Shown here one piece after another: positions 1-64,000 of a DNA stretch of 64,000 nt. How positions within the stretch are numbered: the first letter of the stretch is position 1; the number at the start of each line of letters is the position of its first letter. The stretch is taken from IMG/VR virus record IMGVR_UViG_3300013116_000108, positions 1 through 64,000 of that record; one strand, 5' to 3'. The position numbers were made by a program, and so were the translations under genes. The notes under the pieces are model-generated. The model ran no database searches, was not told where the DNA came from, and was given only the letters and a program-made list of their open reading frames with translations.

Positions 1-42
1 TATCTTTTTTGGTTTTTTAACAGTAATTAACCAGGAGGCATA

Positions 43-3000
43 ATGCTATCAAAGTCAATCAAAGGTATATTAATAAGTTCATTAATATTTCTGCTAACTG
101 CTTGTGGAGGCGGTGGAGGTGGCGGTTCTATAACTTTAAATACTCCAACAAATCCAGATACCCCAATAGACACATCTTTTGGTAATACTGCTACAAGTAG
201 TATTAATGCTATTAATAATGGACTTCAAGTTTTAAATAATTCAACCGGCATGGAACTTAGTGCCATAAGACAAATTAAAGATAAAGATAATCTTAAAACT
301 GTTTTGGATAGTTTTAAAGCAATCGGTACTCTTAAATCCACATGGGACGGATTTGATGCTGAAACTAAAACTGCCTTAAACAGTTTGTTTACTGTTACAT
401 TTACATTTAAAGAAGGCGGTGCTAGTAAAACAGTTAACATGGGTACAGCAATTAATATTGCCCATGGAATGTATACAAGGTATTATGAAGGTCATGAAAC
501 ATTTTGGAATGATGCTGTTAATACAGGTCAGTTTGACGATACTGATTCTAGTTATACTTCTATTAAAAATAATGTTGAAACAGATTGGAACAAGAGTTCA
601 GAAGATTTATTAGATGAGTTTGATAACGGTTCTACAAAAAATGTTGTAGTAAATACAACCGAAACTGTTAGAGTAATAGTTGAAACAAATGCTACAAGAA
701 CATCATCAACAGAAGCAACTGAAACAGAAACAGTAGGTACTGTAACAAATACCTATAAGGTTACAACTACTGTAACAACAACATACAGTTCATACAGAGA
801 CGACACAGTTAACTATACAAGAACTGATGTTGTAACTACTTACACAAATGGTAAAGTTGAAACTACTACAGGTACGACTACCGAAGCAAGTAGAACTCAA
901 GGTACTGTTGTGGAACACGATGTAACTACAAGCGAATCGGTTAGTAGAGAATTAATAGAAACAGTAGATTCAGCAGAAATTAATATTAACACATTTGGAA
1001 ATAATATTATTCAACAAGTAAAAATTGTTGACAATGCTTTATCTATATTAAAGCAAACTGGCAATATGGTTAGTGCTATGGTTAGTATAGAACAAAGCGA
1101 CTATGTATCTGCTTTAGCAGGGTTTAAAGAAATAGCAACACTAAAGGAGACATTTGACGGATTATCAAATGCTGACAAACTTACACTACAAAGTATGACA
1201 GTGACTATTACATACGGAAATGGTTCATCCGAAACTACAAATCTAGTTGATGCTATCGCTATCGCTGATGGTATGTATAATAGATATTATAAAGGACATG
1301 AAACATTCTGGGAGAATGGTGCTACTAATGGACAAGTGGATGATTCAAGTTCTGACTTTACTAGTTTATCAGAAAAAGTAACTGCTGATGCTAGTAAGTC
1401 TAAAGATGATTTGATTGCTACTTATAATGGAACATACGAAGAACCAGAAGAAGAAACTGTAACTCTAGTTTCAACAACAAGTAATGTAGTAAACACTCAA
1501 GAAACTGTTAGGGTAATTATATCAACAAATGCTACAGAAATTATTACATCACAATCAACTAGTACAGAAGTAACAGGCACTATTACTAAAACTTACAGAG
1601 ACACATATGAAGTAACAAGGACATATAGTTCTTATAGAGATGATACTGTAAGTTATACTAGAACTGATATAGTAAAAACATATAGCGACGGTACAACTAC
1701 AACTACTACTGGTACAACTAGTGAGGTTGCTAGAACACAAGGTAATATAGTAGAGCATGGAGTAACTGATAGTGAACCCGTTCGTGTTAATAGAGAATTA
1801 ATATCAACCGTAGATTCAGCAGAAACAGGTACAGTCAACGAAGCACACTTAGGTACTAAGACTACAGGATTGTCAGATGATGCTGACAGTTTCTTAACAG
1901 GAGAAACAAGAGGTTACTGTGGCAACTGGCAAGGATGTACAGTAGACAACTTAACAGTTTGGACTGAAACAGACATTGCTAATGGCACAGGTACAAGTTA
2001 TCAACACATAGACGCCTCAGGTATTAATGATGCTTGGGCAAAAGGTTGGACAGGTAAAGGAGTTAACATAGGTATTATTGATACAGGTGTTAACATTGAC
2101 CACGATGAATTAGATGGACAAATAGGTGGCGTATATAATAACAGTTCAACAGACTGGAATGGACACGGCTCACACGTTGCTGGTACTATTGTTGCTAAAC
2201 ATGATGGACAAGGTACAGTAGGTGTAGCATTTGATTCTAAATTGTTTGTTGTTAGAACTCCTAGTTTAAGTTATTTAGATCACAACTATTGGAATTATTT
2301 TAAAGAAAATGATGTTGACGTAGTTAATTTAAGTATTAACGGTCGTTGGGATCAGAATGTTAGTTTCGATGATAGTTATGTTGTTGGTAGTGATCCTAAT
2401 AATCAAAACAACACTTATCAATCACTATCACTCATTGATGCTGATAAGAACTTATACAAATGGAATAAGACTATATTCAAAAATGGCGGGTATGTAAACT
2501 TAGATCAAGTTATAGCACAAGATGATAACGGCAATCTTGTTTATGGAGGTATGGATTCAATTAATGCTTTAGCAAGTAATATGGCTAACAGTGATATTAT
2601 ACTTGTTAATAGTGCTGGTAATAATCAAAAGATAGCAATGGCTCCAGGTTGGTATGCTACTGCTACAAACGACGATGGTAGTTTAATGCTAGACGGAAGA
2701 TTAATTATTGTTGGATCTTATGATCCTGCTAGTGGAACGAATAATAGTCATTCTGCTAATGCTGGAAGTATTTGTTGGGACGTAGTAAACGATGTATGTC
2801 AAGATGAATATCATGTTAGTGACTTCTTTATTAGAGCACCAGAGAGTATGACATCATTAGACAACTCCGGTTCTAAATATGTAAACATGAATGGTACTAG
2901 TATGGCGGCTCCAGTAGTAACTGGTAGTATTGCTTTACTTAGACAAATGTGGCCACACATGACCGGTTCTAATACAGTACAACTAATTTTACAAACTGCT

Positions 3001-3909
3001 GATTCAAGTTATGATGGATACAATGTAGGACTTGATGGACACGGTAGATTAGATATGGATGCCGCGACACAGCCAATTGGTGCTGTTGGTATTCCAACAG
3101 ATGGTAGAACAGATGGTGCCACTACTAGTACAACTGGCTACACAGCAGGCGGTAATAGTTTACCTAGTTCACTAAGTTCATTGATAGTAGAAACTACAGA
3201 AATGGGATTTAACAGAGATTGGTTAATACCACTTGCTAATGCTCATGTACCAATAGACACAGCATTTCATTCATTTACAAACTATGCTGGTTTAACAGGA
3301 TATGGTAATAGCGACTTTGCTGTACACTTAAAAGAAAATAGTACAGATAGTATTGCTGTAACACTAGATGGAACTACATTTGGTTACATGAAAGAGGATG
3401 GACAATACTTAGGAAGATACTTTAATGGTATGTTTGATATTGGTGAAACACAAACTGCTTTCTTACAAACAGGTAGAGTTTGGGAAACATCAGCAACTAA
3501 CAGACTATCTGCTAATATAAATTTAGGTTATACAACTGTTGACACAGTTAATGGATCACTTATTAATAGTAGTGACGACTTAATGAGTTATGGTTGGAAA
3601 CTACAAAATGATACAGTACTTAACGATAAGTGGAGTATGTCAAGTTATATTAGTCAACCAGTTAATGTATTTTCAGGTAACATGAATATACATGCTCCGA
3701 CTAGTAGAGGTGGAAATGAACTAAGTTCTAACCAAGTAAGTTATACAGATACAGAATGGAGCCAAACTGCTAAAACTGAAACTGATATCGGAATAGGATT
3801 TAACTATACCGAAGGAGACTTTAGTTGGAGCATAAGCACAGTATCAAGGTTTGATACTGCTGTTGGCAATGATCACAATGTTACCGCTTCATTTAAGTGG
3901 GTATTTTAG
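43..3909 (+). CDS. Lipoprotein S8 (subtilisin-like) serine protease with N-terminal tandem repeats and C-terminal autotransporter-like beta-barrel
   Basis: Lipobox LLTAC then a poly-Gly linker; catalytic triad motifs GIIDTG, HGSHVAGT, GTSMAAP; C-terminus of alternating beta strands ending in Phe (VTASFKWVF). Confidence 0.85.
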   Translation: MLSKSIKGILISSLIFLLTACGGGGGGGSITLNTPTNPDTPIDTSFGNTATSSINAINNGLQVLNNSTGMELSAIRQIKDKDNLKTVLDSFKAIGTLKSTWDGFDAETKTALNSLFTVTFTFKEGGASKTVNMGTAINIAHGMYTRYYEGHETFWNDAVNTGQFDDTDSSYTSIKNNVETDWNKSSEDLLDEFDNGSTKNVVVNTTETVRVIVETNATRTSSTEATETETVGTVTNTYKVTTTVTTTYSSYRDDTVNYTRTDVVTTYTNGKVETTTGTTTEASRTQGTVVEHDVTTSESVSRELIETVDSAEININTFGNNIIQQVKIVDNALSILKQTGNMVSAMVSIEQSDYVSALAGFKEIATLKETFDGLSNADKLTLQSMTVTITYGNGSSETTNLVDAIAIADGMYNRYYKGHETFWENGATNGQVDDSSSDFTSLSEKVTADASKSKDDLIATYNGTYEEPEEETVTLVSTTSNVVNTQETVRVIISTNATEIITSQSTSTEVTGTITKTYRDTYEVTRTYSSYRDDTVSYTRTDIVKTYSDGTTTTTTGTTSEVARTQGNIVEHGVTDSEPVRVNRELISTVDSAETGTVNEAHLGTKTTGLSDDADSFLTGETRGYCGNWQGCTVDNLTVWTETDIANGTGTSYQHIDASGINDAWAKGWTGKGVNIGIIDTGVNIDHDELDGQIGGVYNNSSTDWNGHGSHVAGTIVAKHDGQGTVGVAFDSKLFVVRTPSLSYLDHNYWNYFKENDVDVVNLSINGRWDQNVSFDDSYVVGSDPNNQNNTYQSLSLIDADKNLYKWNKTIFKNGGYVNLDQVIAQDDNGNLVYGGMDSINALASNMANSDIILVNSAGNNQKIAMAPGWYATATNDDGSLMLDGRLIIVGSYDPASGTNNSHSANAGSICWDVVNDVCQDEYHVSDFFIRAPESMTSLDNSGSKYVNMNGTSMAAPVVTGSIALLRQMWPHMTGSNTVQLILQTADSSYDGYNVGLDGHGRLDMDAATQPIGAVGIPTDGRTDGATTSTTGYTAGGNSLPSSLSSLIVETTEMGFNRDWLIPLANAHVPIDTAFHSFTNYAGLTGYGNSDFAVHLKENSTDSIAVTLDGTTFGYMKEDGQYLGRYFNGMFDIGETQTAFLQTGRVWETSATNRLSANINLGYTTVDTVNGSLINSSDDLMSYGWKLQNDTVLNDKWSMSSYISQPVNVFSGNMNIHAPTSRGGNELSSNQVSYTDTEWSQTAKTETDIGIGFNYTEGDFSWSISTVSRFDTAVGNDHNVTASFKWVF
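175..1824 (+). repeat. Two diverged tandem copies (~270-280 aa each) inside the S8 protein
   Basis: Both copies contain GMY.RYY.GHETFW, VVNT.ETVRVI..TNAT, TYSSYRDDTV.YTRTD and end in REL..TVDSAE; approx 175-978 and 991-1824. Confidence 0.9.
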
Positions 3910-3920
3910 GAGAAGAAATA

Positions 3921-4634
3921 ATGGCAAAAAGATTGTTTAGGGTAGACATGGGAATTAACGGAGGCGAATTAATTATTGGCAAAGTTAATGACGAATTTGT
4001 TAGACACTTTGTTGACAAAGACGAAGGGGATTTAATTGATGCTTTACATACAGCAGAGCATGATCCAGAAGAATATGATGGTCCTGAAATATGTGATAAC
4101 TTTTGTGCCTGGAACGAATGTGACGATATTGAACATCTCAATAATTCATATGGAGATACAGAATGGTCGTGGGTAGAGTTGCCTGCAGGTACTAAACCAG
4201 GCACCAGAGACTCAATGGAAAATGAATACGAAGGCGAGAGTTTTGAACCTTTACATTTATTTGATAGAGAAGCATACCATGAAGATAACGATAGTGCCAA
4301 AGATGAACATAATGTTGTTCCTGTACTAGTATATCATACAGGTGAAAAAGGTGGCATGGGTTGTTGGTTTGTTGAAACCGATGGCGAAGACTTTGACCCT
4401 AACAAGTTTTGTTATTCAACAGTAGCAACTAATGTTAGTGAAATTATAGAACAAGCATGGTATGATAAAGAAGAATTAGATCATAACATGGACTGGGCAG
4501 ATACAAGGAGTAAAGGCGATTGGGCACGAGTAGGCTGGATGAACATGGACTGGCATGACACCCGAGAACAACGATTAAATGATGAATACCTTTGGGAAAC
4601 CTATGATGAAATACAAGAAGAAGGAGAGGGCTAA
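3921..4634 (+). CDS. Acidic hypothetical protein
   Basis: Start moved to ATG 3921 after AGGAG; D/E-rich ORF. Confidence 0.75.
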   Translation: MAKRLFRVDMGINGGELIIGKVNDEFVRHFVDKDEGDLIDALHTAEHDPEEYDGPEICDNFCAWNECDDIEHLNNSYGDTEWSWVELPAGTKPGTRDSMENEYEGESFEPLHLFDREAYHEDNDSAKDEHNVVPVLVYHTGEKGGMGCWFVETDGEDFDPNKFCYSTVATNVSEIIEQAWYDKEELDHNMDWADTRSKGDWARVGWMNMDWHDTREQRLNDEYLWETYDEIQEEGEG

Positions 4635-4828
4635 TGGATTGGTACACAACATGGTGGTTACTTGCCGCATATACAATTGGTACAGTATTAGGATATAAAA
4701 TGGCAACTAGACGAAACTATATTATTATTTCTGAAACTATAGATGGTTTAAGAAGAGGTGGGTTTCTAAAAGTTAAAGAAACAGGTAATGACAATTATGA
4801 AATATTAAAGGTAAAACAAAATGATTAA
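4634..4828 (+). CDS. Small membrane-anchored hypothetical protein
   Basis: N-terminal hydrophobic helix; start overlaps upstream stop (TAATG). Confidence 0.65.
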   Translation: MDWYTTWWLLAAYTIGTVLGYKMATRRNYIIISETIDGLRRGGFLKVKETGNDNYEILKVKQND

Positions 4829-5300
4829 GAAGAAAATTTATAGTTGGCATGACGTTGAAAAAATGTGTTCACAATTACTTGTACAACTTTACAACAGTGA
4901 ATGGAGACCTGATTACATTGTAGGTATTACACGTGGCGGGAATGTACCTGCTACAATTTTAAGTAACATGACAGGTATTAGATGTGAGGCTGTTAAGGTT
5001 GCTTTACGAGATGGCGAGTCTGGTAAAACTGGAGACAGTATTGCTTGGATGGCCGAAGATGCTAAAATGGGCAAAAATATTTTAGTAGTAGATGACATTA
5101 ACGATACTGGTGCTACTTTTAAATGGTTATCAGAAGACTGGGGTCTTAATGGTGGGGACAATGTTCGTTTTGCTACATTAACAGAAAACTTATCAAGTGA
5201 TTTCGATGGAGTCGATTATTACTGTGATGAAGTTAACAAAGCCGAAGAAGATGTTTGGCTTGTTTATCCTTGGGAAAATGTAGGTGAATATAATGGATAA
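4821..5300 (+). CDS. Type I phosphoribosyltransferase (xanthine/guanine PRT-like)
   Basis: IVGITRGG, PRPP-binding loop ILVVDDINDTGAT, terminal WLVYPWE. Confidence 0.85.
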   Translation: MIKKKIYSWHDVEKMCSQLLVQLYNSEWRPDYIVGITRGGNVPATILSNMTGIRCEAVKVALRDGESGKTGDSIAWMAEDAKMGKNILVVDDINDTGATFKWLSEDWGLNGGDNVRFATLTENLSSDFDGVDYYCDEVNKAEEDVWLVYPWENVGEYNG

Positions 5301-5559
5301 AGAATACAAAAAATACACTTGTAAGTATAAAGCCGAATGGCCAGTTGATAAATTTGGTAGGATTGGTGGTATGTATAGTACGGCTGATTTACCTGTTCAA
5401 GGTTATGTAGAATTGGAAAGAACGGGCACTTTAGTATCCCAAGATTCCAAACGTGAAATGTACGAAGTACAAGATGGCGAAAGAATGTTTGTAAAGAGGG
5501 TGGTTCCTTTTACAAAAGTCACAGATATAGAGGAAGTCGTTAATGAATCAGATAAATAA
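5293..5559 (+). CDS. Hypothetical protein
   Basis: Operon-packed ORF; ATG 5293 preferred. Confidence 0.6.
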   Translation: MDKEYKKYTCKYKAEWPVDKFGRIGGMYSTADLPVQGYVELERTGTLVSQDSKREMYEVQDGERMFVKRVVPFTKVTDIEEVVNESDK

Positions 5560-5560
5560 G

Positions 5561-5590
5561 TTGACAATCCCATATACTTTATGTTATAAT
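5561..5590 (+). promoter_or_regulatory. Sigma70-type promoter upstream of queD-clpP
   Basis: TTGACA-N18-TATAAT with extended -10 (TGn). Confidence 0.75.
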
Positions 5591-5673
5591 TATAACATGA
5601 TAAACGAGGTCTACAAGGGATCAACCCTCACAAAATATTCTGCCCCCTCTATTAACAATCGGAGGATAAAATA

Positions 5674-6159
5674 ATGGCTAATGCCAAACAAAAAAAATAT
5701 GTTTCAACAAAAACGTACAGACAAGGATTTCCAGTTGCTTACAGACAATGGAGAGCCGACAGTCATTGTAATATAATTCATGGATATGCTTTGAGTTTCC
5801 ATTTTGAGTTTGAGTCAGATGACTTAGATGTAAGAAATTGGGTTATGGACTTTGGCGGTTTAAAACCACTAAAACAATTATTAGAAGATTGGTTTGATCA
5901 TACACTATTGTTAGCACTTGATGATCCAAACTATGATGATTTTAAGAAACTAGGCGAACTAGGACTAGCAAAGATTACAGAAGTTGAAAAAACAGGCTGT
6001 GAAGGTATTGCTGATTTCTTGTATGAATATATCAATACTATTTTCTTAAAAGATTATGGTGAAGCAGATAGAATATGGTGTTCTAGAGTAGAAGTAAGAG
6101 AAACAGATTCTAATATGTCCTACAGACAAGGACATAGAGAAGATGGCGATTTTGAATAA
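5674..6159 (+). CDS. queD: 6-carboxy-5,6,7,8-tetrahydropterin synthase (QueD/PTPS family)
   Basis: [29 protein letters not shown] motifs of the T-fold QueD family. Confidence 0.85.
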
Positions 6160-6175
6160 TAATAAAGGAGATAAC

Positions 6176-6763
6176 ATGGCATTAATACCAATTGTAGTAG
6201 AACAAACATCAAAAGGCGAACGTAGTTACGACATTTATAGTAGACTATTAAAAGACCGTATTGTAATGTTAAGCGGTGTAGTTGAAGAAAATATGTCAAA
6301 TGCCATTGTTGCTCAATTACTATTTTTAGAAAGTCAAGATCCTGAAAAAGATATTACACTATATATTAACTCACCTGGTGGTTCAGTAACTGCTGGAATG
6401 AGTATGCTTGATACAATGAACTTTATTAAACCTGATATCTCAACTGTAGTTATGGGCCAGGCTTGTTCGATGGGTTCATTGTTAGCAAGTTCAGGTACTA
6501 AAGGTAAACGTTTTATGTTACCTAATGCTAGACACATGATACATCAACCCTTAGGTGGATTTAGTGGACAAGCAACTGACGTAGAAATTAGAGCAAACGA
6601 GTTGTTACGTTGGAAGAAAGTATTAACTGAAGTGTATGTTACTAACACAGGCAAAGACTTTGATACATTAAGTAAAGACATGGATCGTGATAACTTTATG
6701 ACAAGTGAAGAAGCGGTTGCTTACGGACTTGCTGATAAAATTATTGCCGAAAGAGAAAAGTAA
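6176..6763 (+). CDS. clpP: ATP-dependent Clp protease proteolytic subunit
   Basis: [33 protein letters not shown], catalytic Ser in QACSMG, His in MIHQP, Asp in RDNFM. Confidence 0.97.
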
Positions 6764-6800
6764 ATTAATGATGTCACTTAAATATAGTAGTGAACCAGTA

Positions 6801-7703
6801 ATGAAAAAAGAAGAGAAAAAGTTTTATTACTCTGAAATATTTCATTCTATCCAAGGAGAAGGTCATTATACAGGTGTTCCTACTGCTTGGATACGGTTCT
6901 TTTTATGTAACTTACAATGTAGTGGATTTGGACAAGTAGATCCAACTAACCCAGATACATATGAACTTCCATTTGAAGATTTTGATGTATCAAGTGTAAG
7001 TCGTGTTGAAGACTTGCCAGTATGGGAGAAAGGTTGTGATAGTTCTTATACATGGGCTAAGAAATTTAAAAGTTTAATGGGCTATGAAACACCTACTACA
7101 CTAGCAAATAAAATTGTAGATGTTTTAAAAAATGAAAGTAATCCACAAGGCTTGTTTTTACATCCGGTAAGTAAACAACATCAACACTTATGTTTTACAG
7201 GTGGTGAACCGTTGATGTTAACAGGACAAATGGCTACAATGGGAATTTACAATGAACTTAAAAGACAAAACAATTTACCAAGTTCAATGACATTTGAAAC
7301 AAATGGAACACAACCATTAAAGCCTGAATTTATAGAATGGGCAAACACTATACCTGAAGAAGTATTCTTTTCGTGTAGTCCTAAATTGTTTACAGTATCA
7401 GGCGAGAAACCAGAAAAGGCTATTAGACCAGAAATTGTAGGCAAGTATATGTCAGCATCTATTAAAGGACAACTAAAATTTGTAGTTGGAGATAAAGACA
7501 GAGAGTGGGATGAAATGGAATCAGCAATACAGAAATTTAGAGATGCTGGTGTTGATTGGCCTGTATGGGTTATGCCCACAGGAGCAAGAGAAGAAGAACA
7601 AACTGCTGGTGCCGGTAAGGTGGCAGAAAAGGCATTTAAACGAGGATATAATGTAGCGGCAAGAGTACACGTTTATTTGTTTGGAAATGCTATAGGAACA
7701 TAA
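6801..7703 (+). CDS. queE: 7-carboxy-7-deazaguanine synthase (QueE-like radical SAM)
   Basis: YSEIFHSIQGEG..G.P..WIRF, CNLQC...GCDS, FTGGEP, FETNGT, SCSPK, RVHVYLFGN; start uncertain (6768 or 6801). Confidence 0.85.
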   Translation: MKKEEKKFYYSEIFHSIQGEGHYTGVPTAWIRFFLCNLQCSGFGQVDPTNPDTYELPFEDFDVSSVSRVEDLPVWEKGCDSSYTWAKKFKSLMGYETPTTLANKIVDVLKNESNPQGLFLHPVSKQHQHLCFTGGEPLMLTGQMATMGIYNELKRQNNLPSSMTFETNGTQPLKPEFIEWANTIPEEVFFSCSPKLFTVSGEKPEKAIRPEIVGKYMSASIKGQLKFVVGDKDREWDEMESAIQKFRDAGVDWPVWVMPTGAREEEQTAGAGKVAEKAFKRGYNVAARVHVYLFGNAIGT

Positions 7704-8009
7704 ATGACTCTAAGAGATATTTGGTATACTGCTGAACAAATTGCTTTAAAATTTACACTAAAGCCTCAAGTACAGAAGTTTGGGGAAGTAACAATTAAAA
7801 TAGCACATACTATTGTTTTACTTGTTTTATGTATATGTGTTTTTATATATCTTGGTTTTACAGCATTATTTAAAATGCTACAAGATAAGTTTAAAACAAA
7901 TGAAATTGAAGATCAGGTTACTGAAATTTCCGAAGATGATTATAAACCTAAAAAAGCAGAATTAGATGAACCTGAATTTGTTAAAAGACTAAGAAAGAAT
8001 GGTATATAG
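7704..8009 (+). CDS. Hypothetical membrane protein
   Basis: Single hydrophobic segment. Confidence 0.6.
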   Translation: MTLRDIWYTAEQIALKFTLKPQVQKFGEVTIKIAHTIVLLVLCICVFIYLGFTALFKMLQDKFKTNEIEDQVTEISEDDYKPKKAELDEPEFVKRLRKNGI

Positions 8010-8017
8010 GAGAATAT

Positions 8018-8380
8018 ATGGAAAATCCATTTAAAAATTTGTTTAGCAAAAAGGCTAAAACAAAAGAAGAGCATAAAACTGAAAAAGATATTGCTACAGA
8101 TAAGCAACAACCTTATGTAAATGTAATAGGATTAAGTTTAGATGATCCTAAGAAACCAGACCAAGGTGCTTTTGAACTTGATTGGAATATTTACTTTGTT
8201 AATCAATTGAGGAAAGAAGGGTACCAAGGTATTAAAGATGAAGATGTTGTTGACCAATGGTTCCAAAAAGTTTGTAGGAATGTAGCATTAGAAACTTGGG
8301 AAAATTACGACGCTGATCCTGAAAACAGAACTACTGTTAATAAGGTAAGGCGAGACGATGGTAAAACTGAGGTTAGTTAA
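8018..8380 (+). CDS. Hypothetical phage protein
   Basis: AGGAG RBS; GAFELDWN motif. Confidence 0.7.
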   Translation: MENPFKNLFSKKAKTKEEHKTEKDIATDKQQPYVNVIGLSLDDPKKPDQGAFELDWNIYFVNQLRKEGYQGIKDEDVVDQWFQKVCRNVALETWENYDADPENRTTVNKVRRDDGKTEVS

Positions 8381-8382
8381 AA

Positions 8383-9411
8383 ATGCATTTTCTAAGTTTT
8401 GGTGACGGCCATGCTGGCGGAGTTTGTAGTTTTACAGACTATTTAAAAGCAAATGATGACGGAGCATGGGTTGGTTTAGAACGTTATCCACACCCTGTGG
8501 ATTCGCAATACAGTTGGACGTCTAGGCTAGCAGAAGTATATTCAGCAAGAAATAAAAGTTTTTGTAGACATAATGCTTGTATAGAATCAATACTACAAGA
8601 AGTAAGTCAAACTTTAAGTATATATGACTTTGATGATTGTTATTATTTTATAGGGCTACCTAGTTGGAAGAGGAAACTGTTTCCTCTTTACGGTGACTGG
8701 GGTAGTGCTAAAGATCACCTCTGGAGTTCTTCTTTACATTCTTTTGGCGTTGACTGTAAAATGGACGGTACGGATTTTGACAGAGAATACGGTAAGCAAC
8801 TTATAATTGAAATGCTTAGAACAAACGGAGTCCGACCAAAAGATACTACATTTAAATCATGGTATGATGAACGGTTTGCTTCTCTTTTAACTCAAAATGA
8901 TTTAAACTTAGGTGAGGAATATGATCCTATGGTTTCATATCATCCAGATGACGATCGTTTTACTAAGATTATAGACATTTGGTTAGATACTTGCGAACAA
9001 GAGTATTTAAAAGAATGTGAAAGAATAGAAAACATAGAAGAAGATGATACTATGTCAAAGAATATTCATTTTATTTTTGATTTAATAGACTTTTTAAAAA
9101 CTGCTAAAGAAACCAAACATAAATTTTATTTTTACTTCACGGAACATACATGGCCATTACCAAATGACGATGATATAATTAAAACATCAACTAAGATCTG
9201 GGGTGATCCAAAGCCAAAAGAATTAGAGGAAGTTATAGTTAAACTAAATTATCCAAATATCCATTGGCTTTGGAATGTTTGTATGACACGGTTTTTTAAC
9301 GAAGATTTAGATAATGCTAGGCCAAAAACAAAGGGCTACTTTAAGCATGAAGACCATTATCAATTTTCAAGACATATGAGAAAACATTTAATCGACAATA
9401 GTTTAATTTAA
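8383..9411 (+). CDS. Hypothetical protein, possibly SGNH-hydrolase-like N-terminus
   Basis: LSFGDGH resembles GDSL/SGNH block I but lacks the Ser. Confidence 0.5.
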   Translation: MHFLSFGDGHAGGVCSFTDYLKANDDGAWVGLERYPHPVDSQYSWTSRLAEVYSARNKSFCRHNACIESILQEVSQTLSIYDFDDCYYFIGLPSWKRKLFPLYGDWGSAKDHLWSSSLHSFGVDCKMDGTDFDREYGKQLIIEMLRTNGVRPKDTTFKSWYDERFASLLTQNDLNLGEEYDPMVSYHPDDDRFTKIIDIWLDTCEQEYLKECERIENIEEDDTMSKNIHFIFDLIDFLKTAKETKHKFYFYFTEHTWPLPNDDDIIKTSTKIWGDPKPKELEEVIVKLNYPNIHWLWNVCMTRFFNEDLDNARPKTKGYFKHEDHYQFSRHMRKHLIDNSLI

Positions 9412-9414
9412 GTC

Positions 9415-9443
9415 TTGACAAGTCGGCCTGAATAGTATATAAT
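9415..9443 (+). promoter_or_regulatory. Sigma70-type promoter for RNase H operon
   Basis: Perfect TTGACA-N17-TATAAT. Confidence 0.85.
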
Positions 9444-9471
9444 ATTATTATATAGGCAATAAGAGGATCAT

Positions 9472-10458
9472 ATGAAATACCTAATAGTAGACACAGCAAA
9501 CACATTTTTTAGAGCAAGACATATCGCCTTTCGTGGTGCTTCACTTGACGAGAAAGTTGGACTAAGCATTCACATTACAATGAATAGTGTTAACAAAGTA
9601 TTCCGAAAGTTTCAAGCAGATCATGTAGTATTTTGCTTAGAAGGACGTAGTTGGCGTAAAGACTTTTACGAACCTTATAAAAAGAATAGACAAGTTGCTA
9701 GGTTGGCCCAAACAGATCAAGAAGCAGAAGAAGATAAAGTGTTTTGGGAAACATATGATGACCTCACATCATTCTTACGTGATAAAAGTAATTGTACTGT
9801 TCTTCGAAATGAAATAGCAGAAGCAGATGATCTTATTGCTAGATTTATTGCTAAACATCCAAATGATGAACATTTCATTATTAGTAGCGACACAGACTTT
9901 ATACAACTAATATCACCTACAGTTAAACAGTACAACGGTATTACAGATGAGTTACATACTACAGAAGGTATATTTAACGACAAAGGTAATAGGGTTCTTG
10001 ACAAGAAGACCAAAGAGCCCAAAGCAATACCAGATCCTAAATGGTTACTATTTGAGAAATGTATGAGAGGTGATACCAGCGATAACGTGTTTAGTGCTTT
10101 TCCTGGTGTTCGTAAAAAAGGTACAAAGAATAAAGTAGGACTATTAGAAGCCTTTGAGGACAAAGATCGTAAAGGTTTTAATTGGAACAACTTAATGCTA
10201 CAACGTTGGGTAGATCACAACGAAGTAGAACACAGGGTGTTAGATGATTATCAACGTAATGTTACATTGATTGATTTGACAGAACAACCTGAAGAAATAA
10301 AAAGTTTTATAGATGAAACTATTGATTCTATAGAACCTAAGAACTTTCCTATGGTAGGGGCAAGGTTCTTAAAATTTTGTGGAAAATATGACTTACAAAA
10401 AATTAGTGAGCAAATAGATAGTTATGCTCACTTCTTACAACTAGGATATAAGGAGTAA
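9472..10458 (+). CDS. rnh: T4-type RNase H / 5'-3' exonuclease
   Basis: LIVD..N.FFRA, EADD, SSDTDFIQL, MRGDTSDNV motifs of the PIN/FEN fold. Confidence 0.9.
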   Translation: MKYLIVDTANTFFRARHIAFRGASLDEKVGLSIHITMNSVNKVFRKFQADHVVFCLEGRSWRKDFYEPYKKNRQVARLAQTDQEAEEDKVFWETYDDLTSFLRDKSNCTVLRNEIAEADDLIARFIAKHPNDEHFIISSDTDFIQLISPTVKQYNGITDELHTTEGIFNDKGNRVLDKKTKEPKAIPDPKWLLFEKCMRGDTSDNVFSAFPGVRKKGTKNKVGLLEAFEDKDRKGFNWNNLMLQRWVDHNEVEHRVLDDYQRNVTLIDLTEQPEEIKSFIDETIDSIEPKNFPMVGARFLKFCGKYDLQKISEQIDSYAHFLQLGYKE

Positions 10459-10463
10459 TATCA

Positions 10464-10961
10464 ATGACAGTTAAGTTAAAAACAATAGTTAAAAATAACT
10501 TTTGGATACTAGAAGAAGATGGTACCAAAGTTGGAACAGTTAGTAAGAAAGATAAAAAGAATTATCAACTTCTTAGTTTACATCAAGATCAACCTGTTAC
10601 TATGACAATGACAGATATCATTAATAAATGGGGAGAGGATTGTTTTAAAGAACCAGTTAAAGTTGATGTAGAAAAAAGTATAACAACTGCCGGTGAAGTA
10701 TATCTACTTTTTGGATATCCTTGTGCTAGTAAACCAACAAATGAAATGTATGATGTACAACGTAAATTGCCTTTGTATACGAAAAATAACAAATCAAATA
10801 GTGTACATTCAGCAGGCTATTACATTGTAAAATATCCAAGCAACGGATGGTCGAGAGGGTTTTGTCCTAAGTTAGTTACATTAGAACGTTATCCGTATAA
10901 AGGCCCATTTAAAACTAAAGCAGATATGTCTTTGGCACTAAAGCAAAGTAGATACGAGTAA
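10464..10961 (+). CDS. Hypothetical phage protein
   Basis: AAGGAG RBS, operon-packed. Confidence 0.7.
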   Translation: MTVKLKTIVKNNFWILEEDGTKVGTVSKKDKKNYQLLSLHQDQPVTMTMTDIINKWGEDCFKEPVKVDVEKSITTAGEVYLLFGYPCASKPTNEMYDVQRKLPLYTKNNKSNSVHSAGYYIVKYPSNGWSRGFCPKLVTLERYPYKGPFKTKADMSLALKQSRYE

Positions 10962-11188
10962 TGAGTTTACATATAGATAAATTTAGACAGTTAGTACAGG
11001 CAAACCAACAAAAACAGGCGTCTAGCACCGTCTTAGACACCCGTACAGCGACGGATTTATTACATAGCATTACTGAACTTCAAACAAAATTAATTAACGT
11101 ACAAGACGAATTAATTAACACACAAAAAAAACTTATAGATAGCCAAACTGTTAATGTAGAATTTGACGGAGAAAATTGGTCTAATTAA
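10961..11188 (+). CDS. Hypothetical coiled-coil protein
   Basis: TAATG overlap with upstream gene; heptad pattern. Confidence 0.65.
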   Translation: MSLHIDKFRQLVQANQQKQASSTVLDTRTATDLLHSITELQTKLINVQDELINTQKKLIDSQTVNVEFDGENWSN

Positions 11189-11227
11189 ATACTCATATAA
11201 AAAGGGTTATATACTCATAGAATAATG

Positions 11228-11234
11228 ATAAATA
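11228..11234 (+). promoter_or_regulatory. T4-late-type promoter motif
   Basis: Intergenic ATAAATA just upstream of AGGAG and GTG 11257. Confidence 0.55.
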
Positions 11235-11256
11235 CTCGTATAATAGGAGTAATCAA

Positions 11257-11547
11257 GTGAGTAGACCAAAACCAGTTGTTATATTAGAACAAACAGATAA
11301 GAAGTCTTATCAGACAATTCAAGTATTAGCCAGTGACGGGATATGGGCAGTCTACTATGAAGACCGCCCCATTAATGTAAAAACATTTAATATGTTAGTA
11401 AGTTATCCTGGACCTAAATATAAAAAGGTGGCATTTTCCAATCCTGGTCATGCTATTAACTTAGCAAAGAAAATGAACTTAAAATACGACACTGATAGAT
11501 TTACCGTAGTGAAGTTAGACCGTGGCGAAAAAGTTCCCCTCCAATAA
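11257..11547 (+). CDS. Hypothetical phage protein
   Basis: GTG start after AGGAG. Confidence 0.7.
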   Translation: MSRPKPVVILEQTDKKSYQTIQVLASDGIWAVYYEDRPINVKTFNMLVSYPGPKYKKVAFSNPGHAINLAKKMNLKYDTDRFTVVKLDRGEKVPLQ

Positions 11548-11908
11548 GTTAGAAATTACTCGAGCATTAATTCAACAATTAGACAATGTATCTGAAGAAG
11601 AAGCATTATCTCAATGGTGGAGAAATACACGAGTAGAATCAGGGTTAAGGCTAACTGAAGTTGGCTTTGAAGTGTTTGTACAGAAACTATTTGTAAAACG
11701 ATATACAATTTCAATAGAGCAATCAATAAAACATATTAGAAGCAATCCTAGGGTATTACTAGACTTGGACAAATATTTAACTTGCCCTTATTACTTTCCT
11801 CCTCGTAAACAGGCTATTGTGTTATTTGGCGAACAAGAAGCAAATATGGTGTCATTATACAACGGTGATATCATGCTTTATATGAAAAACACGTCTGCTT
11901 GGTACTAA
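11522..11908 (+). CDS. Hypothetical phage protein
   Basis: Overlapping operon ORF. Confidence 0.6.
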   Translation: MAKKFPSNKLEITRALIQQLDNVSEEEALSQWWRNTRVESGLRLTEVGFEVFVQKLFVKRYTISIEQSIKHIRSNPRVLLDLDKYLTCPYYFPPRKQAIVLFGEQEANMVSLYNGDIMLYMKNTSAWY

Positions 11909-11959
11909 ATTTAAGGCCAAAAATACCTAAAATCTAAAAAAAGATTAAAAAGCCTTATA

Positions 11960-11972
11960 AATCAATGGTTTA
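11960..11972 (+). promoter_or_regulatory. IHF-consensus site
   Basis: AATCAATGGTTTA matches WATCAANNNNTTR, with upstream A-tracts. Confidence 0.5.
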
Positions 11973-11998
11973 CAAGCGAAAAAAAGACGTCAAAATGG

Positions 11999-12027
11999 TT
12001 GACAAATTGGCCGATAGACTGTATACT
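11999..12027 (+). promoter_or_regulatory. Sigma70-type promoter for MoxR-vWA operon
   Basis: TTGACA-N17-TATACT. Confidence 0.85.
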
Positions 12028-12060
12028 GTAAGTATAGTTAATAAAAAGGAGTAAGAAAAT

Positions 12061-13170
12061 ATGTCAATAACAGAACACAGAACAGTAACTTCCGAGGGTG
12101 CTAAAAGAAGCATAACTAAAGCATTTGCTAAAAAGCGTCCTATTTTCCTTTGGGGGCCAATGGGTATTGGTAAATCCGAACTAGCACAAGGTTTGGTTGA
12201 TTCTGGTGAACTTGGTAATGCTTTACTAATTGATCTTAGAATGGCACTTATGGAACCTACAGATATTAAAGGTATTCCTTTTTATAATAAAGACACAGGT
12301 ACAATGGATTGGGCTCCACCAGTTGATTTACCTAGTAAAGAATTAGCAAAACAATATGACACAGTTGTATTGTTTTTAGACGAACTTAACTCTGCTCCTC
12401 CAAGTACACAGGCGGCGGCATACCAGTTAGTTCTTAACAGACGTGTTGGTAATTATGTATTACCTGAAAACGTTGTTATGATTGCGGCGGGTAATAGAGA
12501 AACTGATAAAGGTGTTGTTTACAGAATGCCTGCTCCGTTGGCAAACAGATTTTTACATTTGGAAATGAGAGTTGATTACGACAGTTGGTTGAACTGGGCC
12601 GTTAACAACGATATTCATTCTGATGTTATTGGACACATTACAGTTCATAAACAAGACTTGTTCGACTTTGATCCTAAAGGTTCAAGTCGTTCTTTTGCTA
12701 CACCTCGTTCTTGGACATTTGTTTCAGAACTAATCGATGATGATGATTTAGATGATGAAACATTTACTGATTTGGTTTCTGGTGCGATTGGTGAAGGCAT
12801 TGCTGTTAAGTTTATGGCAACTAGGAAGGCTAGAAACAAACTTCCTAACCCAACTGAAATTTTAGAAGGTAAGATTAAAACACTTGACAAAGATGTTGAA
12901 ATGTCAGGTCGTTATTCACTTACAATGTCTATGTGTTATGAGTTACGTGAAAGAGCTCAAAAATCAGGAGCAAGTACTCAAAAATATATTGAGAACTTCT
13001 TAAGGTTTATGATGGACAACTTCGATGCCGAACTTACTGTAATGGGAGCTCAGACTGCCATTGTAAGATACGGTATTAATGTTAAGCCTAAAGAACTTCC
13101 GAGCTTTAACGAGTTCCACGAAAGGTTCGGTAAGTATATTAGAAAAGCTCGTTCAATGGATGAGAAATAG
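12061..13170 (+). CDS. MoxR/CobS-like AAA+ ATPase
   Basis: Walker A GPMGIGKS, Walker B LFLDELN, sensor IAAGNR, PLANRF. Confidence 0.88.
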   Translation: MSITEHRTVTSEGAKRSITKAFAKKRPIFLWGPMGIGKSELAQGLVDSGELGNALLIDLRMALMEPTDIKGIPFYNKDTGTMDWAPPVDLPSKELAKQYDTVVLFLDELNSAPPSTQAAAYQLVLNRRVGNYVLPENVVMIAAGNRETDKGVVYRMPAPLANRFLHLEMRVDYDSWLNWAVNNDIHSDVIGHITVHKQDLFDFDPKGSSRSFATPRSWTFVSELIDDDDLDDETFTDLVSGAIGEGIAVKFMATRKARNKLPNPTEILEGKIKTLDKDVEMSGRYSLTMSMCYELRERAQKSGASTQKYIENFLRFMMDNFDAELTVMGAQTAIVRYGINVKPKELPSFNEFHERFGKYIRKARSMDEK

Positions 13171-13176
13171 GAGGCT

Positions 13177-14475
13177 TTGATGTCAAATATTAATCCTACC
13201 GCAAAAGAAGATATCAAACCTGGCTGTGAAGTTGGGTTTGAAACTGACCCTAAGTTAGATCTTAAGGTACGTGAGCAACTAGTTCAAGCAAGAATTGGTT
13301 TGCTTATACTTCATCCTTTTTATGGTAACCTTGCTTTAAGACTTAAACTTGTTAATGCTGATGCTTGGTGTCCAACTGCCGCAACTGATGGCAGACACTT
13401 TTTTTACAATACTAAGTTTATTGAAAAACTAACAGACGGTGAAATACTATTTTTAATGGGACATGAAATACTTCATGTAGTTTACGACCATATGGCTAGG
13501 AACCAAGGACGTAACCCACAGTTATCAAATATTGCCGCTGACTATTGTGTTAATGGTGACTTGGTACAAAACAAAGTTGGTACTCCTATTAAAGTAGTTC
13601 CTATTTTACACGAAACAAAATATTACGGTTGGTCATTTGAAAAAGTATATGACGACCTTTATGAGAATGCTGAAAAAATTGACATGGACGACTTGCTTGA
13701 AAAAATGTTAGATGAACATTTAGATGGTGATAGCGGAGATGGTGATTCAAACGGTAATCAAGAAACTGACGAAAACGGTAACCCTGTTAGTAAGAGCAAA
13801 CCTAAACTATCTGAAAAAGATCGTAGACAAATTAAAGATGAAATGAAAGAGGCAGTATTAAATGCGGCCGCGGCGGCTGGTAATAGTGCTGGTAACATTC
13901 CACAAGGTGTTAAAAGACTTATTGAACAATGGACCGCTCCTAAATTAGATTGGAGAGAAATACTTCAACAACAGATACAATCGACTATTAAGAACGACTT
14001 TACTTTCCAAAAGATTAACAGACGTTCTTGGCACATGGATGCCATTCTTCCGGGAATGGACAATGATGAAAAAATTGATATTTGTCTTTGTGTTGACATG
14101 TCAGGATCTGTTTCAAGTACAATGATAAAAGATTTCTTTAGTGAAGTTAAAGGTATTACTGATATGTACGAAGACTTTAACATTCAACTATGGTGCTTTG
14201 ATACTGAAGTATATGGATATAAGAAATTTGATCCAACTAACATTGATGAATTGTTAGACTATACTCCGTTAGGTGGAGGTGGTACAGAATTTGATGTTAA
14301 CTGGACATTTATGAAAGAACATGACATTGTACCTAAGAAATTAATTATGTTCACAGACGGTTACCCGTGGGGTAGTTGGGGTGACGAAAACTACTGTGAT
14401 ACAGTTTTTATTATTCACGGTGCTAAAGATGTTACTGCTCCGTTTGGTGTTACTTGTCATTACGAGGAGGCTTAA
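13177..14475 (+). CDS. Metallopeptidase-like plus vWA domain protein (DUF2201-type AAA partner)
   Basis: TAATDG, HEILH zinc motif, MIDAS-like CVDMSGS, GGGGTEF, FTDG. Confidence 0.85.
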   Translation: MMSNINPTAKEDIKPGCEVGFETDPKLDLKVREQLVQARIGLLILHPFYGNLALRLKLVNADAWCPTAATDGRHFFYNTKFIEKLTDGEILFLMGHEILHVVYDHMARNQGRNPQLSNIAADYCVNGDLVQNKVGTPIKVVPILHETKYYGWSFEKVYDDLYENAEKIDMDDLLEKMLDEHLDGDSGDGDSNGNQETDENGNPVSKSKPKLSEKDRRQIKDEMKEAVLNAAAAAGNSAGNIPQGVKRLIEQWTAPKLDWREILQQQIQSTIKNDFTFQKINRRSWHMDAILPGMDNDEKIDICLCVDMSGSVSSTMIKDFFSEVKGITDMYEDFNIQLWCFDTEVYGYKKFDPTNIDELLDYTPLGGGGTEFDVNWTFMKEHDIVPKKLIMFTDGYPWGSWGDENYCDTVFIIHGAKDVTAPFGVTCHYEEA

Positions 14476-14645
14476 TGACATTACTATTTTGGGCAGGATT
14501 ATATTTTGTTGTTTATATAGCATTATGGCTTTTGGCCAATATGCTACCAATACTAGGAACCATAATTAAAGGATTGCTTCTTATAGCATCTTTTATATTT
14601 TGGTTCTTTTGGTTTATAGCATTAATTTTAACGGTATTTGGATAA
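14475..14645 (+). CDS. Small membrane protein
   Basis: Two hydrophobic helices; GAGGAGG RBS; TAATG overlap. Confidence 0.65.
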   Translation: MTLLFWAGLYFVVYIALWLLANMLPILGTIIKGLLLIASFIFWFFWFIALILTVFG

Positions 14646-14935
14646 TGGAAAATGTTAACCCACTAAACGTATTAGGTAAACGAGTAGTACCTAATTTACC
14701 CCTACATTTTACTAAAATTAGTATTCCATGCGATTCATGGAGAGTTGGGGACAAGATTAAAGAACTAAAATACTGGATCTATACTTCATTAGAAGGTAGG
14801 TATTGGGTAGGCGAAGCAAGTGACGACTATTCATTTACTACCACCAATACTATTACAGTAGGATTTGAAGATTCAAGCGAAGCCACATATTTTAGTTTGG
14901 CCTATCCACAAGAAGATCAAGAAGATAGATTTTAA
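14645..14935 (+). CDS. Hypothetical phage protein
   Basis: TAATG overlap; start moved to 14645. Confidence 0.6.
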   Translation: MENVNPLNVLGKRVVPNLPLHFTKISIPCDSWRVGDKIKELKYWIYTSLEGRYWVGEASDDYSFTTTNTITVGFEDSSEATYFSLAYPQEDQEDRF

Positions 14936-15022
14936 ACCAGAAATTCATTTAATTGATTCTTTTTTAAGTAAATAATAATAGCATATAATGAAATAGTTAT
15001 ATGTATAACAATGGAGATAATA

Positions 15023-15376
15023 ATGACAGACGATACAAAAAATACTGAAGCAGAAGCAACGACAGAGACTACTGCTCCAGAAACTAAACCAGAAGCACCA
15101 GCAGGTGGTCCTGGATTAACTCTAGGTGATCTACGTTTAGTTGCTAGAATCATTCAGATTTCAAGCGAACGTGGAGCCATTAGAGCAGACGAAATGGCAA
15201 CTGTTGGAGATCTATATAATAGATTAGTACAATGGTTAAACTCAATTCAGCCAGCGCCTAAACCAGAAGGCGACGGAACTACACCAGTACCGGGTACTGC
15301 TGAATTACCAAACGATGAAACACCTACTGAAGAATCAACTGATTCAGATTCCAAGGAAGGAAACACAGGAGAATAA
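15023..15376 (+). CDS. Hypothetical protein with acidic/Pro-rich tails
   Basis: GGAG RBS; folded core LTLGDL..RGAIRADEM..VG.LY. Confidence 0.7.
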   Translation: MTDDTKNTEAEATTETTAPETKPEAPAGGPGLTLGDLRLVARIIQISSERGAIRADEMATVGDLYNRLVQWLNSIQPAPKPEGDGTTPVPGTAELPNDETPTEESTDSDSKEGNTGE

Positions 15377-15377
15377 C

Positions 15378-16013
15378 ATGGCCTCATCAATTAAGCATAC
15401 AGGCACTCACAACGGAAAAAAAGTTGTAGTCTTGTTTAGGCAAACTCCAAACGAAGATCACATGGCTCTAGTAGTTTACAGTGATAGTATGCCATCATTA
15501 ATTCACGATGCCGTTATGGAGTGTGTTCAAAGTGATGTTGGGCAACAAGCAGATAATTTTGCTGATGCTCTACAAAGAAAAACTATGACCGATGGGAGAG
15601 TTGCTTTAACAGTACTCCACCAAGAAGGTTATATTAAGAAGGTCCAAACTAACCAAGTTATAATGACACCTAATGCTAAATCTACAGTAAGATTAGATGA
15701 GCTAAATGATGTTGTTAACAAACTAAAAGAAGGTGGAGAAGCCGCTGAAAGAATGAGAGAACTAGACCAAAATGCTGGTATGGTATCTCCGCAACCTCGT
15801 GGCAGAGACGTAGGCGAACCTATGATTGCTGAACGTACTCAAAATAATTCTGCTCTCGGCGATGAAGACCTTGCTAATAACTTGTTAAATCAGGCTAAAG
15901 GATTTGAAGACGAAGCCGTTAAGTTAAGGGAACAAGCATATGACTTGAATCCTGATCTTAGACCTCGTCGTGGTCGACCTGCTAAAAAGACCACGTCCGA
16001 TGTCAAAGCATAA
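15378..16013 (+). CDS. Hypothetical phage protein with C-terminal AT-hook-like RRGRP
   Basis: AGGAG RBS; PRRGRPAK. Confidence 0.7.
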   Translation: MASSIKHTGTHNGKKVVVLFRQTPNEDHMALVVYSDSMPSLIHDAVMECVQSDVGQQADNFADALQRKTMTDGRVALTVLHQEGYIKKVQTNQVIMTPNAKSTVRLDELNDVVNKLKEGGEAAERMRELDQNAGMVSPQPRGRDVGEPMIAERTQNNSALGDEDLANNLLNQAKGFEDEAVKLREQAYDLNPDLRPRRGRPAKKTTSDVKA

Positions 16014-16329
16014 TGACAAGGAAATTGATTACGATAAAATAATACAATCTCAATGGAGTGATCTGTTATCAGAGATTCCAATGGAGGATGTACCATTAGA
16101 AGTAATTAATAAAGTTTTAATCCATTTTAAGAATGGAAAAATAAAATCTGTCGATATCTCTGGTATAGCAGATTCTGATTTAGATTATAGAAAATTAGAA
16201 TCTGCTTTACAACGACAACTAGACAGATTAGCCGACGAAATAAAAACTGTGGATTGGGTAATTAATAGTAAAAAAATTATTGATACAGTCGAAGATGCTA
16301 AGACTGAATTGTTTAAGGATAAAAAGTAA
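16000..16329 (+). CDS. Hypothetical protein
   Basis: Overlapping operon ORF. Confidence 0.6.
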   Translation: MSKHNDKEIDYDKIIQSQWSDLLSEIPMEDVPLEVINKVLIHFKNGKIKSVDISGIADSDLDYRKLESALQRQLDRLADEIKTVDWVINSKKIIDTVEDAKTELFKDKK

Positions 16330-16358
16330 CTCTGGGGCGGGAGAAACGGTGCTACTAA

Positions 16359-16901
16359 ATGACAGAAACAATACGAATACATAATCCAACAACCTTAACT
16401 AACTTCCTCAAACTATGTAAACATATGGGCTTCGCAAATAACGAAAGCCTTACTGCTTTAAAGTGGCAATGGTTATTAGATAATAAAGGATCTTGGTGGG
16501 GTACAGTTTTAAGAGGTAATATAATTGCTGTAAGTGGCATACATCCTTTTAAAGATGGGTACCGAGCATTGTTTAGAGGAGTACAAACATTTCAAAGACC
16601 AGCAGGATTAAATAAATACCATATGTCTAGTTATGGCTTTGCTGAACACTTACCTGTACAAATAGAGTGGGCTCAGGTTATGTCTAATGACACAGATGTT
16701 CCAATATATATTACTACCAATGTCGACAACGATGCTAGTGGTAAAATGCTTCGAGTAAATAAAATTTTTAGCATTTTAGAGAAGCAAAAAATAGTTGACT
16801 TTGTAGGCGAAGAGGATGTATACTATACTAAACAAAACATATGGAAATTAAACAAGAAAGAATATTATGGATATAGATCTAAAACATTTAAAAAATATTA
16901 A
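16359..16901 (+). CDS. Hypothetical protein, possible GNAT-like fold
   Basis: Beta pattern IIAVSGIHPF..GYRALFRG; weak. Confidence 0.45.
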   Translation: MTETIRIHNPTTLTNFLKLCKHMGFANNESLTALKWQWLLDNKGSWWGTVLRGNIIAVSGIHPFKDGYRALFRGVQTFQRPAGLNKYHMSSYGFAEHLPVQIEWAQVMSNDTDVPIYITTNVDNDASGKMLRVNKIFSILEKQKIVDFVGEEDVYYTKQNIWKLNKKEYYGYRSKTFKKY

Positions 16902-17088
16902 AACAGGCTATTTTAAGCATTTTGCCTATGCTACTTACTTTAACTTTTTAGCATTATTAGTTTTTATTACAGGAACTATACATAGCATTTTTCCATTTGT
17001 ATTCGCTTTTACACCATACAAGTTAGCAAAGAAGATAGTAGATGGAACTGAAAAACACCTTATCAAAAATACTAAAAGAAGGAACTGA
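16867..17088 (+). CDS. DUF6356-like small membrane protein
   Basis: HL....GYFKHF..A.......GTIHSIFPF pattern. Confidence 0.55.
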   Translation: MDIDLKHLKNIKTGYFKHFAYATYFNFLALLVFITGTIHSIFPFVFAFTPYKLAKKIVDGTEKHLIKNTKRRN

Positions 17089-17752
17089 TCTTTTAACTAG
17101 CGGTACTACAGGTGCCCCAAAAGTAATATTCCAAACTCCTGAAAAATTATATCATGCTAATAAGTCAGCAATAGATAGCCAACAACTTACAAAACAATCT
17201 AAAATTTATACAGTATGTAAAATGACACATGCTGGTGGCCTACTGGCTCAAACGTTACCAGGCTTCTCTATAGGTGCTGATATTACCGTTGTAAACTTCA
17301 ATGCTTACGAGTTTAATAAAGAGATAACAAAGTATACACATACTCACTTAACACCTACACACGGGCGTATTTTAGCCCTTACAAAAGGTTTTAAACACTT
17401 AAACTTAACAGGTATCCATGTTACCTGTGGCAGTGATCCTGTACCATGGGAAATGATAGAATCATTTGTTTCTAAAGGTGCTACATTTACTACTAATTGG
17501 GGAATGAGTGAAGTTGGACCTTGTGCTATTAACACCACCTTTACAAGTATGGATCAAGTAGCAGATTATAAGTCTAGAAGTATAAAAGGTGCTACATTAT
17601 TAGGTGATCAAGCATATTGTTCTGTGGATATACGTGACAATGAATTGTATGTCAAAGGTGACATAAGTGTACATGGTAACAAATGGTTTGCTACTGGAGA
17701 TATGATTACTGTGAATAGTAATGGGGAGTTTTATTATCTTGGACGAAAGTAA
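17042..17752 (+). CDS. Minimal AMP-binding (ANL/acyl-CoA synthetase-like) protein
   Basis: A3 TSGTTGAPK, A5 WGMSEVG, A7 TGD, stops right after A8 YLGR. Confidence 0.75.
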   Translation: MELKNTLSKILKEGTDLLTSGTTGAPKVIFQTPEKLYHANKSAIDSQQLTKQSKIYTVCKMTHAGGLLAQTLPGFSIGADITVVNFNAYEFNKEITKYTHTHLTPTHGRILALTKGFKHLNLTGIHVTCGSDPVPWEMIESFVSKGATFTTNWGMSEVGPCAINTTFTSMDQVADYKSRSIKGATLLGDQAYCSVDIRDNELYVKGDISVHGNKWFATGDMITVNSNGEFYYLGRK

Positions 17753-18485
17753 ATTAATATTTGTTAGTTTTGAAAAAGGATGCGGTGGTCACAGTATTGC
17801 TAGAACACTATGTTCGTTGCCAAATGTATATTGGTACAGTAATAAGAATAATGGCATACATCCTTGGAATGTTGCTAGTGCTAAAACTAGTGATATTAGA
17901 CAACGAAAAGTTGCTCCAAAACACTTTGATCGAGAAATGGAAAATGGCGATAGATTGCCTCCTATGTACGATTATGTACAAGACTATATTAATGATATTG
18001 ACTGGTATTTAAGAGCCATCTTTTATCCTGCCATCAAAAAAGCACAGCGACAGACGTCTAAAATGCTTGTTTTTCCGACTCATTTAACCACTTTTCAGTT
18101 AAGGCAGTACTTTGGTACTAGTGCCTGCTTAAACGTGTTATACGACCCCTTAAAAGCGTCTAAACGGTACATTACTACTGTTAGTAAGTTCCCTGCTTAT
18201 GTTAAATTTAACGGTATAATACCTAAAGATAACGAGTATTTAAAATGGTTAGAATCCATACATACCATAAAACCAAAGTTTACAGTAGCAGATGTTTGGG
18301 CTATGAAAAAGCATAATAAACTGTATGATAAACGTTTTGAAGAAGAATATTACAACGAAATACAAACCCAAATGAACGACCGATTAATAGTTCGCGAAGG
18401 TGCTCAAAGGGATAGTACTGTTTGTACTATTCATCAAGATAAAATTGATTGGAAAAAAGTTAAGACTTATTTAAATTCGTTGTAG
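17721..18485 (+). CDS. Hypothetical protein, P-loop/sulfotransferase-like N-terminus
   Basis: FVSFEKGCGGHSIARTL; similar start in ORF 52251-53000. Confidence 0.45.
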   Translation: MGSFIILDESKLIFVSFEKGCGGHSIARTLCSLPNVYWYSNKNNGIHPWNVASAKTSDIRQRKVAPKHFDREMENGDRLPPMYDYVQDYINDIDWYLRAIFYPAIKKAQRQTSKMLVFPTHLTTFQLRQYFGTSACLNVLYDPLKASKRYITTVSKFPAYVKFNGIIPKDNEYLKWLESIHTIKPKFTVADVWAMKKHNKLYDKRFEEEYYNEIQTQMNDRLIVREGAQRDSTVCTIHQDKIDWKKVKTYLNSL

Positions 18486-19477
18486 AATTTAATACTAGCA
18501 AGATTCTTCATTTTGCTTTCACACATAATATCAAAATCTTCAGTAAATGTCCAAGCCCATTCGTTAACAGGCTTGTTCCAGTAGTAATCAGAATGGCCAC
18601 GTAACTTGCCTTTCTTGTAACCACTTTCTAGTAGTTTAGTATAATCGGGTCTTACGTCGATCGGATGATCTACAATATAGTTTTCACGACTAACGCTGTA
18701 ATGACAAGCAGGACGGACACCCCGCCAACTATCAATAACACGTCTAATCCTGTCGTCGGTTGGTTCAATATACTCTCCGGCACTATGAACCCAGTGGTGG
18801 TGTATGTCGACAACTAATGCTACCTCCTTTTCAAGTTCGAGTGAGGCATCGAGGCCCCAACTGTTTTCGTCGTTTTCAATAGTAAGTGTGTTTCGTGCTT
18901 CTGTAGACAATCTTGGAAGGACGGCTTTGATACCGGCTGGACCTTGTCTGCCCGAGATGTGGACGTTACATTTGAAGTCTTGCCAGTTTTTACCGTAACC
19001 CATGTACCTGATGAGATCCGCATGATATTCAAACTCCTCTATACTTCTATTTACTATATCTTCATTGTCGCTGGCTAGTACTGTAAACTGACCAGGGTGC
19101 ATTGATAATCTAATGTTATGGCTACGAGCTAAGTCACCTACCTTAATAAGATGTTGTTGACAATAAGCAATTACATCTGGCTTCTGCCAAAAGTAAGACC
19201 ATTCAGGATGTGTATATACAGGAAGACAATCTGATCCTAAACGTACCATTTGTAGTTCAGTTGGAAGTGTACTCACATATTGTACAAGATTGTAATAAGA
19301 CTGAATATTATGTACCATAATATCCCATAATCGTTCTTCAGCAACATCACGTGTTTGCTTATTGAGCCATTGTACTGTAGTAGATCTAGTATTCAACGGA
19401 CGTTGAATATCTTCTAGTAGTTTTTTCTTTTGTGTTTGATCTGGGTGTAAGTATTTACAAGCGAAACCTATCTTCAT
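18467..19477 (-). CDS. uvsE: UV-damage endonuclease (UvdE/UvsE)
   Basis: KIGFACK, RLGSD, RLSMHPGQF, NVHISG, TIENDE, VDIHHHW, H.S.SR, HSDY, MCESKMKN. Confidence 0.93.
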   Translation of the reverse strand: MKIGFACKYLHPDQTQKKKLLEDIQRPLNTRSTTVQWLNKQTRDVAEERLWDIMVHNIQSYYNLVQYVSTLPTELQMVRLGSDCLPVYTHPEWSYFWQKPDVIAYCQQHLIKVGDLARSHNIRLSMHPGQFTVLASDNEDIVNRSIEEFEYHADLIRYMGYGKNWQDFKCNVHISGRQGPAGIKAVLPRLSTEARNTLTIENDENSWGLDASLELEKEVALVVDIHHHWVHSAGEYIEPTDDRIRRVIDSWRGVRPACHYSVSRENYIVDHPIDVRPDYTKLLESGYKKGKLRGHSDYYWNKPVNEWAWTFTEDFDIMCESKMKNLASIKFYNEFK

Positions 19478-19509
19478 GTATAGTATTACCTAAGTTAAAT
19501 TATAGTATA

Positions 19510-19538
19510 ATTATACTACATTTAAATAGGATAGTCAA
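19510..19538 (-). promoter_or_regulatory. Sigma70-type promoter for uvsE
   Basis: TTGACT-N17-TATAAT on minus strand. Confidence 0.8.
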
Positions 19539-20148
19539 CCAAAAAAGTTTCTAGACCTTGATATGTATCAACACTAAAATTTGAATATTCTTTCCATTCC
19601 TCAGGAACTTTCCAACCCTCAGTATTAATATAAACAAATTGTGTATCAGGATAATGTTTGAAAAGTTTAGCACTATGATAAATCCAAAATTTTGGATCTA
19701 CTGCTTCATCTGTTTTCTTTTTATAACCTAATGTTCCGGAATAAATGTTATTCTGCATATTGTTGGCAGTACCATATAAATCAAATCCTAACACTATAAT
19801 AATTTCGTGTCCTTTTTCACATGCTAATAACATAGAATAATGGCCACTTCCCCAATGCTCTGCCTTGTCGGCTTTATTAGGTCCTAAGTATGGCAAGTCA
19901 GGAACAACTTGTAAATTAGGATCTTTGTTACCATCTAGCCATCTTGCTCTACTGTATATAAAAGAGTTTTTAGTTATTTCTAAATCTGTTGCTTCTTTGA
20001 GCATAGTCTTATCACACGTTACAAGATAGTTAACTGCTATATCTCTGTGAATAGCATTTGATCCGTATGTAACTCCAGCAATGTTTAATCGTTTTAAATC
20101 AAAGCCTGTTCTACTTCTACCGTTACCTATTACAAATGCTGGTCTCAT
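19522..20148 (-). CDS. MptE/DUF115-like nucleotide-binding-fold protein
   Basis: FVIGNGRSR, YGSNA, LVTCD, WGSG, LGFDL; start MRPAF. Confidence 0.55.
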   Translation of the reverse strand: MRPAFVIGNGRSRTGFDLKRLNIAGVTYGSNAIHRDIAVNYLVTCDKTMLKEATDLEITKNSFIYSRARWLDGNKDPNLQVVPDLPYLGPNKADKAEHWGSGHYSMLLACEKGHEIIIVLGFDLYGTANNMQNNIYSGTLGYKKKTDEAVDPKFWIYHSAKLFKHYPDTQFVYINTEGWKVPEEWKEYSNFSVDTYQGLETFLVDYPI

Positions 20149-20149
20149 T

Positions 20150-20341
20150 TTACTCCCCAAACGTATCCATTAAAGTAGGTCCAAATGTTGTAAAGGCATA
20201 CGATAAAGCAACGATTGTTATTACACCAAATATTAACCATTTCATTTTAAAATCATCTACAACCATCTTAAACCCTATAAGTTCGTTGCCTAATACTCTC
20301 ACAGACATTTCAATTTTGCCTTCGTCTTCTTTATTGCTCAT
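20150..20341 (-). CDS. Small membrane protein
   Basis: C-terminal hydrophobic helix; GAGGAAG RBS. Confidence 0.6.
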   Translation of the reverse strand: MSNKEDEGKIEMSVRVLGNELIGFKMVVDDFKMKWLIFGVITIVALSYAFTTFGPTLMDTFGE

Positions 20342-20474
20342 TTAATTCTTCCTCGGTTAATATATTTCCGTAATGTGGCCACCCATAATCATCAGGACTT
20401 TCTCCAACGTATCTCCAACGTATTACTCCTGTGTCTGGATTACGCTCGTAAATTTTTGGTCTTTCTTCGCTCAT
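20331..20474 (-). CDS. Small phage protein
   Basis: MSEERPKIYERNPDTG; ATGA overlap with upstream stop. Confidence 0.55.
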   Translation of the reverse strand: MSEERPKIYERNPDTGVIRWRYVGESPDDYGWPHYGNILTEEELNEQ

Positions 20475-21886
20475 TCGATTTCTCCAAACTTGGCCCAACG
20501 TGTTCTTCCTAAACACACCCAACCAATAGGTTGTCCTATTTGAGGTTGTGTGTTCCAATGTATATCTCCTATTGATCCGTCGATGCCAGGGATATTAGGT
20601 CCCTGTGTAAATCGTCTATCATCTAAGACAGGATTTTTAATAACAGTTGAGTCTTCTGTAATTGTAATTTTAGGATCTCTGTTAACACCTAATTCTAAAT
20701 CGTGTCCACGTCCTGTTCCAACCCAGCCAGTTTTTGCTTTGCTTCTACCTAAAGTAACTTGTACACCTTCGTCCCATATATCTATAGGCATTGTAGGCTC
20801 ATCAGTATTAACACCAATTCTTCCTAGTGGAGAAAAGTATACACTACTTGCTAAACTAGTTTCACCTGAAACTACTAACTCTCGTAATGTTCCAACTGTT
20901 CTTAAGTTAGAATTTATAACAGTATTTCCTAATGCTTGTTCTTCTAATACTACTCGTTTGCCAATAGTTAAACTGCCGCCTTCAGGAATAATACTTTCTA
21001 ATTCAACCTTAGTACTCATGTACTCTACTAAATCGTCTTTAATGCTTTCTGGTAGTTTTATGTTACCTTTAACATCTAAATCTTTCTCTACTGTTACACT
21101 TCCTAATACATTAAGATTACTAACTTGTGATTCGTTAACTACTAACGACTCTGCTGTAATAGATTGTGTATCTACAGATATAAAATTTCCTGTGCCACTA
21201 ACTGTTAATCTTTGTGATTCTATATTTTCTGTTTGTAAAGTTTGATGTACATTTACAACTTTATCACTAATGGTTAATTGTGTGCCAGTTGCGTTATCTT
21301 GTATACCGTCACTTTCAAAACTTTTTATTTTACCTGGATGTACTTGTGATTGATCTAATTTAAACCCTGTAAAATTAATAGCACCATGTGGTATTTGTCC
21401 ATCGTTAAATGTTACATCAATACCATTTAAAAATTTAGCAGGTCCTTTGAATTCGTTTTCACCTTGTGTTGTTAACTTGCCTAACACTAAAGCATCTTGA
21501 TGAAATAATGCTGATTCTGTAATAGATAAATTTTTGGCTTTTGCTCTACCGGCAACATCAATATTATTTTGGAGGGTAATGTTTGTTGCTACTAAAGAAT
21601 CTTCTACTACTACAGTATCATCTAAAATCGTAAGTTGAATATTATTTGATCTGTCCTCAATACCTGGTGTTTCATACGGATCATTAAATCCAATAAAATC
21701 AATTGACTCTGCTTTAATACTTCGTGGAGGGAATGAGTAATTTTGAAGAGATTTAGATAAATGGTCTGAAACTATTTCTTTAAAATTTAAAGTCTTCAGT
21801 GCTTTTAATACAGCATTATTAACTTGCGCCGCTACTGAATCTCTAACTAGCTCTTGGACTACTCCATCTAATAATTGATTTTTCAT
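20471..21886 (-). CDS. Probable virion fibre/structural protein with internal repeats
   Basis: Repeated GI.DxxT..QLTI.D..V and beta-rich L.V.G patterns; SNLRTVGTLRELVVSG. Confidence 0.55.
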   Translation of the reverse strand: MKNQLLDGVVQELVRDSVAAQVNNAVLKALKTLNFKEIVSDHLSKSLQNYSFPPRSIKAESIDFIGFNDPYETPGIEDRSNNIQLTILDDTVVVEDSLVATNITLQNNIDVAGRAKAKNLSITESALFHQDALVLGKLTTQGENEFKGPAKFLNGIDVTFNDGQIPHGAINFTGFKLDQSQVHPGKIKSFESDGIQDNATGTQLTISDKVVNVHQTLQTENIESQRLTVSGTGNFISVDTQSITAESLVVNESQVSNLNVLGSVTVEKDLDVKGNIKLPESIKDDLVEYMSTKVELESIIPEGGSLTIGKRVVLEEQALGNTVINSNLRTVGTLRELVVSGETSLASSVYFSPLGRIGVNTDEPTMPIDIWDEGVQVTLGRSKAKTGWVGTGRGHDLELGVNRDPKITITEDSTVIKNPVLDDRRFTQGPNIPGIDGSIGDIHWNTQPQIGQPIGWVCLGRTRWAKFGEIE

Positions 21887-21894
21887 TGATTTTC

Positions 21895-22677
21895 CTATTC
21901 ATAGTCGATTGAAATAACGTGTTCAAATGTTTTATTAATTAGCGGTTTATAAAATAAGTTTTTATGAATAGTAAATCCTGTACTACCAGAATCGCTACTA
22001 AACTTTGCTAATTGTTTAAAGAACATCGTTCTCCTTTTAGTTTTACTTGCTCCAATTAGTTTATCTTCTTCGATATGTAACCAATTGTTTTCGTAGTTTT
22101 GTCTATCAACCGGATTCCATGTTCTGTGGTTCATAAACAAATTTTGTTTACCATTAATATTTATTGTTAACGGTAAGTCGGCCATCCTACTCTGGCTTGT
22201 TTGATTTTTATAGTCTACTAGACTTGTAATAAATTTACCTTTAGTAACCTTTGCTACTTGGCTTATAAACTCTTTTTGCTCGTCTTCAGAGTTAAAGTAT
22301 GTCATAGTTTGATCTAAACCTAATACTAAATCGTATGTGTTTCCTTCTTTAATTTCATTCTCTAACGTGTGATTAACCATGCCTTCCATAGTGTCTTTAT
22401 AACCATTAACACCTTCGAAAGTTGAAGAAAGAAAATCATGCTGTCCTATAGGACAATATATTGCTCTTACAGTATGTCCTCTAGCCGCTAATCCTGTAGC
22501 AACTAGGCTACAACCTAAACTCAAAACATTATAAGTTTTAGGATGTGTTCCTTTAGCAAAGCCAAGTGCCGTATCGATAATGCCCGTTTTAACGTCTGCG
22601 ATTTCTATTGTTTTCTTGGGGTTTGAAGCGATTACGGTCCTAATAGCGTCGTAGTATTCTGATTGATGATCATTCAT
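21895..22677 (-). CDS. SAM-dependent methyltransferase-like protein
   Basis: NVLSLGC motif I-like, YDLVLGL motif; degenerate. Confidence 0.45.
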   Translation of the reverse strand: MNDHQSEYYDAIRTVIASNPKKTIEIADVKTGIIDTALGFAKGTHPKTYNVLSLGCSLVATGLAARGHTVRAIYCPIGQHDFLSSTFEGVNGYKDTMEGMVNHTLENEIKEGNTYDLVLGLDQTMTYFNSEDEQKEFISQVAKVTKGKFITSLVDYKNQTSQSRMADLPLTININGKQNLFMNHRTWNPVDRQNYENNWLHIEEDKLIGASKTKRRTMFFKQLAKFSSDSGSTGFTIHKNLFYKPLINKTFEHVISIDYE

Positions 22678-22737
22678 ATTTTTATCGATTCCTATTCGGT
22701 TACTGTATTTACCATTTAGAATGAGAATGTCAATGAG

Positions 22738-22813
22738 TGGTGGAGGATACCAGGATCGAACTGGTGACCTCCTGAATGCAAATCAGGCGCTCTCCCATCT
22801 GAGCTAATCCCCC
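22738..22813 (-). tRNA. tRNA-Ala(UGC), CCA encoded
   Basis: 76 nt cloverleaf; acceptor GGGGGAT/ATCCTCC with G3:U70; anticodon arm CCTGA-TTTGCAT-TCAGG; GTTCGAT T-loop. Confidence 0.97.
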
Positions 22814-23190
22814 TATTTTGTATGTGAGTCTAATTCAACTAAACTAGTTTCTCTATCGATAAACTTGTATTCAACTTTTACTGGATCAAATTCTTTCATT
22901 AGATCAAAAATTAATTGAGGATCAAAGTCGGAACAAGAATAAACATCCAATTGAACTAGCCCTGGATTAGATTCATCCCAACAATGTAAAGCAATGTGAG
23001 ATGTTTCAATTATTACCAAACCAGTTAAGCCAGCATTACCAGGAACATCAACGTATGCTGTAATTGGACCTTGGCATATTTTCATGTCTAATTTTTTTAC
23101 TAGATCTGTTAGCCAAGCATGACACCAACTAGGATCGTCTGGAGTTTTTCTAGTTTCTGCCCTTACAATTAGATGTTTATGCTTCGTCAT
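22813..23190 (-). CDS. speD: Pyruvoyl-dependent S-adenosylmethionine decarboxylase-like proenzyme
   Basis: HKHLIV, GLTGLVIIETSHIALHCW, LDVYSC; substrate could be SAM, Arg or Orn. Confidence 0.85.
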   Translation of the reverse strand: MTKHKHLIVRAETRKTPDDPSWCHAWLTDLVKKLDMKICQGPITAYVDVPGNAGLTGLVIIETSHIALHCWDESNPGLVQLDVYSCSDFDPQLIFDLMKEFDPVKVEYKFIDRETSLVELDSHTK

Positions 23191-23402
23191 TTAAAGTACT
23201 TATTTAAAACTTCAATTCTATCATTTTGTGTTGCTATAATATCTAACTCTTTTTGTATTGTTTCCAATATATCTGAGTGTTCACCAATCCCTACTGTCTT
23301 GGCTAGGTACACATCAATATTAGTTTTATGTAATGCTATTTCACCATGAGCGTGGTCAATCAAACCACCAATGATGCGTTCTCTCATTTCCTGTTCAGAC
23401 AT
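23187..23402 (-). CDS. Small conserved-type phage protein
   Basis: Start MSEQEM after AAAGGA; VGIGEHSDI motif. Confidence 0.7.
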   Translation of the reverse strand: MSEQEMRERIIGGLIDHAHGEIALHKTNIDVYLAKTVGIGEHSDILETIQKELDIIATQNDRIEVLNKYFK

Positions 23403-23423
23403 GTTTTTTCCTTTCTTAATATC

Positions 23424-23499
23424 TGGTGCCGGCACACGGACTCGAACCGCGGACCTACTGATTACAAATCAGTTGCTCTACCAACTGAGCTATGCCGGC
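23424..23499 (-). tRNA. tRNA-Thr(UGU), CCA encoded
   Basis: 76 nt; acceptor GCCGGCA/TGCCGGC; anticodon arm ACTGA-TTTGTAA-TCAGT; GTTCGAG T-loop. Confidence 0.97.
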
Positions 23500-23522
23500 T
23501 ATCAATACTTATCCTACAGTAT

Positions 23523-24707
23523 TTAAACACCGTAATCTTCTTGTCCGCCTTCACGTTCAATATCTAGTGTAACACAATGCCATCCTGCGTCCCAGAAGTG
23601 CCTGTGTCTGTTTGGTACATGGATCATGTCAATACCATGTGAGTTGAATGTTTTTTCTAATTCTAAATTCTCAGCATTTACTACTGCTGTTTTTTCGTCT
23701 AGCATTAACAGATTAACATCAAAAACTGTTTCTTCTACAAACCCAACCCAATCGTCTAACCAGGTTTCTACAAAGTCTGTAAACTCAGCATTATCTTCTT
23801 CACCAGGCATCCACCATTTACCTTCGTTATGCTTTTTAATATCTAAAAACGGTCTTACTTGATTTAAGTTGCTTTCTGGTAAGAATATTTTATCCCAACC
23901 TGGGAAAGATTCAGCGTAATGTCCAATATCTTGTGTTGTTAATAATACGCCCGGTTTTAGCACATTAAAAACAGCATCATTATGACCACCAATAAAAACA
24001 CCTTTATAGTTGAACTGCGGATATGCCAATTCCATGTAGTCAGCAATATCTACTGCCTGTTGAGTATCAGCAAAACAAGTCTTTCCTACTCTAGTTAATT
24101 CCGGAGCACAAAACCCTGTCATTCTATCTGTTGTATGTTGCTCTTGTTCTAATTCTAATAATGTGTCAATATCGCTATCTTTAATACCTAACCGACCTAA
24201 TCTATTTCTGTGATTTGCTGTTGTTCTTGTAAACTTCTTTTTATTTTTAACAATGCTCCAATCAAAGTTATCACCAAACCATTTCTCAAGCAATGGAACC
24301 CATGGTTTGGATTCAAAAGCACTTCCAGTCATTACTACTTGATTGCCCATTGTAACAAAATCATCACGCGGATTAAGTGGTGGGACAGGTAGTTGATTTC
24401 TGCCCTTTTCATGTTGACCATGTTTATCACTTCCCATGCCCAACTTACCTTCTTCATCCAAATAGTCCATTATACTTGTTTTGTATCCAAGTTCTTCTGT
24501 TGTAGTAGTATATGTTTTAGCACCGAAGTCTTCTACTACCTTTTTTAAGTTATCTAAATCTTCTAATGTTTCACTAGCAATACGCTGAAGACAATCTCTT
24601 GCTTTAGAGTTTTTAACGTCTTCAAAAAATTCTGGAGGATAAGTTGTACCAATTACTAATTGTTTGAGCGGTTGGAATTCGCTCCATGAGTTTACTTTAT
24701 TTGTCAT
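23523..24707 (-). CDS. Amidinotransferase (pentein; glycine/inosamine-phosphate amidinotransferase-like) copy 1
   Basis: VNSWSEFQPLKQLVIG, PRDD, GGHND, FDVN, AGWHCVTLD. Confidence 0.85.
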   Translation of the reverse strand: MTNKVNSWSEFQPLKQLVIGTTYPPEFFEDVKNSKARDCLQRIASETLEDLDNLKKVVEDFGAKTYTTTTEELGYKTSIMDYLDEEGKLGMGSDKHGQHEKGRNQLPVPPLNPRDDFVTMGNQVVMTGSAFESKPWVPLLEKWFGDNFDWSIVKNKKKFTRTTANHRNRLGRLGIKDSDIDTLLELEQEQHTTDRMTGFCAPELTRVGKTCFADTQQAVDIADYMELAYPQFNYKGVFIGGHNDAVFNVLKPGVLLTTQDIGHYAESFPGWDKIFLPESNLNQVRPFLDIKKHNEGKWWMPGEEDNAEFTDFVETWLDDWVGFVEETVFDVNLLMLDEKTAVVNAENLELEKTFNSHGIDMIHVPNRHRHFWDAGWHCVTLDIEREGGQEDYGV

Positions 24708-25059
24708 TTAATGATTCTCTGTGTTTAGTTAAATCGTCGGGGAAATCCCTGTATAAGAAATGCTGTATTGTTTCCAGTTCAACATACTTGTTAAAGCCGT
24801 GATGCTCGTCTTCAATCTTGTTTTCGTTTGTTACTACACTAGACATGGCATCATCTAGTTGTTGCATATTTTTAAATTCCATATCAATACGAAATTCCGG
24901 TAATTCCATTGAACGAAATCCTAATTTCATTCTTGTAATTCTATATGATTCCATTCGTCCTGCTTGAACTAACTTATCTAAGAATTTAGTCATATATCTT
25001 ATGAATTCATGAGCTGTGACCTCTTCGGTATGATCTGAGTAAATAGTATAAACATCCAT
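24697..25059 (-). CDS. DUF6614-like dimeric alpha-beta barrel protein
   Basis: YRITRMKLGFR..LPEFRIDMEF..MQQLDDAM..LYRDFPD; start moved to MDVY. Confidence 0.6.
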   Translation of the reverse strand: MDVYTIYSDHTEEVTAHEFIRYMTKFLDKLVQAGRMESYRITRMKLGFRSMELPEFRIDMEFKNMQQLDDAMSSVVTNENKIEDEHHGFNKYVELETIQHFLYRDFPDDLTKHRESLNDK

Positions 25060-25125
25060 TTGATAACTTCCTTTTGTATTTAATATATAAGTAATTATCA
25101 GAGCATATAACAGAAAAACAAATTC

Positions 25126-25809
25126 ATGAAAGTTTATTACGATCACATTTACGGAACCATGGAAAACATGGATATCCGTTGTACAGAAATATTAGCAAAA
25201 CACGTTAAACCAGAAGAAGAATTAAAAGCATTAGACATGGGCTTTTTGTGGTCTAAGGTTGCTGACGATGGCGAAATATGGTATAACAGTCGTTCAGTTA
25301 GAGTTGATTTAAGCACCTGGAAAACAAGAAGAAGTAAGCCTGTTTGGAATAATGTAAAAGAACTTAAAAGAACTGATCCTCGCTGGCCTACTATGTACCG
25401 CGATTATATAAAAAGTAAAGGCTTGTATCCGTACCCAGGTGATGACGAACTACACAAAGAAAACAAACTGCTTGGCTACTTTGATGACAATGACAAATTA
25501 TTAGGATTGTCTAAATTACGTGAATATGTGGGAGCCTGGGAGACTTGTGTATTTGTACATGACCATTCTATTCCTAACTTCGGACGTATAACACTTGACC
25601 ATGAAATTCATCTTGCTACTATGTTAGGACATAAACACATTTACATTGGTTCTGGTTATGAGAAAACTTGTATATACAAAGGCAAGTTAAAAGGTTTTGA
25701 ATTTTGGACTGGCGAAAAATGGAATAGCAATAAAGAAGATTACATTAAACTTTGTCAGCGTGATAGTCTTGTTAGGACTTTACAGGATCTTCATGATGTC
25801 TCCAGTTAA
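25126..25809 (+). CDS. ATE1/Bpt-like aminoacyl-tRNA-protein transferase
   Basis: ALDMGF, SRSVRVDL, MYRDY, FGRITLDHEI..A..LGHKHIYIG.GY...CIYK...GFEFW match the ATE_N/ATE_C pattern (SLG...L..I..A...G..Y.YLGY...C.KM.YK). Confidence 0.7.
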   Translation: MKVYYDHIYGTMENMDIRCTEILAKHVKPEEELKALDMGFLWSKVADDGEIWYNSRSVRVDLSTWKTRRSKPVWNNVKELKRTDPRWPTMYRDYIKSKGLYPYPGDDELHKENKLLGYFDDNDKLLGLSKLREYVGAWETCVFVHDHSIPNFGRITLDHEIHLATMLGHKHIYIGSGYEKTCIYKGKLKGFEFWTGEKWNSNKEDYIKLCQRDSLVRTLQDLHDVSS

Positions 25810-26284
25810 CTACATCATCTAAATTTTCTTTACTCCAAACATCATAGTATCCTCTCTTTTTAAGTATACCACTAAACATTTGTATTTTACTCAATCGTTG
25901 CATTAACATAATAGGATATTTCCCATTGTTCATTATTATACCGTTAATGTTTTCTTCTTCATCTGGGTGGTCTTCTAACACCACAAAATCCTGCTCCATT
26001 AAATAAAGTTTATTTGTATTTTCTACCATAACACTTAAATTAGTAGAATTAATATTAGGAACAAAAATACAACATACATCTGTATCCTCATTCCAGCGTT
26101 TTGCTTTTTCTTTAAGGTATGAGTCAATTTTAATTTCACATACTTCAAACTCTACTTTGTTATCTATTATTGCCTGCTTGGCAAAAGGACATGGCGGAAA
26201 GTTGTTTAGGTCTGGATTTGGTTGCGATACAAAATCGTCTATCCATTTTAGGATATAAGTTTGTGCTTCTTCTAAATTAAACAT
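25772..26284 (-). CDS. DUF1415-like protein
   Basis: WI..FV..PN..LNNFPPCPFAK, EDHPD, YPIMLMQRL. Confidence 0.55.
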   Translation of the reverse strand: MFNLEEAQTYILKWIDDFVSQPNPDLNNFPPCPFAKQAIIDNKVEFEVCEIKIDSYLKEKAKRWNEDTDVCCIFVPNINSTNLSVMVENTNKLYLMEQDFVVLEDHPDEEENINGIIMNNGKYPIMLMQRLSKIQMFSGILKKRGYYDVWSKENLDDVVNWRHHEDPVKS

Positions 26285-27194
26285 TGAATGTATCCGAATG
26301 TATTTCTAAGTTAGTGTCATATAACTTTGCTATTACAATAGAATTAGAAGAATACCTAACCCTTGCTATAATAATCATAAGTTCGTTAAATGATGTTGTC
26401 AAATAAGTCATCATAGAAGTTAAAAAGTTTCCTATAAGCCAAACTGTATCAGTTGGATATAATTCTAACTTTTCTTTTAATTCATCTATTGTAGAAAATG
26501 TATCACTATGTTCGTAATCTTTAACAATTGATTTTATATCATCTGTAAAATTTTTGTGATACACAATATTTGTTTTTCCTGAGTTACGGAGTATGGATTT
26601 ATGTGACGGAGATACCTTCCATGGATTTTCTAAATAGATATCTTTGGGGAAATCATCAACAGTCCATTTAGTATAATCTATATCGTTTTGAGAACGATCA
26701 TAAATCATTGTATTATCTACAATAATTTTTAAGTTATTTGCCTTACAGCATTCTTCTATTTCAGCAATATTATTACTTTTATAAACATAACTATAATTAG
26801 GATTTATAATAAAGTACTTGTCGTGGTCTCCCCTAACTAGGCCCCAATCATTACCTAAACTTCCAATCTTATCTACTAAATCGTTTCTAAAAGATATGCC
26901 TAACATTACTCCTGGCTTAATAACTATAATACCATAAGTAGCAATTAAACTAGTATGTGCTGTCCACGATATTCTATGTAAATCATCACCTACGTTATAT
27001 GCTACATTGTCACATGATAAATCATTTGAAGACCCAGGCACCGTACATCTATAATAGTATGCTGTTCTTTGTGCTAAGTTATGTGTTTGTAAGTCAGCAT
27101 GATCGGAGTAAATTAAATATAAGCAACTGCCCTTGTTAGTAGTTGCCTTTTCCTCTATTGTATTTTTAGTATCACTTATTATTGTTAATGGCAC
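26277..27194 (-). CDS. Hypothetical protein
   Basis: 305 aa ORF, overlapping neighbours. Confidence 0.6.
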   Translation of the reverse strand: MPLTIISDTKNTIEEKATTNKGSCLYLIYSDHADLQTHNLAQRTAYYYRCTVPGSSNDLSCDNVAYNVGDDLHRISWTAHTSLIATYGIIVIKPGVMLGISFRNDLVDKIGSLGNDWGLVRGDHDKYFIINPNYSYVYKSNNIAEIEECCKANNLKIIVDNTMIYDRSQNDIDYTKWTVDDFPKDIYLENPWKVSPSHKSILRNSGKTNIVYHKNFTDDIKSIVKDYEHSDTFSTIDELKEKLELYPTDTVWLIGNFLTSMMTYLTTSFNELMIIIARVRYSSNSIVIAKLYDTNLEIHSDTFNV

Positions 27195-27658
27195 ACTAAT
27201 ATCGCTCCTTCTCGTAATGTTAATTTGCTTATGGATTCATTTAAAGAATCTAACCTAGTATTATTTGTTTTGTAAACTAATACATCGCTGTTATCAAAAG
27301 ATGTGATAGTATCTTTTTCAATATAAAATATTTTTTTAAAATTGGTAATCTCAACTTCTTGCGGTAATACTAAATTGTACAATATAATTTTCTTTAATTT
27401 TAAAAATTCAATCCATTGATCTAATATTTTAGTATTATTAAGTTCAACAAGGTACCCTTCTTTACTATTCCATATAACCATACCTTCAGATCCAACTTTA
27501 TATTTCATTGACCTTAATTCTATTATAAGTTTAATATCAAGTGTTTCTACTCTCAAGTGTGAAAGAGTATCTACTTCCTTGATATCAAATTCTTTATCAA
27601 TAGGCTTTGGTGTACTAGTCAATTTTCTATTGACGATTGAAGTTGTTTTGAGTGTCAT
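27185..27658 (-). CDS. Hypothetical protein
   Basis: 157 aa ORF after TAAATA motif. Confidence 0.6.
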   Translation of the reverse strand: MTLKTTSIVNRKLTSTPKPIDKEFDIKEVDTLSHLRVETLDIKLIIELRSMKYKVGSEGMVIWNSKEGYLVELNNTKILDQWIEFLKLKKIILYNLVLPQEVEITNFKKIFYIEKDTITSFDNSDVLVYKTNNTRLDSLNESISKLTLREGAILVCH

Positions 27659-27683
27659 GATTACCTTTATTTTAGGTATTTAT

Positions 27684-28619
27684 TTACGCGGCAATCGGTG
27701 CGGCTTGAAAACGTTTTCCAAAGATATTTTTAGTAAACAATCCCCAATCAGCATCTTTAGGATGCCATTCTTTTTTAGGAATTTCGCCGTTACTAAACTG
27801 CCATAGCCAACTACCAACACAACATGCTTCAGCATAATGCCAAGCACTAGCACCTTGTGTAGCAGGAACTCTAGTGTAGTAAAGTTCATTCTGAGGTTTC
27901 TTAAATTTAGTACCATTAATATTACAAAATATATCTAAGTAACTGTCTGTATGATTATACAAATGTCCTTCTTTACTATTGTGAACAATATCCCTATACT
28001 TCTTGCTCAGATACAACCAATTTAAACTATAATCATGGTTGTGATAAGGCAAATATAATGAGTGGCTTATAGTTTCAGCAATATAGTTTCTACTTCTTAA
28101 ACTTATTTCTGTAAAATGTTCTGTACCACTTTGTACAATATCTTTATATAACCTAGGATCTAAATTAGGAGCAATAGGTGTTCGGCCGTCCCACATATTT
28201 GGATTCATTCCAATATAATAATCAAGTCGGTCAACTGTTGAATATTCTCCTATCATTACTGCTGACATCATATCCATTAAACCTGAAAAAACGCCAATAC
28301 CATCTACTATGTTTTTTCCTGTTCCGTGAAACATGTCTGTTCTATTAATAGTAATAAGTGTATTATGCTCTGTCATAGCATTTGCTAGAGCATGAGTTAC
28401 ACCAAAGTCGCTATTACTAACAATATAATCGTGATTTTTTGTTATATCTTCTGGTGTAAAATTAGAAAACGGTAATGCTCCTTGTGAGAGTGTTTTACCT
28501 ACAGATGTATCATCAAACCAAGTACAAACAACTTCTGTATTAAACCGATTCTTTTGTCTAGTGATAACGCTTCTAATTGCGGATCCTAGTTGGCCGTTAC
28601 ATACTATTGCTACTCTCAT
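27684..28619 (-). CDS. Saccharopine dehydrogenase / carboxynorspermidine dehydrogenase-like NAD(P)-binding protein (degenerate)
   Basis: N-terminal Rossmann MRVAIVCNGQLG, G.GVFSGL.D, YIG pattern. Confidence 0.5.
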   Translation of the reverse strand: MRVAIVCNGQLGSAIRSVITRQKNRFNTEVVCTWFDDTSVGKTLSQGALPFSNFTPEDITKNHDYIVSNSDFGVTHALANAMTEHNTLITINRTDMFHGTGKNIVDGIGVFSGLMDMMSAVMIGEYSTVDRLDYYIGMNPNMWDGRTPIAPNLDPRLYKDIVQSGTEHFTEISLRSRNYIAETISHSLYLPYHNHDYSLNWLYLSKKYRDIVHNSKEGHLYNHTDSYLDIFCNINGTKFKKPQNELYYTRVPATQGASAWHYAEACCVGSWLWQFSNGEIPKKEWHPKDADWGLFTKNIFGKRFQAAPIAA

Positions 28620-28637
28620 TTGATCACCTCTATTTTG

Positions 28638-28650
28638 TATAAATATTTAT
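28638..28650. promoter_or_regulatory. Overlapping divergent T4-late-type motifs
   Basis: TATAAATATTTAT gives TATAAATA on + and ATAAATA on -, between divergent genes. Confidence 0.6.
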
Positions 28651-28700
28651 CGAAGATGTCTAATCAAATATTGAAAAAAGAATTAGGTAGGGAATAATTT

Positions 28701-28862
28701 ATGGATTTGAGTCTTATAGAATTGGTCACTCAATTATGGCCATTATTTTTAGGTTTTATCACATTAGTTATAGTATTAGCAAAAATGCATTCTGCTATTA
28801 CTGTTTTAGAAGAAAAAGTTAAAGTATTATTTGAACTTGTTAACAAAATCAATAGTAAATAA
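28701..28862 (+). CDS. 53-aa single-TM plus coiled-coil protein (missing from ORF track)
   Basis: MDLSLIELVTQLWPLFLGFITLVIVLAKMHSAITVLEEKVKVLFELVNKINSK; AGGGA RBS. Confidence 0.65.
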   Translation: MDLSLIELVTQLWPLFLGFITLVIVLAKMHSAITVLEEKVKVLFELVNKINSK

Positions 28863-28872
28863 AGGGAATATT

Positions 28873-29022
28873 ATGAGTAAAGACGACCAACGTGCTTGGA
28901 ATATGTTTAAAATATCAAACGGTGGACAATTATGGACCAGTTGTGATTTATGTAAAACGTTTTGTCTTGGCTTAATTGCTGGACTTTGTATAACTTTTAT
29001 ACTTGTTGCTATTATTTTGTAG
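28873..29022 (+). CDS. 49-aa Cys-containing membrane peptide
   Basis: AAGGGA RBS; CDLC and C-terminal TM helix. Confidence 0.5.
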   Translation: MSKDDQRAWNMFKISNGGQLWTSCDLCKTFCLGLIAGLCITFILVAIIL

Positions 29023-31111
29023 TAGCAACATACACACCATCCCATTCTTTAGGTGGAGGATTTTTCTTAAATTCTTCAATCCTATCTGTGATGATTTCGT
29101 AATAACTATCTAGAGAACCACTAAACTGCCCCTTAAGATTATCAATACAATCTTTACAATGTTTCCAATCTTGTTTACGATAACTTTTTCTCAATTCTAT
29201 ATGTAGTTTAACAAATTGCATTACAGTTGGTAAGTCATGTATTCCAACAACATCAGGATCTAATACTGTGTAAATAGCAACCGGTTCTGTTTTGCCTTTT
29301 ACAGCAATTTGATCTAGTTCTAAAATTGTATGTTTATCAGATAAACTCCTTGCTGTTTCTTCGCCAAATAATATTTTCACACCATATCCTTTCGTTTGTC
29401 CTTCTAACCTAGCGGCTAAATTAACAGCATCACCTAAACAACTGTAATCAAATCTTTGATCTGATCCCATATTTCCAACTACGGCATCACCTGTATTAAG
29501 TCCAATGCCTATGTTAATTGGTAGTTTATTTTCTGCCGTTAACTGAGTATTTAACTCCTCTAATCCCTTTAACATCAATAAACTGGTATCAACTGCCTTG
29601 TCAGCCTGTTCGTCAACATCTAAAGGAGCGTTCCAAAATGCCATAATACAATCGCCCATGTATTTGTCGACCGTACCTTCTTTTTCCATAATAATATTTG
29701 TCATAGGTGTTAAGAACCTGTTAACTAATTCTGTTAAACCTTGTGGATTAGTTTTGAATTGTTCTGATATAGGAGTGAACCCTCTAATATCGCAAAACAG
29801 CAATGTAAGTTTTCTAGTATCTCCACCTAGTTTTAATAAGTCTGGATCTTTTTGTAATTTCTTAACCATGCTCGGTGCTAGGTAATGTTCAAACTGCTTT
29901 TTGATTTGTTGCTTTAATCTAAACTCTTTTACAAATCTATTAAACACAGCATGGAAGCCAACAATTAATAACATTAATGCCGGCATTGTAGGATCTATTA
30001 ACCATAACTTAGATTGGAACAAATATGTCACGCCATATACTATGCCATTTAAACTAGCAATAATAACAACACCACTAAACCAATAAGGAGCAAAGGCTAC
30101 AATAATAACAAGTAACATGCCCATAGCAATAATGCCACCTAGTTCATATAAATCCGCCCACATAGGACGTTCAACAGTTTCGCCTAATATAATTGTGCTT
30201 AGTGTACTGCCTATAATTTCATGTGGATATTTTTCACCTATAGGTGTACCAACTGGATTGCCTAATCCTTCTGCTGTTAATCCTATAATAACTGTTTTAC
30301 CTTCAATACTTTGTAAACTATCTACAGTATAATCTAATGTAGGAATGTCAGCATTCCAACGTAAAAATAATCTACCCCTGTCATCAGTTTTAATAATTCC
30401 TCTGTTAACAGGAAAACCTTTTACTCTAACACTATCTATTCCATAAGGCGTAGTTTTCATTTGATAACTGTCTACGCCCATCATTACTCTTAGTGTTTCT
30501 ACTGCTATATTAGGATATAAATCTCCTTGTACATTTATAAGCAAAGGAACACGTCTTACAACGCCATCTACCTCTGGTGCTGTAGTTATTACACCTACAC
30601 CATCAACAACGTCTGCTAGTTCTTTTAGAGGCCCTAGCATACCTGAATATGTAAACAAGTTATTAGCCGCATCTTTGTTACCGCCAACCATACTAACACC
30701 ACGTGGTATACCTGTTGTGCTTTTTTGTATGCTACCTGTTTGTGCTATAACTACACCATTCTGGTATAGTGTTTCCATAAATTCCTGATCTTTGAGAAAT
30801 CTATCTGCTTCACTAAACAGTACAGGTAATACAATAACGCCTGCTCCGTTTTCGCGAAGTTCCCAAATAAGATTGGAAATTAAATCTCTTGGCCAAGGCC
30901 ATTGGCCATTTGTTTCGATACTTGCTTCCCCCAATGTTACATAAACAAGATTATTATCTACATAAGGTTCTTCTTTTTGTAATTGATAATCAAAACTTTT
31001 TAATTTTGCTGTTTGTACTACCCAAGGATTTAAGAATACTATATAAGCAATAGCAAATACAGTTAAAAAAGGTATACTCCAATGTGTTAGAATTCTACTT
31101 AACTTCGACAT
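29012..31111 (-). CDS. CHASE2-domain class III adenylate cyclase
   Basis: N-terminal TM, CHASE2 (GQWPWPR, DGVVRRVPLL), 3 TM helices, FCDIRGFT, DKYMGD (ATP-specifying Lys), FDYSCLGDAVNLAARLE. Confidence 0.92.
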   Translation of the reverse strand: MSKLSRILTHWSIPFLTVFAIAYIVFLNPWVVQTAKLKSFDYQLQKEEPYVDNNLVYVTLGEASIETNGQWPWPRDLISNLIWELRENGAGVIVLPVLFSEADRFLKDQEFMETLYQNGVVIAQTGSIQKSTTGIPRGVSMVGGNKDAANNLFTYSGMLGPLKELADVVDGVGVITTAPEVDGVVRRVPLLINVQGDLYPNIAVETLRVMMGVDSYQMKTTPYGIDSVRVKGFPVNRGIIKTDDRGRLFLRWNADIPTLDYTVDSLQSIEGKTVIIGLTAEGLGNPVGTPIGEKYPHEIIGSTLSTIILGETVERPMWADLYELGGIIAMGMLLVIIVAFAPYWFSGVVIIASLNGIVYGVTYLFQSKLWLIDPTMPALMLLIVGFHAVFNRFVKEFRLKQQIKKQFEHYLAPSMVKKLQKDPDLLKLGGDTRKLTLLFCDIRGFTPISEQFKTNPQGLTELVNRFLTPMTNIIMEKEGTVDKYMGDCIMAFWNAPLDVDEQADKAVDTSLLMLKGLEELNTQLTAENKLPINIGIGLNTGDAVVGNMGSDQRFDYSCLGDAVNLAARLEGQTKGYGVKILFGEETARSLSDKHTILELDQIAVKGKTEPVAIYTVLDPDVVGIHDLPTVMQFVKLHIELRKSYRKQDWKHCKDCIDNLKGQFSGSLDSYYEIITDRIEEFKKNPPPKEWDGVYVATTK

Positions 31112-31307
31112 CTGGTTTCCATTGTAATTTTTCTCTTGTTTCTAATTGAGATTTAAATTTATCTGTAACATTTGGGTTATCACAGGCAGATACAAACATC
31201 TTAATTGCTACATATCCATCACCTTTAAATTTAAGCACATTATTTTCGTAGAAAGTTGCTTTGCTTTCCTGTAAATCTAAAGAATATTTTTTATATCTAT
31301 ATATCAC
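31095..31307 (-). CDS. Hypothetical protein
   Basis: Preceded by TAAATA motif. Confidence 0.55.
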   Translation of the reverse strand: MIYRYKKYSLDLQESKATFYENNVLKFKGDGYVAIKMFVSACDNPNVTDKFKSQLETREKLQWKPDVEVK

Positions 31308-31318
31308 GTTAGTATTTA

Positions 31319-32767
31319 CTAATTTTGTGTCACACTAGTTGAGCATCCGGAACTGTTTGTACAATCTTGTGTAAGTGTATAATTTTGGTTTGTACTGCTG
31401 TTTTGGTCTAATGTTACAGTACTTGCTCCTCCCGAATTTGTTACACTTATCCTAGCACCGTGATCGCCTGAGCCTTGCTGTGTTGTTGTAATAGTATGGC
31501 TATTACCGTTAACATCAATATCTAAATAATGGTTTCCTGTATTTTTTTGGTCTAATGTTAATGTATTACTTGAGCCGTCTAGGTCAATAAACAGAACTTT
31601 ATCGGAGTTATTTCGTTGATGTGCTGTAATTGTATTAGAACTTCCTAACACGTCTATATCTCCGTAATGCCCTGAATCAGTGGCACCATCATTATACTGA
31701 TAAAGTGTTACTGAATTTGTATCACCATCAACTTTTAATTTTGCTCTATGTCCGCCGGTGTCACTACTGCCCATTGTGCCTTGCCTAATCATTACTGTAT
31801 TAGTATTACCATCTACATCTATTCCTATACCATTATTACTTGACGATCCTAAACTGTCGGATCCTTGTTCTAATGTTATGTTTAAATTATCTCCAGTAAG
31901 TGTTCCTCTGCTAGACCAATCTGTTCCTTCGATAAAATTATTGTCGCCTGATTGTACAATATCTAAATCTAAATTTGCTCCACTTTGTGTAATTCTAACA
32001 CTATTTCCTGTAATTGTTCTACTCTGTGCTGTAGTTACAGATGTACTTTGAGAACTTGTAATAGTAACTGTTGATGTTTGACTAAGTATTCCTTCTTCTT
32101 CAAGAGTTTCTTCTACAAAAGTAAACACTCTGGTTTCATTAGTGCCTGTCATGTTGAATTGATCTTGGTCAAATGTAATAATAAGTTTACCACCATTTGA
32201 TCCATAATCATACACCGCCCAAGTTTCCCAGATGCTATTGTTCAATGCCAAGGCTGTGCCTCCACTGTCCATATCAAACACAAGGTCAACACCCCATTGG
32301 TTGCTACTGCCTGTTAGTGAGTATTGTGAGCCTGAGGCATAAGATACATATCCTGAACTACTAGATGTGCCATATATTGTTATTGTACCAACACTTAATT
32401 TTGATTCAACTAACTGCTCGATATTGCCGTTCCTGTTAGTTGCGCCACCATCACCTGCAATGATCACAGTACCACCATTACCGATATAAGTTTCGTATGC
32501 TGTTTTACAAGTACTGCCACAATTTGAGCTACCTGCGATATTGATGTGTAAATCTTTGCCTGTGAAATCACTGAGACTGATTGATCCACTGTTGGTTCCT
32601 GTGACTGTAAACCCCATGTCTTCCAAATGGCCTTTGATGTTGGTGTAGTGATTTGATGTGGCACTGGTATAATTGATATGTGCCGTTTCTGCCCAAACAG
32701 ATTGTGGAATAAAAACTAAAGCAAAAAATAATAAACTAATTACCTTGCTGAACGATTGTAACATCAT
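31319..32767 (-). CDS. Secreted protein with N-terminal globular domain and C-terminal curlin (CsgA/CsgB-like) repeats
   Basis: Signal peptide; repeats of Q.G..N...I...G..N...I.Q. Confidence 0.75.
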   Translation of the reverse strand: MMLQSFSKVISLLFFALVFIPQSVWAETAHINYTSATSNHYTNIKGHLEDMGFTVTGTNSGSISLSDFTGKDLHINIAGSSNCGSTCKTAYETYIGNGGTVIIAGDGGATNRNGNIEQLVESKLSVGTITIYGTSSSSGYVSYASGSQYSLTGSSNQWGVDLVFDMDSGGTALALNNSIWETWAVYDYGSNGGKLIITFDQDQFNMTGTNETRVFTFVEETLEEEGILSQTSTVTITSSQSTSVTTAQSRTITGNSVRITQSGANLDLDIVQSGDNNFIEGTDWSSRGTLTGDNLNITLEQGSDSLGSSSNNGIGIDVDGNTNTVMIRQGTMGSSDTGGHRAKLKVDGDTNSVTLYQYNDGATDSGHYGDIDVLGSSNTITAHQRNNSDKVLFIDLDGSSNTLTLDQKNTGNHYLDIDVNGNSHTITTTQQGSGDHGARISVTNSGGASTVTLDQNSSTNQNYTLTQDCTNSSGCSTSVTQN

Positions 32768-33836
32768 TACCTCCTTGGCCACCTAGTTCATAATTGTATA
32801 TTTCTATATCTCCTTGCTTAACATTTATATTATAGTTGCTATCTCGATTAAGTTCTAAGTCAATAGTGTTATTGCCATCTACTCTCCTACTCCAATTCCA
32901 ACTATCTGCTCTAACAATTAACACAATTCCTCTGTCGTCTACTCCTGATTTTTTCTCTTTCTTCTTGCCACTTAAAGCATCCATACTCAATAGTGCTATT
33001 AATTCTTTGTTAACTTGTTCTAAGATATCTGGTAATAGGTCAAAGTCTAAAAAATTAATATCTAGTTCGTTAAATTCTTCTTCTGTTGCCAATAAGTCAA
33101 CATCTAACTCTTTAAACTCTAAAAAGTCTATATCTAGTATGTTTATGATTTTTACTCGACCTGTCTCGTCTTCATCATCTACTAATTTTTTCTTTCTTAT
33201 TAGTAGCATATTGTTAATTAAATTTTCATCTAATTCTAATTGTACAACTGGAGCCGGTGGACGTTCACGTGAGCTAGTATAAGTTGCCTGAAATGCCTGG
33301 TTGAGAATAACAATACCAACATCGGTCTCAACCTCAATTTCGCCAACGTAACAATATCCTGAAATATCGCAAGAGGGAAGTAATATGATAGTACTGCCCC
33401 CGAGTTCATCCACCGACATAGTAAAGTCAGTACCCCTGACTCCGATTGTTGATGTTGGTGTTTCTATTTTTACGTTTTGCCTAAAGTTTTTTGCCAGTTT
33501 GCCTGAAGCGTATCTTATTGTGCCTAATTTTGCCTGTAAATTCAAAGAGCCTTCATTATTACTTGGATCATATACATAATCATCAATAGTAAGAAGTGAC
33601 TGAGGAGTCATATCTACAATCGTCTCGTCTATGAATGTAAGTCTATGTGCTCCTTGAAATGTTTCAATACGGTCCATCATTTGTAATGGAGTATTTTCTT
33701 GTGTTTCTAGTTTCTCTCCAGATTCTCTTTTTAAAGTACCTGAAGATTCTGCGGCTGTTACTATTCCAATTGAATGATCTTCAGCGTTTACCAGCGTCGG
33801 TAAAACGATCAACAATGTTAATAACAGCCTCAGCAT
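32736..33836 (-). CDS. FecR-domain periplasmic protein
   Basis: Signal peptide; D.I.T, LTFIDET.V.M, G.IRYASG, TPTSTIGVRGTDF. Confidence 0.85.
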   Translation of the reverse strand: MLRLLLTLLIVLPTLVNAEDHSIGIVTAAESSGTLKRESGEKLETQENTPLQMMDRIETFQGAHRLTFIDETIVDMTPQSLLTIDDYVYDPSNNEGSLNLQAKLGTIRYASGKLAKNFRQNVKIETPTSTIGVRGTDFTMSVDELGGSTIILLPSCDISGYCYVGEIEVETDVGIVILNQAFQATYTSSRERPPAPVVQLELDENLINNMLLIRKKKLVDDEDETGRVKIINILDIDFLEFKELDVDLLATEEEFNELDINFLDFDLLPDILEQVNKELIALLSMDALSGKKKEKKSGVDDRGIVLIVRADSWNWSRRVDGNNTIDLELNRDSNYNINVKQGDIEIYNYELGGQGGNDVTIVQQGN

Positions 33837-33843
33837 ATTTCAT

Positions 33844-34536
33844 TTAGTCACTCACTGTAATGTCTACGTCATGACTAGCACCTGATGTAATTGTGCTTAC
33901 ATTAGCATCATTTGTACCACTTACGACAACATCGAAGTTACCCGACGATCCTGTATGTTGCATAGTTACACTATGACCAGCACTATCTCCGTCACCGTCT
34001 ACATCTACGTTAAATGTATTAGTAGATCCTGTTACAGTTAAAGATACTGGAGCACTAGCACCATCAATATCAATATTTGCTGTGTTAGTATCACCTGTAA
34101 TCTGTAAAGTAACATCAGAGTCAGCAGAGTTTCTAATTGTTCCTACATCAATGTCAATGTTGTTACTATCACCTGTTGATCCTGAATCGGTTACGTCAAT
34201 ATCTACATTCCAGTTATCACAGTTATAGTTTCCTGTAGCGTCACAATTTAACACAATGTCGTTTGAGTTACCAGTTACGTCAATATCAACGTTAGCACTA
34301 GCACCTTCTACGTCTGCGTCTAAAATGTTACTATTACCTGTTTGAGTTACACTAAATGCCATACTTGAGCCTATTAACGAAATTCTGTCACTACTAGTAC
34401 CAGCAACGTTATTTGTACCATCTTGGACAATATCTAAGTTTAAGTTATCACCACTTTGTGTAATATAGATATCGTTTGCTTTGGCTCCAGTTAACCCTAA
34501 TGCAACTAAAAATGATATTAATATTATTTTTTTCAT
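33844..34536 (-). CDS. Curlin-like secreted protein
   Basis: Signal peptide; NDIYITQSGDNLNLDIVQDG..N and successive ...G..N repeats. Confidence 0.75.
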   Translation of the reverse strand: MKKIILISFLVALGLTGAKANDIYITQSGDNLNLDIVQDGTNNVAGTSSDRISLIGSSMAFSVTQTGNSNILDADVEGASANVDIDVTGNSNDIVLNCDATGNYNCDNWNVDIDVTDSGSTGDSNNIDIDVGTIRNSADSDVTLQITGDTNTANIDIDGASAPVSLTVTGSTNTFNVDVDGDGDSAGHSVTMQHTGSSGNFDVVVSGTNDANVSTITSGASHDVDITVSD

Positions 34537-35519
34537 AATTTATTTTCCTCAAGGTTGAAGTACGAAGAATGTAAATCGTTACCGTCTTTGATATTATTAG
34601 TTTTATCTTCTTGGTTTTGTTTTTCAACTGCTTCGTCAACTTCTGCCCAAGCCTTTTCTTCTTCGGCTCTGGCATCTGCTTCTTGATCCGATATTGTTTC
34701 TTGTACTTCATTCTGTAAATCTAACCCGTCGTTAGATTTAAACGCCCAAAGTTTTTTTTGATTACCACGTTCAATTAAGTCGCATACTGCTAATTCTATG
34801 GCTAGTCTTACAGCCACGTTTACAGGTTCATTGAGTGCTACTCCTACTTCTCCTTCTACAGGTAATGTACCAGCATCAAACCATCTAAATATATCACCTT
34901 GTGTTTTAGCACCAATGATTGTTTTTGTGGTTGTTGATGTTAGTAATATTTCTCCCGATGAAACTGAAACTAGTCTTATGCTAATTGTTACAGAATCTCT
35001 TGTATATTGAGAATTTGCTCCAATGCCTAATATCCTTGCTCCATTTCCACCACTTTCGAGATTGCTATCGTATCCTACTATTGCGCCTTCAATTATCACT
35101 CCAGCAAATAACAATGGTCTTAATTTTTCTTTGTCTTCGTTTAGTTCCCTGGTTTGCCTAATAATTTGTCGTTCTTTTATAAGGTGATCAATTCCTGCTC
35201 TTTCAACTACTTGAAACCAAGTGCCATTTCCTACTTCCTTTAGTGTTTCTATCAAATAAGCATCGGCTCCTTGGGTTACTGCCGAACTTAAATGTGCTAT
35301 ATTCAATCCAGGTTTTCTTTGACCTGTTTTGTCGGAAAACTGATAAACAGCAACCGTCATTGCGGGTCCATCTAACTCTGGATGATTTTTGACATCTTGA
35401 CTAGCATGTTGTACACCGGCTATATTATACTTGTCAGTATAAAGTTTATTATTCTTAGTCGTTGTAGTACATCCTGTTAAGAAGATTACTAAAATTATAA
35501 TTGATAAAATCTGTTTCAT
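34533..35519 (-). CDS. csgG: Curli secretion channel lipoprotein
   Basis: Lipobox LTGC; VAVYQFSDKTGQRK, SAVTQGA, WFQVVER, KERQIIR, EGAIVGYDSN, NEP. Confidence 0.93.
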   Translation of the reverse strand: MKQILSIIILVIFLTGCTTTTKNNKLYTDKYNIAGVQHASQDVKNHPELDGPAMTVAVYQFSDKTGQRKPGLNIAHLSSAVTQGADAYLIETLKEVGNGTWFQVVERAGIDHLIKERQIIRQTRELNEDKEKLRPLLFAGVIIEGAIVGYDSNLESGGNGARILGIGANSQYTRDSVTISIRLVSVSSGEILLTSTTTKTIIGAKTQGDIFRWFDAGTLPVEGEVGVALNEPVNVAVRLAIELAVCDLIERGNQKKLWAFKSNDGLDLQNEVQETISDQEADARAEEEKAWAEVDEAVEKQNQEDKTNNIKDGNDLHSSYFNLEENKL

Positions 35520-35968
35520 TAGAAAGCAAAGTCTCCTACTGGTACTGACATTGTAGTAACTGTTCCATCGGCTTCTGTAATTCTGATATTAATATTACCG
35601 TTTACTTTTTCCCAGTATACTATGTTGCCTTCTATTTCTGCTGTGCCTGAAGTGGCACTACCTTCTCCAAACATATTATCAACTAACTGCTTGGATAATT
35701 GAGCATATATACGACTTTCAACGTTAACTAAGAATTTTTTAACCGTGTTTTGCGATGATTTTCGTTCTTGCTCTTTTCTTTCTGATTCTTCTTTTTCTTT
35801 TATTTCTTTTTCACGAGAAAAGCGAAGTTGCTCTACAGATAACACATGATTACTGTAGCCATTTCCTGAATGAAAACTAGGATTTTTAAACCCAAACGTT
35901 AAGTCTTGTGCTGTCGCACCAACAGAAATTAAACTACAAATAAATGCTATTGTTATAAGTTGTTTCAT
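35519..35968 (-). CDS. csgF: Curli assembly component
   Basis: Signal peptide; QDLTFGFKNPSF..GNG; ESRIYAQLSKQLV. Confidence 0.85.
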   Translation of the reverse strand: MKQLITIAFICSLISVGATAQDLTFGFKNPSFHSGNGYSNHVLSVEQLRFSREKEIKEKEESERKEQERKSSQNTVKKFLVNVESRIYAQLSKQLVDNMFGEGSATSGTAEIEGNIVYWEKVNGNINIRITEADGTVTTMSVPVGDFAF

Positions 35969-35989
35969 TATTAACCCTTCCCATGGTAT

Positions 35990-36232
35990 TTACTCTGATT
36001 CTTTTTGGGTTAATAGTTGCTTATATTCTTCAGATGATACACAAGCGAAATCATATAGCACAAGTTCTGTGTTGTATGCTTCGTTGACGTGATTGTTTAC
36101 AATCGGATAATTTTCCTGAGCAAAACTAATACAAGCCGTTTCATTTTTAAATGAAAGGCTGTCAAACTTGTAGACTTCATAGTCAGTGCCTTCTTGACTG
36201 ACTATTGCCATCAAAATCCAAAATAATTTCAT
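35990..36232 (-). CDS. Small hypothetical protein
   Basis: Late-type motif upstream; two Cys. Confidence 0.55.
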   Translation of the reverse strand: MKLFWILMAIVSQEGTDYEVYKFDSLSFKNETACISFAQENYPIVNNHVNEAYNTELVLYDFACVSSEEYKQLLTQKESE

Positions 36233-36259
36233 ATATCTTCCCTAAAGACTCCTCAACAA

Positions 36260-36266
36260 TATTTAT
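36260..36266 (-). promoter_or_regulatory. T4-late-type promoter motif heading the curli block
   Basis: ATAAATA on minus strand, then GGAG and AGGGAAG. Confidence 0.55.
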
Positions 36267-36271
36267 CAAAT

Positions 36272-36964
36272 CTACTTATCAATTTCCGGTTGTTTTAGGA
36301 GAGGATCTACTAGGTTAAGTTGTTTGAATGCCCATTGCCTTTCATGGCACCACATACAGTCGTAACAATGCCCTTCTTTTGTTGCTGTACAACTATGTGT
36401 TACTTCTATTAATTCTTCAGCATCAAATCTATAAAATAAGTCTACAATATGATATTTGTATAAGTGTAAAAACGGTGTTTTAAGTCCAGGAACATCAATA
36501 TTCCATGGTCTTTGCCCATTGGCCATACCCCTAGATTGTAAAGTGTTAAATTCTTCAGGTATGCCAAAATCAAAGCCTAAAGGAACTTGGTGATTTACAC
36601 CGTCGTACACTAACTTAAATTTCTTTGATCTTACTAAATCACCTGTGGGTTTAGTACTATCAATAGAGTTAGCATTTCCTAATATCTCAGGTGACGGTAT
36701 TCCTGAATCTAGCATAGTTGATATTTTTTTATGTACGTTTAAAGAATGATGAAGAGAATTGTCTACTTCTCTTGGTACACAAAAAGTTTTAATCGTTTTA
36801 GTTGGATTTAATACTTTTAAAGCATAAAACAAAATAGCACTATCCATGCCACCTGAAACCATTACTGCTACTTCATTTACGTCATCGGGTATTTTTAAAT
36901 CAATTAAACGTTTATCCCAATGTGGGCCTACTACAAAATTATCAGGGTATGGATATCTTCTCAT
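36272..36964 (-). CDS. QueC-like PP-loop ATPase (7-cyano-7-deazaguanine synthase family)
   Basis: SGGMDS PP-loop, TPF..LYK..IV, THSC...GHCYDCMWCHER zinc motif. Confidence 0.7.
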   Translation of the reverse strand: MRRYPYPDNFVVGPHWDKRLIDLKIPDDVNEVAVMVSGGMDSAILFYALKVLNPTKTIKTFCVPREVDNSLHHSLNVHKKISTMLDSGIPSPEILGNANSIDSTKPTGDLVRSKKFKLVYDGVNHQVPLGFDFGIPEEFNTLQSRGMANGQRPWNIDVPGLKTPFLHLYKYHIVDLFYRFDAEELIEVTHSCTATKEGHCYDCMWCHERQWAFKQLNLVDPLLKQPEIDK

Positions 36965-36966
36965 GT

Positions 36967-37869
36967 TTATTCTTCAAACAAATCGTCAAAGTTATTTAGA
37001 GGTTCTATTTCCTCACTAGGATCATAATTCATAATTAATAATTCTGTTCTTTCTGGTCTTATGCCAGCCGCATCAGAGCCGTCTTTTCTTACAGCACCTT
37101 CTTCTTTAACTAATCCGTTGTTTGTAATTGTTGTTTCTTCGTGCCAATAATACTGATCACGAGGTAGCATCTTTTCAAGTTCATCAAAATGATAATAACT
37201 TAATGCCCATTTACCTTTTGTTTGTTTAAGTAAATCTAGCAACTCTAAATGATCACCTTTACCAAACTCATCTTCTGTGTAATAACTTTCAAGTTTAAAA
37301 TAAGGAGGATCAACATAAAAGAAAGTATCTTTATGATCATACTTTCTAATTAAATCTCTACAATCTATATTTTCAACTGTTAAATGATTTAGTTTGTCTA
37401 AGTATCTTACTTGCTGAAACTTTTCTGTAAATGTTTTAAACTTTGCTTTATAATTTTTATTATAATACATTTTAGACTTTTCTGTTAAGCCATTTCCACC
37501 AGCAAATATCTGTAATTGGCAAAGCATATACTTTGCCGCTAAATCATAATCAGGAATAGGAAACTGTTGACTGTAAATAGAAAATACTTCATCTCTGTAT
37601 TTTGTAAAAGTATCGCCATCATGTAAATCATTATAATAACTTTTACAAGTTTGTTCCATTTTTTGAGGATCTGTACTGCTACATAAAAATACGTTTGCTA
37701 GGTGTCTGTTAAAATCATTATAAACATTTTTATCTACTGGAAATTTGCCACTCATCCAGTAACACCACATAGCACCACCAAACACTTCTACATAAGTTTT
37801 AGACTCACTAGGAAATAAAGGATCAATCCATCTGCTATGATGTTTTTTACCACCTATATACGGAAACAT
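36967..37869 (-). CDS. D12-class N6-adenine DNA methyltransferase
   Basis: YIGGK, YVEVFGGA, VYND, FYVDPPY, ELLIMNY. Confidence 0.9.
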   Translation of the reverse strand: MFPYIGGKKHHSRWIDPLFPSESKTYVEVFGGAMWCYWMSGKFPVDKNVYNDFNRHLANVFLCSSTDPQKMEQTCKSYYNDLHDGDTFTKYRDEVFSIYSQQFPIPDYDLAAKYMLCQLQIFAGGNGLTEKSKMYYNKNYKAKFKTFTEKFQQVRYLDKLNHLTVENIDCRDLIRKYDHKDTFFYVDPPYFKLESYYTEDEFGKGDHLELLDLLKQTKGKWALSYYHFDELEKMLPRDQYYWHEETTITNNGLVKEEGAVRKDGSDAAGIRPERTELLIMNYDPSEEIEPLNNFDDLFEE

Positions 37870-38969
37870 TATTCACCTATCGTTGAACTTTCGTAAACTG
37901 TGTTTAACTGATTATTAACTTGAATAAATGTAGCACACTTTGAAAGACTTTTTAACATATTAGCACCAACGTATGTACAAGCACTTCTAACACCTCCAAG
38001 TATATCTTGAATTGTATGGTCAACATTTCCTCGATAAGGTACAAGTACTGTTCTACCTTCACTTGAGCGATATTTCTTAAGTCCATCAAAGTGTTTATCG
38101 TTGGCTGTTTTACTGCTCATACCATAGAATTGTACAAATGATTTTTCTTCATAAACTTGTTCAAGTCCTTGAACTTCATTTGTAATATATTTTTTAGTGA
38201 TTATCTCGCCACCGCCTTGATCATGTCCTGCTAACATACCACCAAGCATAACGTAATCTGCTCCGCCGGCAAATGCTTTTGCTACATCACCTGGGCAAGT
38301 ACAACCGCCGTCAGCAATAATATGGCCACCGAGCCCGTGTGCCGCATCGGCACATTCGATAACTGCTGATAGTTGAGGATAACCAACGCCAGTCTTAAGC
38401 CTAGTAGTACAAACACTACCAGGGCCAATGCCCACTTTAACAATATCAGCGCCATTTAATATTAACTCCTGTGTCTGATCTGCTGTAACTACGTTACCGG
38501 CAATAATAATTATACCTGGATACTTTTTATGAAACATATGAATAAAATCTAAAAATCTTTCACTATAACCATTTGCTACATCAATACAAACATACTTTAA
38601 CCTGTCGCTAACTGCCTTATAAACATCATCAAATTTATGTCTATCATGATCTAAAATACCAATGCTCATAGCAACAAAGTTTCCCCTGTCGGGTCTTGAT
38701 GTATCATTAAAATAATTTACTAACTCTTCTACTGAATATGTTTTAACTAAACAAGTAAAAATTCTTTGCTCTGCTAATCTGTCAGCCATTTCAAATGTAC
38801 CAACTCCATCCATATTACTTGCCATAATAGGAATGCCTTCCCACTTCTTCTTACTTTTAAATGTAAATTCTCTTGTAAGTTTTACATCTTTTCTTGAACC
38901 TAATACACTACGTTTAGGTCTCAAAAGTACACTAGAATAATCTAGTTTAATATCCGGCTCAATTCTCAT
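37869..38969 (-). CDS. guaC: GMP reductase
   Basis: [59 protein letters not shown]. Confidence 0.95.
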
Positions 38970-39373
38970 TGTTCACACACCCTTTTTCTCAAATCAGTTG
39001 TACTAAATCTGTGATCTCGTTTGTTGAAATAAATTTGTATATCCCTTGATTTACAAATCTCCTTGCCTGTAAAGTCTTTAGTTCTATATTCTTCACCTAG
39101 TATTCTAATATTAATAGGATACATAGATAAAATATCTTCTAAGTCACGCTCAGTAGCATAAGGTACAATTTCATCAACATACTTTACAGCATCTAATTGA
39201 GAAAACCTTTCTACTAAACTTTGTATTGGTGAATTCTTTTCTGCTCTATCTATACTTGGATCAACTTGTAATCCTACAATCAAATGATCGCAAGTACTTT
39301 TTGCTTCTCTCAGCATTTCAATATGTCCAGCGTGTAATAAGTCAAAAGTTGAACAAGTAAAACCTATTTTCAT
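38966..39373 (-). CDS. Cytidylyltransferase (glycerol-3-phosphate CT-like)
   Basis: [14 protein letters not shown] motif; RDHRFSTT. Confidence 0.9.
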
Positions 39374-39452
39374 TTTTTTGGATCCTCTTTATTCATTTTA
39401 TATAACAAACCTACAGGAATTATAAAACAACACAATGTAAAAATTATGGCTG

Positions 39453-39995
39453 TTACCATCTCTTAGTAACTCCAAAGTGTTTAAATGTTTTCTGAACACA
39501 TTTTGCTTGATAATAACAATCAGCCAAAGCATTATGTAAGTCTTCTTGAATTGCTTTACGCGGATCAACTGGCATTAAATTAAATAAAGTCCTCGAATCT
39601 TGTATTTGCCAAAAGTTCCACGGTGTAGGGGTGTTTAGTTGTCTATATAAATGTTCTAAAATAGCAATATCAAACACTGGTCCTTGAGCCCATATTTTGT
39701 CTACACCAACAAGACTTTTATTAAGTTGTTCTAATACTTGTGTTAAATTTGTACGTCCTTCTTCTGACAATGCTTCGTTTCTTACTTTAGCATCTTGTTT
39801 GCCCCACCAAGCCATTGTATCATCATCTACACTTCTATTTAAATCATTTTGTTCGTTGATGTCTAATTTCAGGTACAAACCATCATAAGGTTCGCTATCC
39901 GAATATGGATCAAACTTTATAGCACCTAGAGATGTAATAACACAATCTGGTTTTGTTCCAAATGTTTCTAAGTCGATCATAGCATGAACAGACAT
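39453..39995 (-). CDS. DEDDh 3'-5' exonuclease (DexA-like)
   Basis: MIDLET, WAQGPVFD, DSRT, HNALADC. Confidence 0.85.
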   Translation of the reverse strand: MSVHAMIDLETFGTKPDCVITSLGAIKFDPYSDSEPYDGLYLKLDINEQNDLNRSVDDDTMAWWGKQDAKVRNEALSEEGRTNLTQVLEQLNKSLVGVDKIWAQGPVFDIAILEHLYRQLNTPTPWNFWQIQDSRTLFNLMPVDPRKAIQEDLHNALADCYYQAKCVQKTFKHFGVTKRW

Positions 39996-39997
39996 TG

Positions 39998-40306
39998 TTA
40001 TTCCTTTTCTATTTTTACTTGTAATGGGAAACCTCTGCTTCGAGCAAGTACTGTTACTTCTATTCCTTTTTGCTCAGCAATTTCATAAGGTAATACGGCT
40101 ACTACAGCCATGCCATCCTCGTGGATTTTTACTGTAATGCCTTCAGCGTCATCTGGATTGTAATCAAATATGTCTAATAATGTTTCAACAACAAATTCCA
40201 TTGTTGTTAATTCGTCATTCATATAAATGACTTTATACAGGCCAGGTTCAGTAACTTTTATTCGTGTTACTGTGGACGGTTTTTCTTTTATTTGTGTGTC
40301 GCTCAT
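39998..40306 (-). CDS. clpS: N-degron adaptor ClpS
   Basis: PGLYKVIYMNDELTTMEFVV, VHE/IHEDG.AVV, EIAEQK, FPL. Confidence 0.93.
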   Translation of the reverse strand: MSDTQIKEKPSTVTRIKVTEPGLYKVIYMNDELTTMEFVVETLLDIFDYNPDDAEGITVKIHEDGMAVVAVLPYEIAEQKGIEVTVLARSRGFPLQVKIEKE

Positions 40307-40330
40307 AGTTACCTCTTGTTAGTAACTGTT

Positions 40331-40359
40331 ATTATAACAAAAATTGAGTATGTTGTCAA
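40331..40359 (-). promoter_or_regulatory. Sigma70-type promoter for clpS operon
   Basis: Perfect TTGACA-N17-TATAAT. Confidence 0.85.
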
Positions 40360-40365
40360 GAAAAA

Positions 40366-40400
40366 AGATAGGATTAGCCAAAATAAACTAACCCTATCTT
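40366..40400 (-). terminator. Probable intrinsic terminator after hsp20
   Basis: AAGATAGG...CCTATCTT inverted repeat with T-run on minus strand. Confidence 0.6.
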
Positions 40401-40416
40401 CAATTGTTAACTAGAA

Positions 40417-40845
40417 TTATTTGATACTAATTGTTCTTGGCTTTTTGGCCTCAGGAACAATTTTCTCCAATGATACTTTTAGTAAGCCATCTTTTAATTC
40501 CGCCCCATTTACAACTACGTCATCAGCAATAGTGAAAGATCTCTTGAATTGACGTTTTGAAATTCCTCTGTGTAATACACTTGGATCTTCGCTTTCGTCT
40601 TTTTCACTTTGAACTGAATTAACAGTTAGATTGTTATCAGCATATTTTACTTCAATGTCTTTTTTGCCAAATCCGGCTAAAGCCATTTCGATGTCATATG
40701 TGAAGTCACCTGTTTTTACGATATTGTATGGTGGAAAATTCACTTGTGGCATATCTGTCATACGTTCAAATGTATCGAACATATCGTCGAAGCCTACTGT
40801 GAATGGTTTAAGGTTATTAAAGATAGATAGTCTTGCGTTTGTCAT
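40417..40845 (-). CDS. Small heat-shock protein Hsp20/IbpA
   Basis: FPPYNI, MALAGF, LHRGISKRQF.RSF, LKDGLL, PEAKKPRTI. Confidence 0.95.
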   Translation of the reverse strand: MTNARLSIFNNLKPFTVGFDDMFDTFERMTDMPQVNFPPYNIVKTGDFTYDIEMALAGFGKKDIEVKYADNNLTVNSVQSEKDESEDPSVLHRGISKRQFKRSFTIADDVVVNGAELKDGLLKVSLEKIVPEAKKPRTISIK

Positions 40846-40903
40846 TGTTTTCTCCTTATATTAAGCAAGTTAACTTTGTGTACCCGACCTTTCGGCGTAC
40901 AAT
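40846..40903 (-). promoter_or_regulatory. ROSE-like RNA thermometer in hsp20 5' UTR
   Basis: UUGCU opposite SD AAGGAG with bulged G; upstream GAAA-capped hairpin. Confidence 0.55.
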
Positions 40904-40925
40904 AGTATTTAGCATACTATACTAT

Positions 40926-40955
40926 ATTATATAAGCATTAATGATAAAAAGTCAA
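40926..40955 (-). promoter_or_regulatory. Sigma70-type promoter for hsp20
   Basis: TTGACT-N18-TATAAT; also TAAATA at 40906-40911. Confidence 0.65.
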
Positions 40956-40980
40956 GTCTTTTTTGGAAATAAATCCAAAA

Positions 40981-41006
40981 AAAATCCCCCAATTAAGGGG
41001 GACTTT
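40981..41006 (-). terminator. GC hairpin terminator
   Basis: TCCCCC-AATTAA-GGGGGA followed by a long T-run on the minus strand. Confidence 0.7.
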
Positions 41007-41070
41007 GAATAGTGTGGGATTTTAGTTTTTTTAGAGCTCAAAAATCCCCTGGAAAGTTGCTCTTGTGTTG

Positions 41071-41403
41071 TTAGGAATAAATGGAATTATCCCCAACCAC
41101 TTCTCCGTCCTCTACTTCAAACATCGCAAGTATTGGCGAATTCAACCACTGATTTAATCCATCACTAAATTGGATCTTATCAGCAAACTTTAACTTATCT
41201 ACTGGCTTTCTAAATGAACGCTCTAGTGCTTTCATCTTAGTAGCCTGTTCTAATGTAACTTTAACAATTTCGCCGTCATCTGTTTTAACAGTATCTAGCG
41301 GTTTAATATTTTCTTGTGAATCTTCAATTTTACTAAATTGGACAAACATTTTCTGTTGCTTGTAACCCGGACCAAACTCATCATTGTCAATCTTAAAACC
41401 CAT
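41071..41403 (-). CDS. Hypothetical protein
   Basis: GAGG RBS; own promoter. Confidence 0.7.
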   Translation of the reverse strand: MGFKIDNDEFGPGYKQQKMFVQFSKIEDSQENIKPLDTVKTDDGEIVKVTLEQATKMKALERSFRKPVDKLKFADKIQFSDGLNQWLNSPILAMFEVEDGEVVGDNSIYS

Positions 41404-41435
41404 TTAGAACCTCACTTTTATTATTAATACTATGT

Positions 41436-41464
41436 ATTATACACTCTTTATATCCAAAAGTCAA
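41436..41464 (-). promoter_or_regulatory. Sigma70-type promoter
   Basis: TTGACT-N17-TATAAT. Confidence 0.8.
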
Positions 41465-41470
41465 CCAAAA

Positions 41471-42097
41471 TCACGTCTTTTTTCCACCTTTTTTACCAAC
41501 TATTAATTTAAAAATAGCATTATGTCCTTGCTGTGTGTAAGTATAATCGTAGTTATAATGGCTATTTGTGGCTATCAAATCCTCGATTTTAGCGTGGTTT
41601 TCTGTATCTATGCCATATATGTTACACCAGCGAATAAACTGCTCAGATAATGAATATTTGTGAAAATATGGGGTCATAGTAGTCTCTAATAGTGTTTCGC
41701 CTACACACGGGCGTATTTGAGCCCACTCTGTAACGATTTTAACGTCTTTTCTTATAGTTTTAATAGCATTATAAAACCCCATATTATGCTCAACCAAACT
41801 ATCCGGAGTATGTGTCATTAATAACATATCACGTCTACGAGTAAAGTTCACATCTAAGTAATTGTCATTACTCCAATTATATACAAAATTTCCTATTTTT
41901 TGATGTACAAAATCAGGAAACATTACTATTATATTCTTATGGTCTTTTTGATGTTTAATAAATTGTTGAAAGGTATCTTCGTTAGATTCTGTAACTATAA
42001 CTTTAGGTTCTTCTTTGTAATGGTCTGCTAATTGAAGAACCCAATGTCCTTCGCCGTGATTGGTTATACTAACTGTGTCATTACCTATTACTAACAT
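41471..42097 (-). CDS. Hypothetical protein, degenerate SGNH-like
   Basis: LVIGND start and C-terminal HY....QQGH..IF. Confidence 0.4.
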   Translation of the reverse strand: MLVIGNDTVSITNHGEGHWVLQLADHYKEEPKVIVTESNEDTFQQFIKHQKDHKNIIVMFPDFVHQKIGNFVYNWSNDNYLDVNFTRRRDMLLMTHTPDSLVEHNMGFYNAIKTIRKDVKIVTEWAQIRPCVGETLLETTMTPYFHKYSLSEQFIRWCNIYGIDTENHAKIEDLIATNSHYNYDYTYTQQGHNAIFKLIVGKKGGKKT

Positions 42098-42884
42098 CTA
42101 TCTTCTCTTTTACTAATTTAGCAAAGTCTTTGTTAGTTTTTGGGCCAGGATGTTTACCATCAGAACCATATTCTTGTGTATTATCTAACAACTCTAAAAT
42201 ACCTGTTTCTAGCCAGTTAGTTTTGTCAATTTTATTTGCTAACTGCTTTACATTTAGTAACGGTCCATCTTCTATTTCACTTAAAAAAGTTAAGGGATGC
42301 CACTCTCCCCAATCACCTGGATACTTAAAATCGCCTGTATAAAACCAGTCTCCTCCATTTACAAACAAGTAAGGTTGCCCTATATCTTTAAAATAGTTTT
42401 GTAAGACATAGGCATTTTTAATTAAACTTAAAAAACTAGTTGCTGAGTCTTCTAACAAAACATACTGCCTACCTCTATTGCTATCTACCCAACTACCATG
42501 TTCTATACTAGCATAACCTGTTGGACCGTTATCTACTGTCCAAAAATTTTGAGTACCTTTAACTCTAGAATGTGTCAACGTTTCATAATTACCATCTATA
42601 CTACTTTCAGTTAATTGTGTTTCGTCAGTTTGCTTTTGAATACCTATTGTTTCCCAACGTGGCAAGCCTGTCCATTGAACGACAACCATTTCAGGCTTAT
42701 AGTGTTCACAGTAACTCCATGCTCTTCTGGCTATAAAATCATTAGAACTTCCGCATACACCGTGGTTAACTACTTTAGAAAAACCCAAGTGATTGGTCCA
42801 ACTATCTTTATAACTATCTAAATAATGGTAATGGCTGTTACTACAGCCTGATATGTAAACTGTGTCTATTAGAGGTTTTGCCAC
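42081..42884 (-). CDS. SGNH/GDSL-like hydrolase
   Basis: ISGCSNS, NHGVCGSSN, VVQWT, DGKHPG. Confidence 0.65.
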   Translation of the reverse strand: MAKPLIDTVYISGCSNSHYHYLDSYKDSWTNHLGFSKVVNHGVCGSSNDFIARRAWSYCEHYKPEMVVVQWTGLPRWETIGIQKQTDETQLTESSIDGNYETLTHSRVKGTQNFWTVDNGPTGYASIEHGSWVDSNRGRQYVLLEDSATSFLSLIKNAYVLQNYFKDIGQPYLFVNGGDWFYTGDFKYPGDWGEWHPLTFLSEIEDGPLLNVKQLANKIDKTNWLETGILELLDNTQEYGSDGKHPGPKTNKDFAKLVKEKIDVSNR

Positions 42885-42894
42885 TAGTACTCAC

Positions 42895-43200
42895 CTAGTA
42901 CATTCTCTTTTGAGAAAATCCCCATTGTGCTTCTTGTTCACGTTGTTTCTTTAACCAACGATTACGGCCTGCTTTTTTGGCTAGTCTTTTCTTTTCGCTA
43001 GGTTTTATAAAATACTGCCTATCTCGACATTCTTGTAAAGTATTGTCTGCTTGGAGTTTTTTCTTTAGTTTTCTTAATGCCTTTGTGACATCATTGTTGT
43101 GAACTATAACAGTTGTTCCACCTGTTAAATCTTGAGCTCTTTTAGGTTGATTTCTATTACCAAAGCCTGCTCTGTTATTGCTTTTTCTATTTACAAACAT
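42895..43200 (-). CDS. rpsU: Ribosomal protein bS21
   Basis: V.V.NNDVTKALRKLKKK....E...RQYF.KPSEKKR. Confidence 0.88.
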   Translation of the reverse strand: MFVNRKSNNRAGFGNRNQPKRAQDLTGGTTVIVHNNDVTKALRKLKKKLQADNTLQECRDRQYFIKPSEKKRLAKKAGRNRWLKKQREQEAQWGFSQKRMY

Positions 43201-44363
43201 TAAGCCTCCTGTACGTCTGTGTCATTAATAATTACTTCCTTTCCTTTAAGTTGATCTAACTCGTAATAGTATTCAAGCAAAGTATTTTCTAATATACCTT
43301 TTAATGCTCTAGCACCTACCTTATATTGTAACGCAAGTTCGACTATTTTGTCAAGTGCTTTCTCCGAAAATATCAAACTAACATTATCTAAATCAAAATA
43401 GAACCTAGTTTGCTCAATTAGGTTATTATCAATATCAGCCAATACTTGTTTTAATTCATCTTTGGAAAGTTCTGTTGTTTGAACAACAACTGGAAAGCGA
43501 CCAATAAATTCAGGTATCATTCCAAAGTCAATTAACTCGCTTGAAATTAGTTTACTTTGGCCTCCGTGTGTTTCTCCAAACCCAATAGTATTTGTTTTTT
43601 GGCTGTCCATTCCAACAAATGCTCCACTTCCAATAAACAAAATCTTACTAGTATCTACTTCAATCATTTCTTGCTGTGGATGTTTTCTTCCACCTTGTGG
43701 TGCTACTCTAACAGTTGTACCTTCAACTAATTTTAACAATGCTTGTTGTACACCTTCGCCTGAAACATCTCTAGTAATTGAAACGTTCTCACTTTTCCTG
43801 CCAATTTTATCAATTTCATCTAAAAATACAATACCTTGTTCTGCTCTTGCTACATTGTAATCTACTTTCATTAGCAAAGAACTAATAATACTTTCAACAT
43901 CATCACCAACATACCCACTTTCAGTTAAACTTGTAGCATCAGCAATTACAATAGGCACATCTAAAAACTTAGCAATTTGTTTTGCCATAAAAGTTTTACC
44001 ACTACCAGTAGGACCAATTATTAATTGATTATTCTTTTCAATAGTACCTTTTCTATCATACATTAATCTCTTGTAGTGATTTACTACACCTACTGCCATA
44101 TGACGTTTTGCTTTATGTTGTCCAACTACTGTTTCGTCTAAAAATGCTACAATCTCTTTTGCTGTTTTGGGTTCTAATTCCTTTGCCCATTGCTTTGCCT
44201 TTTCATCTGTGAGGACTTTACTACACAAATCTATACATTCATCACAAATACCAACACCTTCTGCTACAATAATCTTGTATACTTGGTCTTTTGTTTTGCC
44301 ACAAAAATTACACTGACTGACTGAACGAATTTGATCTATACTAGTTGATTTATCATCTGTCAT
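43200..44363 (-). CDS. clpX: ATP-dependent Clp protease ATP-binding subunit ClpX
   Basis: Zinc finger CNFCGK..CDEC, GPTGSGKT, GYVG pore loop, DEIDK, RDVSGEGVQQALLK, RKH loop, IGF loop; start 44363 or 44393. Confidence 0.96.
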   Translation of the reverse strand: MTDDKSTSIDQIRSVSQCNFCGKTKDQVYKIIVAEGVGICDECIDLCSKVLTDEKAKQWAKELEPKTAKEIVAFLDETVVGQHKAKRHMAVGVVNHYKRLMYDRKGTIEKNNQLIIGPTGSGKTFMAKQIAKFLDVPIVIADATSLTESGYVGDDVESIISSLLMKVDYNVARAEQGIVFLDEIDKIGRKSENVSITRDVSGEGVQQALLKLVEGTTVRVAPQGGRKHPQQEMIEVDTSKILFIGSGAFVGMDSQKTNTIGFGETHGGQSKLISSELIDFGMIPEFIGRFPVVVQTTELSKDELKQVLADIDNNLIEQTRFYFDLDNVSLIFSEKALDKIVELALQYKVGARALKGILENTLLEYYYELDQLKGKEVIINDTDVQEA

Positions 44364-44730
44364 TTGAGAGCCTTTTTTGTAATATCCAGTCAACTGGAAC
44401 TGTTAGTTTTCTATTATTTAATGAATCGTAATTCTCTTCATGATGTATATCATCACACCACCAAACGTTTGGCATAGACATCAAGTACCCTGTAACAATT
44501 TTATTTTCATATTCATTGCTTACAATAACTACAGATGATCTAGTTGCTGTATTAACAATCCAATCAACTTTGCTATTTTGTTCGCCTATGTGTAAACTAT
44601 AATCGCCGTATTTAGGTAATTCCTTAATATATTGCTCAACTGTCCAGTTATCACAACCTACAAGGAATACACTTTCTTGTTTACCAAACCAATAATCTGG
44701 TTCTGTTACTACTGTTACATTATTGTCCAA
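44353..44730 (-). CDS. Hypothetical protein
   Basis: Operon-packed. Confidence 0.6.
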   Translation of the reverse strand: MDNNVTVVTEPDYWFGKQESVFLVGCDNWTVEQYIKELPKYGDYSLHIGEQNSKVDWIVNTATRSSVVIVSNEYENKIVTGYLMSMPNVWWCDDIHHEENYDSLNNRKLTVPVDWILQKRLSNDR

Positions 44731-45295
44731 GGACGTCCCTTCTTGTTAAGTAATTTGATACAGCCGTTTTTTCTTCAGCACTCAAGTCGTCAACATCTTG
44801 AGTATTTCTTGCTAACTGATCCACTAAGTGTTTAATGTAATCATTTGTTAAGTATGCTGATGTTCCATCTTTGTCTACATCAATCCACTTATTGCCATTC
44901 CATTTTTTAAGTTCATGTGGGTATACATTTGTTAATGTATGTAGTTGACCTTTTTCTGGATCTGCTGGAAAACTATCACCATACGTTGCTTTAACACCTA
45001 AGTTTTCTTCTTCCTCTTTTATTTTTGTTTTATCAATAAGATCGTATTTTTGACTTATTCTTTCAATAGCCTGATCTCTACTTGCTACTTGAGTTTGTAA
45101 GTCTATAATATCTCTGTTAAGTGAATCAATGCCCGAAGTATCTTTGATAATTACTTCTTTCTCAACTTCAACTTCTTTTATTTCAGGTGGTTTGTTTTCT
45201 AATTCTAACACTTGCGATTGTAGTGCTTGGTTTTCTTTTTCAAGTTTGGCAATAGTACTCGTTGCTTTCCTTGTTAGGTCGTCAACTTCATCCTT
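44720..45295 (-). CDS. -1 frame C-terminal extension of the upstream coiled-coil membrane protein (or separate ORF from GTG 45211)
   Basis: Open -1 frame from the A9 run reads KDEVDDLTRKATSTIAKLEKENQ..., continuing the coiled coil. Confidence 0.65.
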   Translation of the reverse strand, partial: KDEVDDLTRKATSTIAKLEKENQALQSQVLELENKPPEIKEVEVEKEVIIKDTSGIDSLNRDIIDLQTQVASRDQAIERISQKYDLIDKTKIKEEEENLGVKATYGDSFPADPEKGQLHTLTNVYPHELKKWNGNKWIDVDKDGTSAYLTNDYIKHLVDQLARNTQDVDDLSAEEKTAVSNYLTRRDVLGQ

Positions 45296-46908
45296 TTTTT
45301 TTGAAGGCTGGAATACTCCTTCTCTAACTCCGCTTTTTCTTCTGTGAGAGTGTCGTGCTCTTTTTGAAGAGAAGCCAATTCCGCTTTAGTCATTTTACCA
45401 CTTGCTATTGCTCCGTCAAGTTGTTCTTCTAACTTTAGCAGAAGGTCTGTATGCTCTTGTATTTTCATTTCAAGTTCCCTCTCTCTTTTTGATTGCTTTT
45501 TTTTTGATTCTGTTGGTTCTGGTTCTTTAGGCGGATGCCAAGGTTTGTGGCCTTTTTGTTGCCTCGCCCAACTTATAGTTTGAACACCTGCCAGCACCAA
45601 CATAATAGCAAGTGGGTCAAATACTAATACAATAATAATGATAACCCAACGTACAGCACGTTCGAGTAATTCGGTATCTGCTTTTTCACCATAAACAAAT
45701 TCAGCAATGTACTTAATTGGTCCTACTTCTGCTTCTAGTTTTCTATACTCTTTTTGTATATCAAACTTTTCATCAATTAGGGTATCAATCTTATCATTTG
45801 ATTCTTTAATCTTTGCTAACTGTTCATCAATCAAAGCATCAGCAGATTCAGTTGTGCCTTGCCCTAGTTGAGAACGTAATCTTGTAATAACTTCATTAGC
45901 ATTTCTAATTTCTTCTTCTGCTATACCACGTAAACGTTTAATTTCTTCTCTAGCATTGTTTATAATATCATTGTCAACGCCTGTGTTAGACTCTTGTGCT
46001 TCTGCTGTTTCTCTTAAACGTTGCTTTTCTTTATTTGCTTGTACAATAGCATAATTAAATTTTGCTCCATCTTTAATCTCTTTAATTTCTTCTAGTACTT
46101 CTAATCGTCTTGCTGTTAACTCATCTTTAAATTTCTTCAAAGCCGTTCTAGTAGCATAACCAAACTTGCCATCAGCATTAACACCAATTAGTGCTTGTAG
46201 TTCTTTAATCTTATCTTCAGCAGGCCAAGTTTCTAACTTGTTCATCTTCTCGTCTATTACTTCTATTTCGTCTAAGTACGGTTGAATTGTATCTGCTAGT
46301 TTCTGCTCTTCTCTTTCAATAATAGCATTTTGCTCATCAATAGCAGGCTGGATTCTTTCAAATGCTTCGTTGACTCTGCCTAGTTCTTGGTCAATAATTA
46401 ATTGTTGTTGATCAATAGCAGGTTGCTGTCTAGCATAAGCATTATTAATACGTTCTTCTTCTGTTGCTATTTGCTCTTGTATTCTAGCATCTTTATTATC
46501 GTCTTGATTTTCTGCGGCAACAATTTTTTCTTCCGCTCTAGTAATAATAAGTTCAAACCTGTCAATTTCAGATTCAATTCTTACTAACTGTTGTTGGTTT
46601 TCTTCACTTTGTGATGTTTGTTCAATATGTGCTTTAGATAAGAAACCAAAGATACCCATACTCGTAATAAACATAATGATTATTACTGCGGCCGCTAGGT
46701 AAGTTTTCATCCATTTTTTAGAATCAAACCAATATTGATGTAGCCAGACTGTTGTTACAATTTTACCAACTTCTAAAACACCACCCATAATAATTACAGG
46801 AACAACTGCGGCGGCAAAAATAGCCGTTAATCCTATTATTGAGTAGTATGCGGCAACACCTGATATACATAGTGCTACAAATAAAATGAAAAGTCCGAAT
46901 ATCATCAT
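45274..46908 (-). CDS. Multi-TM, long coiled-coil protein (contains short peptidoglycan-binding-like DGKFGYATR motif)
   Basis: Three N-terminal TMs, heptads, EAEVGPIKYIAE, VFDPLA TM, basic tail ending at an A9 run. Confidence 0.8.
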   Translation of the reverse strand: MMIFGLFILFVALCISGVAAYYSIIGLTAIFAAAVVPVIIMGGVLEVGKIVTTVWLHQYWFDSKKWMKTYLAAAVIIIMFITSMGIFGFLSKAHIEQTSQSEENQQQLVRIESEIDRFELIITRAEEKIVAAENQDDNKDARIQEQIATEEERINNAYARQQPAIDQQQLIIDQELGRVNEAFERIQPAIDEQNAIIEREEQKLADTIQPYLDEIEVIDEKMNKLETWPAEDKIKELQALIGVNADGKFGYATRTALKKFKDELTARRLEVLEEIKEIKDGAKFNYAIVQANKEKQRLRETAEAQESNTGVDNDIINNAREEIKRLRGIAEEEIRNANEVITRLRSQLGQGTTESADALIDEQLAKIKESNDKIDTLIDEKFDIQKEYRKLEAEVGPIKYIAEFVYGEKADTELLERAVRWVIIIIVLVFDPLAIMLVLAGVQTISWARQQKGHKPWHPPKEPEPTESKKKQSKRERELEMKIQEHTDLLLKLEEQLDGAIASGKMTKAELASLQKEHDTLTEEKAELEKEYSSLQKKRMKLTT

Positions 46909-46922
46909 GTATTTATCGCCTC

Positions 46923-48317
46923 TTAGATGTTATTAAGCATATTTTTCAACTTGCTCGCCTGTACATCTGCTGTAATTTTAGGTTCTTCTGTAGTGTCCTC
47001 TTGACCGCCTACAGTTGATCTAGTTTTAAGTTTTTCCACAACATCACTTGTATGCTGTTCTGGTTGATGGTCTTCGCCTAAATCTAATATTCTTAAACTG
47101 TTTATATCAAATCCTAGTTCAACCTTTTGTCCAACACCTGAACTACTTCTAGTTTTCATAAGTTGTAACTGATACTTGCCACGTTCTCTCATTGCTCTAC
47201 TTGTAAAGATACCAAATACATTGTCTGCTGTATTAATCTTACTAATACCACCAGCAATATGAGAGTGGTCAAATTCAATTTCTTCTACTGCTCCTCTGTT
47301 TAACTGCGAAGCCGTTACAAATAATACATTAAGTTCTTTAGATAAGTTTCTTAGTTCTTCACTAACATACTTGTCTTTAATAAACTGATCATTTGGACTT
47401 ACTTTAACACTAACAGGACTTAACAAGTCTAAATAATCAACTAGCATAAAGTCTAGTTTGTTTCCTGTTTTAATTTGTAGTTCTTTACAATATGCTCTAA
47501 TATCATTAATTGTACTTTGTGCTGGCATATACTTAATTCTTAAGTTACCTGCTTTCTTGCCTACCATTTTAACTTTAAAGTCTAAGTCATCTAAATCTTT
47601 AAAAATATCTTTGCTTGGAATATCTGTAAGCATACTATCAATTCTCATAGAACATAAGTTCTCACTTAATTCTAGTGTTACATAACAACCATTCAATCCT
47701 TTTAATGCCCAGTTACATGCCAAGTTCTGTAAGAACAAACTCTTACCAGATCCACTACCACCAGCAAATATATTAAGTTCACCTTTACTCATACCGCCAA
47801 ATAGTTTTCTATCTAGCATTGGCCAACCTGTACTTACTTGTCCGTTGTTATCTTTTAATGCTAACAATCTTTGCTTAGGTTCTAAGAAATAATCTGTACC
47901 TAAGTCTCTTGTCAAACTAATTTGTACAGCATCTTTGATTAATTTTTCTACTGGAGCATAATTGCCCTTCTCTAAATGATCAGCACTTTTTAAAATTGCT
48001 CTTTCTAATTCTTGTCGTCTTGTAAAGTTTTCAAACTCTTCAAAGAACCAACTGTAATGTCCATCTTGTAATTCTGGAGTTGCTTTTAAATTTGTATTAG
48101 CAAAAGCATTTACTTGTTCTAGTGTAGGCATTGTACTTTGCTTTTCAGCATGATCAAAAATAAATTCAGCCGCCTTCCTCAAACTTCTATCAAAGTTTTC
48201 AGCATTAAAAATATTTTGTACTCTGACATAACTCTGAGCATCATTAACCATCATTTCTAAAAATAGTTTTTGAAGTTCTACTGTATAATCAGTTATTTTA
48301 TTTTCTTCAGTTTCCAA
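46923..48317 (-). CDS. DnaB-like replicative helicase (T4 gp41 type)
   Basis: AGGSGSGKS, LELSE, VDYLDL, TASQLNR, KINTAD, MKTR. Confidence 0.93.
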   Translation of the reverse strand: METEENKITDYTVELQKLFLEMMVNDAQSYVRVQNIFNAENFDRSLRKAAEFIFDHAEKQSTMPTLEQVNAFANTNLKATPELQDGHYSWFFEEFENFTRRQELERAILKSADHLEKGNYAPVEKLIKDAVQISLTRDLGTDYFLEPKQRLLALKDNNGQVSTGWPMLDRKLFGGMSKGELNIFAGGSGSGKSLFLQNLACNWALKGLNGCYVTLELSENLCSMRIDSMLTDIPSKDIFKDLDDLDFKVKMVGKKAGNLRIKYMPAQSTINDIRAYCKELQIKTGNKLDFMLVDYLDLLSPVSVKVSPNDQFIKDKYVSEELRNLSKELNVLFVTASQLNRGAVEEIEFDHSHIAGGISKINTADNVFGIFTSRAMRERGKYQLQLMKTRSSSGVGQKVELGFDINSLRILDLGEDHQPEQHTSDVVEKLKTRSTVGGQEDTTEEPKITADVQASKLKNMLNNI

Positions 48318-49311
48318 GTTTCTTCCTTGCTAATTGTATTTTTAATTTGTTACGTTGTGTTGCTTCTAAAATACTACTTAACGTAAATAATTTACCATAT
48401 TTCAAAACAGCATCACTAACATCTTTCACATCATCATGCCAGTTTGGAAAACTTACTCCCCAACCATATTCTAGAGCACTATCAATTAACTGCTCTCCTG
48501 CTTTATCTCTATCTGGCACTACTATTACTTCTTTACCAATGCTATCAATAATATCTGCTTGTTGCTCGTTAATGTTACTTCCTAACACACCAACACCATC
48601 AATTGCTATAGCATCAAATACTCCTTCAACTACTATTATACACTCTCTACTACCAGTTTGTCTATCAGAATTAAAAACATATCCAGCAGGCCTATGAGCC
48701 ATATATTTTTGCTTTATATTATCAACTACTGCCCTTGCGGCATATCCAACAATTTTATCCTTCCACATAAACGGTATAATAACTCTATGCTTCATTAATG
48801 TCGAATTTGACCAATACGTTGGCCATTTGTAATTTGGATCTCTATCTAACAAATATTGGCAACATTCAGTAAACGGCTCAATGTCGTTTTCTGATAACTT
48901 GTCACCCCAATCGTTAATTTCCAAACTACCTTCTGGTAATTCATATTCATCAAAATTAACTTCAACTTCGTGTTGTACTTCTTCAAGTACACCAACTTCA
49001 TCTTTAACCCTTACTGCTTCAATTACTAAACGTTGTATTTCACCGTCATTAGCACCAAGCCAAGTAAGTAACTTCCTCATCTTGTATCCAAGATGTCCTC
49101 CAGGTTTCCAACCAGTTTTAAAATTACAATTAAAACAGTGGTAAGAGATGGCACCGTCACCTTGGGCAATAATGCCACCTCTACCACGAGTATCTTGGCT
49201 CTCGCCATTATGAACACAGCACGGAGCATTGAAACTTGTCCAGCCTGACGGTGTAGTCTTGCGACGAGGAGGAAGAAAGGATACTACACTATCTTGTATG
49301 CTTGTGTTCAT
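48307..49311 (-). CDS. DNA primase (T4 gp61-like)
   Basis: CC.H...CFNC zinc finger; VVEGVFDA; VPDRD Toprim. Confidence 0.88.
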   Translation of the reverse strand: MNTSIQDSVVSFLPPRRKTTPSGWTSFNAPCCVHNGESQDTRGRGGIIAQGDGAISYHCFNCNFKTGWKPGGHLGYKMRKLLTWLGANDGEIQRLVIEAVRVKDEVGVLEEVQHEVEVNFDEYELPEGSLEINDWGDKLSENDIEPFTECCQYLLDRDPNYKWPTYWSNSTLMKHRVIIPFMWKDKIVGYAARAVVDNIKQKYMAHRPAGYVFNSDRQTGSRECIIVVEGVFDAIAIDGVGVLGSNINEQQADIIDSIGKEVIVVPDRDKAGEQLIDSALEYGWGVSFPNWHDDVKDVSDAVLKYGKLFTLSSILEATQRNKLKIQLARKKLGN

Positions 49312-49318
49312 AGTTATT

Positions 49319-49348
49319 ATTATACTAGAAGTAGTACTTTAAAGTCAA
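49319..49348 (-). promoter_or_regulatory. Sigma70-type promoter for primase-helicase
   Basis: TTGACT-N18-TATAAT. Confidence 0.7.
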
Positions 49349-49352
49349 CCTT

Positions 49353-50015
49353 TTATTTCGATTGCTTTAAATATATATAGATTTTTTTCAGTAGTCTCTT
49401 AATTACTGGATTGGAGGCATCGTAGTTAAAAAGAGAAAAGTATGCTAATAAGTCTGGACTCAAAAAATGTCCTATCTCTGTTTTAAATTGTGCTGTCTTT
49501 TTAGCCATTCTCAATAGTTGGAATGCTCCATCTTTTCCAACGTGTCTTGTTAATTCATCTGCTATGTTCATAGCATAGGCTTCAATTTCATCCGGGCGAC
49601 TCATGTATTCGTAATTGTTATCACGTTGGTCGTAACCTTCTCTACCTGGATGGAAATCTCTCATTCTGTGTTGACTTAAATGTAGTAGTTCGTGCTTCAT
49701 TACATCTTGTAACTTATAAAGAAAAAACTTTCTACCTTGCTTTGTCCATTCAAGTTCGTCATCATCTTTATTACTAAACATTAAGTCTATATGTATTGGC
49801 AATCTACCTTCCTCATCAGCATCTGGATCATAATGAGCACCTATGTTCATTGAACCTGAGTCTATTTTAGGTGTAGTATGTACATCGACAGTTGTCATTG
49901 GAAAATGTTTAGCAACAAGTTTGGCTATTTCACTATGGGTTTGTGTTCCTCGGATTTCTTTTGCTAATCCAATTAACTCTACTTGACTGGGTTTTGTTAT
50001 TTCAAACAATCTCAT
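49353..50015 (-). CDS. Putative zinc metallopeptidase (HExxH), probably late/virion
   Basis: KHELLH, Y...PDEIEAYA; ATAAATA at 50021-50027. Confidence 0.6.
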   Translation of the reverse strand: MRLFEITKPSQVELIGLAKEIRGTQTHSEIAKLVAKHFPMTTVDVHTTPKIDSGSMNIGAHYDPDADEEGRLPIHIDLMFSNKDDDELEWTKQGRKFFLYKLQDVMKHELLHLSQHRMRDFHPGREGYDQRDNNYEYMSRPDEIEAYAMNIADELTRHVGKDGAFQLLRMAKKTAQFKTEIGHFLSPDLLAYFSLFNYDASNPVIKRLLKKIYIYLKQSK

Positions 50016-50023
50016 AGTAATAT

Positions 50024-50665
50024 TTATTTCATGAATGTGTGGTTTCCTAAAGTACCAATAAATGTTTTAGTATCAGCCCAATTAGGATATACTAAATTGT
50101 GAGCATAATAATATACTGCTCCGTTTGTATTATCTTTTATTGACATTGTGCCAACTTCAAGAATATATATTGCTACTTCAACTGCTTCTCGCCATGCCCT
50201 AGCATTGCCTTCAATTGTTTGTCCAGTTTTTTCGTAGTTTGCCCAGATAACATCTGCTTGTCCATCACAATACCAACTAAATTGACATCTGTGTTTTCTA
50301 GGATAATAAACTCTTTCTGAATCTGGTAAATCGGCGTGTTGTTTAGTCTTCCACGATTCTCTTACAGGACCTTGTGTAACAACATCACAATAAGTTGACG
50401 GCCATCTTTTATCTAAAACTCTGTTTCTAGTAACATTACCTACTGCCGCCTTACCTGAAAAACTTTCTGCTCTTGCTTCAAAGTAAATATTTTCTGCTAG
50501 ACATTGTACTTCTGGGTGATGCTTATTTTGAACTCCTTCTGATGCTAGTATTTGCCAAAGGATATGTTCTGCTTGAGATGTTAAACTTGCTCCTGTAGTT
50601 GCCATTGCTGGCATAACACTAAAAGTTGTTAGCATTACTACTAACCCCGCCATTAGTTTCTTCAT
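50024..50665 (-). CDS. SleB-like cell wall hydrolase (Hydrolase_2)
   Basis: Signal peptide; CLAENIYFEARAE, CQFSWYCDG, YYYAH, GNHTF. Confidence 0.9.
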   Translation of the reverse strand: MKKLMAGLVVMLTTFSVMPAMATTGASLTSQAEHILWQILASEGVQNKHHPEVQCLAENIYFEARAESFSGKAAVGNVTRNRVLDKRWPSTYCDVVTQGPVRESWKTKQHADLPDSERVYYPRKHRCQFSWYCDGQADVIWANYEKTGQTIEGNARAWREAVEVAIYILEVGTMSIKDNTNGAVYYYAHNLVYPNWADTKTFIGTLGNHTFMK

Positions 50666-50699
50666 AATATGCTTCTTTCTTTATTGTTAATATAGTAAT

Positions 50700-50728
50700 A
50701 TTATAGCATATTTTGGCCAAACTGTCAA
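50700..50728 (-). promoter_or_regulatory. Sigma70-type promoter
   Basis: Perfect TTGACA-N17-TATAAT. Confidence 0.85.
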
Positions 50729-50778
50729 CCAATATTAGGGGCAGGTTTGTTGTAATAATGCAACAAATCTGTTAATTT

Positions 50779-51207
50779 TTATAGTTTTACTACACCTTCA
50801 CGAATTAATTTATCTCTATTAACAAGGTGCTTTGCTTGTATTTCTTCTTTAGATCCACCGAAGTATGCTACAGCATGACCTTCTTCAACAAGGATGTCAG
50901 TAACCATTTTACCGTTTTCAGTAACAAAGTCTCCTAAGACTCTACCAAACTTACCTTTCATGTCCTCGCCTTTTTTATTAATTTGAGTTTTTAGAACTGT
51001 AGTTTTACCTAACAATTCTTTAAGTCTGGTCTTTGATGCTAGTCCAAATTTCTTTTCTACTTTGTCTCTAGTTCTTGACTCCGGTGTGTCAATGCCCATT
51101 ATTCTAACTCTTTCATTGTTCAGCGAAATGCCAAACCCTAAATCAATGTCCACATCAACGGTGTCACCATCTACAACTTTTATAACTTTTGCTCTATATT
51201 CGTACAT
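50779..51207 (-). CDS. Thermonuclease (SNase-like)
   Basis: KVVDGDTVD, RIMGIDTPE, GKFGRVLG. Confidence 0.9.
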   Translation of the reverse strand: MYEYRAKVIKVVDGDTVDVDIDLGFGISLNNERVRIMGIDTPESRTRDKVEKKFGLASKTRLKELLGKTTVLKTQINKKGEDMKGKFGRVLGDFVTENGKMVTDILVEEGHAVAYFGGSKEEIQAKHLVNRDKLIREGVVKL

Positions 51208-51210
51208 TAT

Positions 51211-52251
51211 CTATTCTCTCCATAGTTCGCCGAAATCGAGATCGTCTTTTCTATTAAAGAGATCTTCAATGTTGCTTTGTCTTTCTATATCAAAAGTAAC
51301 ACAATGACTACCACCGTCCCAAAAATATTTGTGTCGCAAAGGACAATGTATTACTTCAATTCCATTTGTATTTAACAATCTTGTAACACTATCGTTTACA
51401 TGACTAGTAATAACAGTCTCAGGATTAATATGTAACATGTTAACTTCAAATGTAGTTTCTTGACTATAACCAATCCAATGTGTTAGATACTGCTTAATAA
51501 AATCTACTGCTTCTTGCTGTGGCTCGTTAACTAACTTAAAACTAAAATCTTCCCATAATCTATGATAACGTTCTAAATCGTTTGGCATATAATGAGGGAG
51601 TTTATGTATTTCCCAACCTTTGAACGTATCAGAATATTGATCTACTTCATAACGTGTTAGTAATAATCCAGGCTTTATAGGACATACACTACTATCACTA
51701 TGTCCCCCAATACTTGCTGTATGTATGTTTACATCTAGATGGACCAACTCTCTATATTTCTTTATCCATTCAACAAATGGCAAGTTTAATTTATTTTCTG
51801 TATCTATTAATAAATCTTTACCTAACCTAAAAACATCACTAGCACAAAAGTAATCAAAAAGTATAACATCATCTTTATATGATGCTAGTGCTTCTTTGCC
51901 ATAATTTTCCCAGGCCCAATTAGCACCAACAAATATTTTATCATGCCAACGTAATAAATGATTTCTTACAGCAAACGGTTGTCCTGGTAATTGTTTACGT
52001 TCTGCTATTGTTTGTTCAGCAAGAGTAAACCCTTCGTTATCCATGTATGTTTTAACGTCTGGTCGTACCACCTTAACACCTTGCGATTTTAATACCGAAC
52101 ACATGTTGTTTAAATCTTCTTGTGTTTCTTCTGTAATTTGTACTAGACAATTTTTTATTTGGGCAGGCAGTCCCTCGTAAACACTTGTAGGTAAAACGTC
52201 ACCCACTAATACTTTAGATAACTCTCCCCAATTATGAAAACAATTTTCCAT
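51211..52251 (-). CDS. Amidinotransferase copy 2
   Basis: WGELSKVLVG, AVRNH, GGHSD, FEVN, GGSHCVTFD. Confidence 0.8.
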   Translation of the reverse strand: MENCFHNWGELSKVLVGDVLPTSVYEGLPAQIKNCLVQITEETQEDLNNMCSVLKSQGVKVVRPDVKTYMDNEGFTLAEQTIAERKQLPGQPFAVRNHLLRWHDKIFVGANWAWENYGKEALASYKDDVILFDYFCASDVFRLGKDLLIDTENKLNLPFVEWIKKYRELVHLDVNIHTASIGGHSDSSVCPIKPGLLLTRYEVDQYSDTFKGWEIHKLPHYMPNDLERYHRLWEDFSFKLVNEPQQEAVDFIKQYLTHWIGYSQETTFEVNMLHINPETVITSHVNDSVTRLLNTNGIEVIHCPLRHKYFWDGGSHCVTFDIERQSNIEDLFNRKDDLDFGELWRE

Positions 52252-53000
52252 TATTCTAAACCCTTTATCAATTTTTTGTTTTCTACATTATACCATCGAA
52301 TTGAATTTACAATATCCTCATCCGGAATAACTGGTTCTAGTTTATAATAATCATCCACTTCTTTAAAACAACTAATATCACCATCAATTAAATCATCATA
52401 GTTGAAAATTATGTCGGCATATTTTACTTCTAAATCCATAATATTTCTAATTTTTAATCTTTCTATATGGGGTATTGGTAATAATTCCTTAGCACCTAAT
52501 TCTAAAGGTGAAGGCCCTTCTTCATGCCAAATTTCTTTTTCTCTGATATCCATATTTTTATCGTCACGTAAATCAAAGTGATCTTTCATTAATGATTTTA
52601 CATCTCTTAACTGACGACAAAACAATGCTGTCTTTATATTCTTTGTTGTGAGAAAAATATTAGGACATTCAATTCCTTTTACTTTTTTCATTGACTCATT
52701 TAAATTTGGAAAAATTTGATGGTCAAGTATAAAAGAATTTGTGTTTGGAACTTCAAACGTTTCTAGATATTTTTCTAATACTGTTGAGTCATAATGTTTA
52801 GTTTCTATCCATTCTTCACCATACTCTAAATCTATCTGTAACCTAGGCATTTCTGGTAGGCGCCAATATGTTTCAGGGAAGTGATATTCATTCCAGTAAC
52901 TATTAGATTTGGGCTTGTTTACAAATCCCCATCTCCAAAATAAAAGTCTTTGAAAAAAATGACCACCCATACCAGGTTGAAAAGAAAAGTATGCTATCAT
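52251..53000 (-). CDS. Hypothetical protein, P-loop/sulfotransferase-like N-terminus
   Basis: YFSFQPGMGGHFFQRLL. Confidence 0.45.
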   Translation of the reverse strand: MIAYFSFQPGMGGHFFQRLLFWRWGFVNKPKSNSYWNEYHFPETYWRLPEMPRLQIDLEYGEEWIETKHYDSTVLEKYLETFEVPNTNSFILDHQIFPNLNESMKKVKGIECPNIFLTTKNIKTALFCRQLRDVKSLMKDHFDLRDDKNMDIREKEIWHEEGPSPLELGAKELLPIPHIERLKIRNIMDLEVKYADIIFNYDDLIDGDISCFKEVDDYYKLEPVIPDEDIVNSIRWYNVENKKLIKGLE

Positions 53001-53016
53001 ACTAGTAATTATTCAT

Positions 53017-53054
53017 AAAAAAAAGCAGACACCATCTTAATGATATCTGCTTTT
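53017..53054 (-). terminator. Probable intrinsic terminator after porin
   Basis: AAAAGCAGA...TCTGCTTTT inverted repeat with T-run. Confidence 0.65.
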
Positions 53055-53074
53055 AAGATAAAACTACAAATAGT

Positions 53075-53983
53075 TTAGAATGAGTATTTAATTCCTAATG
53101 CCATTTGTGTAGTATCAGTACCAGAGTCAACATCAGTTAACTGGTACTCAGCGTATGTTGACAAAGATTCAGATAAGTCACGGCTAACTCCCGCTGTGTA
53201 GTAGTTGCCTGTACCTTCTTTATCTTGTAAACTAACAGCAATCGTGTTTCCAGCGATTGAAGTAGATGCTGAGTATTCAAGACCTGTTAAGTCTGTAGTT
53301 GCTGTATCTTTGTACGAGTATGTACCTGCTAGTGTAATACCAGCAACGTCAATACTTGCAGAAGCAATGTTGTACTTAACAACATTTACTTTGTCATCAA
53401 CCATAGCACCAGAAAGTGCTACTGGACCTACGTCCATTGAAGCAGATACATCAATAACATCAAGACCATCCTTACCTGTAGAACCATCAATTACTGCCAT
53501 AGCATTAATTGTAACTGGGCCTACTGAGTTAGAATATTTTACAGAGTTTGAACTACGGTCAGCATATTTAAATGTGGCGTTTCCACCATAGACGTTAAAT
53601 ATGTTAGTTTTACTAACTCCAGCACCTGGATTTGCTTGTCTACCAGCCGCTACTGAACCTAAAGTACCTGCATCTACACCAACGTATGCTAGTCTAGAGT
53701 CAAATGTATCAGATCCTGAATCATCGGCGTCAACGCCAACCTCTACTTTACCGAATCCAGTAAGACCGCCTTTTTCGTTGCCCTCAGCATCAACTAATGT
53801 TTCGCTAAATTCAACACCGATCTTAGATCCGTTGTTTTGTGCCTTTAAGTGTGCCTTTCCTGTAGAATCATCATCGTTAGAAACCATGTAATTTACAGAA
53901 CCATAAACGTTAACATCAGCAAGTACCGGAGCACTTAAAAATGATAAGCCTAAAGCAACTGTGGCAATTAGTATATTTTTCAT
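53075..53983 (-). CDS. Gram-negative trimeric porin
   Basis: Signal peptide; VNVYGSVN, SKIG, SRLAYVG, GRQ, SVKY; ends LGIKYSF. Confidence 0.9.
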   Translation of the reverse strand: MKNILIATVALGLSFLSAPVLADVNVYGSVNYMVSNDDDSTGKAHLKAQNNGSKIGVEFSETLVDAEGNEKGGLTGFGKVEVGVDADDSGSDTFDSRLAYVGVDAGTLGSVAAGRQANPGAGVSKTNIFNVYGGNATFKYADRSSNSVKYSNSVGPVTINAMAVIDGSTGKDGLDVIDVSASMDVGPVALSGAMVDDKVNVVKYNIASASIDVAGITLAGTYSYKDTATTDLTGLEYSASTSIAGNTIAVSLQDKEGTGNYYTAGVSRDLSESLSTYAEYQLTDVDSGTDTTQMALGIKYSF

Positions 53984-54037
53984 ATTTTTTTCCTTTACAT
54001 ATATGTAAAGACCCTCGCCACTAGAGGCGAGAGCCCT

Positions 54038-54341
54038 CTTCTAGAAGATTTCTGTTGATAGGCATCTTCCAAACCCCGAGCAACTATGCCGCTAAGGCAA
54101 AGTCCTCATGAAACACATTATCGTTTGCGTTTATACGTTTTGTTCGCGTTAACCGAGCTTACATCCGGGCAACTCCACTCTCCTAATAACTACCTGTCGA
54201 TCCTTTTTCAACCCCATCATAAACACATTCATATAATCACACCAAAATCTGTGTTGTTACTTTTGGAATGTGTTTATGGTGGAGTTGCTGGGTACCGCCC
54301 CCAGGTCCAGATTAGCGTTTGAATAACTTCATCGTTACGAC
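54038..54341 (-). ncRNA. ssrA: Circularly permuted two-piece tmRNA; acceptor piece ends CCA at 54277, coding piece starts at 54215; tag ANDNVFHEDFALAA (54128-54084)
   Basis: ...GGCGGTACCCAGCAACTCCACCA precedes GGGGTTGAAAAAGGATCGAC; acceptor GGGGTTG/CAACTCC with G3:U70; 13-bp inverted repeat bounding the intervening segment; outer ends approximate. Confidence 0.93.
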
Positions 54342-54345
54342 ATTA

Positions 54346-54374
54346 TTTATAACATAAAGTAGAAAAAATGTCAA
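54346..54374 (-). promoter_or_regulatory. Composite sigma70 and late promoter for tmRNA
   Basis: TTGACA-N17-TATAAA whose -10 extends to TATAAATA. Confidence 0.8.
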
Positions 54375-54410
54375 GAAAGTGATTTGAAAAAACGAAGGAA
54401 AACATAGGTT

Positions 54411-55652
54411 TTATATGTCGTAATCGGTTTGCTCACCAACTCTGTGTATATCTAATGTGTTACAATGCCAGCCTCCGTCCCAAAAGAAACGATGCCTTAA
54501 TGGAACAAAAATTGGTGTGATGCCTCGTTGTTCTAATTGATCTTTTAAATTTTTATCGTTACTATTAATGACAACGTGCTTTTCGTCTAATACTAAAACG
54601 TTAACATCAAAAATAGTTTCGTCAACTTGTCCGTGCCAATTGTCTAACCATTTGTTAATAAAGTTTTCTAGTTGTGGATTCTCTTCGACTTCCGGTGTCC
54701 AGTAACAACCTTGATTATTATGTCTTAAATTAATTGCTGATTTAACTTCCTTGCCCCAACTTGGTTGATCAAACCAAATAATATCCCAACCTTTAAAAAT
54801 GTCAGCATAAGGTTTGAACCAAGGAGTAGCAATTACTAATCCAGGACGAACTACACTAAACACACTATCGTTATGTCCGCCTATAAAAATTTTATGAAAG
54901 TCAAAGTTTTTGTAATTAGGTTCTAAAAATTCTTCTACTACTTCTGGTGTTTGCCACACATCTACTAAAACTTTATTTCCTAGTCTTGTTAAGTTTGGAG
55001 CACACCACCCATTAAGCGGTGTAGAGTCTTGTAACTTTTCTAACTCGTCCATGTCCTCAACATCAATAGACAAGTGATGTCTCTCTGCCCAACTTTTAAC
55101 GTTTTTAATACTACGTCTAAAGTTAATATTCTTTTCATATATGCTATTATCAACCACAGCATCGCCAAACATTTCTTTATACTTTATAGCAGATAGGTTA
55201 GTACTGTATACATGAGCCTGTGTAATTAATATCTTATCTCCCATTACAAGAGCATCATCTCTTATTGCTAATGGCGGTTGTGGTATTCCTGTACTAGAAT
55301 CGCGTGATAAACGTATATTACGATGGTTTACACCAAAGTTACTTGCTTCTGGAAAGTCTTTTATAGGACTACTAACACCTATTTCACCTGTTTGCCAGTT
55401 AGTGTAGTCTAGTATACTATCTTGGTATCCTAATTCTTTTGGAGTAAGTTGTATTACATCAATGCCGTGGCTTAATAATGTTTGCTTAAAGTATTCAATA
55501 TCTTCTCTTGTTTCTCGAAGTATCTTTGCTAAGCCGTTTTTAATAGTTGTATTTTTAATACCGTCTAAGAAACTATCCTCAAAGACTGACCCTACCATTA
55601 CAGTTTGTAGTGGTTGAAATTCATCCCAAGAATTGACAGTTAACTTTGTCAA
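54411..55652 (-). CDS. Amidinotransferase copy 3
   Basis: VNSWDEFQPLQTVMVG, IRDD, GGHND, FDVN, GGWHCNTLD. Confidence 0.85.
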   Translation of the reverse strand: MTKLTVNSWDEFQPLQTVMVGSVFEDSFLDGIKNTTIKNGLAKILRETREDIEYFKQTLLSHGIDVIQLTPKELGYQDSILDYTNWQTGEIGVSSPIKDFPEASNFGVNHRNIRLSRDSSTGIPQPPLAIRDDALVMGDKILITQAHVYSTNLSAIKYKEMFGDAVVDNSIYEKNINFRRSIKNVKSWAERHHLSIDVEDMDELEKLQDSTPLNGWCAPNLTRLGNKVLVDVWQTPEVVEEFLEPNYKNFDFHKIFIGGHNDSVFSVVRPGLVIATPWFKPYADIFKGWDIIWFDQPSWGKEVKSAINLRHNNQGCYWTPEVEENPQLENFINKWLDNWHGQVDETIFDVNVLVLDEKHVVINSNDKNLKDQLEQRGITPIFVPLRHRFFWDGGWHCNTLDIHRVGEQTDYDI

Positions 55653-55655
55653 AGT

Positions 55656-55988
55656 TTAGTTTGCTTTTGTTTTTAGTTTTTCAGGGTTACTAGTAGTAGC
55701 CATAACTAGACCACTAGTTGTTTGTAAATAACTATCTGTAACATTCTTGTTTGGAACACTAGCAGAAATAATTGCTGACTTGTTATAAGAAATTTCAGCA
55801 TTTTGATCTACTGTTACCATAGCAGGAACCATTACAACACCCTTAGGTCCATTAACTAGTGCTAATGGTTTTGATACTGTGTATGTAGTATCTGATTCTG
55901 CTTTTAGTTTTGCTACAATTTCTTCGCCTGTAGTAATTCTAAAACAGATAATATCGTTTTCTTTATATGAACTTGTTGTTACTAACAT
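55656..55988 (-). CDS. Sm-like-fold phage protein
   Basis: CFRITTGEEIVAKL. Confidence 0.55.
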   Translation of the reverse strand: MLVTTSSYKENDIICFRITTGEEIVAKLKAESDTTYTVSKPLALVNGPKGVVMVPAMVTVDQNAEISYNKSAIISASVPNKNVTDSYLQTTSGLVMATTSNPEKLKTKAN

Positions 55989-56251
55989 TCTTCTTCTCCT
56001 TGAATTTGTTCTACTCTTTCATTGATTTGCTCTGTTGATAATCTAACTAGTTCGTTGGCACCGCCGGCAACTAATAATTTTTTACCTACAAAAATTTGAG
56101 GTACTGATCTAAGACCTTGCTCTACTAAAAAGTTTCTGCCATCTCTATCTTCTTCTATATTGATTGTTTCGTATGCTATTCCTTTCATGTCTAAAAAGTT
56201 TTTTGCTTTGACACAATAAGGGCAAACATTCTTTGTATATACTGTTAACAT
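55982..56251 (-). CDS. Glutaredoxin
   Basis: CPYC, SVPQIF, GG. Confidence 0.93.
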   Translation of the reverse strand: MLTVYTKNVCPYCVKAKNFLDMKGIAYETINIEEDRDGRNFLVEQGLRSVPQIFVGKKLLVAGGANELVRLSTEQINERVEQIQGEEEC

Positions 56252-56260
56252 AATTTCCCT

Positions 56261-57394
56261 TTAAAGTTTGAAGCCACTGAATGTTTCTTCAGTAACATCT
56301 TGTTTTGTTCCTCCAATAATGTAAGAACTTATTTCTGTTTCTTGTGGTGCTACTTGTACGTCACTTCCTGCTATCCATTTTTCTGTCCACGGTAGAGGGT
56401 TTGCTCCTGGTACTTTAATTGGACTAGGTAAATTAACTGCTAGTAATCTTCTATGAGCAATCCAATCTACATACTGATTTAATAGTTCAGCATTTAATCC
56501 AATCATTGATCCATCTCTAAACAAATAGTTGGCCCAATCTTTTTCTTGCTGTACAGCATCCATGAACATATTAATACATTCTTGTTCTGTTTCTTTTGCG
56601 ATCTTTTTAAAGTCAGGATCGTCATTTGGCAATAACTTCAATAATGTTTGTGTACTTGCTAGGTGAACATTTTCATCTCTAGCAATAAACTTAATAATTT
56701 TAGCATTACCTTCCATTTTCTTTAGTTCAGCAAATGCCCAACTACAAGCAAATGAAACATAGAAGCGAACACCTTCAAGTATATTTACACTCATTAAGCA
56801 CTTCCAGAGTAACGTCTTGAGCTCATATATTTTGATAACTTCTTTTTTACCATTAATGGTATGTGTGCCTTCACCAAATAATTCGTAAATTTTAGACTTA
56901 TAAATCAATTCGTCGTATGCTTCAGTAATGCTGTCAGCACAATCTACAATTTCCTTAATGTCTAACATTTCATCAAAAATAAGACTAGGATTACTATAAA
57001 TGTTACGAATAATATGTGTATAACTGCGACTATGAATTGTTTCACTAAATGTCCAAGTTATAATCCAGTTTTCTAATTCAGGTAAACTGACAATAGGACC
57101 AAAGGCTTCTGCTGGTGCTCTACCTTGAACACTATCCAAAAGAATTTGACGTTTTAAGTTTGAGGTGAAAATATGTTGTTCCCATTCGCTCAACTCTTTA
57201 AAGTCTTTGGAATCTTTAATAACATCAACTTCTTCTGGTCGCCAGAAAAAACCTAATTGCTTATCTGTTAACTTGTCAAATTGTCTATATTTTAATGTAT
57301 CGTAACGTTGTATTGCTACGCCACCTGCTGGATCTAAAAATGCTAAACTCTTTGTATGATCCTTTTTACCGTCGGTTTGAAAAACTGTCTTCAC
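56261..57394 (-). CDS. nrdB: Class Ia ribonucleotide reductase beta subunit
   Basis: FFWRPEE, QILLDS, ETIHSRSY, EGVRFY, DENVH, VAPQE.E..SY. Confidence 0.97.
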   Translation of the reverse strand: MKTVFQTDGKKDHTKSLAFLDPAGGVAIQRYDTLKYRQFDKLTDKQLGFFWRPEEVDVIKDSKDFKELSEWEQHIFTSNLKRQILLDSVQGRAPAEAFGPIVSLPELENWIITWTFSETIHSRSYTHIIRNIYSNPSLIFDEMLDIKEIVDCADSITEAYDELIYKSKIYELFGEGTHTINGKKEVIKIYELKTLLWKCLMSVNILEGVRFYVSFACSWAFAELKKMEGNAKIIKFIARDENVHLASTQTLLKLLPNDDPDFKKIAKETEQECINMFMDAVQQEKDWANYLFRDGSMIGLNAELLNQYVDWIAHRRLLAVNLPSPIKVPGANPLPWTEKWIAGSDVQVAPQETEISSYIIGGTKQDVTEETFSGFKL

Positions 57395-57443
57395 TCTATT
57401 ATTTCCTTGATTGTGTTGTTTCTAGTTGTGAATGTGTACTTAG

Positions 57444-59777
57444 TTAAATAGCACAAGATTCACAATATTCGTCATATTCGGCGTCACTGCTGAACTCATT
57501 CCTCTCTAGCATTGTAACTTCTTCAGCCTCATTGACCATGTCTTTGATTTCAATTTCGCCAGCACCGTCATAAGTGTTAAAGTAGTATAATTGCTTTCCG
57601 CCGTACTTGTAAAAAGTTAATAAATGTCCAAGCATAGTACTCATTGGAATTTTTTCATCTTCATGATGTACTGGATTATAACTTGTATTAACACTAATAC
57701 CTTGGTCAATATACTTTTGTAATATTGCCATAATCTTAATATAACCCTCAGGAGACTTTTGATCCCAAAGTAATTCATACTTGTTTTTTAATTGGTGTAT
57801 ACCTGGTACTACTTGTTTTAATACACCGTGCTTACTTTGTTTAACACTAACAAGACTACGAGGAGGTTCAATGCCATTAGTACTGTTACTAATTTGTGCT
57901 GATGTTTCAGCAGGCATAAGTGCCATTAGTGTTGAGTTTTTAATACCAGTTTCTTTAAGTTGCTTTCTTAAACTTGTCCATGCCATACGTTCTTTGTGTG
58001 GAACTAATTCATCGACATCTTTTTTATATGTGTCAATAGGTAGCAATCCTTCTCCGTATTTTGTTTCGTTAGTACCCGGACAAGCACCTTGCTCTACAGC
58101 CAAATCGGCACTTGCTTTAATTAAGTAATAACTCCATGCTTCTGCCCATCTATCAATTAATTCTAGATTAGGCTCACTGTATGTCATATTATTTTTGGCC
58201 ATCCAATAAGCAAGATTAATAATACCAACACCTAATGGGCGTCTTTTCATTGTACTATTTTCTGCCGCTTTAACAGGATAATTTTGATAATCTAATAAAG
58301 CATCTAATCCTCTTACTGCTAATTCACAAGGCATTTGAAAATCTCTAGGATCTTTTATATTGCCCCAATTAATTGCGGAAAGAGTACATAAAGCAATTTC
58401 ACCTTCCTCGTCACTAAAATCATTTAGTGGTTTAGTAGGTAAGTCAATTTCACAACATAAATTACTTTGCTTGATAGGTGCGACATCTTGTTTAAATGCT
58501 CCATGCTCGTTAGCATTGTCAACATTCATTAAATAAATTCTGCCTGTGTTTTTACGTTCTTCCATAAAATCACCAAACAATTTAGAAGCGGGAATAGATT
58601 TTTTACGAATTTTAGTAGACCTTTCTGCTCGTTCATACAGTTCTTTGAACTTGTCTTGATCGGCAAAAAATGAATCATAAAGCCCTGGAACATCGTGTGG
58701 GCTGAACAACGTAATGTTACCACCTTCGATTAATCTTTCGTACATAAGTTTATTAAACTGTACACCATAATCCATGTGTCTAACACGGTTGTCTTCTGTT
58801 CCTTTATTGTTCTTTAATACTAATAAATCTTCAATCTCGTAATGCCAAACAGGATAATAAAGAGTGGCGGCACCATTTCTTACTCCGCCTTGACTACAAC
58901 TCCTTGTCGCCGCTTGAAACATTTTATAAAAAGGAACGACACCTGTATGATAAGCATCGCCCTTTCTAATTGGTGACCCTAAAGCACGAATAGAACCTGC
59001 GCCAATCCCGATACCTGCCTTTTGACTAACGTACTTTACAATACTACTTGTTGTAGCGTTAATCGAATCTAGGCTATCACCTGTTTCAATAAGAACACAA
59101 CTACTAAATTGTCTTTGTGGTGTTCTAACTCCTGCCATAACTGGCGTAGGTAAACTTAAATCAAAATTGCTAATAGCATCATAATAATTTTTTACCCATC
59201 TTAATCTTGTTTCTTTAGGATACTTGCTAAACAAAGTTGCGGCAATTAGCATATAAGTCATTTGAGGTGTTTCTTTAAGTTCCCCAGTAACTCTATTTTG
59301 TACTAGGTACTTTCCTCTAAACTGCTCCATTGCGGCATAAGTTAAATTTTCATCGCGGTCGTGTTTGATGAAACTGTTAAGTTTATCCCACTCGTTTTCT
59401 GTGTATGTTTCTAATAATTCTTTATCGTAATATTCTTCAGCAACATTTTTCTTAACTAGATCTAAAATGTGCCATGGTTCAAACTGTCCGTAAACCATCT
59501 TTCTTAAATGATATGATATTAATCTTCCTCCAACGTATTGATAGTTGGGCGTATTTTCACTAATTAAATCTGCGGCGCTTTTAATTAATGTTTCTTGAAT
59601 TTCTGATGTTGTCATTCCGTCGAAAAAACTTAAATGACTATTAATTTCTACTTGACTAGCACTTACGTTTGCTAATCCTTCACAAGCAAAAAATACAACC
59701 TTATGCATCTTTTCTAGATCTAAAGGTTCGTTGACTCCGTCTCTTTTTTTAATTTGAATTTGTTTTACTGCCACCAT
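57444..59777 (-). CDS. nrdA: Class Ia ribonucleotide reductase alpha subunit with ATP cone
   Basis: KKRDG ATP cone, PTPVM, FSSC, SNLCCE, MPAETS, C-terminal CESC; start moved to MVAVK. Confidence 0.97.
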   Translation of the reverse strand: MVAVKQIQIKKRDGVNEPLDLEKMHKVVFFACEGLANVSASQVEINSHLSFFDGMTTSEIQETLIKSAADLISENTPNYQYVGGRLISYHLRKMVYGQFEPWHILDLVKKNVAEEYYDKELLETYTENEWDKLNSFIKHDRDENLTYAAMEQFRGKYLVQNRVTGELKETPQMTYMLIAATLFSKYPKETRLRWVKNYYDAISNFDLSLPTPVMAGVRTPQRQFSSCVLIETGDSLDSINATTSSIVKYVSQKAGIGIGAGSIRALGSPIRKGDAYHTGVVPFYKMFQAATRSCSQGGVRNGAATLYYPVWHYEIEDLLVLKNNKGTEDNRVRHMDYGVQFNKLMYERLIEGGNITLFSPHDVPGLYDSFFADQDKFKELYERAERSTKIRKKSIPASKLFGDFMEERKNTGRIYLMNVDNANEHGAFKQDVAPIKQSNLCCEIDLPTKPLNDFSDEEGEIALCTLSAINWGNIKDPRDFQMPCELAVRGLDALLDYQNYPVKAAENSTMKRRPLGVGIINLAYWMAKNNMTYSEPNLELIDRWAEAWSYYLIKASADLAVEQGACPGTNETKYGEGLLPIDTYKKDVDELVPHKERMAWTSLRKQLKETGIKNSTLMALMPAETSAQISNSTNGIEPPRSLVSVKQSKHGVLKQVVPGIHQLKNKYELLWDQKSPEGYIKIMAILQKYIDQGISVNTSYNPVHHEDEKIPMSTMLGHLLTFYKYGGKQLYYFNTYDGAGEIEIKDMVNEAEEVTMLERNEFSSDAEYDEYCESCAI

Positions 59778-59811
59778 ATTCCCTACTTTCGTTTGATATT
59801 CACTATTTTCT

Positions 59812-60264
59812 TTATAAGTACGTCTCTGTTCTAAGTTCAACATAATTGTATCTCCAAATTCTACTATTGGAACTATTTTCTACTACTGAAGTATTTACAA
59901 CGTCGCCATTACTCCAATTAAGAGTATATTTGTTGTAGACATCAACAGTAGGGGTTAATGTTGAACTTTCTTTATTGTTATATATTACTACATCTAGGTC
60001 CCGTTTGTCAAATCTATTTGTCAAAAAAAGTGTATAATATATTCCTAATGTTTTCCCTACGTCATCAAAAGCATGGTATGACATTAAGTCCCAAGGCTGA
60101 GGCCAAGTGTCCGGCAAATCGTAAGCCAAATGTGGCATGGCTATTGGTGCCATTGCCCACAAAGTCGCTGTGCGATTTAGTATAACATCTCTATCCAGCC
60201 AAGAAACTTCTAGGCGAAAATTACGCCATGCTCTGACTTTCTCTTGATACGAAAGGTCAAACAT
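59812..60264 (-). CDS. Hypothetical phage protein
   Basis: WPQPWDL motif. Confidence 0.65.
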   Translation of the reverse strand: MFDLSYQEKVRAWRNFRLEVSWLDRDVILNRTATLWAMAPIAMPHLAYDLPDTWPQPWDLMSYHAFDDVGKTLGIYYTLFLTNRFDKRDLDVVIYNNKESSTLTPTVDVYNKYTLNWSNGDVVNTSVVENSSNSRIWRYNYVELRTETYL

Positions 60265-60279
60265 TCTTTGTATATGTAA

Positions 60280-61839
60280 TTAGTAATTTTGTTCTATTTT
60301 ATAATAGAAATCGGCAGTACTGCCCTGATTGTTTGTTGTATAAAATAATTTTGTATCACTTCCGCTTCTATCTAATGTAAAAGTAACACCTACATCTGCT
60401 TCTTCAACAAAATCATCCTCAATAGAACTATCTGCGGTTGTATTGGTTATCCACATATTACCATTTCTCATACGAGCGCCTCTGCTAATACTATAGGATA
60501 TTTTTATACCTGTGTCTGCTTGTCTGTCTAAAGAAATACCAGTTGTTATTGCTGAAGTTTGATTATCTGCTAACACAATTTTTTTACCAGCAAATTCTTT
60601 TGAATATCCGTATCCAATAAAGTTATCTGCTAACGTTGAATAAACTTCATTACCATTATGTTCTACCCTAGGAAACGTTTTAGCATCAGCATCATTTCTA
60701 TCAAACCAATCACCAAAAGCACCATTGCCGTTTTGACTAAATTCAATAACAGGTACTATAGGATTTCCTGCTCCTACATTATTTGTACCACAATCTAAAT
60801 AAGTGTTAAATGCTGACGTAACTGCTTTGCCATTAAAAATGTAAAGAGCTCTGCCTGTAATTTTATCAAATTGTGAATTTTGTACTCTTAACCCTTTAGG
60901 ATATTGCCCACTAGCAATATTTTCACCTATTCTAAATCCTTCATACAAATAAGAGAAAGAACAAGAATCAAATACAACGTTTGTATGTGCTACATCTGAA
61001 ATAACACCTATGTCATTAAATGTAAAATCACACCCGTCAAATACAACATGACTTGTAACATGTGTATTAGTTTGATCTATTTTAACACAAGAATATTTGT
61101 TGCCTAATAATGTTGGAACTGCTGACAGCCTTCCTTTAAATCCTACATTATTAAATCTCACTTCGTTACATTGTTCAACAAGAGCAACGTCATGCCCTGT
61201 TGTATTCCATAATGTTATTCCTGTAACTGTAATGTATCTAGGTGTTATTGCTGTGCCTGTACCAATACTAGAAGATACATTTTGATCACTGTCTGCTGTT
61301 CTAAGAACTGTTTTGCCGCCTGCTGTTTGTTGTTTAAGGATAGTTTTTTCTTGGCCAGCACCTATCATATGAGCGTATGGTGGAACTTTTAATTCGTCTG
61401 AATTTAATAAGTAAGTTCCTGGTGGGAAATACAATATTCTTCTTGTAATTGTACTTGTATCTTGTACACAATACAATTGGTATAAAGCATTATTAATAGC
61501 CACTGTATCATCTGTAGCACCGTCTCCTTTGGCACCAAAGTCTAATACACTAACTAGTTCGTCTAGTTTTGCTTGTAGACTTCTTGCTGATGTGCTACCT
61601 GCTGTGTAACCTGCTCTAGCACCTTTATAAGTGTAACTACTAGCACCTTCTAAAATATTACTATGTTCAGTTAATACTTCAGTATTACCTATAGTTGGTG
61701 CTCCTTCTACAGTAGAACCGTTACCTATATAAAGTTTACGTTGATTTATAACCCAGCCTAACTCTGCTGATGATAGTTGAGGTAAGTCGTCACTTAACCC
61801 TCGTCTGTGTTGGATTCTAGATATTTGAACTACAGCCAT
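60280..61839 (-). CDS. Virion tail/baseplate protein with pectate-lyase-like beta-helix
   Basis: MAVVQISRIQHRRG..LPQL..AELGW....LYIGNG; SVLDFGAKGDG.TDDT.AI; YFPPGTY. Confidence 0.75.
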   Translation of the reverse strand: MAVVQISRIQHRRGLSDDLPQLSSAELGWVINQRKLYIGNGSTVEGAPTIGNTEVLTEHSNILEGASSYTYKGARAGYTAGSTSARSLQAKLDELVSVLDFGAKGDGATDDTVAINNALYQLYCVQDTSTITRRILYFPPGTYLLNSDELKVPPYAHMIGAGQEKTILKQQTAGGKTVLRTADSDQNVSSSIGTGTAITPRYITVTGITLWNTTGHDVALVEQCNEVRFNNVGFKGRLSAVPTLLGNKYSCVKIDQTNTHVTSHVVFDGCDFTFNDIGVISDVAHTNVVFDSCSFSYLYEGFRIGENIASGQYPKGLRVQNSQFDKITGRALYIFNGKAVTSAFNTYLDCGTNNVGAGNPIVPVIEFSQNGNGAFGDWFDRNDADAKTFPRVEHNGNEVYSTLADNFIGYGYSKEFAGKKIVLADNQTSAITTGISLDRQADTGIKISYSISRGARMRNGNMWITNTTADSSIEDDFVEEADVGVTFTLDRSGSDTKLFYTTNNQGSTADFYYKIEQNY

Positions 61840-61865
61840 TTTTAAAACTCCTTATATAGAAGTAT

Positions 61866-62549
61866 TTATGCTGATTGACGATAGTATGTTTGGACTCTGT
61901 TTAACCAATGTTCAGTAAAAAGTTCAAATTCCTCACCTTTTAGCACCCATTTTTGGAATTCAAAGTCTTTGCTACACATTAAAATAACACCTTGTTTAAT
62001 GTTAGTTTCGTATACTTCATTGTGTGCTAAGGCATAGGCTACTAACTGTGTTTTATAATCATCTACCCATTCGTCTTTTTTAGGTTTATTTGTTTGTTTA
62101 AAATCAATAATACTAGGTTCGCCGTTAAAAACACCTACAGCATCAGTTGTACCAGCATATAATTCTGGGAAATACATAGGAACTTCTGTTCCCCATATTT
62201 CATCAACATCACACATACCTTCATCAATAATAACTTGTGCCATTTTATTTGCTTGTTGGCTAAATGGATTAGATCCAGGAGAATTTAATACACTTTCAAT
62301 ACAATAATCTTCTAGGTATTTGTGCATCCTAGTACCGCGTCCTGCCGCCTCAGTAACAATTTCTTGTGCTTTTGCTTCACCTACACGTTTTTTCCAATTA
62401 GCAAGTGCTTGACGCTTTTCCTCGCTTTTAGTTTTATCAAGTATAGTCGTAACACTAGGAACGGCTGTGCCGTTAGGAGTCGTGTAAAGGCGTTTGCCTT
62501 CAACACTATTTCGTTTTAATTGAGTGTATTGGAACTTTTCTGTGATCAT
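61866..62549 (-). CDS. PD-(D/E)XK exonuclease (Cas4/MGME1-like)
   Basis: PSVTTIL, RGTRMH, E.P, AGTTD, IIDFK, QLVAY. Confidence 0.88.
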   Translation of the reverse strand: MITEKFQYTQLKRNSVEGKRLYTTPNGTAVPSVTTILDKTKSEEKRQALANWKKRVGEAKAQEIVTEAAGRGTRMHKYLEDYCIESVLNSPGSNPFSQQANKMAQVIIDEGMCDVDEIWGTEVPMYFPELYAGTTDAVGVFNGEPSIIDFKQTNKPKKDEWVDDYKTQLVAYALAHNEVYETNIKQGVILMCSKDFEFQKWVLKGEEFELFTEHWLNRVQTYYRQSA

Positions 62550-62555
62550 TTACAA

Positions 62556-62584
62556 AGTATAACAGGTTTACAACCTGCTGTCAA
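62556..62584 (-). promoter_or_regulatory. Sigma70-type promoter
   Basis: TTGACA-N17-TATACT. Confidence 0.85.
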
Positions 62585-62601
62585 GTCTATTTGACTTTAA
62601 T

Positions 62602-63060
62602 TTACCACTTACGACAACTCCAGTACCTTGCTTTTGTCTTAGGTCCTGGATTATCACAGTTATGCCTTGCTCTAAATGATTTTCTTGCTTTAGGATTATT
62701 CTTTCTAATTTTCATAGCCTTGCCCTTAACACTAGAACCGCCATGACCAAAGTTTACTTTTTTAACATTTCCTGTTTTAGGATCTTTAACATAAACTTTA
62801 AATTTCTTAACGTCACCTTGCATTGGCTTGTTAAGTTTTACTTTACGACCTTGATACTCTGCTTCAAACGTATCACTTTCATCAATACTATAACCTAAGT
62901 ATCCGTAGTCTTCAAAAAATTCGTTATCACTATCGTATGAATATTCAGTTTCGCTAACTTTTACACAGTTATTAACACGTTTACCTTTGTTTTTTCCTGT
63001 GCCGGGTTTAGTTCCTTGTTTTTTGTAACCATCCCAACAATCTATTTCACTTATTCTCAT
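62602..63060 (-). CDS. Probable head-associated protein (basic modules split by an acidic spacer)
   Basis: CWDGY..NNCV, KKVNFG, RKSFRARHNC..YWSC motifs typical of marine T4-like phages. Confidence 0.65.
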   Translation of the reverse strand: MRISEIDCWDGYKKQGTKPGTGKNKGKRVNNCVKVSETEYSYDSDNEFFEDYGYLGYSIDESDTFEAEYQGRKVKLNKPMQGDVKKFKVYVKDPKTGNVKKVNFGHGGSSVKGKAMKIRKNNPKARKSFRARHNCDNPGPKTKARYWSCRKW

Positions 63061-63064
63061 AAAT

Positions 63065-63397
63065 TTACCTTCTTTTGTTTAATGCTCGTTTGGCCATATC
63101 ATCTACTTTTTTATCAGCATCTATTTCTGGCTCTTCAGCGTCGATTGAATCATTGTCTATTTCATCAGGGGATTTTAGTATAATACTATCCTGATTTATG
63201 TCAGCGATAAGGTTTTGTAAATTAGGATTTTCGTCGTATGCTTTTTTAATAGCAGGATAACTTAAAGGTATTCCCATTTTTTGACCCATAGCAATAAAGG
63301 CCTTCATAGGCATTTCTTTGTTGTCACCTTCTATTTTGTTGGCTAGGAAAGCCATTAATGAAGATAATTTAGTAGGAGCAAACTCAACGAGTCGCAT
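63065..63397 (-). CDS. Hypothetical late protein
   Basis: MRLVEF start; acidic tail. Confidence 0.65.
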   Translation of the reverse strand: MRLVEFAPTKLSSLMAFLANKIEGDNKEMPMKAFIAMGQKMGIPLSYPAIKKAYDENPNLQNLIADINQDSIILKSPDEIDNDSIDAEEPEIDADKKVDDMAKRALNKRR

Positions 63398-63981
63398 TAG
63401 CGTTCCTCTCTGTCTAACCCCGGTTCACCTTCAGTTCCGCCTTCTGGAGCATCTAAGTCCATAGCAGGAATTTCAGCATCTAAATCTAAATCGCCTGCTG
63501 GTTCCATAGCATCAGCACCATCTTCAGGTTCAGCACCTAAGTCAATACCTGTTTCTTCACCAGTTAACATTCTAGCGGCACTATCCATTCCACTTCTTGC
63601 TGATTCAACAGCACTTAAACAAGTTTCAATTGTTCCTTTAGCGGCATTTGAGAATCCATCTGCTTTATCTTGGCCCATTTCATCTCTAATAGCATCTACT
63701 AATGGTGGAAGGTTTTCATTTTGTAATTCGCCTAGTTGCTCTTGCATTTTTTGAAGTTGGTCAACCATATCTTTAGCGGCTAATACTAATTCTGCTGATT
63801 CCATTTCGCCTTCTTTTAAAATGCCTTCTTTAATTTTTAACATTCTTTTACTTCTTTTATCTAACTGTTGCATTATTCTAACGTTAGATAAACTTGCTGA
63901 CATAACGTTTTCTAGTAAGTCTAGTAATGGAACTAGACCTTCCATAAAGTTTGCCGGAACGCTTTTACCTGCTTTTGCCAT
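63397..63981 (-). CDS. Hypothetical late protein with acidic low-complexity tail
   Basis: LNESE-like segment KEGEMESAELVLAAKDMVD; start uncertain. Confidence 0.6.
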   Translation of the reverse strand: MAKAGKSVPANFMEGLVPLLDLLENVMSASLSNVRIMQQLDKRSKRMLKIKEGILKEGEMESAELVLAAKDMVDQLQKMQEQLGELQNENLPPLVDAIRDEMGQDKADGFSNAAKGTIETCLSAVESARSGMDSAARMLTGEETGIDLGAEPEDGADAMEPAGDLDLDAEIPAMDLDAPEGGTEGEPGLDREER

Positions 63982-64000
63982 CTTAAGGGCATTTATGGCT

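What the first reader, a model, noticed from the sequence alone, without database searches (positions are those of the whole stretch)
6176..54341. A phage-encoded tag-and-destroy proteolysis system: tmRNA, ClpXP, ClpS and an ATE/Bpt-like transferase
Seen, scattered across the window: clpP (6176), ATE/Bpt-like transferase (25126), clpS (39998), hsp20 (40417), clpX with intact RKH, GYVG and IGF loops (43200), and a tmRNA whose tag ends in LAA (54038). Known: ClpX recognises the C-terminal LAA of ssrA tags; Bpt adds Leu to N-terminal Asp/Glu; ClpS binds N-terminal Leu/Phe/Tyr/Trp. Inferred: the phage carries both writers (C-terminal and N-terminal degrons) and readers, so it could redirect host proteolysis, e.g. 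against defence proteins, cell-cycle regulators or stalled products. ClpS normally docks on ClpA, which is not in this window, so a host ClpA or a new partner is implied. I am not aware of this whole set being described as one phage system.
Basis: partly seen in the sequence, partly recalled or inferred. Interest (0 to 1): 0.88.

Follow-up and report, generated by a model that had tools for sequence, protein, structure and literature searches.

The report
Jumbo phage protein-degradation gene toolkit
A roughly 204-kb marine jumbo phage carries working-looking copies of bacterial protein-degradation and ribosome-rescue genes (ClpX, ClpP, ClpS, a small heat-shock protein, a tmRNA). It also carries an undescribed phage relative of N-terminal aminoacyl-transferases, but these sit in separate, independently inherited modules rather than forming one proven system.

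Summary
All six features exist at the stated coordinates and look functional. The window is the first 64 kb of IMG/VR contig 3300013116_000108 (204 kb), a marine jumbo phage. Its replicative helicase is closest to PA5oct-like and Atu_ph07-like phages.

- **Clp module.** clpX–rpsU(S21)–hsp20–clpS is conserved on one strand in 80 of 80 sampled IMG/VR ClpS loci, usually with clpP about 3 kb downstream. The cultured phage PA5oct has the same order and also encodes ClpP, ClpA and FtsH. This part is already known.
- **tmRNA.** It is a two-piece alphaproteobacterial type. Such tmRNAs are known from pelagimyophages and are common in related contigs. Their tags almost always end in ALAA.
- **ClpS.** The N-degron pocket and the ClpA-docking residues are invariant in 57 phage sequences. 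No clpA or smpB lies in the window or in the next 11 kb.
- **"ATE/Bpt-like" ORF.** It is a remote Bpt/ATE homologue by family profile, hhalign and predicted fold, and the catalytic Lys is invariant. It lacks the ATE_N Cys and Arg-Arg motifs and has an ATE1-type Glu where Bpt has Gln.
- **Its context.** It sits in its own conserved three-gene cassette and is never near ClpS. It is absent from cultured Clp-bearing phages.

"One system" is therefore unproven. The phage transferase family is the new lead.

The parts
6143..6763 (+). clpP, the proteolytic subunit. It lies directly after a QueD/PTPS gene and about 33 kb from the rest of the Clp module.
   Evidence: Pfam CLP_protease E=1.2e-79. The Ser/His/Asp motifs are conserved in 41 related phage ClpP sequences. 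It is 60% identical to ClpP of Atu_ph07.
24697..25146 (-). DUF6614 protein, divergent neighbour of the ATE-like gene. Its likely true start is the ATG at about 25059.
   Evidence: Pfam DUF6614 E=3.8e-23. It lies next to the ATE-like gene in 43 of 80 IMG/VR loci. The start region was read.
25126..25809 (+). Divergent Bpt/ATE-family aminoacyl-tRNA-protein-transferase-like protein (227 aa), antisense to all its neighbours.
   Evidence: A family of 176 cluster representatives. Of 61 members, 38 hit Pfam ATE_C and 32 hit NCBIfam arginyltransferase. The family profile matches KlAte1 at E=1.6e-7. hhalign against an Acinetobacter Bpt gives probability 97.7%. The AF2 model has pLDDT 93.7, and its top Foldseek hit is human ATE1. 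K185 is invariant.
25772..26284 (-). 170-aa protein of unknown function (invariant Cys-Pro, weak glutaredoxin/DUF6875 similarity). It is convergent with the ATE-like gene and overlaps its 3' end.
   Evidence: Present next to the ATE-like gene in 70 of 80 loci, almost always in the same convergent arrangement. PHROG 28122. No solved relative.
39998..40306 (-). clpS, the N-degron adaptor.
   Evidence: Pfam ClpS E=2.4e-24. Best solved matches are Agrobacterium ClpS2 and Caulobacter ClpS. The pocket and ClpA-docking residues are invariant in 57 phage ClpS sequences.
40331..40401 (-). Terminator-like hairpin after hsp20, followed by a perfect sigma-70 consensus promoter (TTGACA-17-TATAAT with TG) in front of clpS.
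   Evidence: consensus scan only. A similar terminator plus an 11/12 promoter precedes hsp20 at 40926-41006.
40417..40845 (-). hsp20, a small heat-shock protein, always paired with clpS.
   Evidence: Pfam HSP20 E=2.6e-18. It is adjacent to clpS in 80 of 80 IMG/VR loci and in PA5oct and Phosso.
42895..43200 (-). Ribosomal protein S21 with a basic N-terminal extension, immediately downstream of clpX.
   Evidence: Pfam Ribosomal_S21 E=2.5e-15. It is found between clpX and hsp20 in 57 of 80 loci and in PA5oct.
43200..44393 (-). clpX, the AAA+ unfoldase with an N-terminal C4 zinc-binding domain.
   Evidence: E=1e-110 to E. coli ClpX. The zinc-finger Cys residues, Walker A/B, GYVG, RKH and IGF motifs are conserved in 52 phage ClpX sequences.
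53993..54378 (-). Two-piece (permuted) alphaproteobacterial-type tmRNA with tag ANDNVFHEDFALAA.
   Evidence: ARAGORN. Rfam alpha_tmRNA 117 bits and tmRNA_permuted 110.6 bits.

Best explanation
The window is the left arm of a roughly 204-kb marine jumbo myophage. Its accessory region holds three separately inherited sets of host-derived proteostasis and translation genes. They are not one dedicated operon.

**1. The Clp module (clpX-S21-...-hsp20-clpS, with clpP moved elsewhere).** This module is old in the lineage. Inferred mechanism:
- Phage ClpX hexamers dock on phage ClpP through their IGF loops and degrade ClpX substrates.
- S21 biases ribosomes towards phage mRNAs.
- Hsp20 holds aggregating proteins.
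- ClpS binds N-terminal Leu/Phe/Tyr/Trp and docks on the N-domain of a ClpA. That ClpA could be phage-encoded elsewhere in the genome, as in PA5oct, or the host's. Docking shifts ClpAP away from ssrA-tagged and other substrates towards N-degron or aggregated substrates.
- Consensus sigma-70 promoters in front of S21, hsp20 and clpS suggest early expression by host RNA polymerase.

**2. The two-piece tmRNA.** It would be charged by host AlaRS and delivered by host SmpB. It rescues stalled ribosomes and adds a ...FALAA tag that ClpXP (and ClpAP) can read. This couples ribosome recycling to amino-acid recovery during infection of a nutrient-poor host.

**3. The Bpt/ATE-like transferase.** It probably moves an amino acid from an aminoacyl-tRNA to an amino group of an acceptor. 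The invariant catalytic Lys and the dupli-GNAT fold support this. The ATE1-like Glu in the donor pocket hints at a basic donor such as Arg or Lys. Its partners are more likely its two cassette neighbours than ClpS.

**Shown and inferred.** Gene identities, motif conservation, synteny and distribution are shown. All activities, partners and timing are inferred.
For: - **Gene identities and intact motifs:**
- **Phage nature and lineage:** the window coordinates equal those of a 204,100-bp IMG/VR contig. PHROG and Pfam hits include RNR, DnaB, primase, Mtd_N tail-fibre and QueE. The helicase is 52% identical to PA5oct-like phages.
- **Clp module synteny:** among 80 ClpS loci, Hsp20 is present in 80, ClpX in 65, S21 in 57 and ClpP in 50, all on one strand and in one order. 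PA5oct has the same order.
- **ClpA in relatives:** PA5oct, Atu_ph07 and Phosso encode ClpA.
- **ClpS:** docking and pocket residues are invariant.
- **Promoters and terminators:**
- **tmRNA:** it is common in related contigs and its tags end in ALAA.
- **ATE-like protein:**. Its separate cassette. It does not co-localise with Clp genes across 6.06 Mb of loci.
Against: - No activity was measured.
- smpB and clpA were not found in the window or in the next 11 kb. The other roughly 130 kb of the genome could not be read, so the ClpS partner is unknown.
A functional link over a distance is therefore not excluded. One contig carries the ATE-like gene and ClpA 11 kb apart.
- The conserved clpX-to-clpS order could reflect shared ancestry of one phage lineage rather than functional coupling.
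- The ClpA-docking residue identities (E79, E82, K84 of E. coli ClpS) come from my memory of the ClpS-ClpA N-domain structures.
Confidence: 0.6

Rival explanations
1. All parts form one integrated phage "tag-and-destroy" system. tmRNA writes C-terminal degrons and the ATE-like enzyme writes N-terminal degrons. Phage ClpXP and ClpS(-ClpA)P read them, and the system is aimed at host defence or regulatory proteins.
For: All components are present in one genome arm and look functional. The tag ends are conserved as ALAA. The ATE-like protein is a real Bpt/ATE relative. One marine contig has the ATE-like gene and ClpA within 11 kb. In three loci a ClpP-like gene is next to the ATE-like gene.
Against: The ATE-like gene never lies within 10 kb of ClpS or ClpX in 160 loci. 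It is absent from cultured phages that have the full Clp set. The acceptor-recognition motifs of Bpt/ATE are missing, and the donor pocket is not Bpt-like. tmRNA tagging marks stalled chains, not chosen targets. clpX is dispensable in some S21-hsp20-clpS loci.
Confidence: 0.15
2. The ATE-like protein is not a protein N-terminal transferase. Like FemX or MprF, it would transfer an amino acid from aminoacyl-tRNA to a non-protein acceptor such as a cell-wall precursor, a lipid or a small molecule. It would work together with DUF6614 and the 170-aa thioredoxin-like neighbour.
For: The fold matches L-PGS/MprF, FemX and the L/F-transferase almost as well as ATE1. No ATE_N match exists, and the N-terminal recognition motifs are lost. 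The gene is tightly and widely linked to two proteins of unknown function.
Against: Sequence-level similarity points specifically to the Bpt/ATE family: Pfam ATE_C in 38 of 61 members, NCBIfam arginyltransferase in 32 of 61, and hhalign to Bpt at E=2e-12. The alignment to Bpt begins in the ATE_N-end motif, with the Arg of CxxCR conserved in 60 of 61 members.
Confidence: 0.25
3. Phage ClpS acts mainly as an inhibitor or re-programmer of host ClpAP. It would block degradation of ssrA-tagged or phage proteins by ClpA, leaving phage ClpXP as the only reader of the tag. It would not serve as a delivery adaptor for newly written N-degrons.
For: From established knowledge, E. coli ClpS inhibits ClpAP degradation of ssrA-tagged substrates and ClpA autodegradation (Dougan et al. 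2002, cited in PMC6102473). ClpS is linked to clpX and not to clpA in phages: 65 of 80 ClpS loci have clpX, while ClpS lies next to phage ClpA in only 1 of about 150 phage ClpA loci. The docking residues are invariant.
Against: The N-degron pocket residues are also invariant. That argues that substrate binding is under selection, not only ClpA binding.
Confidence: 0.3

Closest known systems
Clp gene sets of cultured jumbo phages: Pseudomonas phage PA5oct (MK797984), Agrobacterium phage Atu_ph07, Sinorhizobium phage Phosso
   Same: PA5oct has QueD-clpX-S21-(2 ORFs)-hsp-clpS in the same order and on the same strand, plus ClpP. Phosso has sHsp-tdk-clpS. Atu_ph07 encodes ClpX, ClpP, ClpS, ClpA and ClpB (PMC6102473). 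The replicative helicase is 48-52% identical.
   Different: In the window clpP is moved about 33 kb away, next to QueD. Three unrelated ORFs lie between S21 and hsp20. No ClpA or FtsH is in the window. Those cultured phages have no detectable ATE-like gene, and no tmRNA resembling this one was found in them by blastn. They were not scanned for other tmRNA types.
Phage-encoded two-piece tmRNAs of pelagimyophages and Methylophilales phage Melnitz (PMC9004378); tmRNAs of huge phages (PMC7162821)
   Same: Alphaproteobacterial permuted type, in marine AT-rich myophages that also carry curli csgG/csgF. The only blastn hits in cultured phages are the Melnitz ssrA genes. The published idea that the phage tags proteins for degradation and recycling is the same.
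   Different: No glutamine riboswitch was found here (Rfam gathering scan). This phage is larger and also brings its own ClpXP and ClpS.
Bacterial Bpt (Leu-tRNA-protein transferase; named 'arginyltransferase' PRK01305 by NCBI) and eukaryotic ATE1
   Same: Dupli-GNAT fold, with human and yeast ATE1 as the top structural hits. The ATE_C core has the catalytic Tyr-Lys (K185 in 61 of 61 members). The Arg of the ATE_N-end CxxCR motif is kept. Its length of about 230 aa is like Bpt.
   Different: The window protein itself is below Pfam and NCBIfam detection. No member hits ATE_N. The Cys motifs and the GWRRSG Arg-Arg are absent; the second Arg of that motif is essential Arg80 of KlAte1 (PMC9351520). 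The donor pocket has Glu (ATE1-like) where Bpt has Gln. It is phage-borne and sits in a fixed antisense cassette with two unknown proteins.
Bacterial Leu/N-degron pathway (Aat/Bpt - ClpS - ClpAP) and ssrA-ClpXP pathway
   Same: The same reader components are present, with the same key residues. The tag ends in LAA.
   Different: In bacteria clpS is fused in an operon with clpA, and aat with bpt (seen). In these phages clpS is linked to hsp20, S21 and clpX, and the transferase is unlinked. SmpB, SspB and Aat were not found in the window.

Membership tests
ClpX | N-terminal C4 zinc-binding domain plus a single AAA+ module with Walker A/B | tested here: met
   Pfam zf-C4_ClpX E=7e-12 and AAA_2 E=2e-30. 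E=1e-110 to E. coli ClpX over residues 25-394. The Cys and Walker residues are invariant in 52 phage homologues.
ClpX | Pore-1 GYVG, RKH loop and ClpP-docking IGF loop | tested here: met
   GYVG in 52 of 52 sequences. RKH at 46, 51 and 49 of 52. I-G-F at 49, 52 and 52 of 52.
ClpP | S14 fold with the Ser-His-Asp triad | tested here: met
   Pfam CLP_protease E=1.2e-79. Ser, His and Asp are each present in 41 of 41 sequences.
ClpS | ClpS fold with N-degron pocket residues (E. coli N34, D35, T38, M40, H66) | tested here: met
   Pfam E=2.4e-24. Alignment to Caulobacter and Agrobacterium ClpS. All five positions are invariant in 57 phage ClpS sequences, except one Leu at the Met40 position; the D36 position varies (E/N/D).
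ClpS | Docking surface for the ClpA/ClpC N-domain (E. coli E79, E82, K84; residue roles recalled from memory) | tested here: met
   Glu, Glu and Lys are invariant in 57 of 57 sequences.
ClpS | A ClpA/ClpC partner encoded alongside | tested here: not met
   No ClpA in the window or in the next 11 kb. Relatives such as PA5oct encode ClpA elsewhere in the genome. The rest of this genome could not be read.
tmRNA (two-piece, alphaproteobacterial) | tRNA-like domain, permuted order, and a tag reading frame ending in a stop | tested here: met
   ARAGORN calls a permuted tmRNA with a 14-residue tag. Rfam RF01849 scores 117 bits (gathering score 50) and RF04321 scores 110.6 bits (gathering score 47).
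tmRNA (two-piece, alphaproteobacterial) | Partner SmpB | tested here: not met
   No SmpB Pfam hit among the window ORFs or in the next 11 kb. Host SmpB is presumably used.
Bpt/ATE aminoacyl-tRNA-protein transferase | ATE_C domain (GNAT core) with the catalytic Lys (KlAte1 Lys304) | tested here: met
   The window protein alone has no hit. The family does: 38 of 61 members hit PF04377, the profile matches KlAte1 at E=1.6e-7, and hhalign to Bpt gives E=2e-12. K185 is present in 61 of 61 members.
Bpt/ATE aminoacyl-tRNA-protein transferase | ATE_N domain with Cys motifs and the GWRRSG Arg that reads acidic N-termini (KlAte1 Arg80) | tested here: not met
   None of 61 members hit PF04376. The Bpt CxxC aligns to Ser/Val. 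The positions after the conserved Gly-Trp are Leu and Pro/other, not Arg-Arg. Placement of Arg80 in that motif is my inference from PMC9351520 numbering. No residue-level structural superposition was available.
Bpt/ATE aminoacyl-tRNA-protein transferase | Overall fold of aminoacyl-tRNA-dependent dupli-GNAT transferases | tested here: met
   The AF2 model has pLDDT 93.7. Foldseek top hits are human ATE1 8tzv (E=1.5e-6) and KlAte1, followed by L-PGS, FemX and LFTR.
Bpt/ATE aminoacyl-tRNA-protein transferase | Donor specificity (Leu for Bpt, Arg for ATE1) and transfer to a protein N-terminus | not testable with these tools
   There is only a hint. E160 (Glu in 43 of 61 members) aligns with ATE1 Glu277 and Bpt Gln (PMC9351520).
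Small heat-shock protein (Hsp20) | Alpha-crystallin domain | tested here: met
   Pfam HSP20 E=2.6e-18, residues 46-142.

The most novel reading that the evidence does not exclude
A large, undescribed family of phage aminoacyl-tRNA-protein transferases (found on at least 516 IMG/VR contigs) writes N-terminal degrons on host or phage proteins during infection. In jumbo phages that also carry ClpS, ClpA, ClpXP and tmRNA, it would complete a virus-encoded N- and C-degron proteolysis pathway that reshapes the host proteome.
Probability: 0.15. Interest if true: 0.85.

Novelty: new variant of a known kind. Interest (0 to 1): 0.5.

Why it matters
Jumbo phages are already known to bring their own Clp proteins and tmRNAs. 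This analysis adds two points.

- **The Clp genes form a conserved module.** The order clpX-S21-hsp20-clpS is shared from a cultured Pseudomonas phage to uncultured marine phages, and every functional residue is under selection. That makes it a tractable unit for genetics in PA5oct.
- **Phages widely carry a divergent Bpt/ATE-like transferase.** It sits in a fixed three-gene cassette, and no paper in the searched library describes it. If it modifies protein N-termini, it would be the first viral enzyme of the N-degron "writer" class. It would also show tRNA-dependent protein modification used as a phage takeover tool.

If it does not modify N-termini, it is still a new branch of aminoacyl-tRNA-dependent transferases with an unknown acceptor.

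Tried and rejected
- **AF2 on nine close homologues** gave a useless model (pLDDT 48.5). It was redone with a 61-sequence alignment.
- **Genome-level co-occurrence by intersecting contig lists** failed. Even the window's own contig was missing from the ClpS, p152 and ClpA result lists.
- **Finding clpA in the rest of this genome** was attempted three ways:
  - A ClpA search with E. coli ClpA and with a marine-phage ClpA profile did not return the window's own contig, which is inconclusive.
  - A look-up of the last window ORF failed because the window end truncates it.
  - An exact-match scan recovered 3.4 kb of the window's own contig and 11 kb of a near-identical contig beyond the window, with no ClpA or SmpB.
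- **The idea that ClpA sits just beyond the window** arose because ClpA precedes a p152 homologue in about 20 marine loci. Searches rejected it.
- **Host identification through a tag-shaped pattern in 185,579 genomes** gave only two MAG contigs. One carries a tmRNA, and the other a tRNA array that looks phage-like. No host was assigned.
- **Profile searches of the two cassette neighbours against PDB** found nothing.
- **No riboswitch** is present near the tmRNA.
- **Some "phage" records** (Acinetobacter phage MD-2021a and several short Listeria, Staphylococcus and Escherichia "phage" contigs) look like bacterial DNA. They were not counted as phage evidence.

Full report
**What the window is.** The ATE-like ORF recovered IMG/VR contig IMGVR_UViG_3300013116_000108 (204,100 bp) at 100% identity, with contig coordinates equal to window coordinates. 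The window is therefore the first 64 kb of a phage genome of at least 204 kb. The DNA is 32-37% G+C, and the coding strand switches at about 18 kb.

Phage character is supported by several hits:
- class I RNR
- a DnaB-like helicase and a Toprim primase
- an Mtd_N/pectate-lyase tail-fibre-like protein
- QueC, QueD and QueE
- UvdE
- several PHROG families

The helicase is 52% identical to PA5oct-like Pseudomonas jumbo phages and 48-50% to Phosso and Atu_ph07. Some accessory genes resemble pelagimyophages. These include csgG/csgF, a membrane coiled-coil protein whose closest match is in Pelagibacter phage Mosig, and the tmRNA (PMC9004378).

**Observation.** All six features are real.
- ClpP (6143-6763) scores Pfam E=1.2e-79.
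- ClpS (39998-40306) scores E=2.4e-24.
- Hsp20 (40417-40845) scores E=2.6e-18.
- ClpX (43200-44393) has the C4 zinc finger and an AAA+ module and matches E. coli ClpX at E=1e-110.
- The tmRNA (53993-54378, minus strand) is a permuted two-piece alphaproteobacterial type with tag ANDNVFHEDFALAA.
- The 227-aa ORF at 25126-25809 has no Pfam, PHROG or PDB hit by itself.

**The ATE-like ORF is a remote Bpt/ATE homologue.** An exhaustive HMM search found 176 cluster representatives of 210-270 aa. The following results place a 61-member alignment of this family (A2) with Bpt and ATE:
- 38 members hit Pfam ATE_C.
- 32 members hit NCBIfam "arginyltransferase" PRK01305, with a best E-value of 9e-18.
- The profile hits K. 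lactis and yeast ATE1 structures at E=1.6e-7.
- hhalign to an Acinetobacter Bpt gives 97.7% probability and E=2e-12.

With this alignment AlphaFold2 gives pLDDT 93.7. Foldseek ranks human ATE1 and KlAte1 first. Next come the other aminoacyl-tRNA-dependent dupli-GNAT transferases: L-PGS/MprF, FemX and the L/F-transferase.

The details differ:
- The catalytic Lys (KlAte1 Lys304) is K185, present in 61 of 61 members, and the preceding Tyr is present in 54 of 61.
- No member hits ATE_N.
- The Bpt CxxC aligns to Ser/Val.
- The Arg-Arg of GWRRSG is replaced by Leu and Pro/other. By my reading of the numbering in PMC9351520, that motif contains KlAte1 Arg80, which is essential for acidic N-termini.
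- The donor-pocket residue that is Glu277 in Arg-transferring ATE1 and Gln in Leu-transferring Bpt (PMC9351520) is Glu here (E160, 43 of 61 members).

Adding Leu to Asp/Glu to feed ClpS is thus not what the sequence suggests. Donor and acceptor are open, with a hint towards a basic donor.

**Genomic context of the ATE-like gene.** At least 516 IMG/VR contigs encode a relative. In the best 80 loci the gene sits in a fixed cassette:
- DUF6614 lies on the opposite strand upstream, in 43 of 80 loci.
- A 170-aa protein lies convergent downstream, in 70 of 80 loci, and its 3' end overlaps that of the ATE-like gene in the window and the loci read.

These loci share almost no other window genes, so the cassette occurs in diverse phages. 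None of the 80 loci has ClpS or ClpX within 10 kb, and three have a ClpP-like gene. Across 6.06 Mb of fetched loci, the ATE-like gene co-locates with a Clp gene only four times. One of those is a contig with ClpA 11 kb away.

Three family members used as tblastn queries found no homologue in 50,697 cultured phage records. The only exceptions were contigs labelled "Acinetobacter phage MD-2021a", which look bacterial and carry an aat-bpt operon. Cultured phages with the full Clp set therefore lack the transferase.

**The Clp module.** The 80 IMG/VR loci with the closest ClpS (57-88% identity) show a striking pattern:
- Hsp20 is immediately upstream in 80 of 80.
- ClpX is present in 65, S21 in 57 and ClpP in 50.
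- All lie on one strand in the order clpX-S21-hsp20-clpS-(about 3 kb)-clpP. Most of the missing cases are short contigs.
- Two upstream proteins are also conserved: a 544-aa membrane coiled-coil protein and a 163-aa protein.

The cultured phage PA5oct has QueD-clpX-S21-two ORFs-hsp-clpS, followed by an FtsH. It also has ClpP and a full-length ClpA. Phosso has sHsp-tdk-clpS.

In the window, clpP has moved to 6143, right after QueD. Three lineage-specific ORFs separate S21 from hsp20.

Functional residues are conserved across the clade:
- ClpX zinc-finger Cys, Walker A/B, GYVG, RKH and IGF in 52 sequences at 45-83% identity
- the ClpP triad in 41 sequences
- the ClpS pocket residues N34, D35, T38, M40 and H66, and the ClpA-docking E79, E82 and K84 equivalents, in 57 sequences (the docking roles are recalled from the ClpS-ClpA N-domain structures)

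Consensus scans place a 12/12 sigma-70 promoter before clpS, 11/12 promoters before hsp20 and S21, and terminator-like hairpins before the hsp20 and clpS promoters. This suggests early, host-polymerase-driven expression. It is an inference only.

**ClpA and SmpB.** Neither is in the window. Neither is in the 11 kb beyond its end, which I recovered from the window's own contig and a near-identical contig.

Phage ClpA is common. PA5oct-like, Rak2-like, Atu_ph07 and Phosso phages encode it, and at least 559 IMG/VR stretches encode a relative. In phages ClpA is not next to ClpS.

The ClpS partner could be a phage ClpA elsewhere in this genome or the host ClpA. The invariant docking residues argue against a wholly new partner, although linkage to clpX keeps that idea alive.

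**tmRNA.** A loose pattern scan of IMG/VR returned 120 stretches before hitting its limit. Of these, 76 carry ARAGORN two-piece tmRNAs. Many lie beside homologues of window backbone genes.

The tags vary in the middle but nearly all start with AND/ANN and end in ALAA, LAA, IAA or VAA. This is consistent with selection on the protease-recognition end.

In 26 ClpS loci no tmRNA lies within 10 kb. Two tmRNA loci have S21-hsp20-clpS about 8 kb away but lack clpX. The distribution is patchy, as expected for an accessory region.

Phage tmRNAs and the idea that they tag proteins for recycling are already published (PMC9004378, PMC7162821).

**Verdict.**
This is a jumbo-phage proteostasis and translation toolkit made of at least three separately inherited modules.
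- Two of the modules (Clp, tmRNA) are known kinds.
- The third is an undescribed phage branch of the Bpt/ATE family. Its link to ClpS is a hypothesis that genomic context does not support and that the missing whole-genome survey does not exclude.

Noticed in passing
window 23523-24707 (-), 51211-52251 (-), 54411-55652 (-): Three paralogues (33-38% identical) have a C-terminal GGxHCxTxDIxR motif and a weak arginine-deiminase hit. They look like guanidino-group-modifying or amidinotransferase-type enzymes. One lies beside the ATE cassette (also in about 10 of 80 loci) and one lies directly upstream of the tmRNA.
   Followed up: partly
window 29012-35968 (-): A cluster holds a CHASE2-adenylate/guanylate cyclase (699 aa), a FecR-domain protein, CsgG and CsgF curli-pore proteins and neighbours. 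The curli pore is known from pelagimyophages and Melnitz. The cyclase also recurs in 14 of 80 ClpS loci.
   Followed up: partly
window 42895-43200 (-): Ribosomal protein S21 has a 29-residue basic N-terminal extension. It overlaps the clpX stop codon and sits in this position in 57 of 80 related loci and in PA5oct. An 11/12 sigma-70 promoter lies inside the clpX 3' end.
   Followed up: partly
window 25126-25809 and neighbours; loci L007-L086: The ATE-like gene is antisense to its neighbours in nearly all loci, even at about 30% identity. Where the coordinates were read, its 3' end overlaps the 170-aa gene by about 10-40 nt. The divergent 66-nt spacer to DUF6614 has no obvious Shine-Dalgarno sequence.
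   Followed up: partly
window 40331-41006 (-): hsp20 and clpS each appear as a separate unit. Each follows a terminator-like hairpin and a near-perfect or perfect sigma-70 promoter.
   Followed up: no
window 12061-14475 (+): A MoxR-like AAA ATPase (PHROG 1297) is followed by a DUF2201 putative metallopeptidase with a VWA-like domain. This is another possible protein-remodelling pair.
   Followed up: no
window 43-3909 (+): A 1288-aa protein carries a subtilase (Peptidase_S8) domain at residues 671-992.
   Followed up: no
window 5674-7703 (+) and 39453-39995 (-): QueD/PTPS lies directly upstream of clpP, where PA5oct has QueD directly upstream of clpX. A QueE-like radical SAM gene follows, and a QueC hit lies elsewhere in the window. 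An Rv2179c-like 3'-5' exoribonuclease lies directly downstream of clpS (also in 15 of 80 loci).
   Followed up: no
window 63397-64000 and L453 5801-6868: The window end cuts the last ORF. The 194-aa ORF listed is really a 355-aa protein.
   Followed up: yes
loci L326, L337, L345-L354, L358, L360 and others: In about 20 marine phage contigs a full-length ClpA is followed about 1 kb downstream by a homologue of window ORF 62602-63060 (152 aa). In this genome that neighbourhood has no ClpA.
   Followed up: yes
phage collection records CAKLQH02/CAKLQF02 (Acinetobacter phage MD-2021a); L531: These "phage" records carry trxB, aat-bpt, clpS-clpA and clpP-clpX at about 60% identity to E. coli. They look like bacterial chromosome contigs and would inflate counts of phage Clp genes.
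   Followed up: partly
L287, L288 (genome contigs): A tag-shaped pattern hit only two MAG contigs. A "Methylophilaceae" contig has a two-piece tmRNA with tag ANDNFAREEFAVAA. A "Bacteroidota" contig has eight clustered tRNAs. Both may be phage DNA binned with bacteria.
   Followed up: no

What the first reader, a model, noticed from the sequence alone, without database searches (positions are those of the whole stretch)
22738..23190. speD stop codon shares its last base with G1 of tRNA-Ala, so tRNA maturation would create a non-stop mRNA
Seen: the minus strand reads CAT ACA AAA TAG GGGGATTAGCTC; the G of TAG (22813) is G1 of the 76-nt tRNA. Known: RNase P cuts immediately 5' of G1. Inferred: processing leaves speD mRNA ending ...AAA UA with no stop, a tmRNA substrate. 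The product would be tagged and degraded by ClpXP, all encoded by this phage, which would be a built-in timer coupling tRNA release to shut-off of the decarboxylase.
Basis: partly seen in the sequence, partly recalled or inferred. Interest (0 to 1): 0.6.

Follow-up and report, generated by a model that had tools for sequence, protein, structure and literature searches.

The report
Phage gene's stop codon overlaps tRNA
In this large marine phage the last base of a decarboxylase gene's stop codon is also the first base of a tRNA-Ala gene; this is real, but it looks like an ordinary end state of genome compaction that recurs in related phages, not a purpose-built protein-degradation timer.

Summary
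The SpeD-family ORF (22813..23190, minus strand) ends in TAG at 22815-22813. ARAGORN and Rfam both start tRNA-Ala(UGC) at 22813. The phage also encodes an alpha-type two-piece tmRNA, ClpP and ClpX.

Relatives keep the order tRNA-Thr / speD / tRNA-Ala, but the junction varies: spacers of 84, 49, 16 or 8 nt, or the 1-nt overlap. Two relatives whose SpeD is 95% identical have an intact TAA and an 8-nt spacer.

Overlaps arose at least four times in the speD tree:
- twice as TA|G with tRNA-Ala;
- once as T|AG with tRNA-Ile;
- once as T|AG with tRNA-Trp.

About 150 unrelated ORF-to-tRNA junctions in marine phage contigs show the same classes: -10, -7, -1, 0 and +1. These are the registers where a stop can be spelled with the tRNA's own 5' bases.

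The best reading is spacer collapse in a co-transcribed operon. RNase P cleavage would leave a non-stop mRNA. However, E. coli secG mRNA is destroyed within 30 s of RNase P cleavage even though it keeps its stop codon, so the missing G adds little.

No RNA data covered the junction.

The parts
22813..23190 (-). SpeD-family pyruvoyl decarboxylase gene (125 aa). Stop TAG is at 22815-22813. The start ATG overlaps the upstream ORF's TGA (ATGA).
   Evidence: Nearest isolate homologues are Pelagibacter phage proteins at 44-54% identity. The substrate (AdoMet or arginine) is not determinable here (PMC9992855).
22738..22813 (-). tRNA-Ala(UGC), 76 nt, CCA encoded, G3:U70. G1 (22813) is the G of the speD stop codon.
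   Evidence: ARAGORN; Rfam RF00005, 64.8 bits, 5' end at 22813; acceptor pairing read.
22813..22815 (-). The shared junction. TA (22815-22814) would stay on the mRNA and G (22813) on the tRNA after RNase P cleavage.
   Evidence: The identical junction is in L091, L094, L095 and L158.
23187..23402 (-). 71-aa ORF of family phrog_1811, lying between tRNA-Thr and speD.
   Evidence: In L175 and L201 its homologue directly abuts the same tRNA-Ala, at +1 and -10.
23424..23499 (-). tRNA-Thr(UGU). It lies 23 nt after the stop of the 394-aa ORF and 21 nt before the 71-aa ORF start.
23523..24707 (-). 394-aa amidinotransferase-like ORF at the head of the local gene block.
   Evidence: 89-92% identical in the syntenic relatives L086-L088.
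21895..22677 (-). 260-aa ORF, 60 nt downstream of tRNA-Ala. A conserved TAAATA motif lies at 22706-22711 in the spacer.
53993..54378 (-). Phage two-piece (alpha-type) tmRNA with tag ANDNVFHEDFALAA.
6212..6751 (+). ClpP homologue.
   Evidence: 266.8 bits.
43203..44393 (-). ClpX homologue (zinc finger plus AAA_2).

Best explanation
The overlap is the collapsed end state of an intergenic spacer in a compact phage operon that has tRNA genes embedded between protein genes.

Arrangement (shown): the amidinotransferase-like gene, tRNA-Thr, the phrog_1811 ORF, speD and tRNA-Ala lie head to tail on the minus strand. The gaps are 23, 21, -4 and -1 nt.

Inferred: one primary transcript carries them all.

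How the overlap arises (read from the sequences): the tRNA tolerates any 5' leader, and the SpeD C-terminal tail is variable. Deletions can therefore shorten the spacer until the stop codon must be spelled with the tRNA's own 5' bases. This explains the discrete overlap classes seen across phages:
- TA|G1 gives -1.
- T|A1G2 gives -2.
- A TGA at tRNA positions 5-7 gives -7.
- U8-A9-G10 = TAG gives -10.

Functional consequence (inferred): ribosomes terminate normally at UAG only on unprocessed transcripts. A terminating ribosome covers the acceptor-stem 5' strand, so termination and tRNA folding exclude each other. Once RNase P cuts, the speD message ends in ...AAA-UA-3'OH with no stop. It is then degraded 3'-to-5', and any ribosome on it is rescued by tmRNA.

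Upstream-mRNA inactivation is a general property of mRNA-tRNA co-transcripts. It does not depend on the shared G. The overlap is tolerated rather than designed.
For: - Junction anatomy.
- No promoter-like or terminator-like site on the minus strand between 24767 and 22456, other than one inside tRNA-Thr itself.
- Syntenic relatives have spacers of +84 (L086/L088), +49 (L162), +16 (L087) and +8 (L092/L093/L155), or -1 (L091/L094/L095/L158).
- The alignment shows that the L086 and L162 spacers are homologous. Shorter states are deletions, and the SpeD tails differ.
- The speD tree needs at least 4 independent changes to the overlap state, involving three tRNA identities.
- Background: non-speD ORF-to-tRNA gaps include -10 (10 cases), -7 (2), -1 (6), 0 (7) and +1 (5), with many at 4-10.
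- One ORF family shows 0, -1 and -10 next to the same tRNA-Ala (L164/L168, L191, L183/L207/L261).
- phrog_1811 shows +1 and -10.
- TAG is an ordinary stop in this genome: TAA 107, TAG 31, TGA 23.
- Precedent: RNase P separates leuU from secG, leaving 14 nt after the stop, and secG mRNA then has a half-life under 30 s, against 17 min when RNase P is inactivated (PMC2241853).
Against: - Among speD lineages the overlap is frequent: about 4 of 11 lineages, or 8 of 16 distinct junctions. That compares with 6 of about 150 for other ORFs at -1/-2. This could indicate selection specific to speD-tRNA pairs. The counts are small and not fully corrected for relatedness.
- The base before G1 is T in 51 of 71 junctions of this tRNA-Ala family. 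The overlap forces A there, which is a less favoured RNase P context, so the state may carry a small cost that something offsets.
- Co-transcription and RNase P cleavage are inferred, not observed. The one metatranscriptome contig from a near-identical phage (98.7% identity) covers 22842-23464 and stops 29 nt short of the junction.
Confidence: 0.6

Rival explanations
1. The overlap is a selected timer: RNase P release of tRNA-Ala makes speD mRNA non-stop, SpeD is tagged by the phage tmRNA and destroyed by phage ClpXP, and this shuts off the decarboxylase.
For: The overlap is real. The phage encodes tmRNA, ClpP and ClpX. The tag ends in LAA. Overlaps recur in speD lineages. In L006/L115 a tmRNA lies about 280 nt upstream of speD.
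Against: The register is not conserved even among 95%-identical SpeD genes, where it is +8 with an intact TAA. The same overlap classes occur for unrelated genes. RNase P cleavage alone already inactivates an upstream mRNA that keeps its stop (PMC2241853). Tagging removes only newly made chains, not existing enzyme. No SmpB was found in the 204 kb held. There is no expression data.
Confidence: 0.07
2. Selected coupling without a timer. Tight abutment lets ribosome traffic at the speD stop control tRNA-Ala folding and maturation. Alternatively, it lets the unprocessed tRNA act as a 3' structure that protects speD mRNA. Either way, expression of the two genes is balanced.
For: At least four independent origins of -1/-2 lie downstream of speD, with three different tRNAs. 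The junction persists across 7-9% SpeD divergence and different flanks (L091 versus L094). From established ribosome footprint sizes, a terminating ribosome must cover tRNA positions 1 to about 12.
Against: Near relatives do without it, at +8, +16, +49 and +84. The pile-up at the boundary is also what simple spacer loss predicts. Unrelated ORFs behave alike.
Confidence: 0.15
3. The tRNA is transcribed from its own promoter inside the 3' part of speD. Most speD mRNA and most tRNA then come from different transcripts, and processing has little effect on speD.
For: In L086/L088 the 84-nt spacer carries TATAAT 5 nt before G1 and an ATAAATA motif. This suggests that the ancestral tRNA may have had a promoter. 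Phage-specific promoters would escape the sigma-70 scan.
Against: No promoter-like site was found in the window upstream of the tRNA. That spacer is deleted here. Any speD transcript still has to run into the tRNA, because there is no terminator before it, and so it would still be an RNase P substrate.
Confidence: 0.08
4. Mitochondrion-like completion. After RNase P cleavage the UA (or U in the -2 cases) is extended by non-templated A residues to UAA, which restores a stop.
For: Both overlap types leave exactly U or UA, as in animal mitochondrial mRNAs. E. coli adds A-tails to RNase P-released secG fragments (PMC2241853).
Against: The likely host is an alphaproteobacterium, judging from the alpha-type tmRNA. 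As far as I know from the literature (not tested here), that group lacks PAP I. Bacterial tails promote decay. That only U or UA is left follows trivially from tRNAs beginning with G or AG.
Confidence: 0.03
5. Artefact: an assembly error, a wrong tRNA boundary, or a spurious ORF.
For: None found.
Against: Two programs agree on the 5' end. The acceptor pairing requires G1 = 22813. The ORF is a conserved Pfam family member. The junction is present in five assemblies.
Confidence: 0.02

Closest known systems
E. coli secG-leuU (and similar) mRNA-tRNA co-transcripts separated by RNase P (Mohanty and Kushner 2008, PMC2241853)
   Same: A protein gene is followed on the same strand by a tRNA with no promoter between. 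A single RNase P cut makes the tRNA 5' end and the mRNA 3' end. The upstream mRNA then becomes unstable.
   Different: secG keeps its stop codon and 14 nt of spacer. Here the cut would remove the last base of the stop. Processing is shown there by experiment and is only inferred here.
tRNA punctuation with incomplete stop codons in animal mitochondria
   Same: tRNAs are embedded between coding regions of a polycistronic transcript. After tRNA excision the mRNA ends in U or UA.
   Different: In mitochondria the DNA lacks a full stop and polyadenylation completes it. Here the DNA spells a full TAG that is usable before processing. No evidence of A-addition exists, and the register is variable among relatives.
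Short overlaps between adjacent genes in compact phage genomes (ATGA, TAATG)
   Same: An overlap of 1-4 nt arises when spacers are lost. The same operon has an ATGA overlap at 23187-23190.
   Different: The downstream partner is an RNA gene whose maturation physically cuts the transcript inside the stop codon.
Phage-encoded two-piece tmRNAs of marine phages (Buchholz et al. 2022, PMC9004378)
   Same: This phage carries an alpha-type permuted tmRNA like the pelagimyophage and Melnitz group. Its role in infection is unknown.
   Different: No link between phage tmRNA and tRNA-embedded operons has been proposed there or shown here.

Membership tests
Canonical bacterial-type tRNA-Ala | Cloverleaf recognised by tRNA models, with the 5' end at G1 | tested here: met
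   ARAGORN 22738..22813; Rfam RF00005, 64.8 bits, model positions 1-71, 5' end at 22813.
Canonical bacterial-type tRNA-Ala | G3:U70 identity pair and a 7-bp acceptor stem | tested here: met
   GGGGGAT pairs with ATCCTCC, read. It is conserved in all relatives.
SpeD / AdoMet_dc pyruvoyl-dependent decarboxylases | Match to PF02675 above the gathering score | tested here: met
   56.3 bits against a cut-off of 25, E 4.5e-15.
SpeD / AdoMet_dc pyruvoyl-dependent decarboxylases | AdoMet as substrate (true SpeD, rather than an arginine or ornithine decarboxylase) | not testable with these tools
   The nearest isolate homologues are pelagiphage proteins. One of them, from HTVC201P, is an arginine decarboxylase (PMC9992855).
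mRNA-tRNA co-transcripts cut by RNase P (secG-leuU type) | Same-strand adjacency with no promoter or terminator between the CDS and the tRNA | tested here: met
   The gap is -1 nt. The scan finds no such site, although phage-specific promoters are not covered.
mRNA-tRNA co-transcripts cut by RNase P (secG-leuU type) | A transcript spanning the junction, and RNase P-dependent ends | tested here: inconclusive
   A metatranscriptome contig covers 22842-23464 (tRNA-Thr 3' part through speD) but stops 29 nt before the junction. Contigs cannot show RNA ends.
Mitochondrial-type incomplete stop codons | Stop completed by post-transcriptional A-addition | not testable with these tools
   No read-level 3'-end data were available.
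Programmed non-stop / tmRNA-tagging regulatory device | The non-stop-generating junction is conserved among close relatives | tested here: not met
   L092/L093/L155 (94-95% SpeD identity) have TAA plus 8 nt. L162 has +49, L087 +16 and L086 +84.
Programmed non-stop / tmRNA-tagging regulatory device | Tagged product detectable | not testable with these tools
   The phage is uncultured and no proteome is available.

The most novel reading that the evidence does not exclude
In large marine phages, tRNA genes embedded in operons act as RNase P-dependent punctuation. This routinely turns upstream messages into non-stop mRNAs, through stops shared with or lying inside the tRNA at registers -1, -2, -7 and -10. 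The phage-borne tmRNA, here together with ClpXP, exists to clear the resulting stalled ribosomes and tagged products. tRNA maturation and shut-off of neighbouring auxiliary genes such as speD would then be mechanistically linked.
Probability: 0.1. Interest if true: 0.7.

Novelty: new member of a known kind. Interest (0 to 1): 0.35.

Why it matters
Annotation pipelines often treat CDS-tRNA overlaps as errors. Here the overlap is genuine, is found in several assemblies, and arose repeatedly.

It shows that phage tRNAs can be so tightly embedded in operons that their maturation must cut inside or at a stop codon. That gives a bacterial-virus counterpart to mitochondrial tRNA punctuation.

It also suggests a concrete, testable source of non-stop mRNAs during infection, which could bear on why some marine phages carry tmRNA.

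As a regulatory timer for SpeD the case is weak. As a marker of obligatory mRNA-tRNA co-transcription and of how far compaction can go, it is useful but modest.

Tried and rejected
- Isolate phage genomes (DNA search): only the tRNAs and a weak pelagiphage speD match were found, with no syntenic isolate. The protein search found only 12 Pelagibacter podophages, none with an adjacent tRNA listed. No cultured model for this junction was identified.
- Exact junction pattern in IMG/VR: no hit.
- Own genome: it has only two tRNAs and one tmRNA, so no within-genome gap statistics were possible.
None bridged 22813/22814, and tRNA depth came from many organisms. This is no evidence either way.
- Sigma-70 promoter and terminator scan: nothing between speD and the tRNA. 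Promoter-like sites were fewer than in shuffles, so the scan is uninformative for phage promoters.
- TAG recoding: rejected. TAG ends 31 of 161 long ORFs, and there is no suppressor tRNA.
- PHROG annotation of the other ORFs that abut tRNAs: only phrog_1811 matched. Some short background ORFs may therefore be spurious, notably a few -10 cases that read through upstream tRNAs (L267, L268).
- Association between phage tmRNA and overlapping junctions: not attempted, because the overlap-bearing contigs are only 1.4-13 kb.

Full report
**Observation**

On the minus strand the sequence reads ...CAT ACA AAA TAG GGGG ATT AGC TC. The 125-aa ORF at 22813..23190 ends with TAG at 22815-22813. It is a member of Pfam AdoMet_dc (56 bits, E 4.5e-15).

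ARAGORN places tRNA-Ala(TGC) at 22738..22813. Rfam's tRNA model independently puts the 5' end at 22813. The acceptor stem (GGGGGAT with ATCCTCC, including G3:U70) needs the first of the five G's, so the G of TAG is G1.

- A tmRNA with tag ANDNVFHEDFALAA. It is the alphaproteobacterial two-piece type.
- ClpP at 6212..6751.
- A ClpX with zinc finger and AAA_2 domains at 43203..44393.
- No SmpB in the 204-kb record, which CheckV rates 56% complete.

**Context**

The junction sits in a tightly packed minus-strand block:
- an amidinotransferase-like 394-aa ORF;
- a 23-nt gap;
- tRNA-Thr;
- a 21-nt gap;
- a 71-aa ORF of family phrog_1811;
- an ATGA overlap;
- speD;
- the 1-nt overlap;
- tRNA-Ala;
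- a 60-nt gap;
- a 260-aa ORF.

The consensus scan finds no promoter-like or terminator-like site between the 394-aa ORF start and the tRNA-Ala end, apart from a hairpin that is tRNA-Thr itself. Co-transcription of speD and tRNA-Ala is therefore the natural inference, but it remains an inference.

TAG is a normal stop in this genome: TAA 107, TAG 31, TGA 23 among long ORFs.

**Relatives**

Three IMG/VR contigs share the 394-aa gene at 89-92% identity and keep tRNA-Thr, speD and tRNA-Ala in order. Their spacers are 84 nt (L086/L088) and 16 nt (L087).

A metagenome scan with SpeD gave closer relatives:
- L091 (100%) and L094, L095 and L158 (91-93%) have the identical TA|G junction.
- L092, L093 and L155 (94-95%) have a SpeD extended by ten residues, an intact TAA and an 8-nt spacer.
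- L162 has a 49-nt spacer.

The alignment shows that the L086 and L162 spacers are homologous and carry a hairpin. The shorter states are deletions, each with a different SpeD C-terminal tail. The register is therefore polymorphic among near relatives.

**Recurrence**

The overlap is not unique to this clade:
- L098/L099 (73% identity) have TA|G with tRNA-Ala, but with a C-terminus like that of L087.
- L118/L119 have T|AG with tRNA-Ile(GAT).
- L124/L125 have T|AG with tRNA-Trp(CCA).

In the last two cases the tRNA starts with A1-G2 and pairs A1-U72. A maximum-likelihood tree of 60 distinct SpeD sequences needs at least four changes to explain the overlap state.

**Background**

I fetched 80 viral contigs that carry the same tRNA-Ala 5' pattern. 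I then measured, for every tRNA in all loci held, the gap to the nearest upstream same-strand ORF of at least 60 aa.

For about 150 distinct non-speD junctions the gaps include -10 (10 cases), -7 (2), -1 (6), 0 (7) and +1 (5). There is a broad mode at 4-10 nt.

- One ORF family next to the same tRNA-Ala shows three states: TAA|G at 0 (L164, L168), TA|G at -1 (L191), and read-in to the tRNA's own U8-A9-G10 = TAG at -10 (L183, L207, L261).
- The phrog_1811 family, which in the window lies upstream of speD, abuts tRNA-Ala directly in other phages: at +1 in L175 and at -10 in L201, where it adds the residues MGD.

The overlap registers are exactly those where a stop triplet can be spelled from conserved tRNA 5' bases.

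The base before G1 is T in 51 of 71 junctions of this tRNA family, and TA occurs in 7. The overlap thus forces a less usual -1 base.

**Interpretation**

These data fit spacer collapse in compact phage genomes. The tRNA accepts any leader and the SpeD tail is variable, so deletions can proceed until the stop meets the tRNA.

If the genes are co-transcribed, RNase P leaves ...AAA-UA-3'OH, and ribosomes reaching that end would need rescue.

However, the documented bacterial precedent shows that this needs no shared base. In E. coli secG-leuU, RNase P leaves the secG stop plus 14 nt. The secG mRNA then decays with a half-life under 30 s, against 17 min for the unprocessed species in rnpA49 (PMC2241853). 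Unprotected 3' ends are trimmed and produce non-stop messages anyway.

Tagging would also affect only chains made after processing, so it cannot switch off enzyme already present.

Together with the +8 junction in 95%-identical relatives, this makes a purpose-built timer unlikely (about 0.07). A weaker form of selection cannot be excluded (about 0.15). That would be coupling of translation to tRNA maturation, or use of the unprocessed tRNA as a 3' protecting structure. The grounds are that overlaps look over-represented downstream of speD, at about 4 of 11 lineages.

**RNA evidence**

One metatranscriptome (X1) holds a 624-nt contig, 98.7% identical, that covers 22842-23464. This spans the 3' part of tRNA-Thr, the 71-aa ORF and nearly all of speD. 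It ends 29 nt before the junction. Contigs cannot show ends or strand, and DNA carry-over is possible. The processing step therefore remains untested.

**Identity of the enzyme**

The only isolate homologues are Pelagibacter podophage proteins at 44-54% identity. One of these, from HTVC201P, is an arginine decarboxylase rather than AdoMetDC (PMC9992855; see also PMC10407285). The name speD should therefore be read as a family label. The neighbouring amidinotransferase-like gene hints at an arginine or guanidino module.

**Verdict**

This is a real 1-nt CDS-tRNA overlap. It is a new phage example of a known kind of gene overlap and tRNA punctuation. It recurs, but its register is not conserved. 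The timer model is not supported. Interest is modest at 0.35.

The more general idea is that tRNA excision in phage operons generates non-stop mRNAs that phage tmRNA handles. This remains possible (about 0.1) and would be worth testing.

Noticed in passing
window 23523..24707 (-): The 394-aa ORF has no Pfam hit. Its last 65 residues match L-arginine:glycine amidinotransferase and HsvA structures (E 6e-11 and 3e-7). Together with the SpeD homologue, whose nearest relatives include a pelagiphage arginine decarboxylase, this may form an arginine/guanidino-metabolism module.
   Followed up: partly
window 23187..23402 (-); L175:3667-3870; L201:1878-2090: The 71-aa ORF belongs to phrog_1811 (function unknown). 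In other phages it sits directly before the same tRNA-Ala, at +1 nt or reading 10 nt into the tRNA. speD therefore looks like an insertion (or a loss elsewhere) between this ORF and the tRNA.
   Followed up: partly
window 53993..54378 (-): The phage tmRNA is the permuted two-piece alphaproteobacterial type (Rfam RF01849 and RF04321), which suggests an alphaproteobacterial host. No SmpB gene lies in the 204 kb held.
   Followed up: partly
L006:2400-2720 and L006:3001-3360 (also L115): In another marine phage lineage a two-piece tmRNA gene ends about 280 nt upstream of speD. speD tends to lie in or beside tRNA/tmRNA islands, with Met, Trp, Ser, Asn, Ile or Ala tRNAs within 500 nt downstream in many loci.
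   Followed up: no
L086:8317-8400 and L162:126-174: The long speD-to-tRNA-Ala spacers are homologous. In L086 the spacer holds a 7-bp hairpin (CAGAAGC / GCTTCTG), an ATAAATA motif and TATAAT 5 nt before G1. This may be an ancestral tRNA promoter or mRNA 3' structure that the window has lost.
   Followed up: no
window 22706..22711 (-) and 22728..22733 (-): A TAAATA motif about 30 nt upstream of the 260-aa ORF start is conserved in relatives, where it reads xTAAATA and resembles a T4-type late promoter. In the window it is preceded by a perfect TTGACA 16 nt upstream. A new transcription unit may start right after tRNA-Ala.
   Followed up: no
71 distinct junctions of the GGGGGATTAGCTCAG tRNA-Ala family (loci L163-L242 and others): The base at -1 is T in 51 of 71 junctions, in line with the known RNase P preference for U(-1). 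TA precedes G1 in only 7.
   Followed up: partly
window 29012..31111 (-): A 699-aa protein with a CHASE2 sensor domain and an adenylate/guanylate cyclase catalytic domain is encoded by the phage.
   Followed up: no
window 43..3909 (+); 13177..14475 (+): There is a 1288-aa protein with a subtilase domain and a DUF2201 metallopeptidase/VWA-like protein. Together with ClpXP, this gives the window an unusually rich protease complement.
   Followed up: no
L128:1215-1589 and L134 (tRNA-Asn junction): A 125-aa ORF ends in a TGA spelled by tRNA-Asn positions 5-7, giving a 7-nt overlap. This is a further overlap register not seen with speD.
   Followed up: no

What the first reader, a model, noticed from the sequence alone, without database searches (positions are those of the whole stretch)
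23523..55652. Three divergent amidinotransferase paralogs with intact catalytic residues
Copies at 23523, 51211 and 54411 all keep His (GGH.D) and Cys (G.HC), and two keep RDD while copy 2 has RNH. Known: penteins of the GATM/StrB1 family move an amidino group from Arg to an amine acceptor. Three retained copies in different neighbourhoods (ATE cassette; nuclease plus sulfotransferase-like gene; between RNR operon and tmRNA) imply different acceptors, e.g. guanidinylation of polyamines, sugars, proteins or DNA substituents. No such phage pathway is known to me.
Basis: partly seen in the sequence, partly recalled or inferred. Interest (0 to 1): 0.7.

Follow-up and report, generated by a model that had tools for sequence, protein, structure and literature searches.

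The report
Phage amidinotransferase-like paralogs, arginine-tailoring module
A marine jumbo phage carries four (not three) diverged copies of a virus-specific amidinotransferase-like enzyme, one of them in a conserved four-gene set that looks built for chemistry on arginine's guanidino group, a pathway nobody has characterised in a virus.

Summary
The three ORFs exist at the stated coordinates and are true paralogs (25-36% identity, E 2e-30 to 7e-90). A fourth copy lies outside the window at 101-102 kb of the same 204-kb viral contig. Sequence and predicted structure place them with the amidinotransferases (AGAT, StrB1, AmtA, HsvA, SxtG), about eight to nine orders of magnitude better than arginine deiminase or DDAH. 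They belong to a large, unnamed, essentially virus-only subfamily. "Intact catalytic residues" is only partly right. The nucleophile Cys, the His and the H-x-D Asp are invariant. The AGAT triad acid Asp254 is Cys in copies 1-3 and Ser in copy 4, and copy 2 has Asn for Asp170. All three window copies are under purifying selection. Copy 1 sits in a conserved tetrad: DUF6614, the enzyme, an ATE_C-like aminoacyl-tRNA transferase homologue, and a 170-aa protein with the fold of AglA, a heme-thiolate guanidine N-hydroxylase. This echoes argolaphos biosynthesis. Copy 3 occupies a recurrent slot in the RNR-glutaredoxin operon. The AdoMetDC adjacency is not conserved. Phage "glycine amidinotransferase" genes beside radical-SAM clusters were noted in 2010 and 2025, but never tested. 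Substrates remain unknown. Verdict: new variant of a known kind.

The parts
23523..24707 (-). Copy 1, amidinotransferase-like pentein (394 aa); motifs R114-D115-D116, C200 at the AGAT Asp254 position, H242-x-D244, H377-C378
   Evidence: AF2 model pLDDT 84.7. Foldseek top hits are AGAT, HsvA, SxtG and StrB1. dN/dS 0.067 against L008.
24697..25059 (-). DUF6614 protein. The ORF lister extends it to 25146 with a GTG start, but the conserved family starts at the Met at 25059. It overlaps the start of copy 1 by 11 nt. Dabb/EthD-like alpha+beta barrel.
   Evidence: Pfam PF20319, E 3.8e-23. Adjacent to the enzyme in 46 of 83 loci. Fold relatives. dN/dS 0.076. Complex prediction with copy 1 gave no answer.
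25126..25809 (+). ATE_C-like (arginyl-tRNA-protein transferase C-domain, GNAT-fold) protein, 227 aa, always on the opposite strand to the other three genes
   Evidence: Family profile against PDB ATE1, E 1.5e-5. 23 of 28 family members hit Pfam ATE_C, best 9.7e-7; the window's own copy does not hit on its own. Present in 47 of 83 loci. dN/dS 0.085.
25772..26284 (-). 170-aa partner of the DUF1415/DUF6875 group, with an AglA-like (YqcI/YcgG) sandwich fold and an invariant Cys32 in a C-P-x-A motif. Putative heme-thiolate protein.
   Evidence: Present in 51 of 83 loci, median distance 0 to the enzyme. AF2 pLDDT 93.4. VIA-align puts AglA at Z 7.7-8.1 over 145-152 residues, next hit Z 4.2. AFDB clusters. 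Invariant columns. No sequence-level match to AglA or PF08892.
51211..52251 (-). Copy 2, amidinotransferase-like pentein (346 aa), R-N-H variant; lacks the roughly 60-residue insert of copies 1 and 3
   Evidence: Its own long-branch clade with the L064 ortholog, both with Asn. dN/dS 0.113. Best PDB sequence hit HsvA, E 6e-13.
52251..53000 (-). 249-aa gene directly upstream of copy 2; sulfotransferase-like only as a weak fold lead
   Evidence: No Pfam or PHROG hit. Atlas structure rows to sulfotransferase families at TM 0.54-0.60, through a proxy model. Syntenic in L064.
50779..51207 (-). Staphylococcal-nuclease homologue directly downstream of copy 2
   Evidence: Pfam SNase, E 5.4e-14. Same order in L064.
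54411..55652 (-). Copy 3, amidinotransferase-like pentein (413 aa, TTG start), same clade as copy 1
   Evidence: dN/dS 0.12-0.13.
55656..59843 (-). Conserved upstream operon of copy 3: nrdA (57444-59843), nrdB (56261-57394), glutaredoxin (55982-56251), 110-aa PHROG 527 protein (55656-55988)
   Evidence: Pfam, PHROG. An nrdA-nrdB-Grx-[enzyme]-110aa order, or a close variant of it, recurs in 17-19 loci with enzymes from two different clades.
53993..54369 (-). tmRNA gene downstream of copy 3 (context only)
   Evidence: ARAGORN, tag peptide ANDNVFHEDFALAA.
22813..23190 (-). AdoMetDC/SpeD-family pyruvoyl decarboxylase homologue flanked by tRNA-Ala (22738-22813) and tRNA-Thr (23424-23499). Context only, not a conserved partner.
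   Evidence: Pfam AdoMet_dc, E 4.5e-15. PDB AdoMetDC, E 1.9e-5. tRNAs. Absent next to copy-1 orthologs elsewhere.

Best explanation
The window encodes three, and the genome four, functional paralogs of a virus-specific subfamily of amidinotransferase-like penteins. Each most likely works by covalent catalysis. The invariant C-terminal Cys attacks the guanidino carbon of an arginine-type donor held by the two conserved Asp residues, forms an S-amidino (thiouronium) intermediate with help from the invariant His, and passes the amidino group to an amine acceptor.

The paralogs are not redundant. Copy 1 is the enzyme of a conserved four-gene guanidine-tailoring module. Its partners are an ATE_C-like protein that probably uses aminoacyl-tRNA (Arg-tRNA) to attach an amino acid to an amine, a 170-aa protein with the fold of the heme-thiolate guanidine N-hydroxylase AglA, and a DUF6614 alpha+beta-barrel protein. 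Together these would build or remodel an arginine-derived guanidino compound or adduct, possibly N-oxygenated. Copy 3 is a recent offshoot of the copy-1 clade placed in the RNR-glutaredoxin operon. Copies 2 and 4 are older, stand-alone lineages, copy 2 with Asn at the first guanidinium-binding position.

Shown: paralogy, family placement, residue conservation, gene linkage, purifying selection. Inferred: amidino transfer rather than hydrolysis, arginine as donor, heme binding by the 170-aa protein, tRNA dependence of the ATE-like protein, and any product.
For: Family placement. PDB sequence hits are amidinotransferases only; the four-paralog profile aligns to AGAT over its full length at E 2.6e-22. 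A confident AF2 model matches AGAT, HsvA, SxtG and StrB1 at E 4e-18 to 4e-15, and GATM, StrB1/2 and AmtA in Swiss-Prot at 1e-16 to 1e-18. Deiminases and DDAH score 1e-9 to 1e-10 or weaker.

Catalytic competence. Across 266 diverse members, Cys378 is kept in 262, His242 in 263, Asp244 in 264, Arg114 in 260 and Asp115 in 246. dN/dS is 0.07-0.13 for the three window copies.

Non-redundancy. The copies fall in separate clades with distinct conserved contexts. Multi-copy loci recur in 15 of 82 other viral loci and in Marine virus AG-345-D19.

Module. The 170-aa gene is present in 51, the ATE-like gene in 47 and DUF6614 in 46 of 83 loci, at median distances of 0-446 nt. ATE_C homology. AglA fold: Z about 8, standing alone above Z 4.2, with an invariant Cys. 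AglA hydroxylates the guanidine of an Arg adduct that AglC makes in a reaction supplied with Arg, tRNA, ATP and ArgRS (PMC12866846; PMC8976061). This is the same pairing of activities as in the phage module.
Against: The position of the AGAT triad acid Asp254 is not conserved: Asp in only 54 of 266 members, Cys in copies 1-3, Ser in copy 4. The catalytic apparatus therefore differs from characterised amidinotransferases. Which acid, if any, supports the His is unknown.

No Pfam model reaches its threshold. The AglA relationship is by fold only, at a Z the tool itself calls middling, with no sequence match to PF08892. The window's own ATE-like protein does not hit ATE_C individually. The predicted complex of copy 1 with DUF6614 gave no answer. 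Metatranscriptome contigs gave no coverage of copy 2 and only short divergent pieces over copy 3.

In many relatives the module sits inside radical-SAM-rich islands that this genome lacks around copy 1, so the pathway may be larger elsewhere or may act on a macromolecule. No substrate or product has been identified.
Confidence: 0.45

Rival explanations
1. They are guanidino-group hydrolases (deiminase- or dihydrolase-type penteins), not transferases, for example removing or converting arginine-type guanidino groups on a metabolite or a protein.
For: All penteins share the Cys-His core and the two guanidinium-binding Asp residues, so the conserved residues do not discriminate. Weak C-terminal hits to arginine deiminase, DDAH and arginine dihydrolase models. 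Loss of the canonical triad acid shows the active site has been remodelled.
Against: Both sequence and structure place them eight to nine orders of magnitude closer to every known amidinotransferase than to any hydrolase. The deiminase hits cover only the last 55-60 residues and lie far below the curated cut-offs.
Confidence: 0.2
2. The enzymes, with the radical-SAM, 2OG-oxygenase, DegT and glycosyltransferase genes that surround their relatives, modify a macromolecule: a virion or tail-fibre protein, a ribosomal peptide, or a surface glycan. Possible reactions are Lys to homoarginine or Arg to ornithine on a protein, or guanidinylation of an amino sugar.
For: In most related loci the tetrad is embedded in islands with up to five or six radical SAM/SPASM genes, B12-radical SAM, Asp/Asn beta-hydroxylase-type oxygenases, DegT, GT2 and a kinase/cytidylyltransferase. 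ATE-type enzymes are known to act on protein N-termini. The S-SCSM2R homologue ORF266 was detected in the virion proteome alongside a 2OG oxygenase (PMC12801897) and lies next to KdsA/KdsB. Pelagimyophage radical-SAM cassettes lie in the host-recognition cluster (PMC7029224). A basal DegT-linked clade keeps the canonical Asp and recalls StrB1 with StrS-type aminotransferases.
Against: This genome has no radical SAM, DegT or GT gene near any of the four copies. No precursor peptide or target is identifiable. The virion detection may reflect carry-over, as the S-SCSM2R authors themselves say.
Confidence: 0.2
3. Copy 1 is an HsvA-like polyamine amidinotransferase working with the adjacent AdoMetDC homologue to make guanidinylated polyamines or agmatine-related compounds.
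For: An AdoMetDC/SpeD-family gene lies 330 nt downstream of copy 1. Marine-phage SpeD homologues can be pyruvoyl arginine or ornithine decarboxylases (PMC9992855; PMC10407285). HsvA, a polyamine amidinotransferase, is the best PDB sequence hit of copy 2.
Against: The adjacency is not conserved: it is absent in L008 (89% identical enzyme) and in all other related loci. The two genes are separated by an 82-aa ORF and a tRNA gene. The 260-aa neighbour shows no aminopropyltransferase similarity. The virosphere polyamine survey reports no amidinotransferase.
Confidence: 0.08
4. Copy 3, and perhaps others, acts in nucleotide or DNA metabolism, for example guanidinylating a base substituent or a nucleotide, as suggested by its place in the RNR operon.
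For: An enzyme of this family sits between Grx and the 110-aa gene downstream of nrdA-nrdB, or in a close variant of that order, in 17-19 loci. The slot is filled by two different clades.
Against: No DNA-modification gene (hydroxymethylase, glycosyltransferase, transglycosylase, kinase) is linked to it. The next conserved upstream gene is a tail-fibre or depolymerase-like protein. The slot may simply be a permissive insertion site. No guanidino DNA modification made by a pentein is known (my own knowledge).
Confidence: 0.05

Closest known systems
L-arginine:glycine amidinotransferase (AGAT/GATM) and the bacterial amidinotransferases StrB1, AmtA, HsvA, SxtG, CyrA
   Same: Pentein fold. Full-length profile alignment. 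C-terminal H-C nucleophile motif, H-x-D motif, R-D motif. These are the best sequence and structure matches.
   Different: 15-19% identity. The triad acid Asp254 is not conserved: Cys in copies 1-3, Ser in copy 4. The family has its own invariant residues (D214, E326, N332, D373, R385 in copy-1 numbering) and a Trp-rich helical insert at about residues 276-330. No Pfam membership. Essentially restricted to viruses. Activity untested.
Radical-SAM plus 'glycine amidinotransferase' modules of Campylobacter phages CP220/CPt10, and the 'antibiotic synthesis genes' of cyanophage S-SCSM2R
   Same: Distant members of the same protein family (23-33% identity over 48-94% of the query). The same association with radical SAM, DegT-type aminotransferases and 2OG oxygenases is seen in most marine relatives of copy 1.
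   Different: Those reports are annotations without functional data. This genome has four copies and none lies in a radical-SAM island. The DUF6614 / ATE-like / AglA-fold tetrad is not mentioned in the passages of those papers that I searched.
Argolaphos pathway pair AglC (Arg-tRNA-dependent transferase) plus AglA (YqcI/YcgG heme-thiolate guanidine N-hydroxylase); also DcsA, GntA, ChmN, Mhr24
   Same: The copy-1 module pairs an aminoacyl-tRNA-transferase-type GNAT-fold protein with a protein of the AglA sandwich fold that carries an invariant Cys near the position of the AglA heme ligand.
   Different: The relationship to AglA is by fold only. The phage protein is 170 aa against about 240-274 aa, and falls in DUF1415/DUF6875 rather than PF08892. 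No phosphonate genes are present. The argolaphos gene table, as far as one search shows it, lists no amidinotransferase.
Eukaryotic and bacterial arginyl- or leucyl-tRNA-protein transferases (ATE1, Bpt)
   Same: The C-terminal GNAT-like catalytic domain is recognisably homologous at family level.
   Different: Only 140-230 aa. No match to anything but the C-terminal domain, so the ATE N-terminal domain appears absent. Substrate unknown.

Membership tests
Amidinotransferases (AGAT/StrB1/AmtA/HsvA/SxtG branch of the pentein superfamily) | Pentein beta/alpha-propeller fold, closest to amidinotransferases rather than hydrolases | tested here: met
   AF2 model pLDDT 84.7. Foldseek E 4e-18 to 4e-15 for the four solved amidinotransferase families, against 2e-9 or weaker for ADI and DDAH. 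TM-scores are only 0.55-0.65 because of inserts.
Amidinotransferases (AGAT/StrB1/AmtA/HsvA/SxtG branch of the pentein superfamily) | Nucleophilic Cys (AGAT Cys407) in a C-terminal G-x-H-C-x-T-x-D motif | tested here: met
   Present in all four copies; Cys kept in 262 of 266 family members.
Amidinotransferases (AGAT/StrB1/AmtA/HsvA/SxtG branch of the pentein superfamily) | His303-x-Asp305 motif (general base and second guanidinium-binding Asp) | tested here: met
   H242-x-D244 in copy 1 and its equivalents in all copies; 263 and 264 of 266 members.
Amidinotransferases (AGAT/StrB1/AmtA/HsvA/SxtG branch of the pentein superfamily) | First guanidinium-binding Asp (AGAT Asp170, in a P-R-D motif) | tested here: inconclusive
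   Asp in copies 1, 3 and 4; Asn in copy 2 and in 16 of 266 members scattered over several subgroups. The register here was read from the motif, because HMMER's alignment is shifted at this point.
Amidinotransferases (AGAT/StrB1/AmtA/HsvA/SxtG branch of the pentein superfamily) | Triad acid (AGAT Asp254 in F-D-A-A-D) supporting the catalytic His | tested here: not met
   Ungapped alignment to AGAT, HsvA, StrB1 and SxtG puts Cys (copies 1-3) or Ser (copy 4) at this position. Asp is found in only 54 of 266 members.
Amidinotransferases (AGAT/StrB1/AmtA/HsvA/SxtG branch of the pentein superfamily) | Score above the curated Pfam (PF02274) or NCBIfam threshold | tested here: not met
   Copy 2 scores 22.3 bits against 22.8; copies 1 and 3 have no hit. 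NCBIfam hits lie far below their cut-offs.
Amidinotransferases (AGAT/StrB1/AmtA/HsvA/SxtG branch of the pentein superfamily) | Ping-pong transfer of an amidino group from L-arginine to an amine, releasing ornithine | not testable with these tools
   Needs enzyme assays.
YqcI/YcgG heme-thiolate guanidine N-hydroxylases (AglA, DcsA, GntA), for the 170-aa partner at 25772-26284 | AglA-type sandwich fold | tested here: met
   VIA-align Z 7.7-8.1, 145-152 of 170 residues aligned, next unrelated hit Z 4.2. Foldseek E is only 0.05-0.08. The tool notes that a Z near 8 can be a common arrangement.
YqcI/YcgG heme-thiolate guanidine N-hydroxylases (AglA, DcsA, GntA), for the 170-aa partner at 25772-26284 | Axial Cys ligand (AglA Cys44) and heme binding | tested here: inconclusive
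   Invariant Cys32 in a C-P-x-A motif just before a helix. By the aligned ranges (model 1 to chain 16) it falls near AglA Cys44, but no residue-level alignment was available. Heme binding is not testable here.
YqcI/YcgG heme-thiolate guanidine N-hydroxylases (AglA, DcsA, GntA), for the 170-aa partner at 25772-26284 | Sequence membership of PF08892 | tested here: not met
   No PF08892 hit in any of 26 members; weak DUF6875 and DUF1415 hits instead. No AglA hit with the family profile.
Arginyl-tRNA-protein transferases (ATE1/Bpt), for the 227-aa gene at 25126-25809 | ATE C-terminal catalytic (GNAT-like) domain | tested here: met
   Family profile against solved ATE1, E 1.5e-5. 23 of 28 members hit PF04377, best 9.7e-7, all below or near the gathering score. 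The window's copy does not hit individually.
Arginyl-tRNA-protein transferases (ATE1/Bpt), for the 227-aa gene at 25126-25809 | ATE N-terminal domain and use of Arg-tRNA on protein N-termini | not tested
   The proteins are only 140-230 aa and only the C-terminal domain was matched. tRNA dependence needs an assay.

The most novel reading that the evidence does not exclude
The copy-1 tetrad is the first viral pathway for N-oxygenated or otherwise tailored guanidines. An ATE-like enzyme would arginylate an amine from Arg-tRNA. A heme-thiolate AglA-fold enzyme would N-hydroxylate the guanidine. The pentein would move the (hydroxy)amidino group. The result would be a hydroxyguanidine- or hydroxyurea-like or metal-binding small molecule, or a tagged macromolecule, made during infection. 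The recurrent placement of a sister copy inside the RNR-glutaredoxin operon would then hint at a link to ribonucleotide-reductase chemistry, since hydroxyurea and hydroxyguanidine are radical-quenching RNR inhibitors (my own knowledge).
Probability: 0.2. Interest if true: 0.85.

Novelty: new variant of a known kind. Interest (0 to 1): 0.62.

Why it matters
If the reading is right, a large family found almost only in viruses (at least 567 relatives in IMG/VR; 234 clusters at 50% identity with E no greater than 1e-30) carries out guanidino-group chemistry during infection. It would do so with a catalytic apparatus that has dispensed with the canonical triad acid.

The link to an aminoacyl-tRNA transferase homologue and an AglA-fold protein gives a concrete, testable proposal for a module that has sat unannotated in hundreds of marine phage genomes. 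It also gives a handle on the radical-SAM/amidinotransferase islands noted in Campylobacter phages in 2010 and never explained.

It would extend virus-encoded metabolism from polyamines and nucleotides to arginine-derived specialised metabolites or protein modifications. It would also provide new biocatalysts for making guanidines.

Tried and rejected
(1) Polyamine link through the adjacent AdoMetDC homologue. The adjacency is unique to this genome. The 260-aa neighbour shows no aminopropyltransferase similarity.

(2) A redox-switch idea: Cys200 pairing with the catalytic Cys, served by the adjacent glutaredoxin-like genes. Dropped. The 170-aa partner is AglA-fold rather than glutaredoxin (Grx E 0.31 with the family profile). 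Tetrad-linked enzymes of the other clade have Asp, Ser or His at position 200.

(3) Homology between the unannotated neighbours of copy 2 (249 aa) and copy 4 (202 aa): none.

(4) Predicted complex of copy 1 with DUF6614: score 0.00, no verdict either way.

(5) Transcription evidence. Four marine metatranscriptomes cover the porin-like gene and tmRNA well. They do not cover copy 2, and cover copy 3 only by 150-240-nt pieces at 91-93% identity. This is uninformative for expression, because these are contigs and DNA carry-over is possible.

(6) Search for a cellular origin or context. Only 12 loci in 185,579 species genomes, all on MAG contigs of 2-73 kb with 25-38% identity (apart from one 38-residue fragment), so no informative bacterial operon.

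(7) PDB sequence searches for DUF6614 and the 170-aa family: nothing significant.

(8) ClpP next to the phage ClpX: not found by PDB sequence search.

(9) I could not inspect model coordinates, so I could not determine which acidic residue (D214, E326 or D373) replaces Asp254.

Full report
**1. What is there**

The window is the first 64 kb of a 204,100-bp IMG/VR viral contig. CheckV rates it about 56% complete, and GC is about 34%. Its replicative helicase is closest to those of cultured jumbo phages: Pseudomonas PA5oct at 52%, then Sinorhizobium Phosso and Agrobacterium Atu_ph07.

- Copy 1: 23523-24707(-), 394 aa
- Copy 2: 51211-52251(-), 346 aa
- Copy 3: 54411-55652(-), 413 aa

They align end to end. 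Copy 1/copy 3 is 36% identical (E 7e-90), copy 1/copy 2 is 26% (E 1e-46), and copy 2/copy 3 is 25% (E 2e-30). A profile of the three found a fourth copy of 350 aa at 101060-102112(-) of the same contig, outside the window. Its neighbours are methyltransferase-like genes, a P-loop protein, a RecA/UvsX homologue and a TctA transporter.

**2. Which family**

No Pfam or NCBIfam model reaches its threshold. Only the last 55-60 residues give weak hits to arginine deiminase or DDAH models. PHROGs places all three in phrog_25854, function unknown.

Against the PDB by sequence, the only significant hits are amidinotransferases: HsvA, StrB1, SxtG and AGAT. A four-paralog profile aligns to AGAT over its full length at E 2.6e-22.

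A confident AlphaFold model of copy 1 (pLDDT 84.7, pTM 0.89) matches AGAT, HsvA, SxtG and StrB1 at E 4e-18 to 4e-15. In Swiss-Prot it matches every reviewed amidinotransferase (GATM, StrB1/2, AmtA) at 1e-16 to 1e-18. Arginine deiminase, DDAH and agmatine deiminase begin only at 1e-9 to 1e-10.

**3. Catalytic residues**

I aligned 123 and then 266 diverse relatives. In copy-1 numbering, these residues are essentially invariant:
- the nucleophile Cys378 (AGAT Cys407)
- His242 and Asp244 (AGAT His303 and Asp305)
- Arg114

Asp115 (AGAT Asp170) is kept in 246 of 266. It is Asn in copy 2 and in 15 other members from several subgroups.

The third member of the AGAT triad, Asp254, is not conserved. 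AGAT F-D-A-A-D-F-I-R-A-G-R-D aligns without gaps to copy 2 F-C-A-S-D-V-F-R-L-G-K-D. Copies 1-3 therefore have Cys and copy 4 has Ser at that position. Across the family it is Asp in only 54 of 266.

The family has its own near-invariant residues instead: D214, E326, N332, D373 and R385. It also has a Trp-rich helical insert at roughly residues 276-330, which has the lowest model confidence. I could not inspect coordinates, so which acid, if any, takes over the role of Asp254 is open. 'Intact catalytic residues' is thus only partly correct.

**4. Are the copies maintained?**

Nei-Gojobori estimates against orthologs in related contigs give dN/dS of 0.067 for copy 1, 0.113 for copy 2 and 0.12-0.13 for copy 3. 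The three tetrad partners give 0.08-0.19. All are under purifying selection.

**5. Distribution**

- The family has 346 hits in the 5.8-billion-protein collection. Almost all are unnamed marine metagenome proteins.
- It has 234 representative clusters at E no greater than 1e-30.
- It has at least 567 relatives in IMG/VR.
- In 185,579 prokaryotic species genomes only 12 loci matched, all on MAG contigs of 2-73 kb.
- Among deposited phages it occurs only in the uncultured Marine virus AG-345-D19 (three contigs, three copies), Synechococcus phage S-SCSM2R and Campylobacter CP220-type phages.

It is effectively a virus-specific subfamily.

**6. Phylogeny and neighbourhoods**

I called genes in 82 related loci plus the whole contig and clustered all proteins. 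I then built a maximum-likelihood tree of 61 non-redundant family members, labelled by context and key residues. Rows shorter than 300 aa, or at least 90% identical to a kept row, were left out.

- **Copies 1 and 3:** they share one well-supported clade (100/95) in which Cys200 is invariant. Copy 3 and its L066 ortholog are sister to tetrad-linked genes.
- **Copy 2:** it forms a long-branch clade of its own with its L064 ortholog. Both have Asn.
- **Copy 4:** it falls in a loose long-branch group.
- **DegT-linked clade:** this basal clade keeps the canonical Asp at position 200.
- **Copy number:** 15 of the 82 other loci hold two or three family members within about 20 kb.

Two contexts are conserved.

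(i) A tetrad around copy-1-type genes:
- DUF6614, in 46 loci, usually overlapping the start of the enzyme
- the enzyme itself
- a 170-aa gene, in 51 loci at median distance 0
- a 140-230-aa gene on the opposite strand, in 47 loci

In most marine relatives the tetrad is embedded in islands with several radical SAM/SPASM genes, a B12-radical SAM, Asp/Asn beta-hydroxylase-type oxygenases, DegT, GT2, a GDSL hydrolase and a kinase/cytidylyltransferase. This genome has none of these near copy 1.

(ii) The order nrdA-nrdB-Grx-[enzyme]-110aa, or a close variant, in 17-19 loci. The slot is filled by enzymes of two different clades. The next conserved upstream gene is a pectate-lyase-like, Mtd_N-bearing tail-fibre or depolymerase protein.

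L064 is syntenic with the window from copy 3 through the porin-like gene, the 249-aa gene, copy 2, the nuclease and the cell-wall hydrolase. The AdoMetDC homologue beside copy 1 is not found next to any ortholog.

**7. The tetrad partners**

- **Opposite-strand gene (25126-25809):** it belongs to a family whose profile hits solved ATE1 arginyltransferases at E 1.5e-5 over the C-terminal GNAT-like domain. Of 28 members, 23 hit Pfam ATE_C, best 9.7e-7. The window's copy does not hit on its own.
- **DUF6614:** a Dabb/EthD-like alpha+beta barrel.
- **170-aa protein:** it belongs to the DUF1415/DUF6875 group, which in bacteria is fused to tryptophan 2,3-dioxygenase or ATP-grasp domains. Its AlphaFold model (pLDDT 93.4) has no significant Foldseek PDB hit. 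However, the highest-probability rows are AglA, and VIA-align puts five AglA entries at Z 7.7-8.1 with 145-152 of 170 residues aligned. The next hit is Z 4.2.

AglA is the prototype YqcI/YcgG enzyme. It is a thiolate-ligated (Cys44) heme protein that N-hydroxylates the guanidine of aminomethylphosphonate-arginine. That substrate is made by AglC in a reaction supplied with arginine, tRNA, ATP and ArgRS (PMC12866846). The argolaphos cluster encodes GNAT-superfamily proteins that its authors describe as aminoacyl-tRNA-dependent ligases (PMC8976061).

The phage family has an invariant Cys32 in a C-P-x-A motif just before a helix. By the aligned ranges this is near the AglA ligand. There is no sequence-level match to PF08892, so this is a fold-level inference.

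**8. Mechanism proposed**

Shown:
- four maintained paralogs of an amidinotransferase-branch pentein with the Cys/His/Asp core
- tight, conserved linkage of the copy-1 lineage to an ATE_C-like protein, an AglA-fold protein and DUF6614

Inferred:
- Each paralog forms a Cys-S-amidino intermediate from an arginine-type donor and transfers it to an amine.
- In the tetrad, the ATE-like protein attaches arginine (or another amino acid) from aminoacyl-tRNA to an amine.
- The AglA-fold protein oxidises a guanidine nitrogen.
- The pentein either makes the guanidine or moves the (hydroxy)amidino group.

The order of steps, the substrates and the product are unknown. Where the module lies in radical-SAM islands, it may be part of a larger pathway, or may act on a protein, peptide or glycan.

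**9. Rivals**

- **Hydrolase rather than transferase:** cannot be excluded from sequence, but is disfavoured by family placement.
- **Macromolecule modification:** supported by the island gene content in relatives, by detection of the S-SCSM2R homologue ORF266 in the virion proteome, and by its KdsA/KdsB and 2OG-oxygenase neighbours.
- **Polyamine guanidinylation:** disfavoured, because the adjacency is not conserved.
- **Nucleotide or DNA modification:** only the RNR slot speaks for it.

**10. What was already known**

- Timms et al. 2010 noted that CP220 and CPt10 each carry an interchangeable cluster of five radical-SAM genes plus a putative glycine amidinotransferase (PMC2853527).
- The S-SCSM2R paper (2025) lists a 'glycine amidinotransferase' and an 'inosamine amidinotransferase'. 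It calls the latter, a DegT-like AHBA synthase and a radical SAM 'antibiotic synthesis genes' (PMC12801897).
- The survey of polyamine enzymes in the virosphere does not mention amidinotransferases (PMC9992855).
- My literature searches found no experimental work on any phage member. They also found no description of the tetrad, of the lost triad acid, or of the family's restriction to viruses.

**11. Null results**

- The predicted complex of copy 1 with DUF6614 gave no verdict.
- Metatranscriptome contigs cover the porin-like gene and tmRNA. They do not cover copy 2, and cover copy 3 only by short divergent pieces.
- The neighbours of copies 2 and 4 are unrelated to each other.

**12. Verdict**

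The family assignment is right. Distinct roles for the paralogs are plausible and supported by phylogeny, context and selection, but no substrate is established. The most informative new result is the conserved arginine/guanidine-tailoring tetrad around copy 1. I rate it a new variant of a known kind, with interest 0.62.

Noticed in passing
G000:C1:101060-102112 (-), outside the window (L004:1492-2544): A fourth amidinotransferase-like paralog (350 aa; P-R-D-H, G-Y-H-S-D and G-I-H-C motifs; Ser at the AGAT Asp254 position). It is flanked by a SAM-methyltransferase-like 197-aa gene and a P-loop 202-aa gene.
   Followed up: yes
window 43200-44393 (-): Phage-encoded ClpX homologue (AAA_2, ClpX zinc finger). 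It sits in the same genome as a tmRNA and an ATE-like gene, so the phage carries several genes linked to protein tagging and degradation. No ClpP was detected in the two downstream ORFs by PDB sequence search.
   Followed up: partly
window 53075-53983 (-) and 53993-54369 (-): A porin-like, signal-peptide-bearing beta-barrel gene (weak Pfam Phage_OMP hit) and the adjacent tmRNA (tag ANDNVFHEDFALAA). These are the only parts of 50.5-56.4 kb well represented in marine metatranscriptome contigs, from runs of three independent studies (92-96% identity, about 1.1-kb contigs); a fourth study's run covers them only in short pieces.
   Followed up: partly
window 22738-23499 (-): A 125-aa AdoMetDC/SpeD-family pyruvoyl decarboxylase homologue (E-T-S-H self-cleavage motif) sits between tRNA-Ala and tRNA-Thr. 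Marine-phage homologues of this family have been shown to be arginine or ornithine decarboxylases; which activity this one has is unknown.
   Followed up: partly
G000:C1:106807-108246 (-) (L101:12808-14247): A full-length TctA tripartite tricarboxylate transporter subunit (Pfam E 1e-97) encoded by the phage.
   Followed up: no
window 18467-19477 (-): UvdE UV-damage endonuclease homologue (Pfam E 1.2e-41).
   Followed up: no
window 60280-61839 (-): A 519-aa protein with an Mtd_N (major tropism determinant N-terminal) domain and a pectate-lyase-like beta-helix, likely a tail fibre or depolymerase. It is conserved upstream of the RNR operon in related phages.
   Followed up: no
L010, L014, L018, L021, L029 and about 30 other IMG/VR loci, roughly 10 kb either side of the enzyme: Large islands with up to five or six tandem radical SAM/SPASM genes, a B12-radical SAM, two Asp/Asn beta-hydroxylase-type oxygenases, DegT, GT2, a GDSL hydrolase, an APS-kinase/cytidylyltransferase-like gene, a 74-aa ORF and several unannotated families. 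The gene order is shuffled between phages. The function is unknown.
   Followed up: partly
window 50024-50665 (-): Cell-wall hydrolase (Hydrolase_2, SleB-like) with a signal peptide, two genes downstream of copy 2.
   Followed up: no
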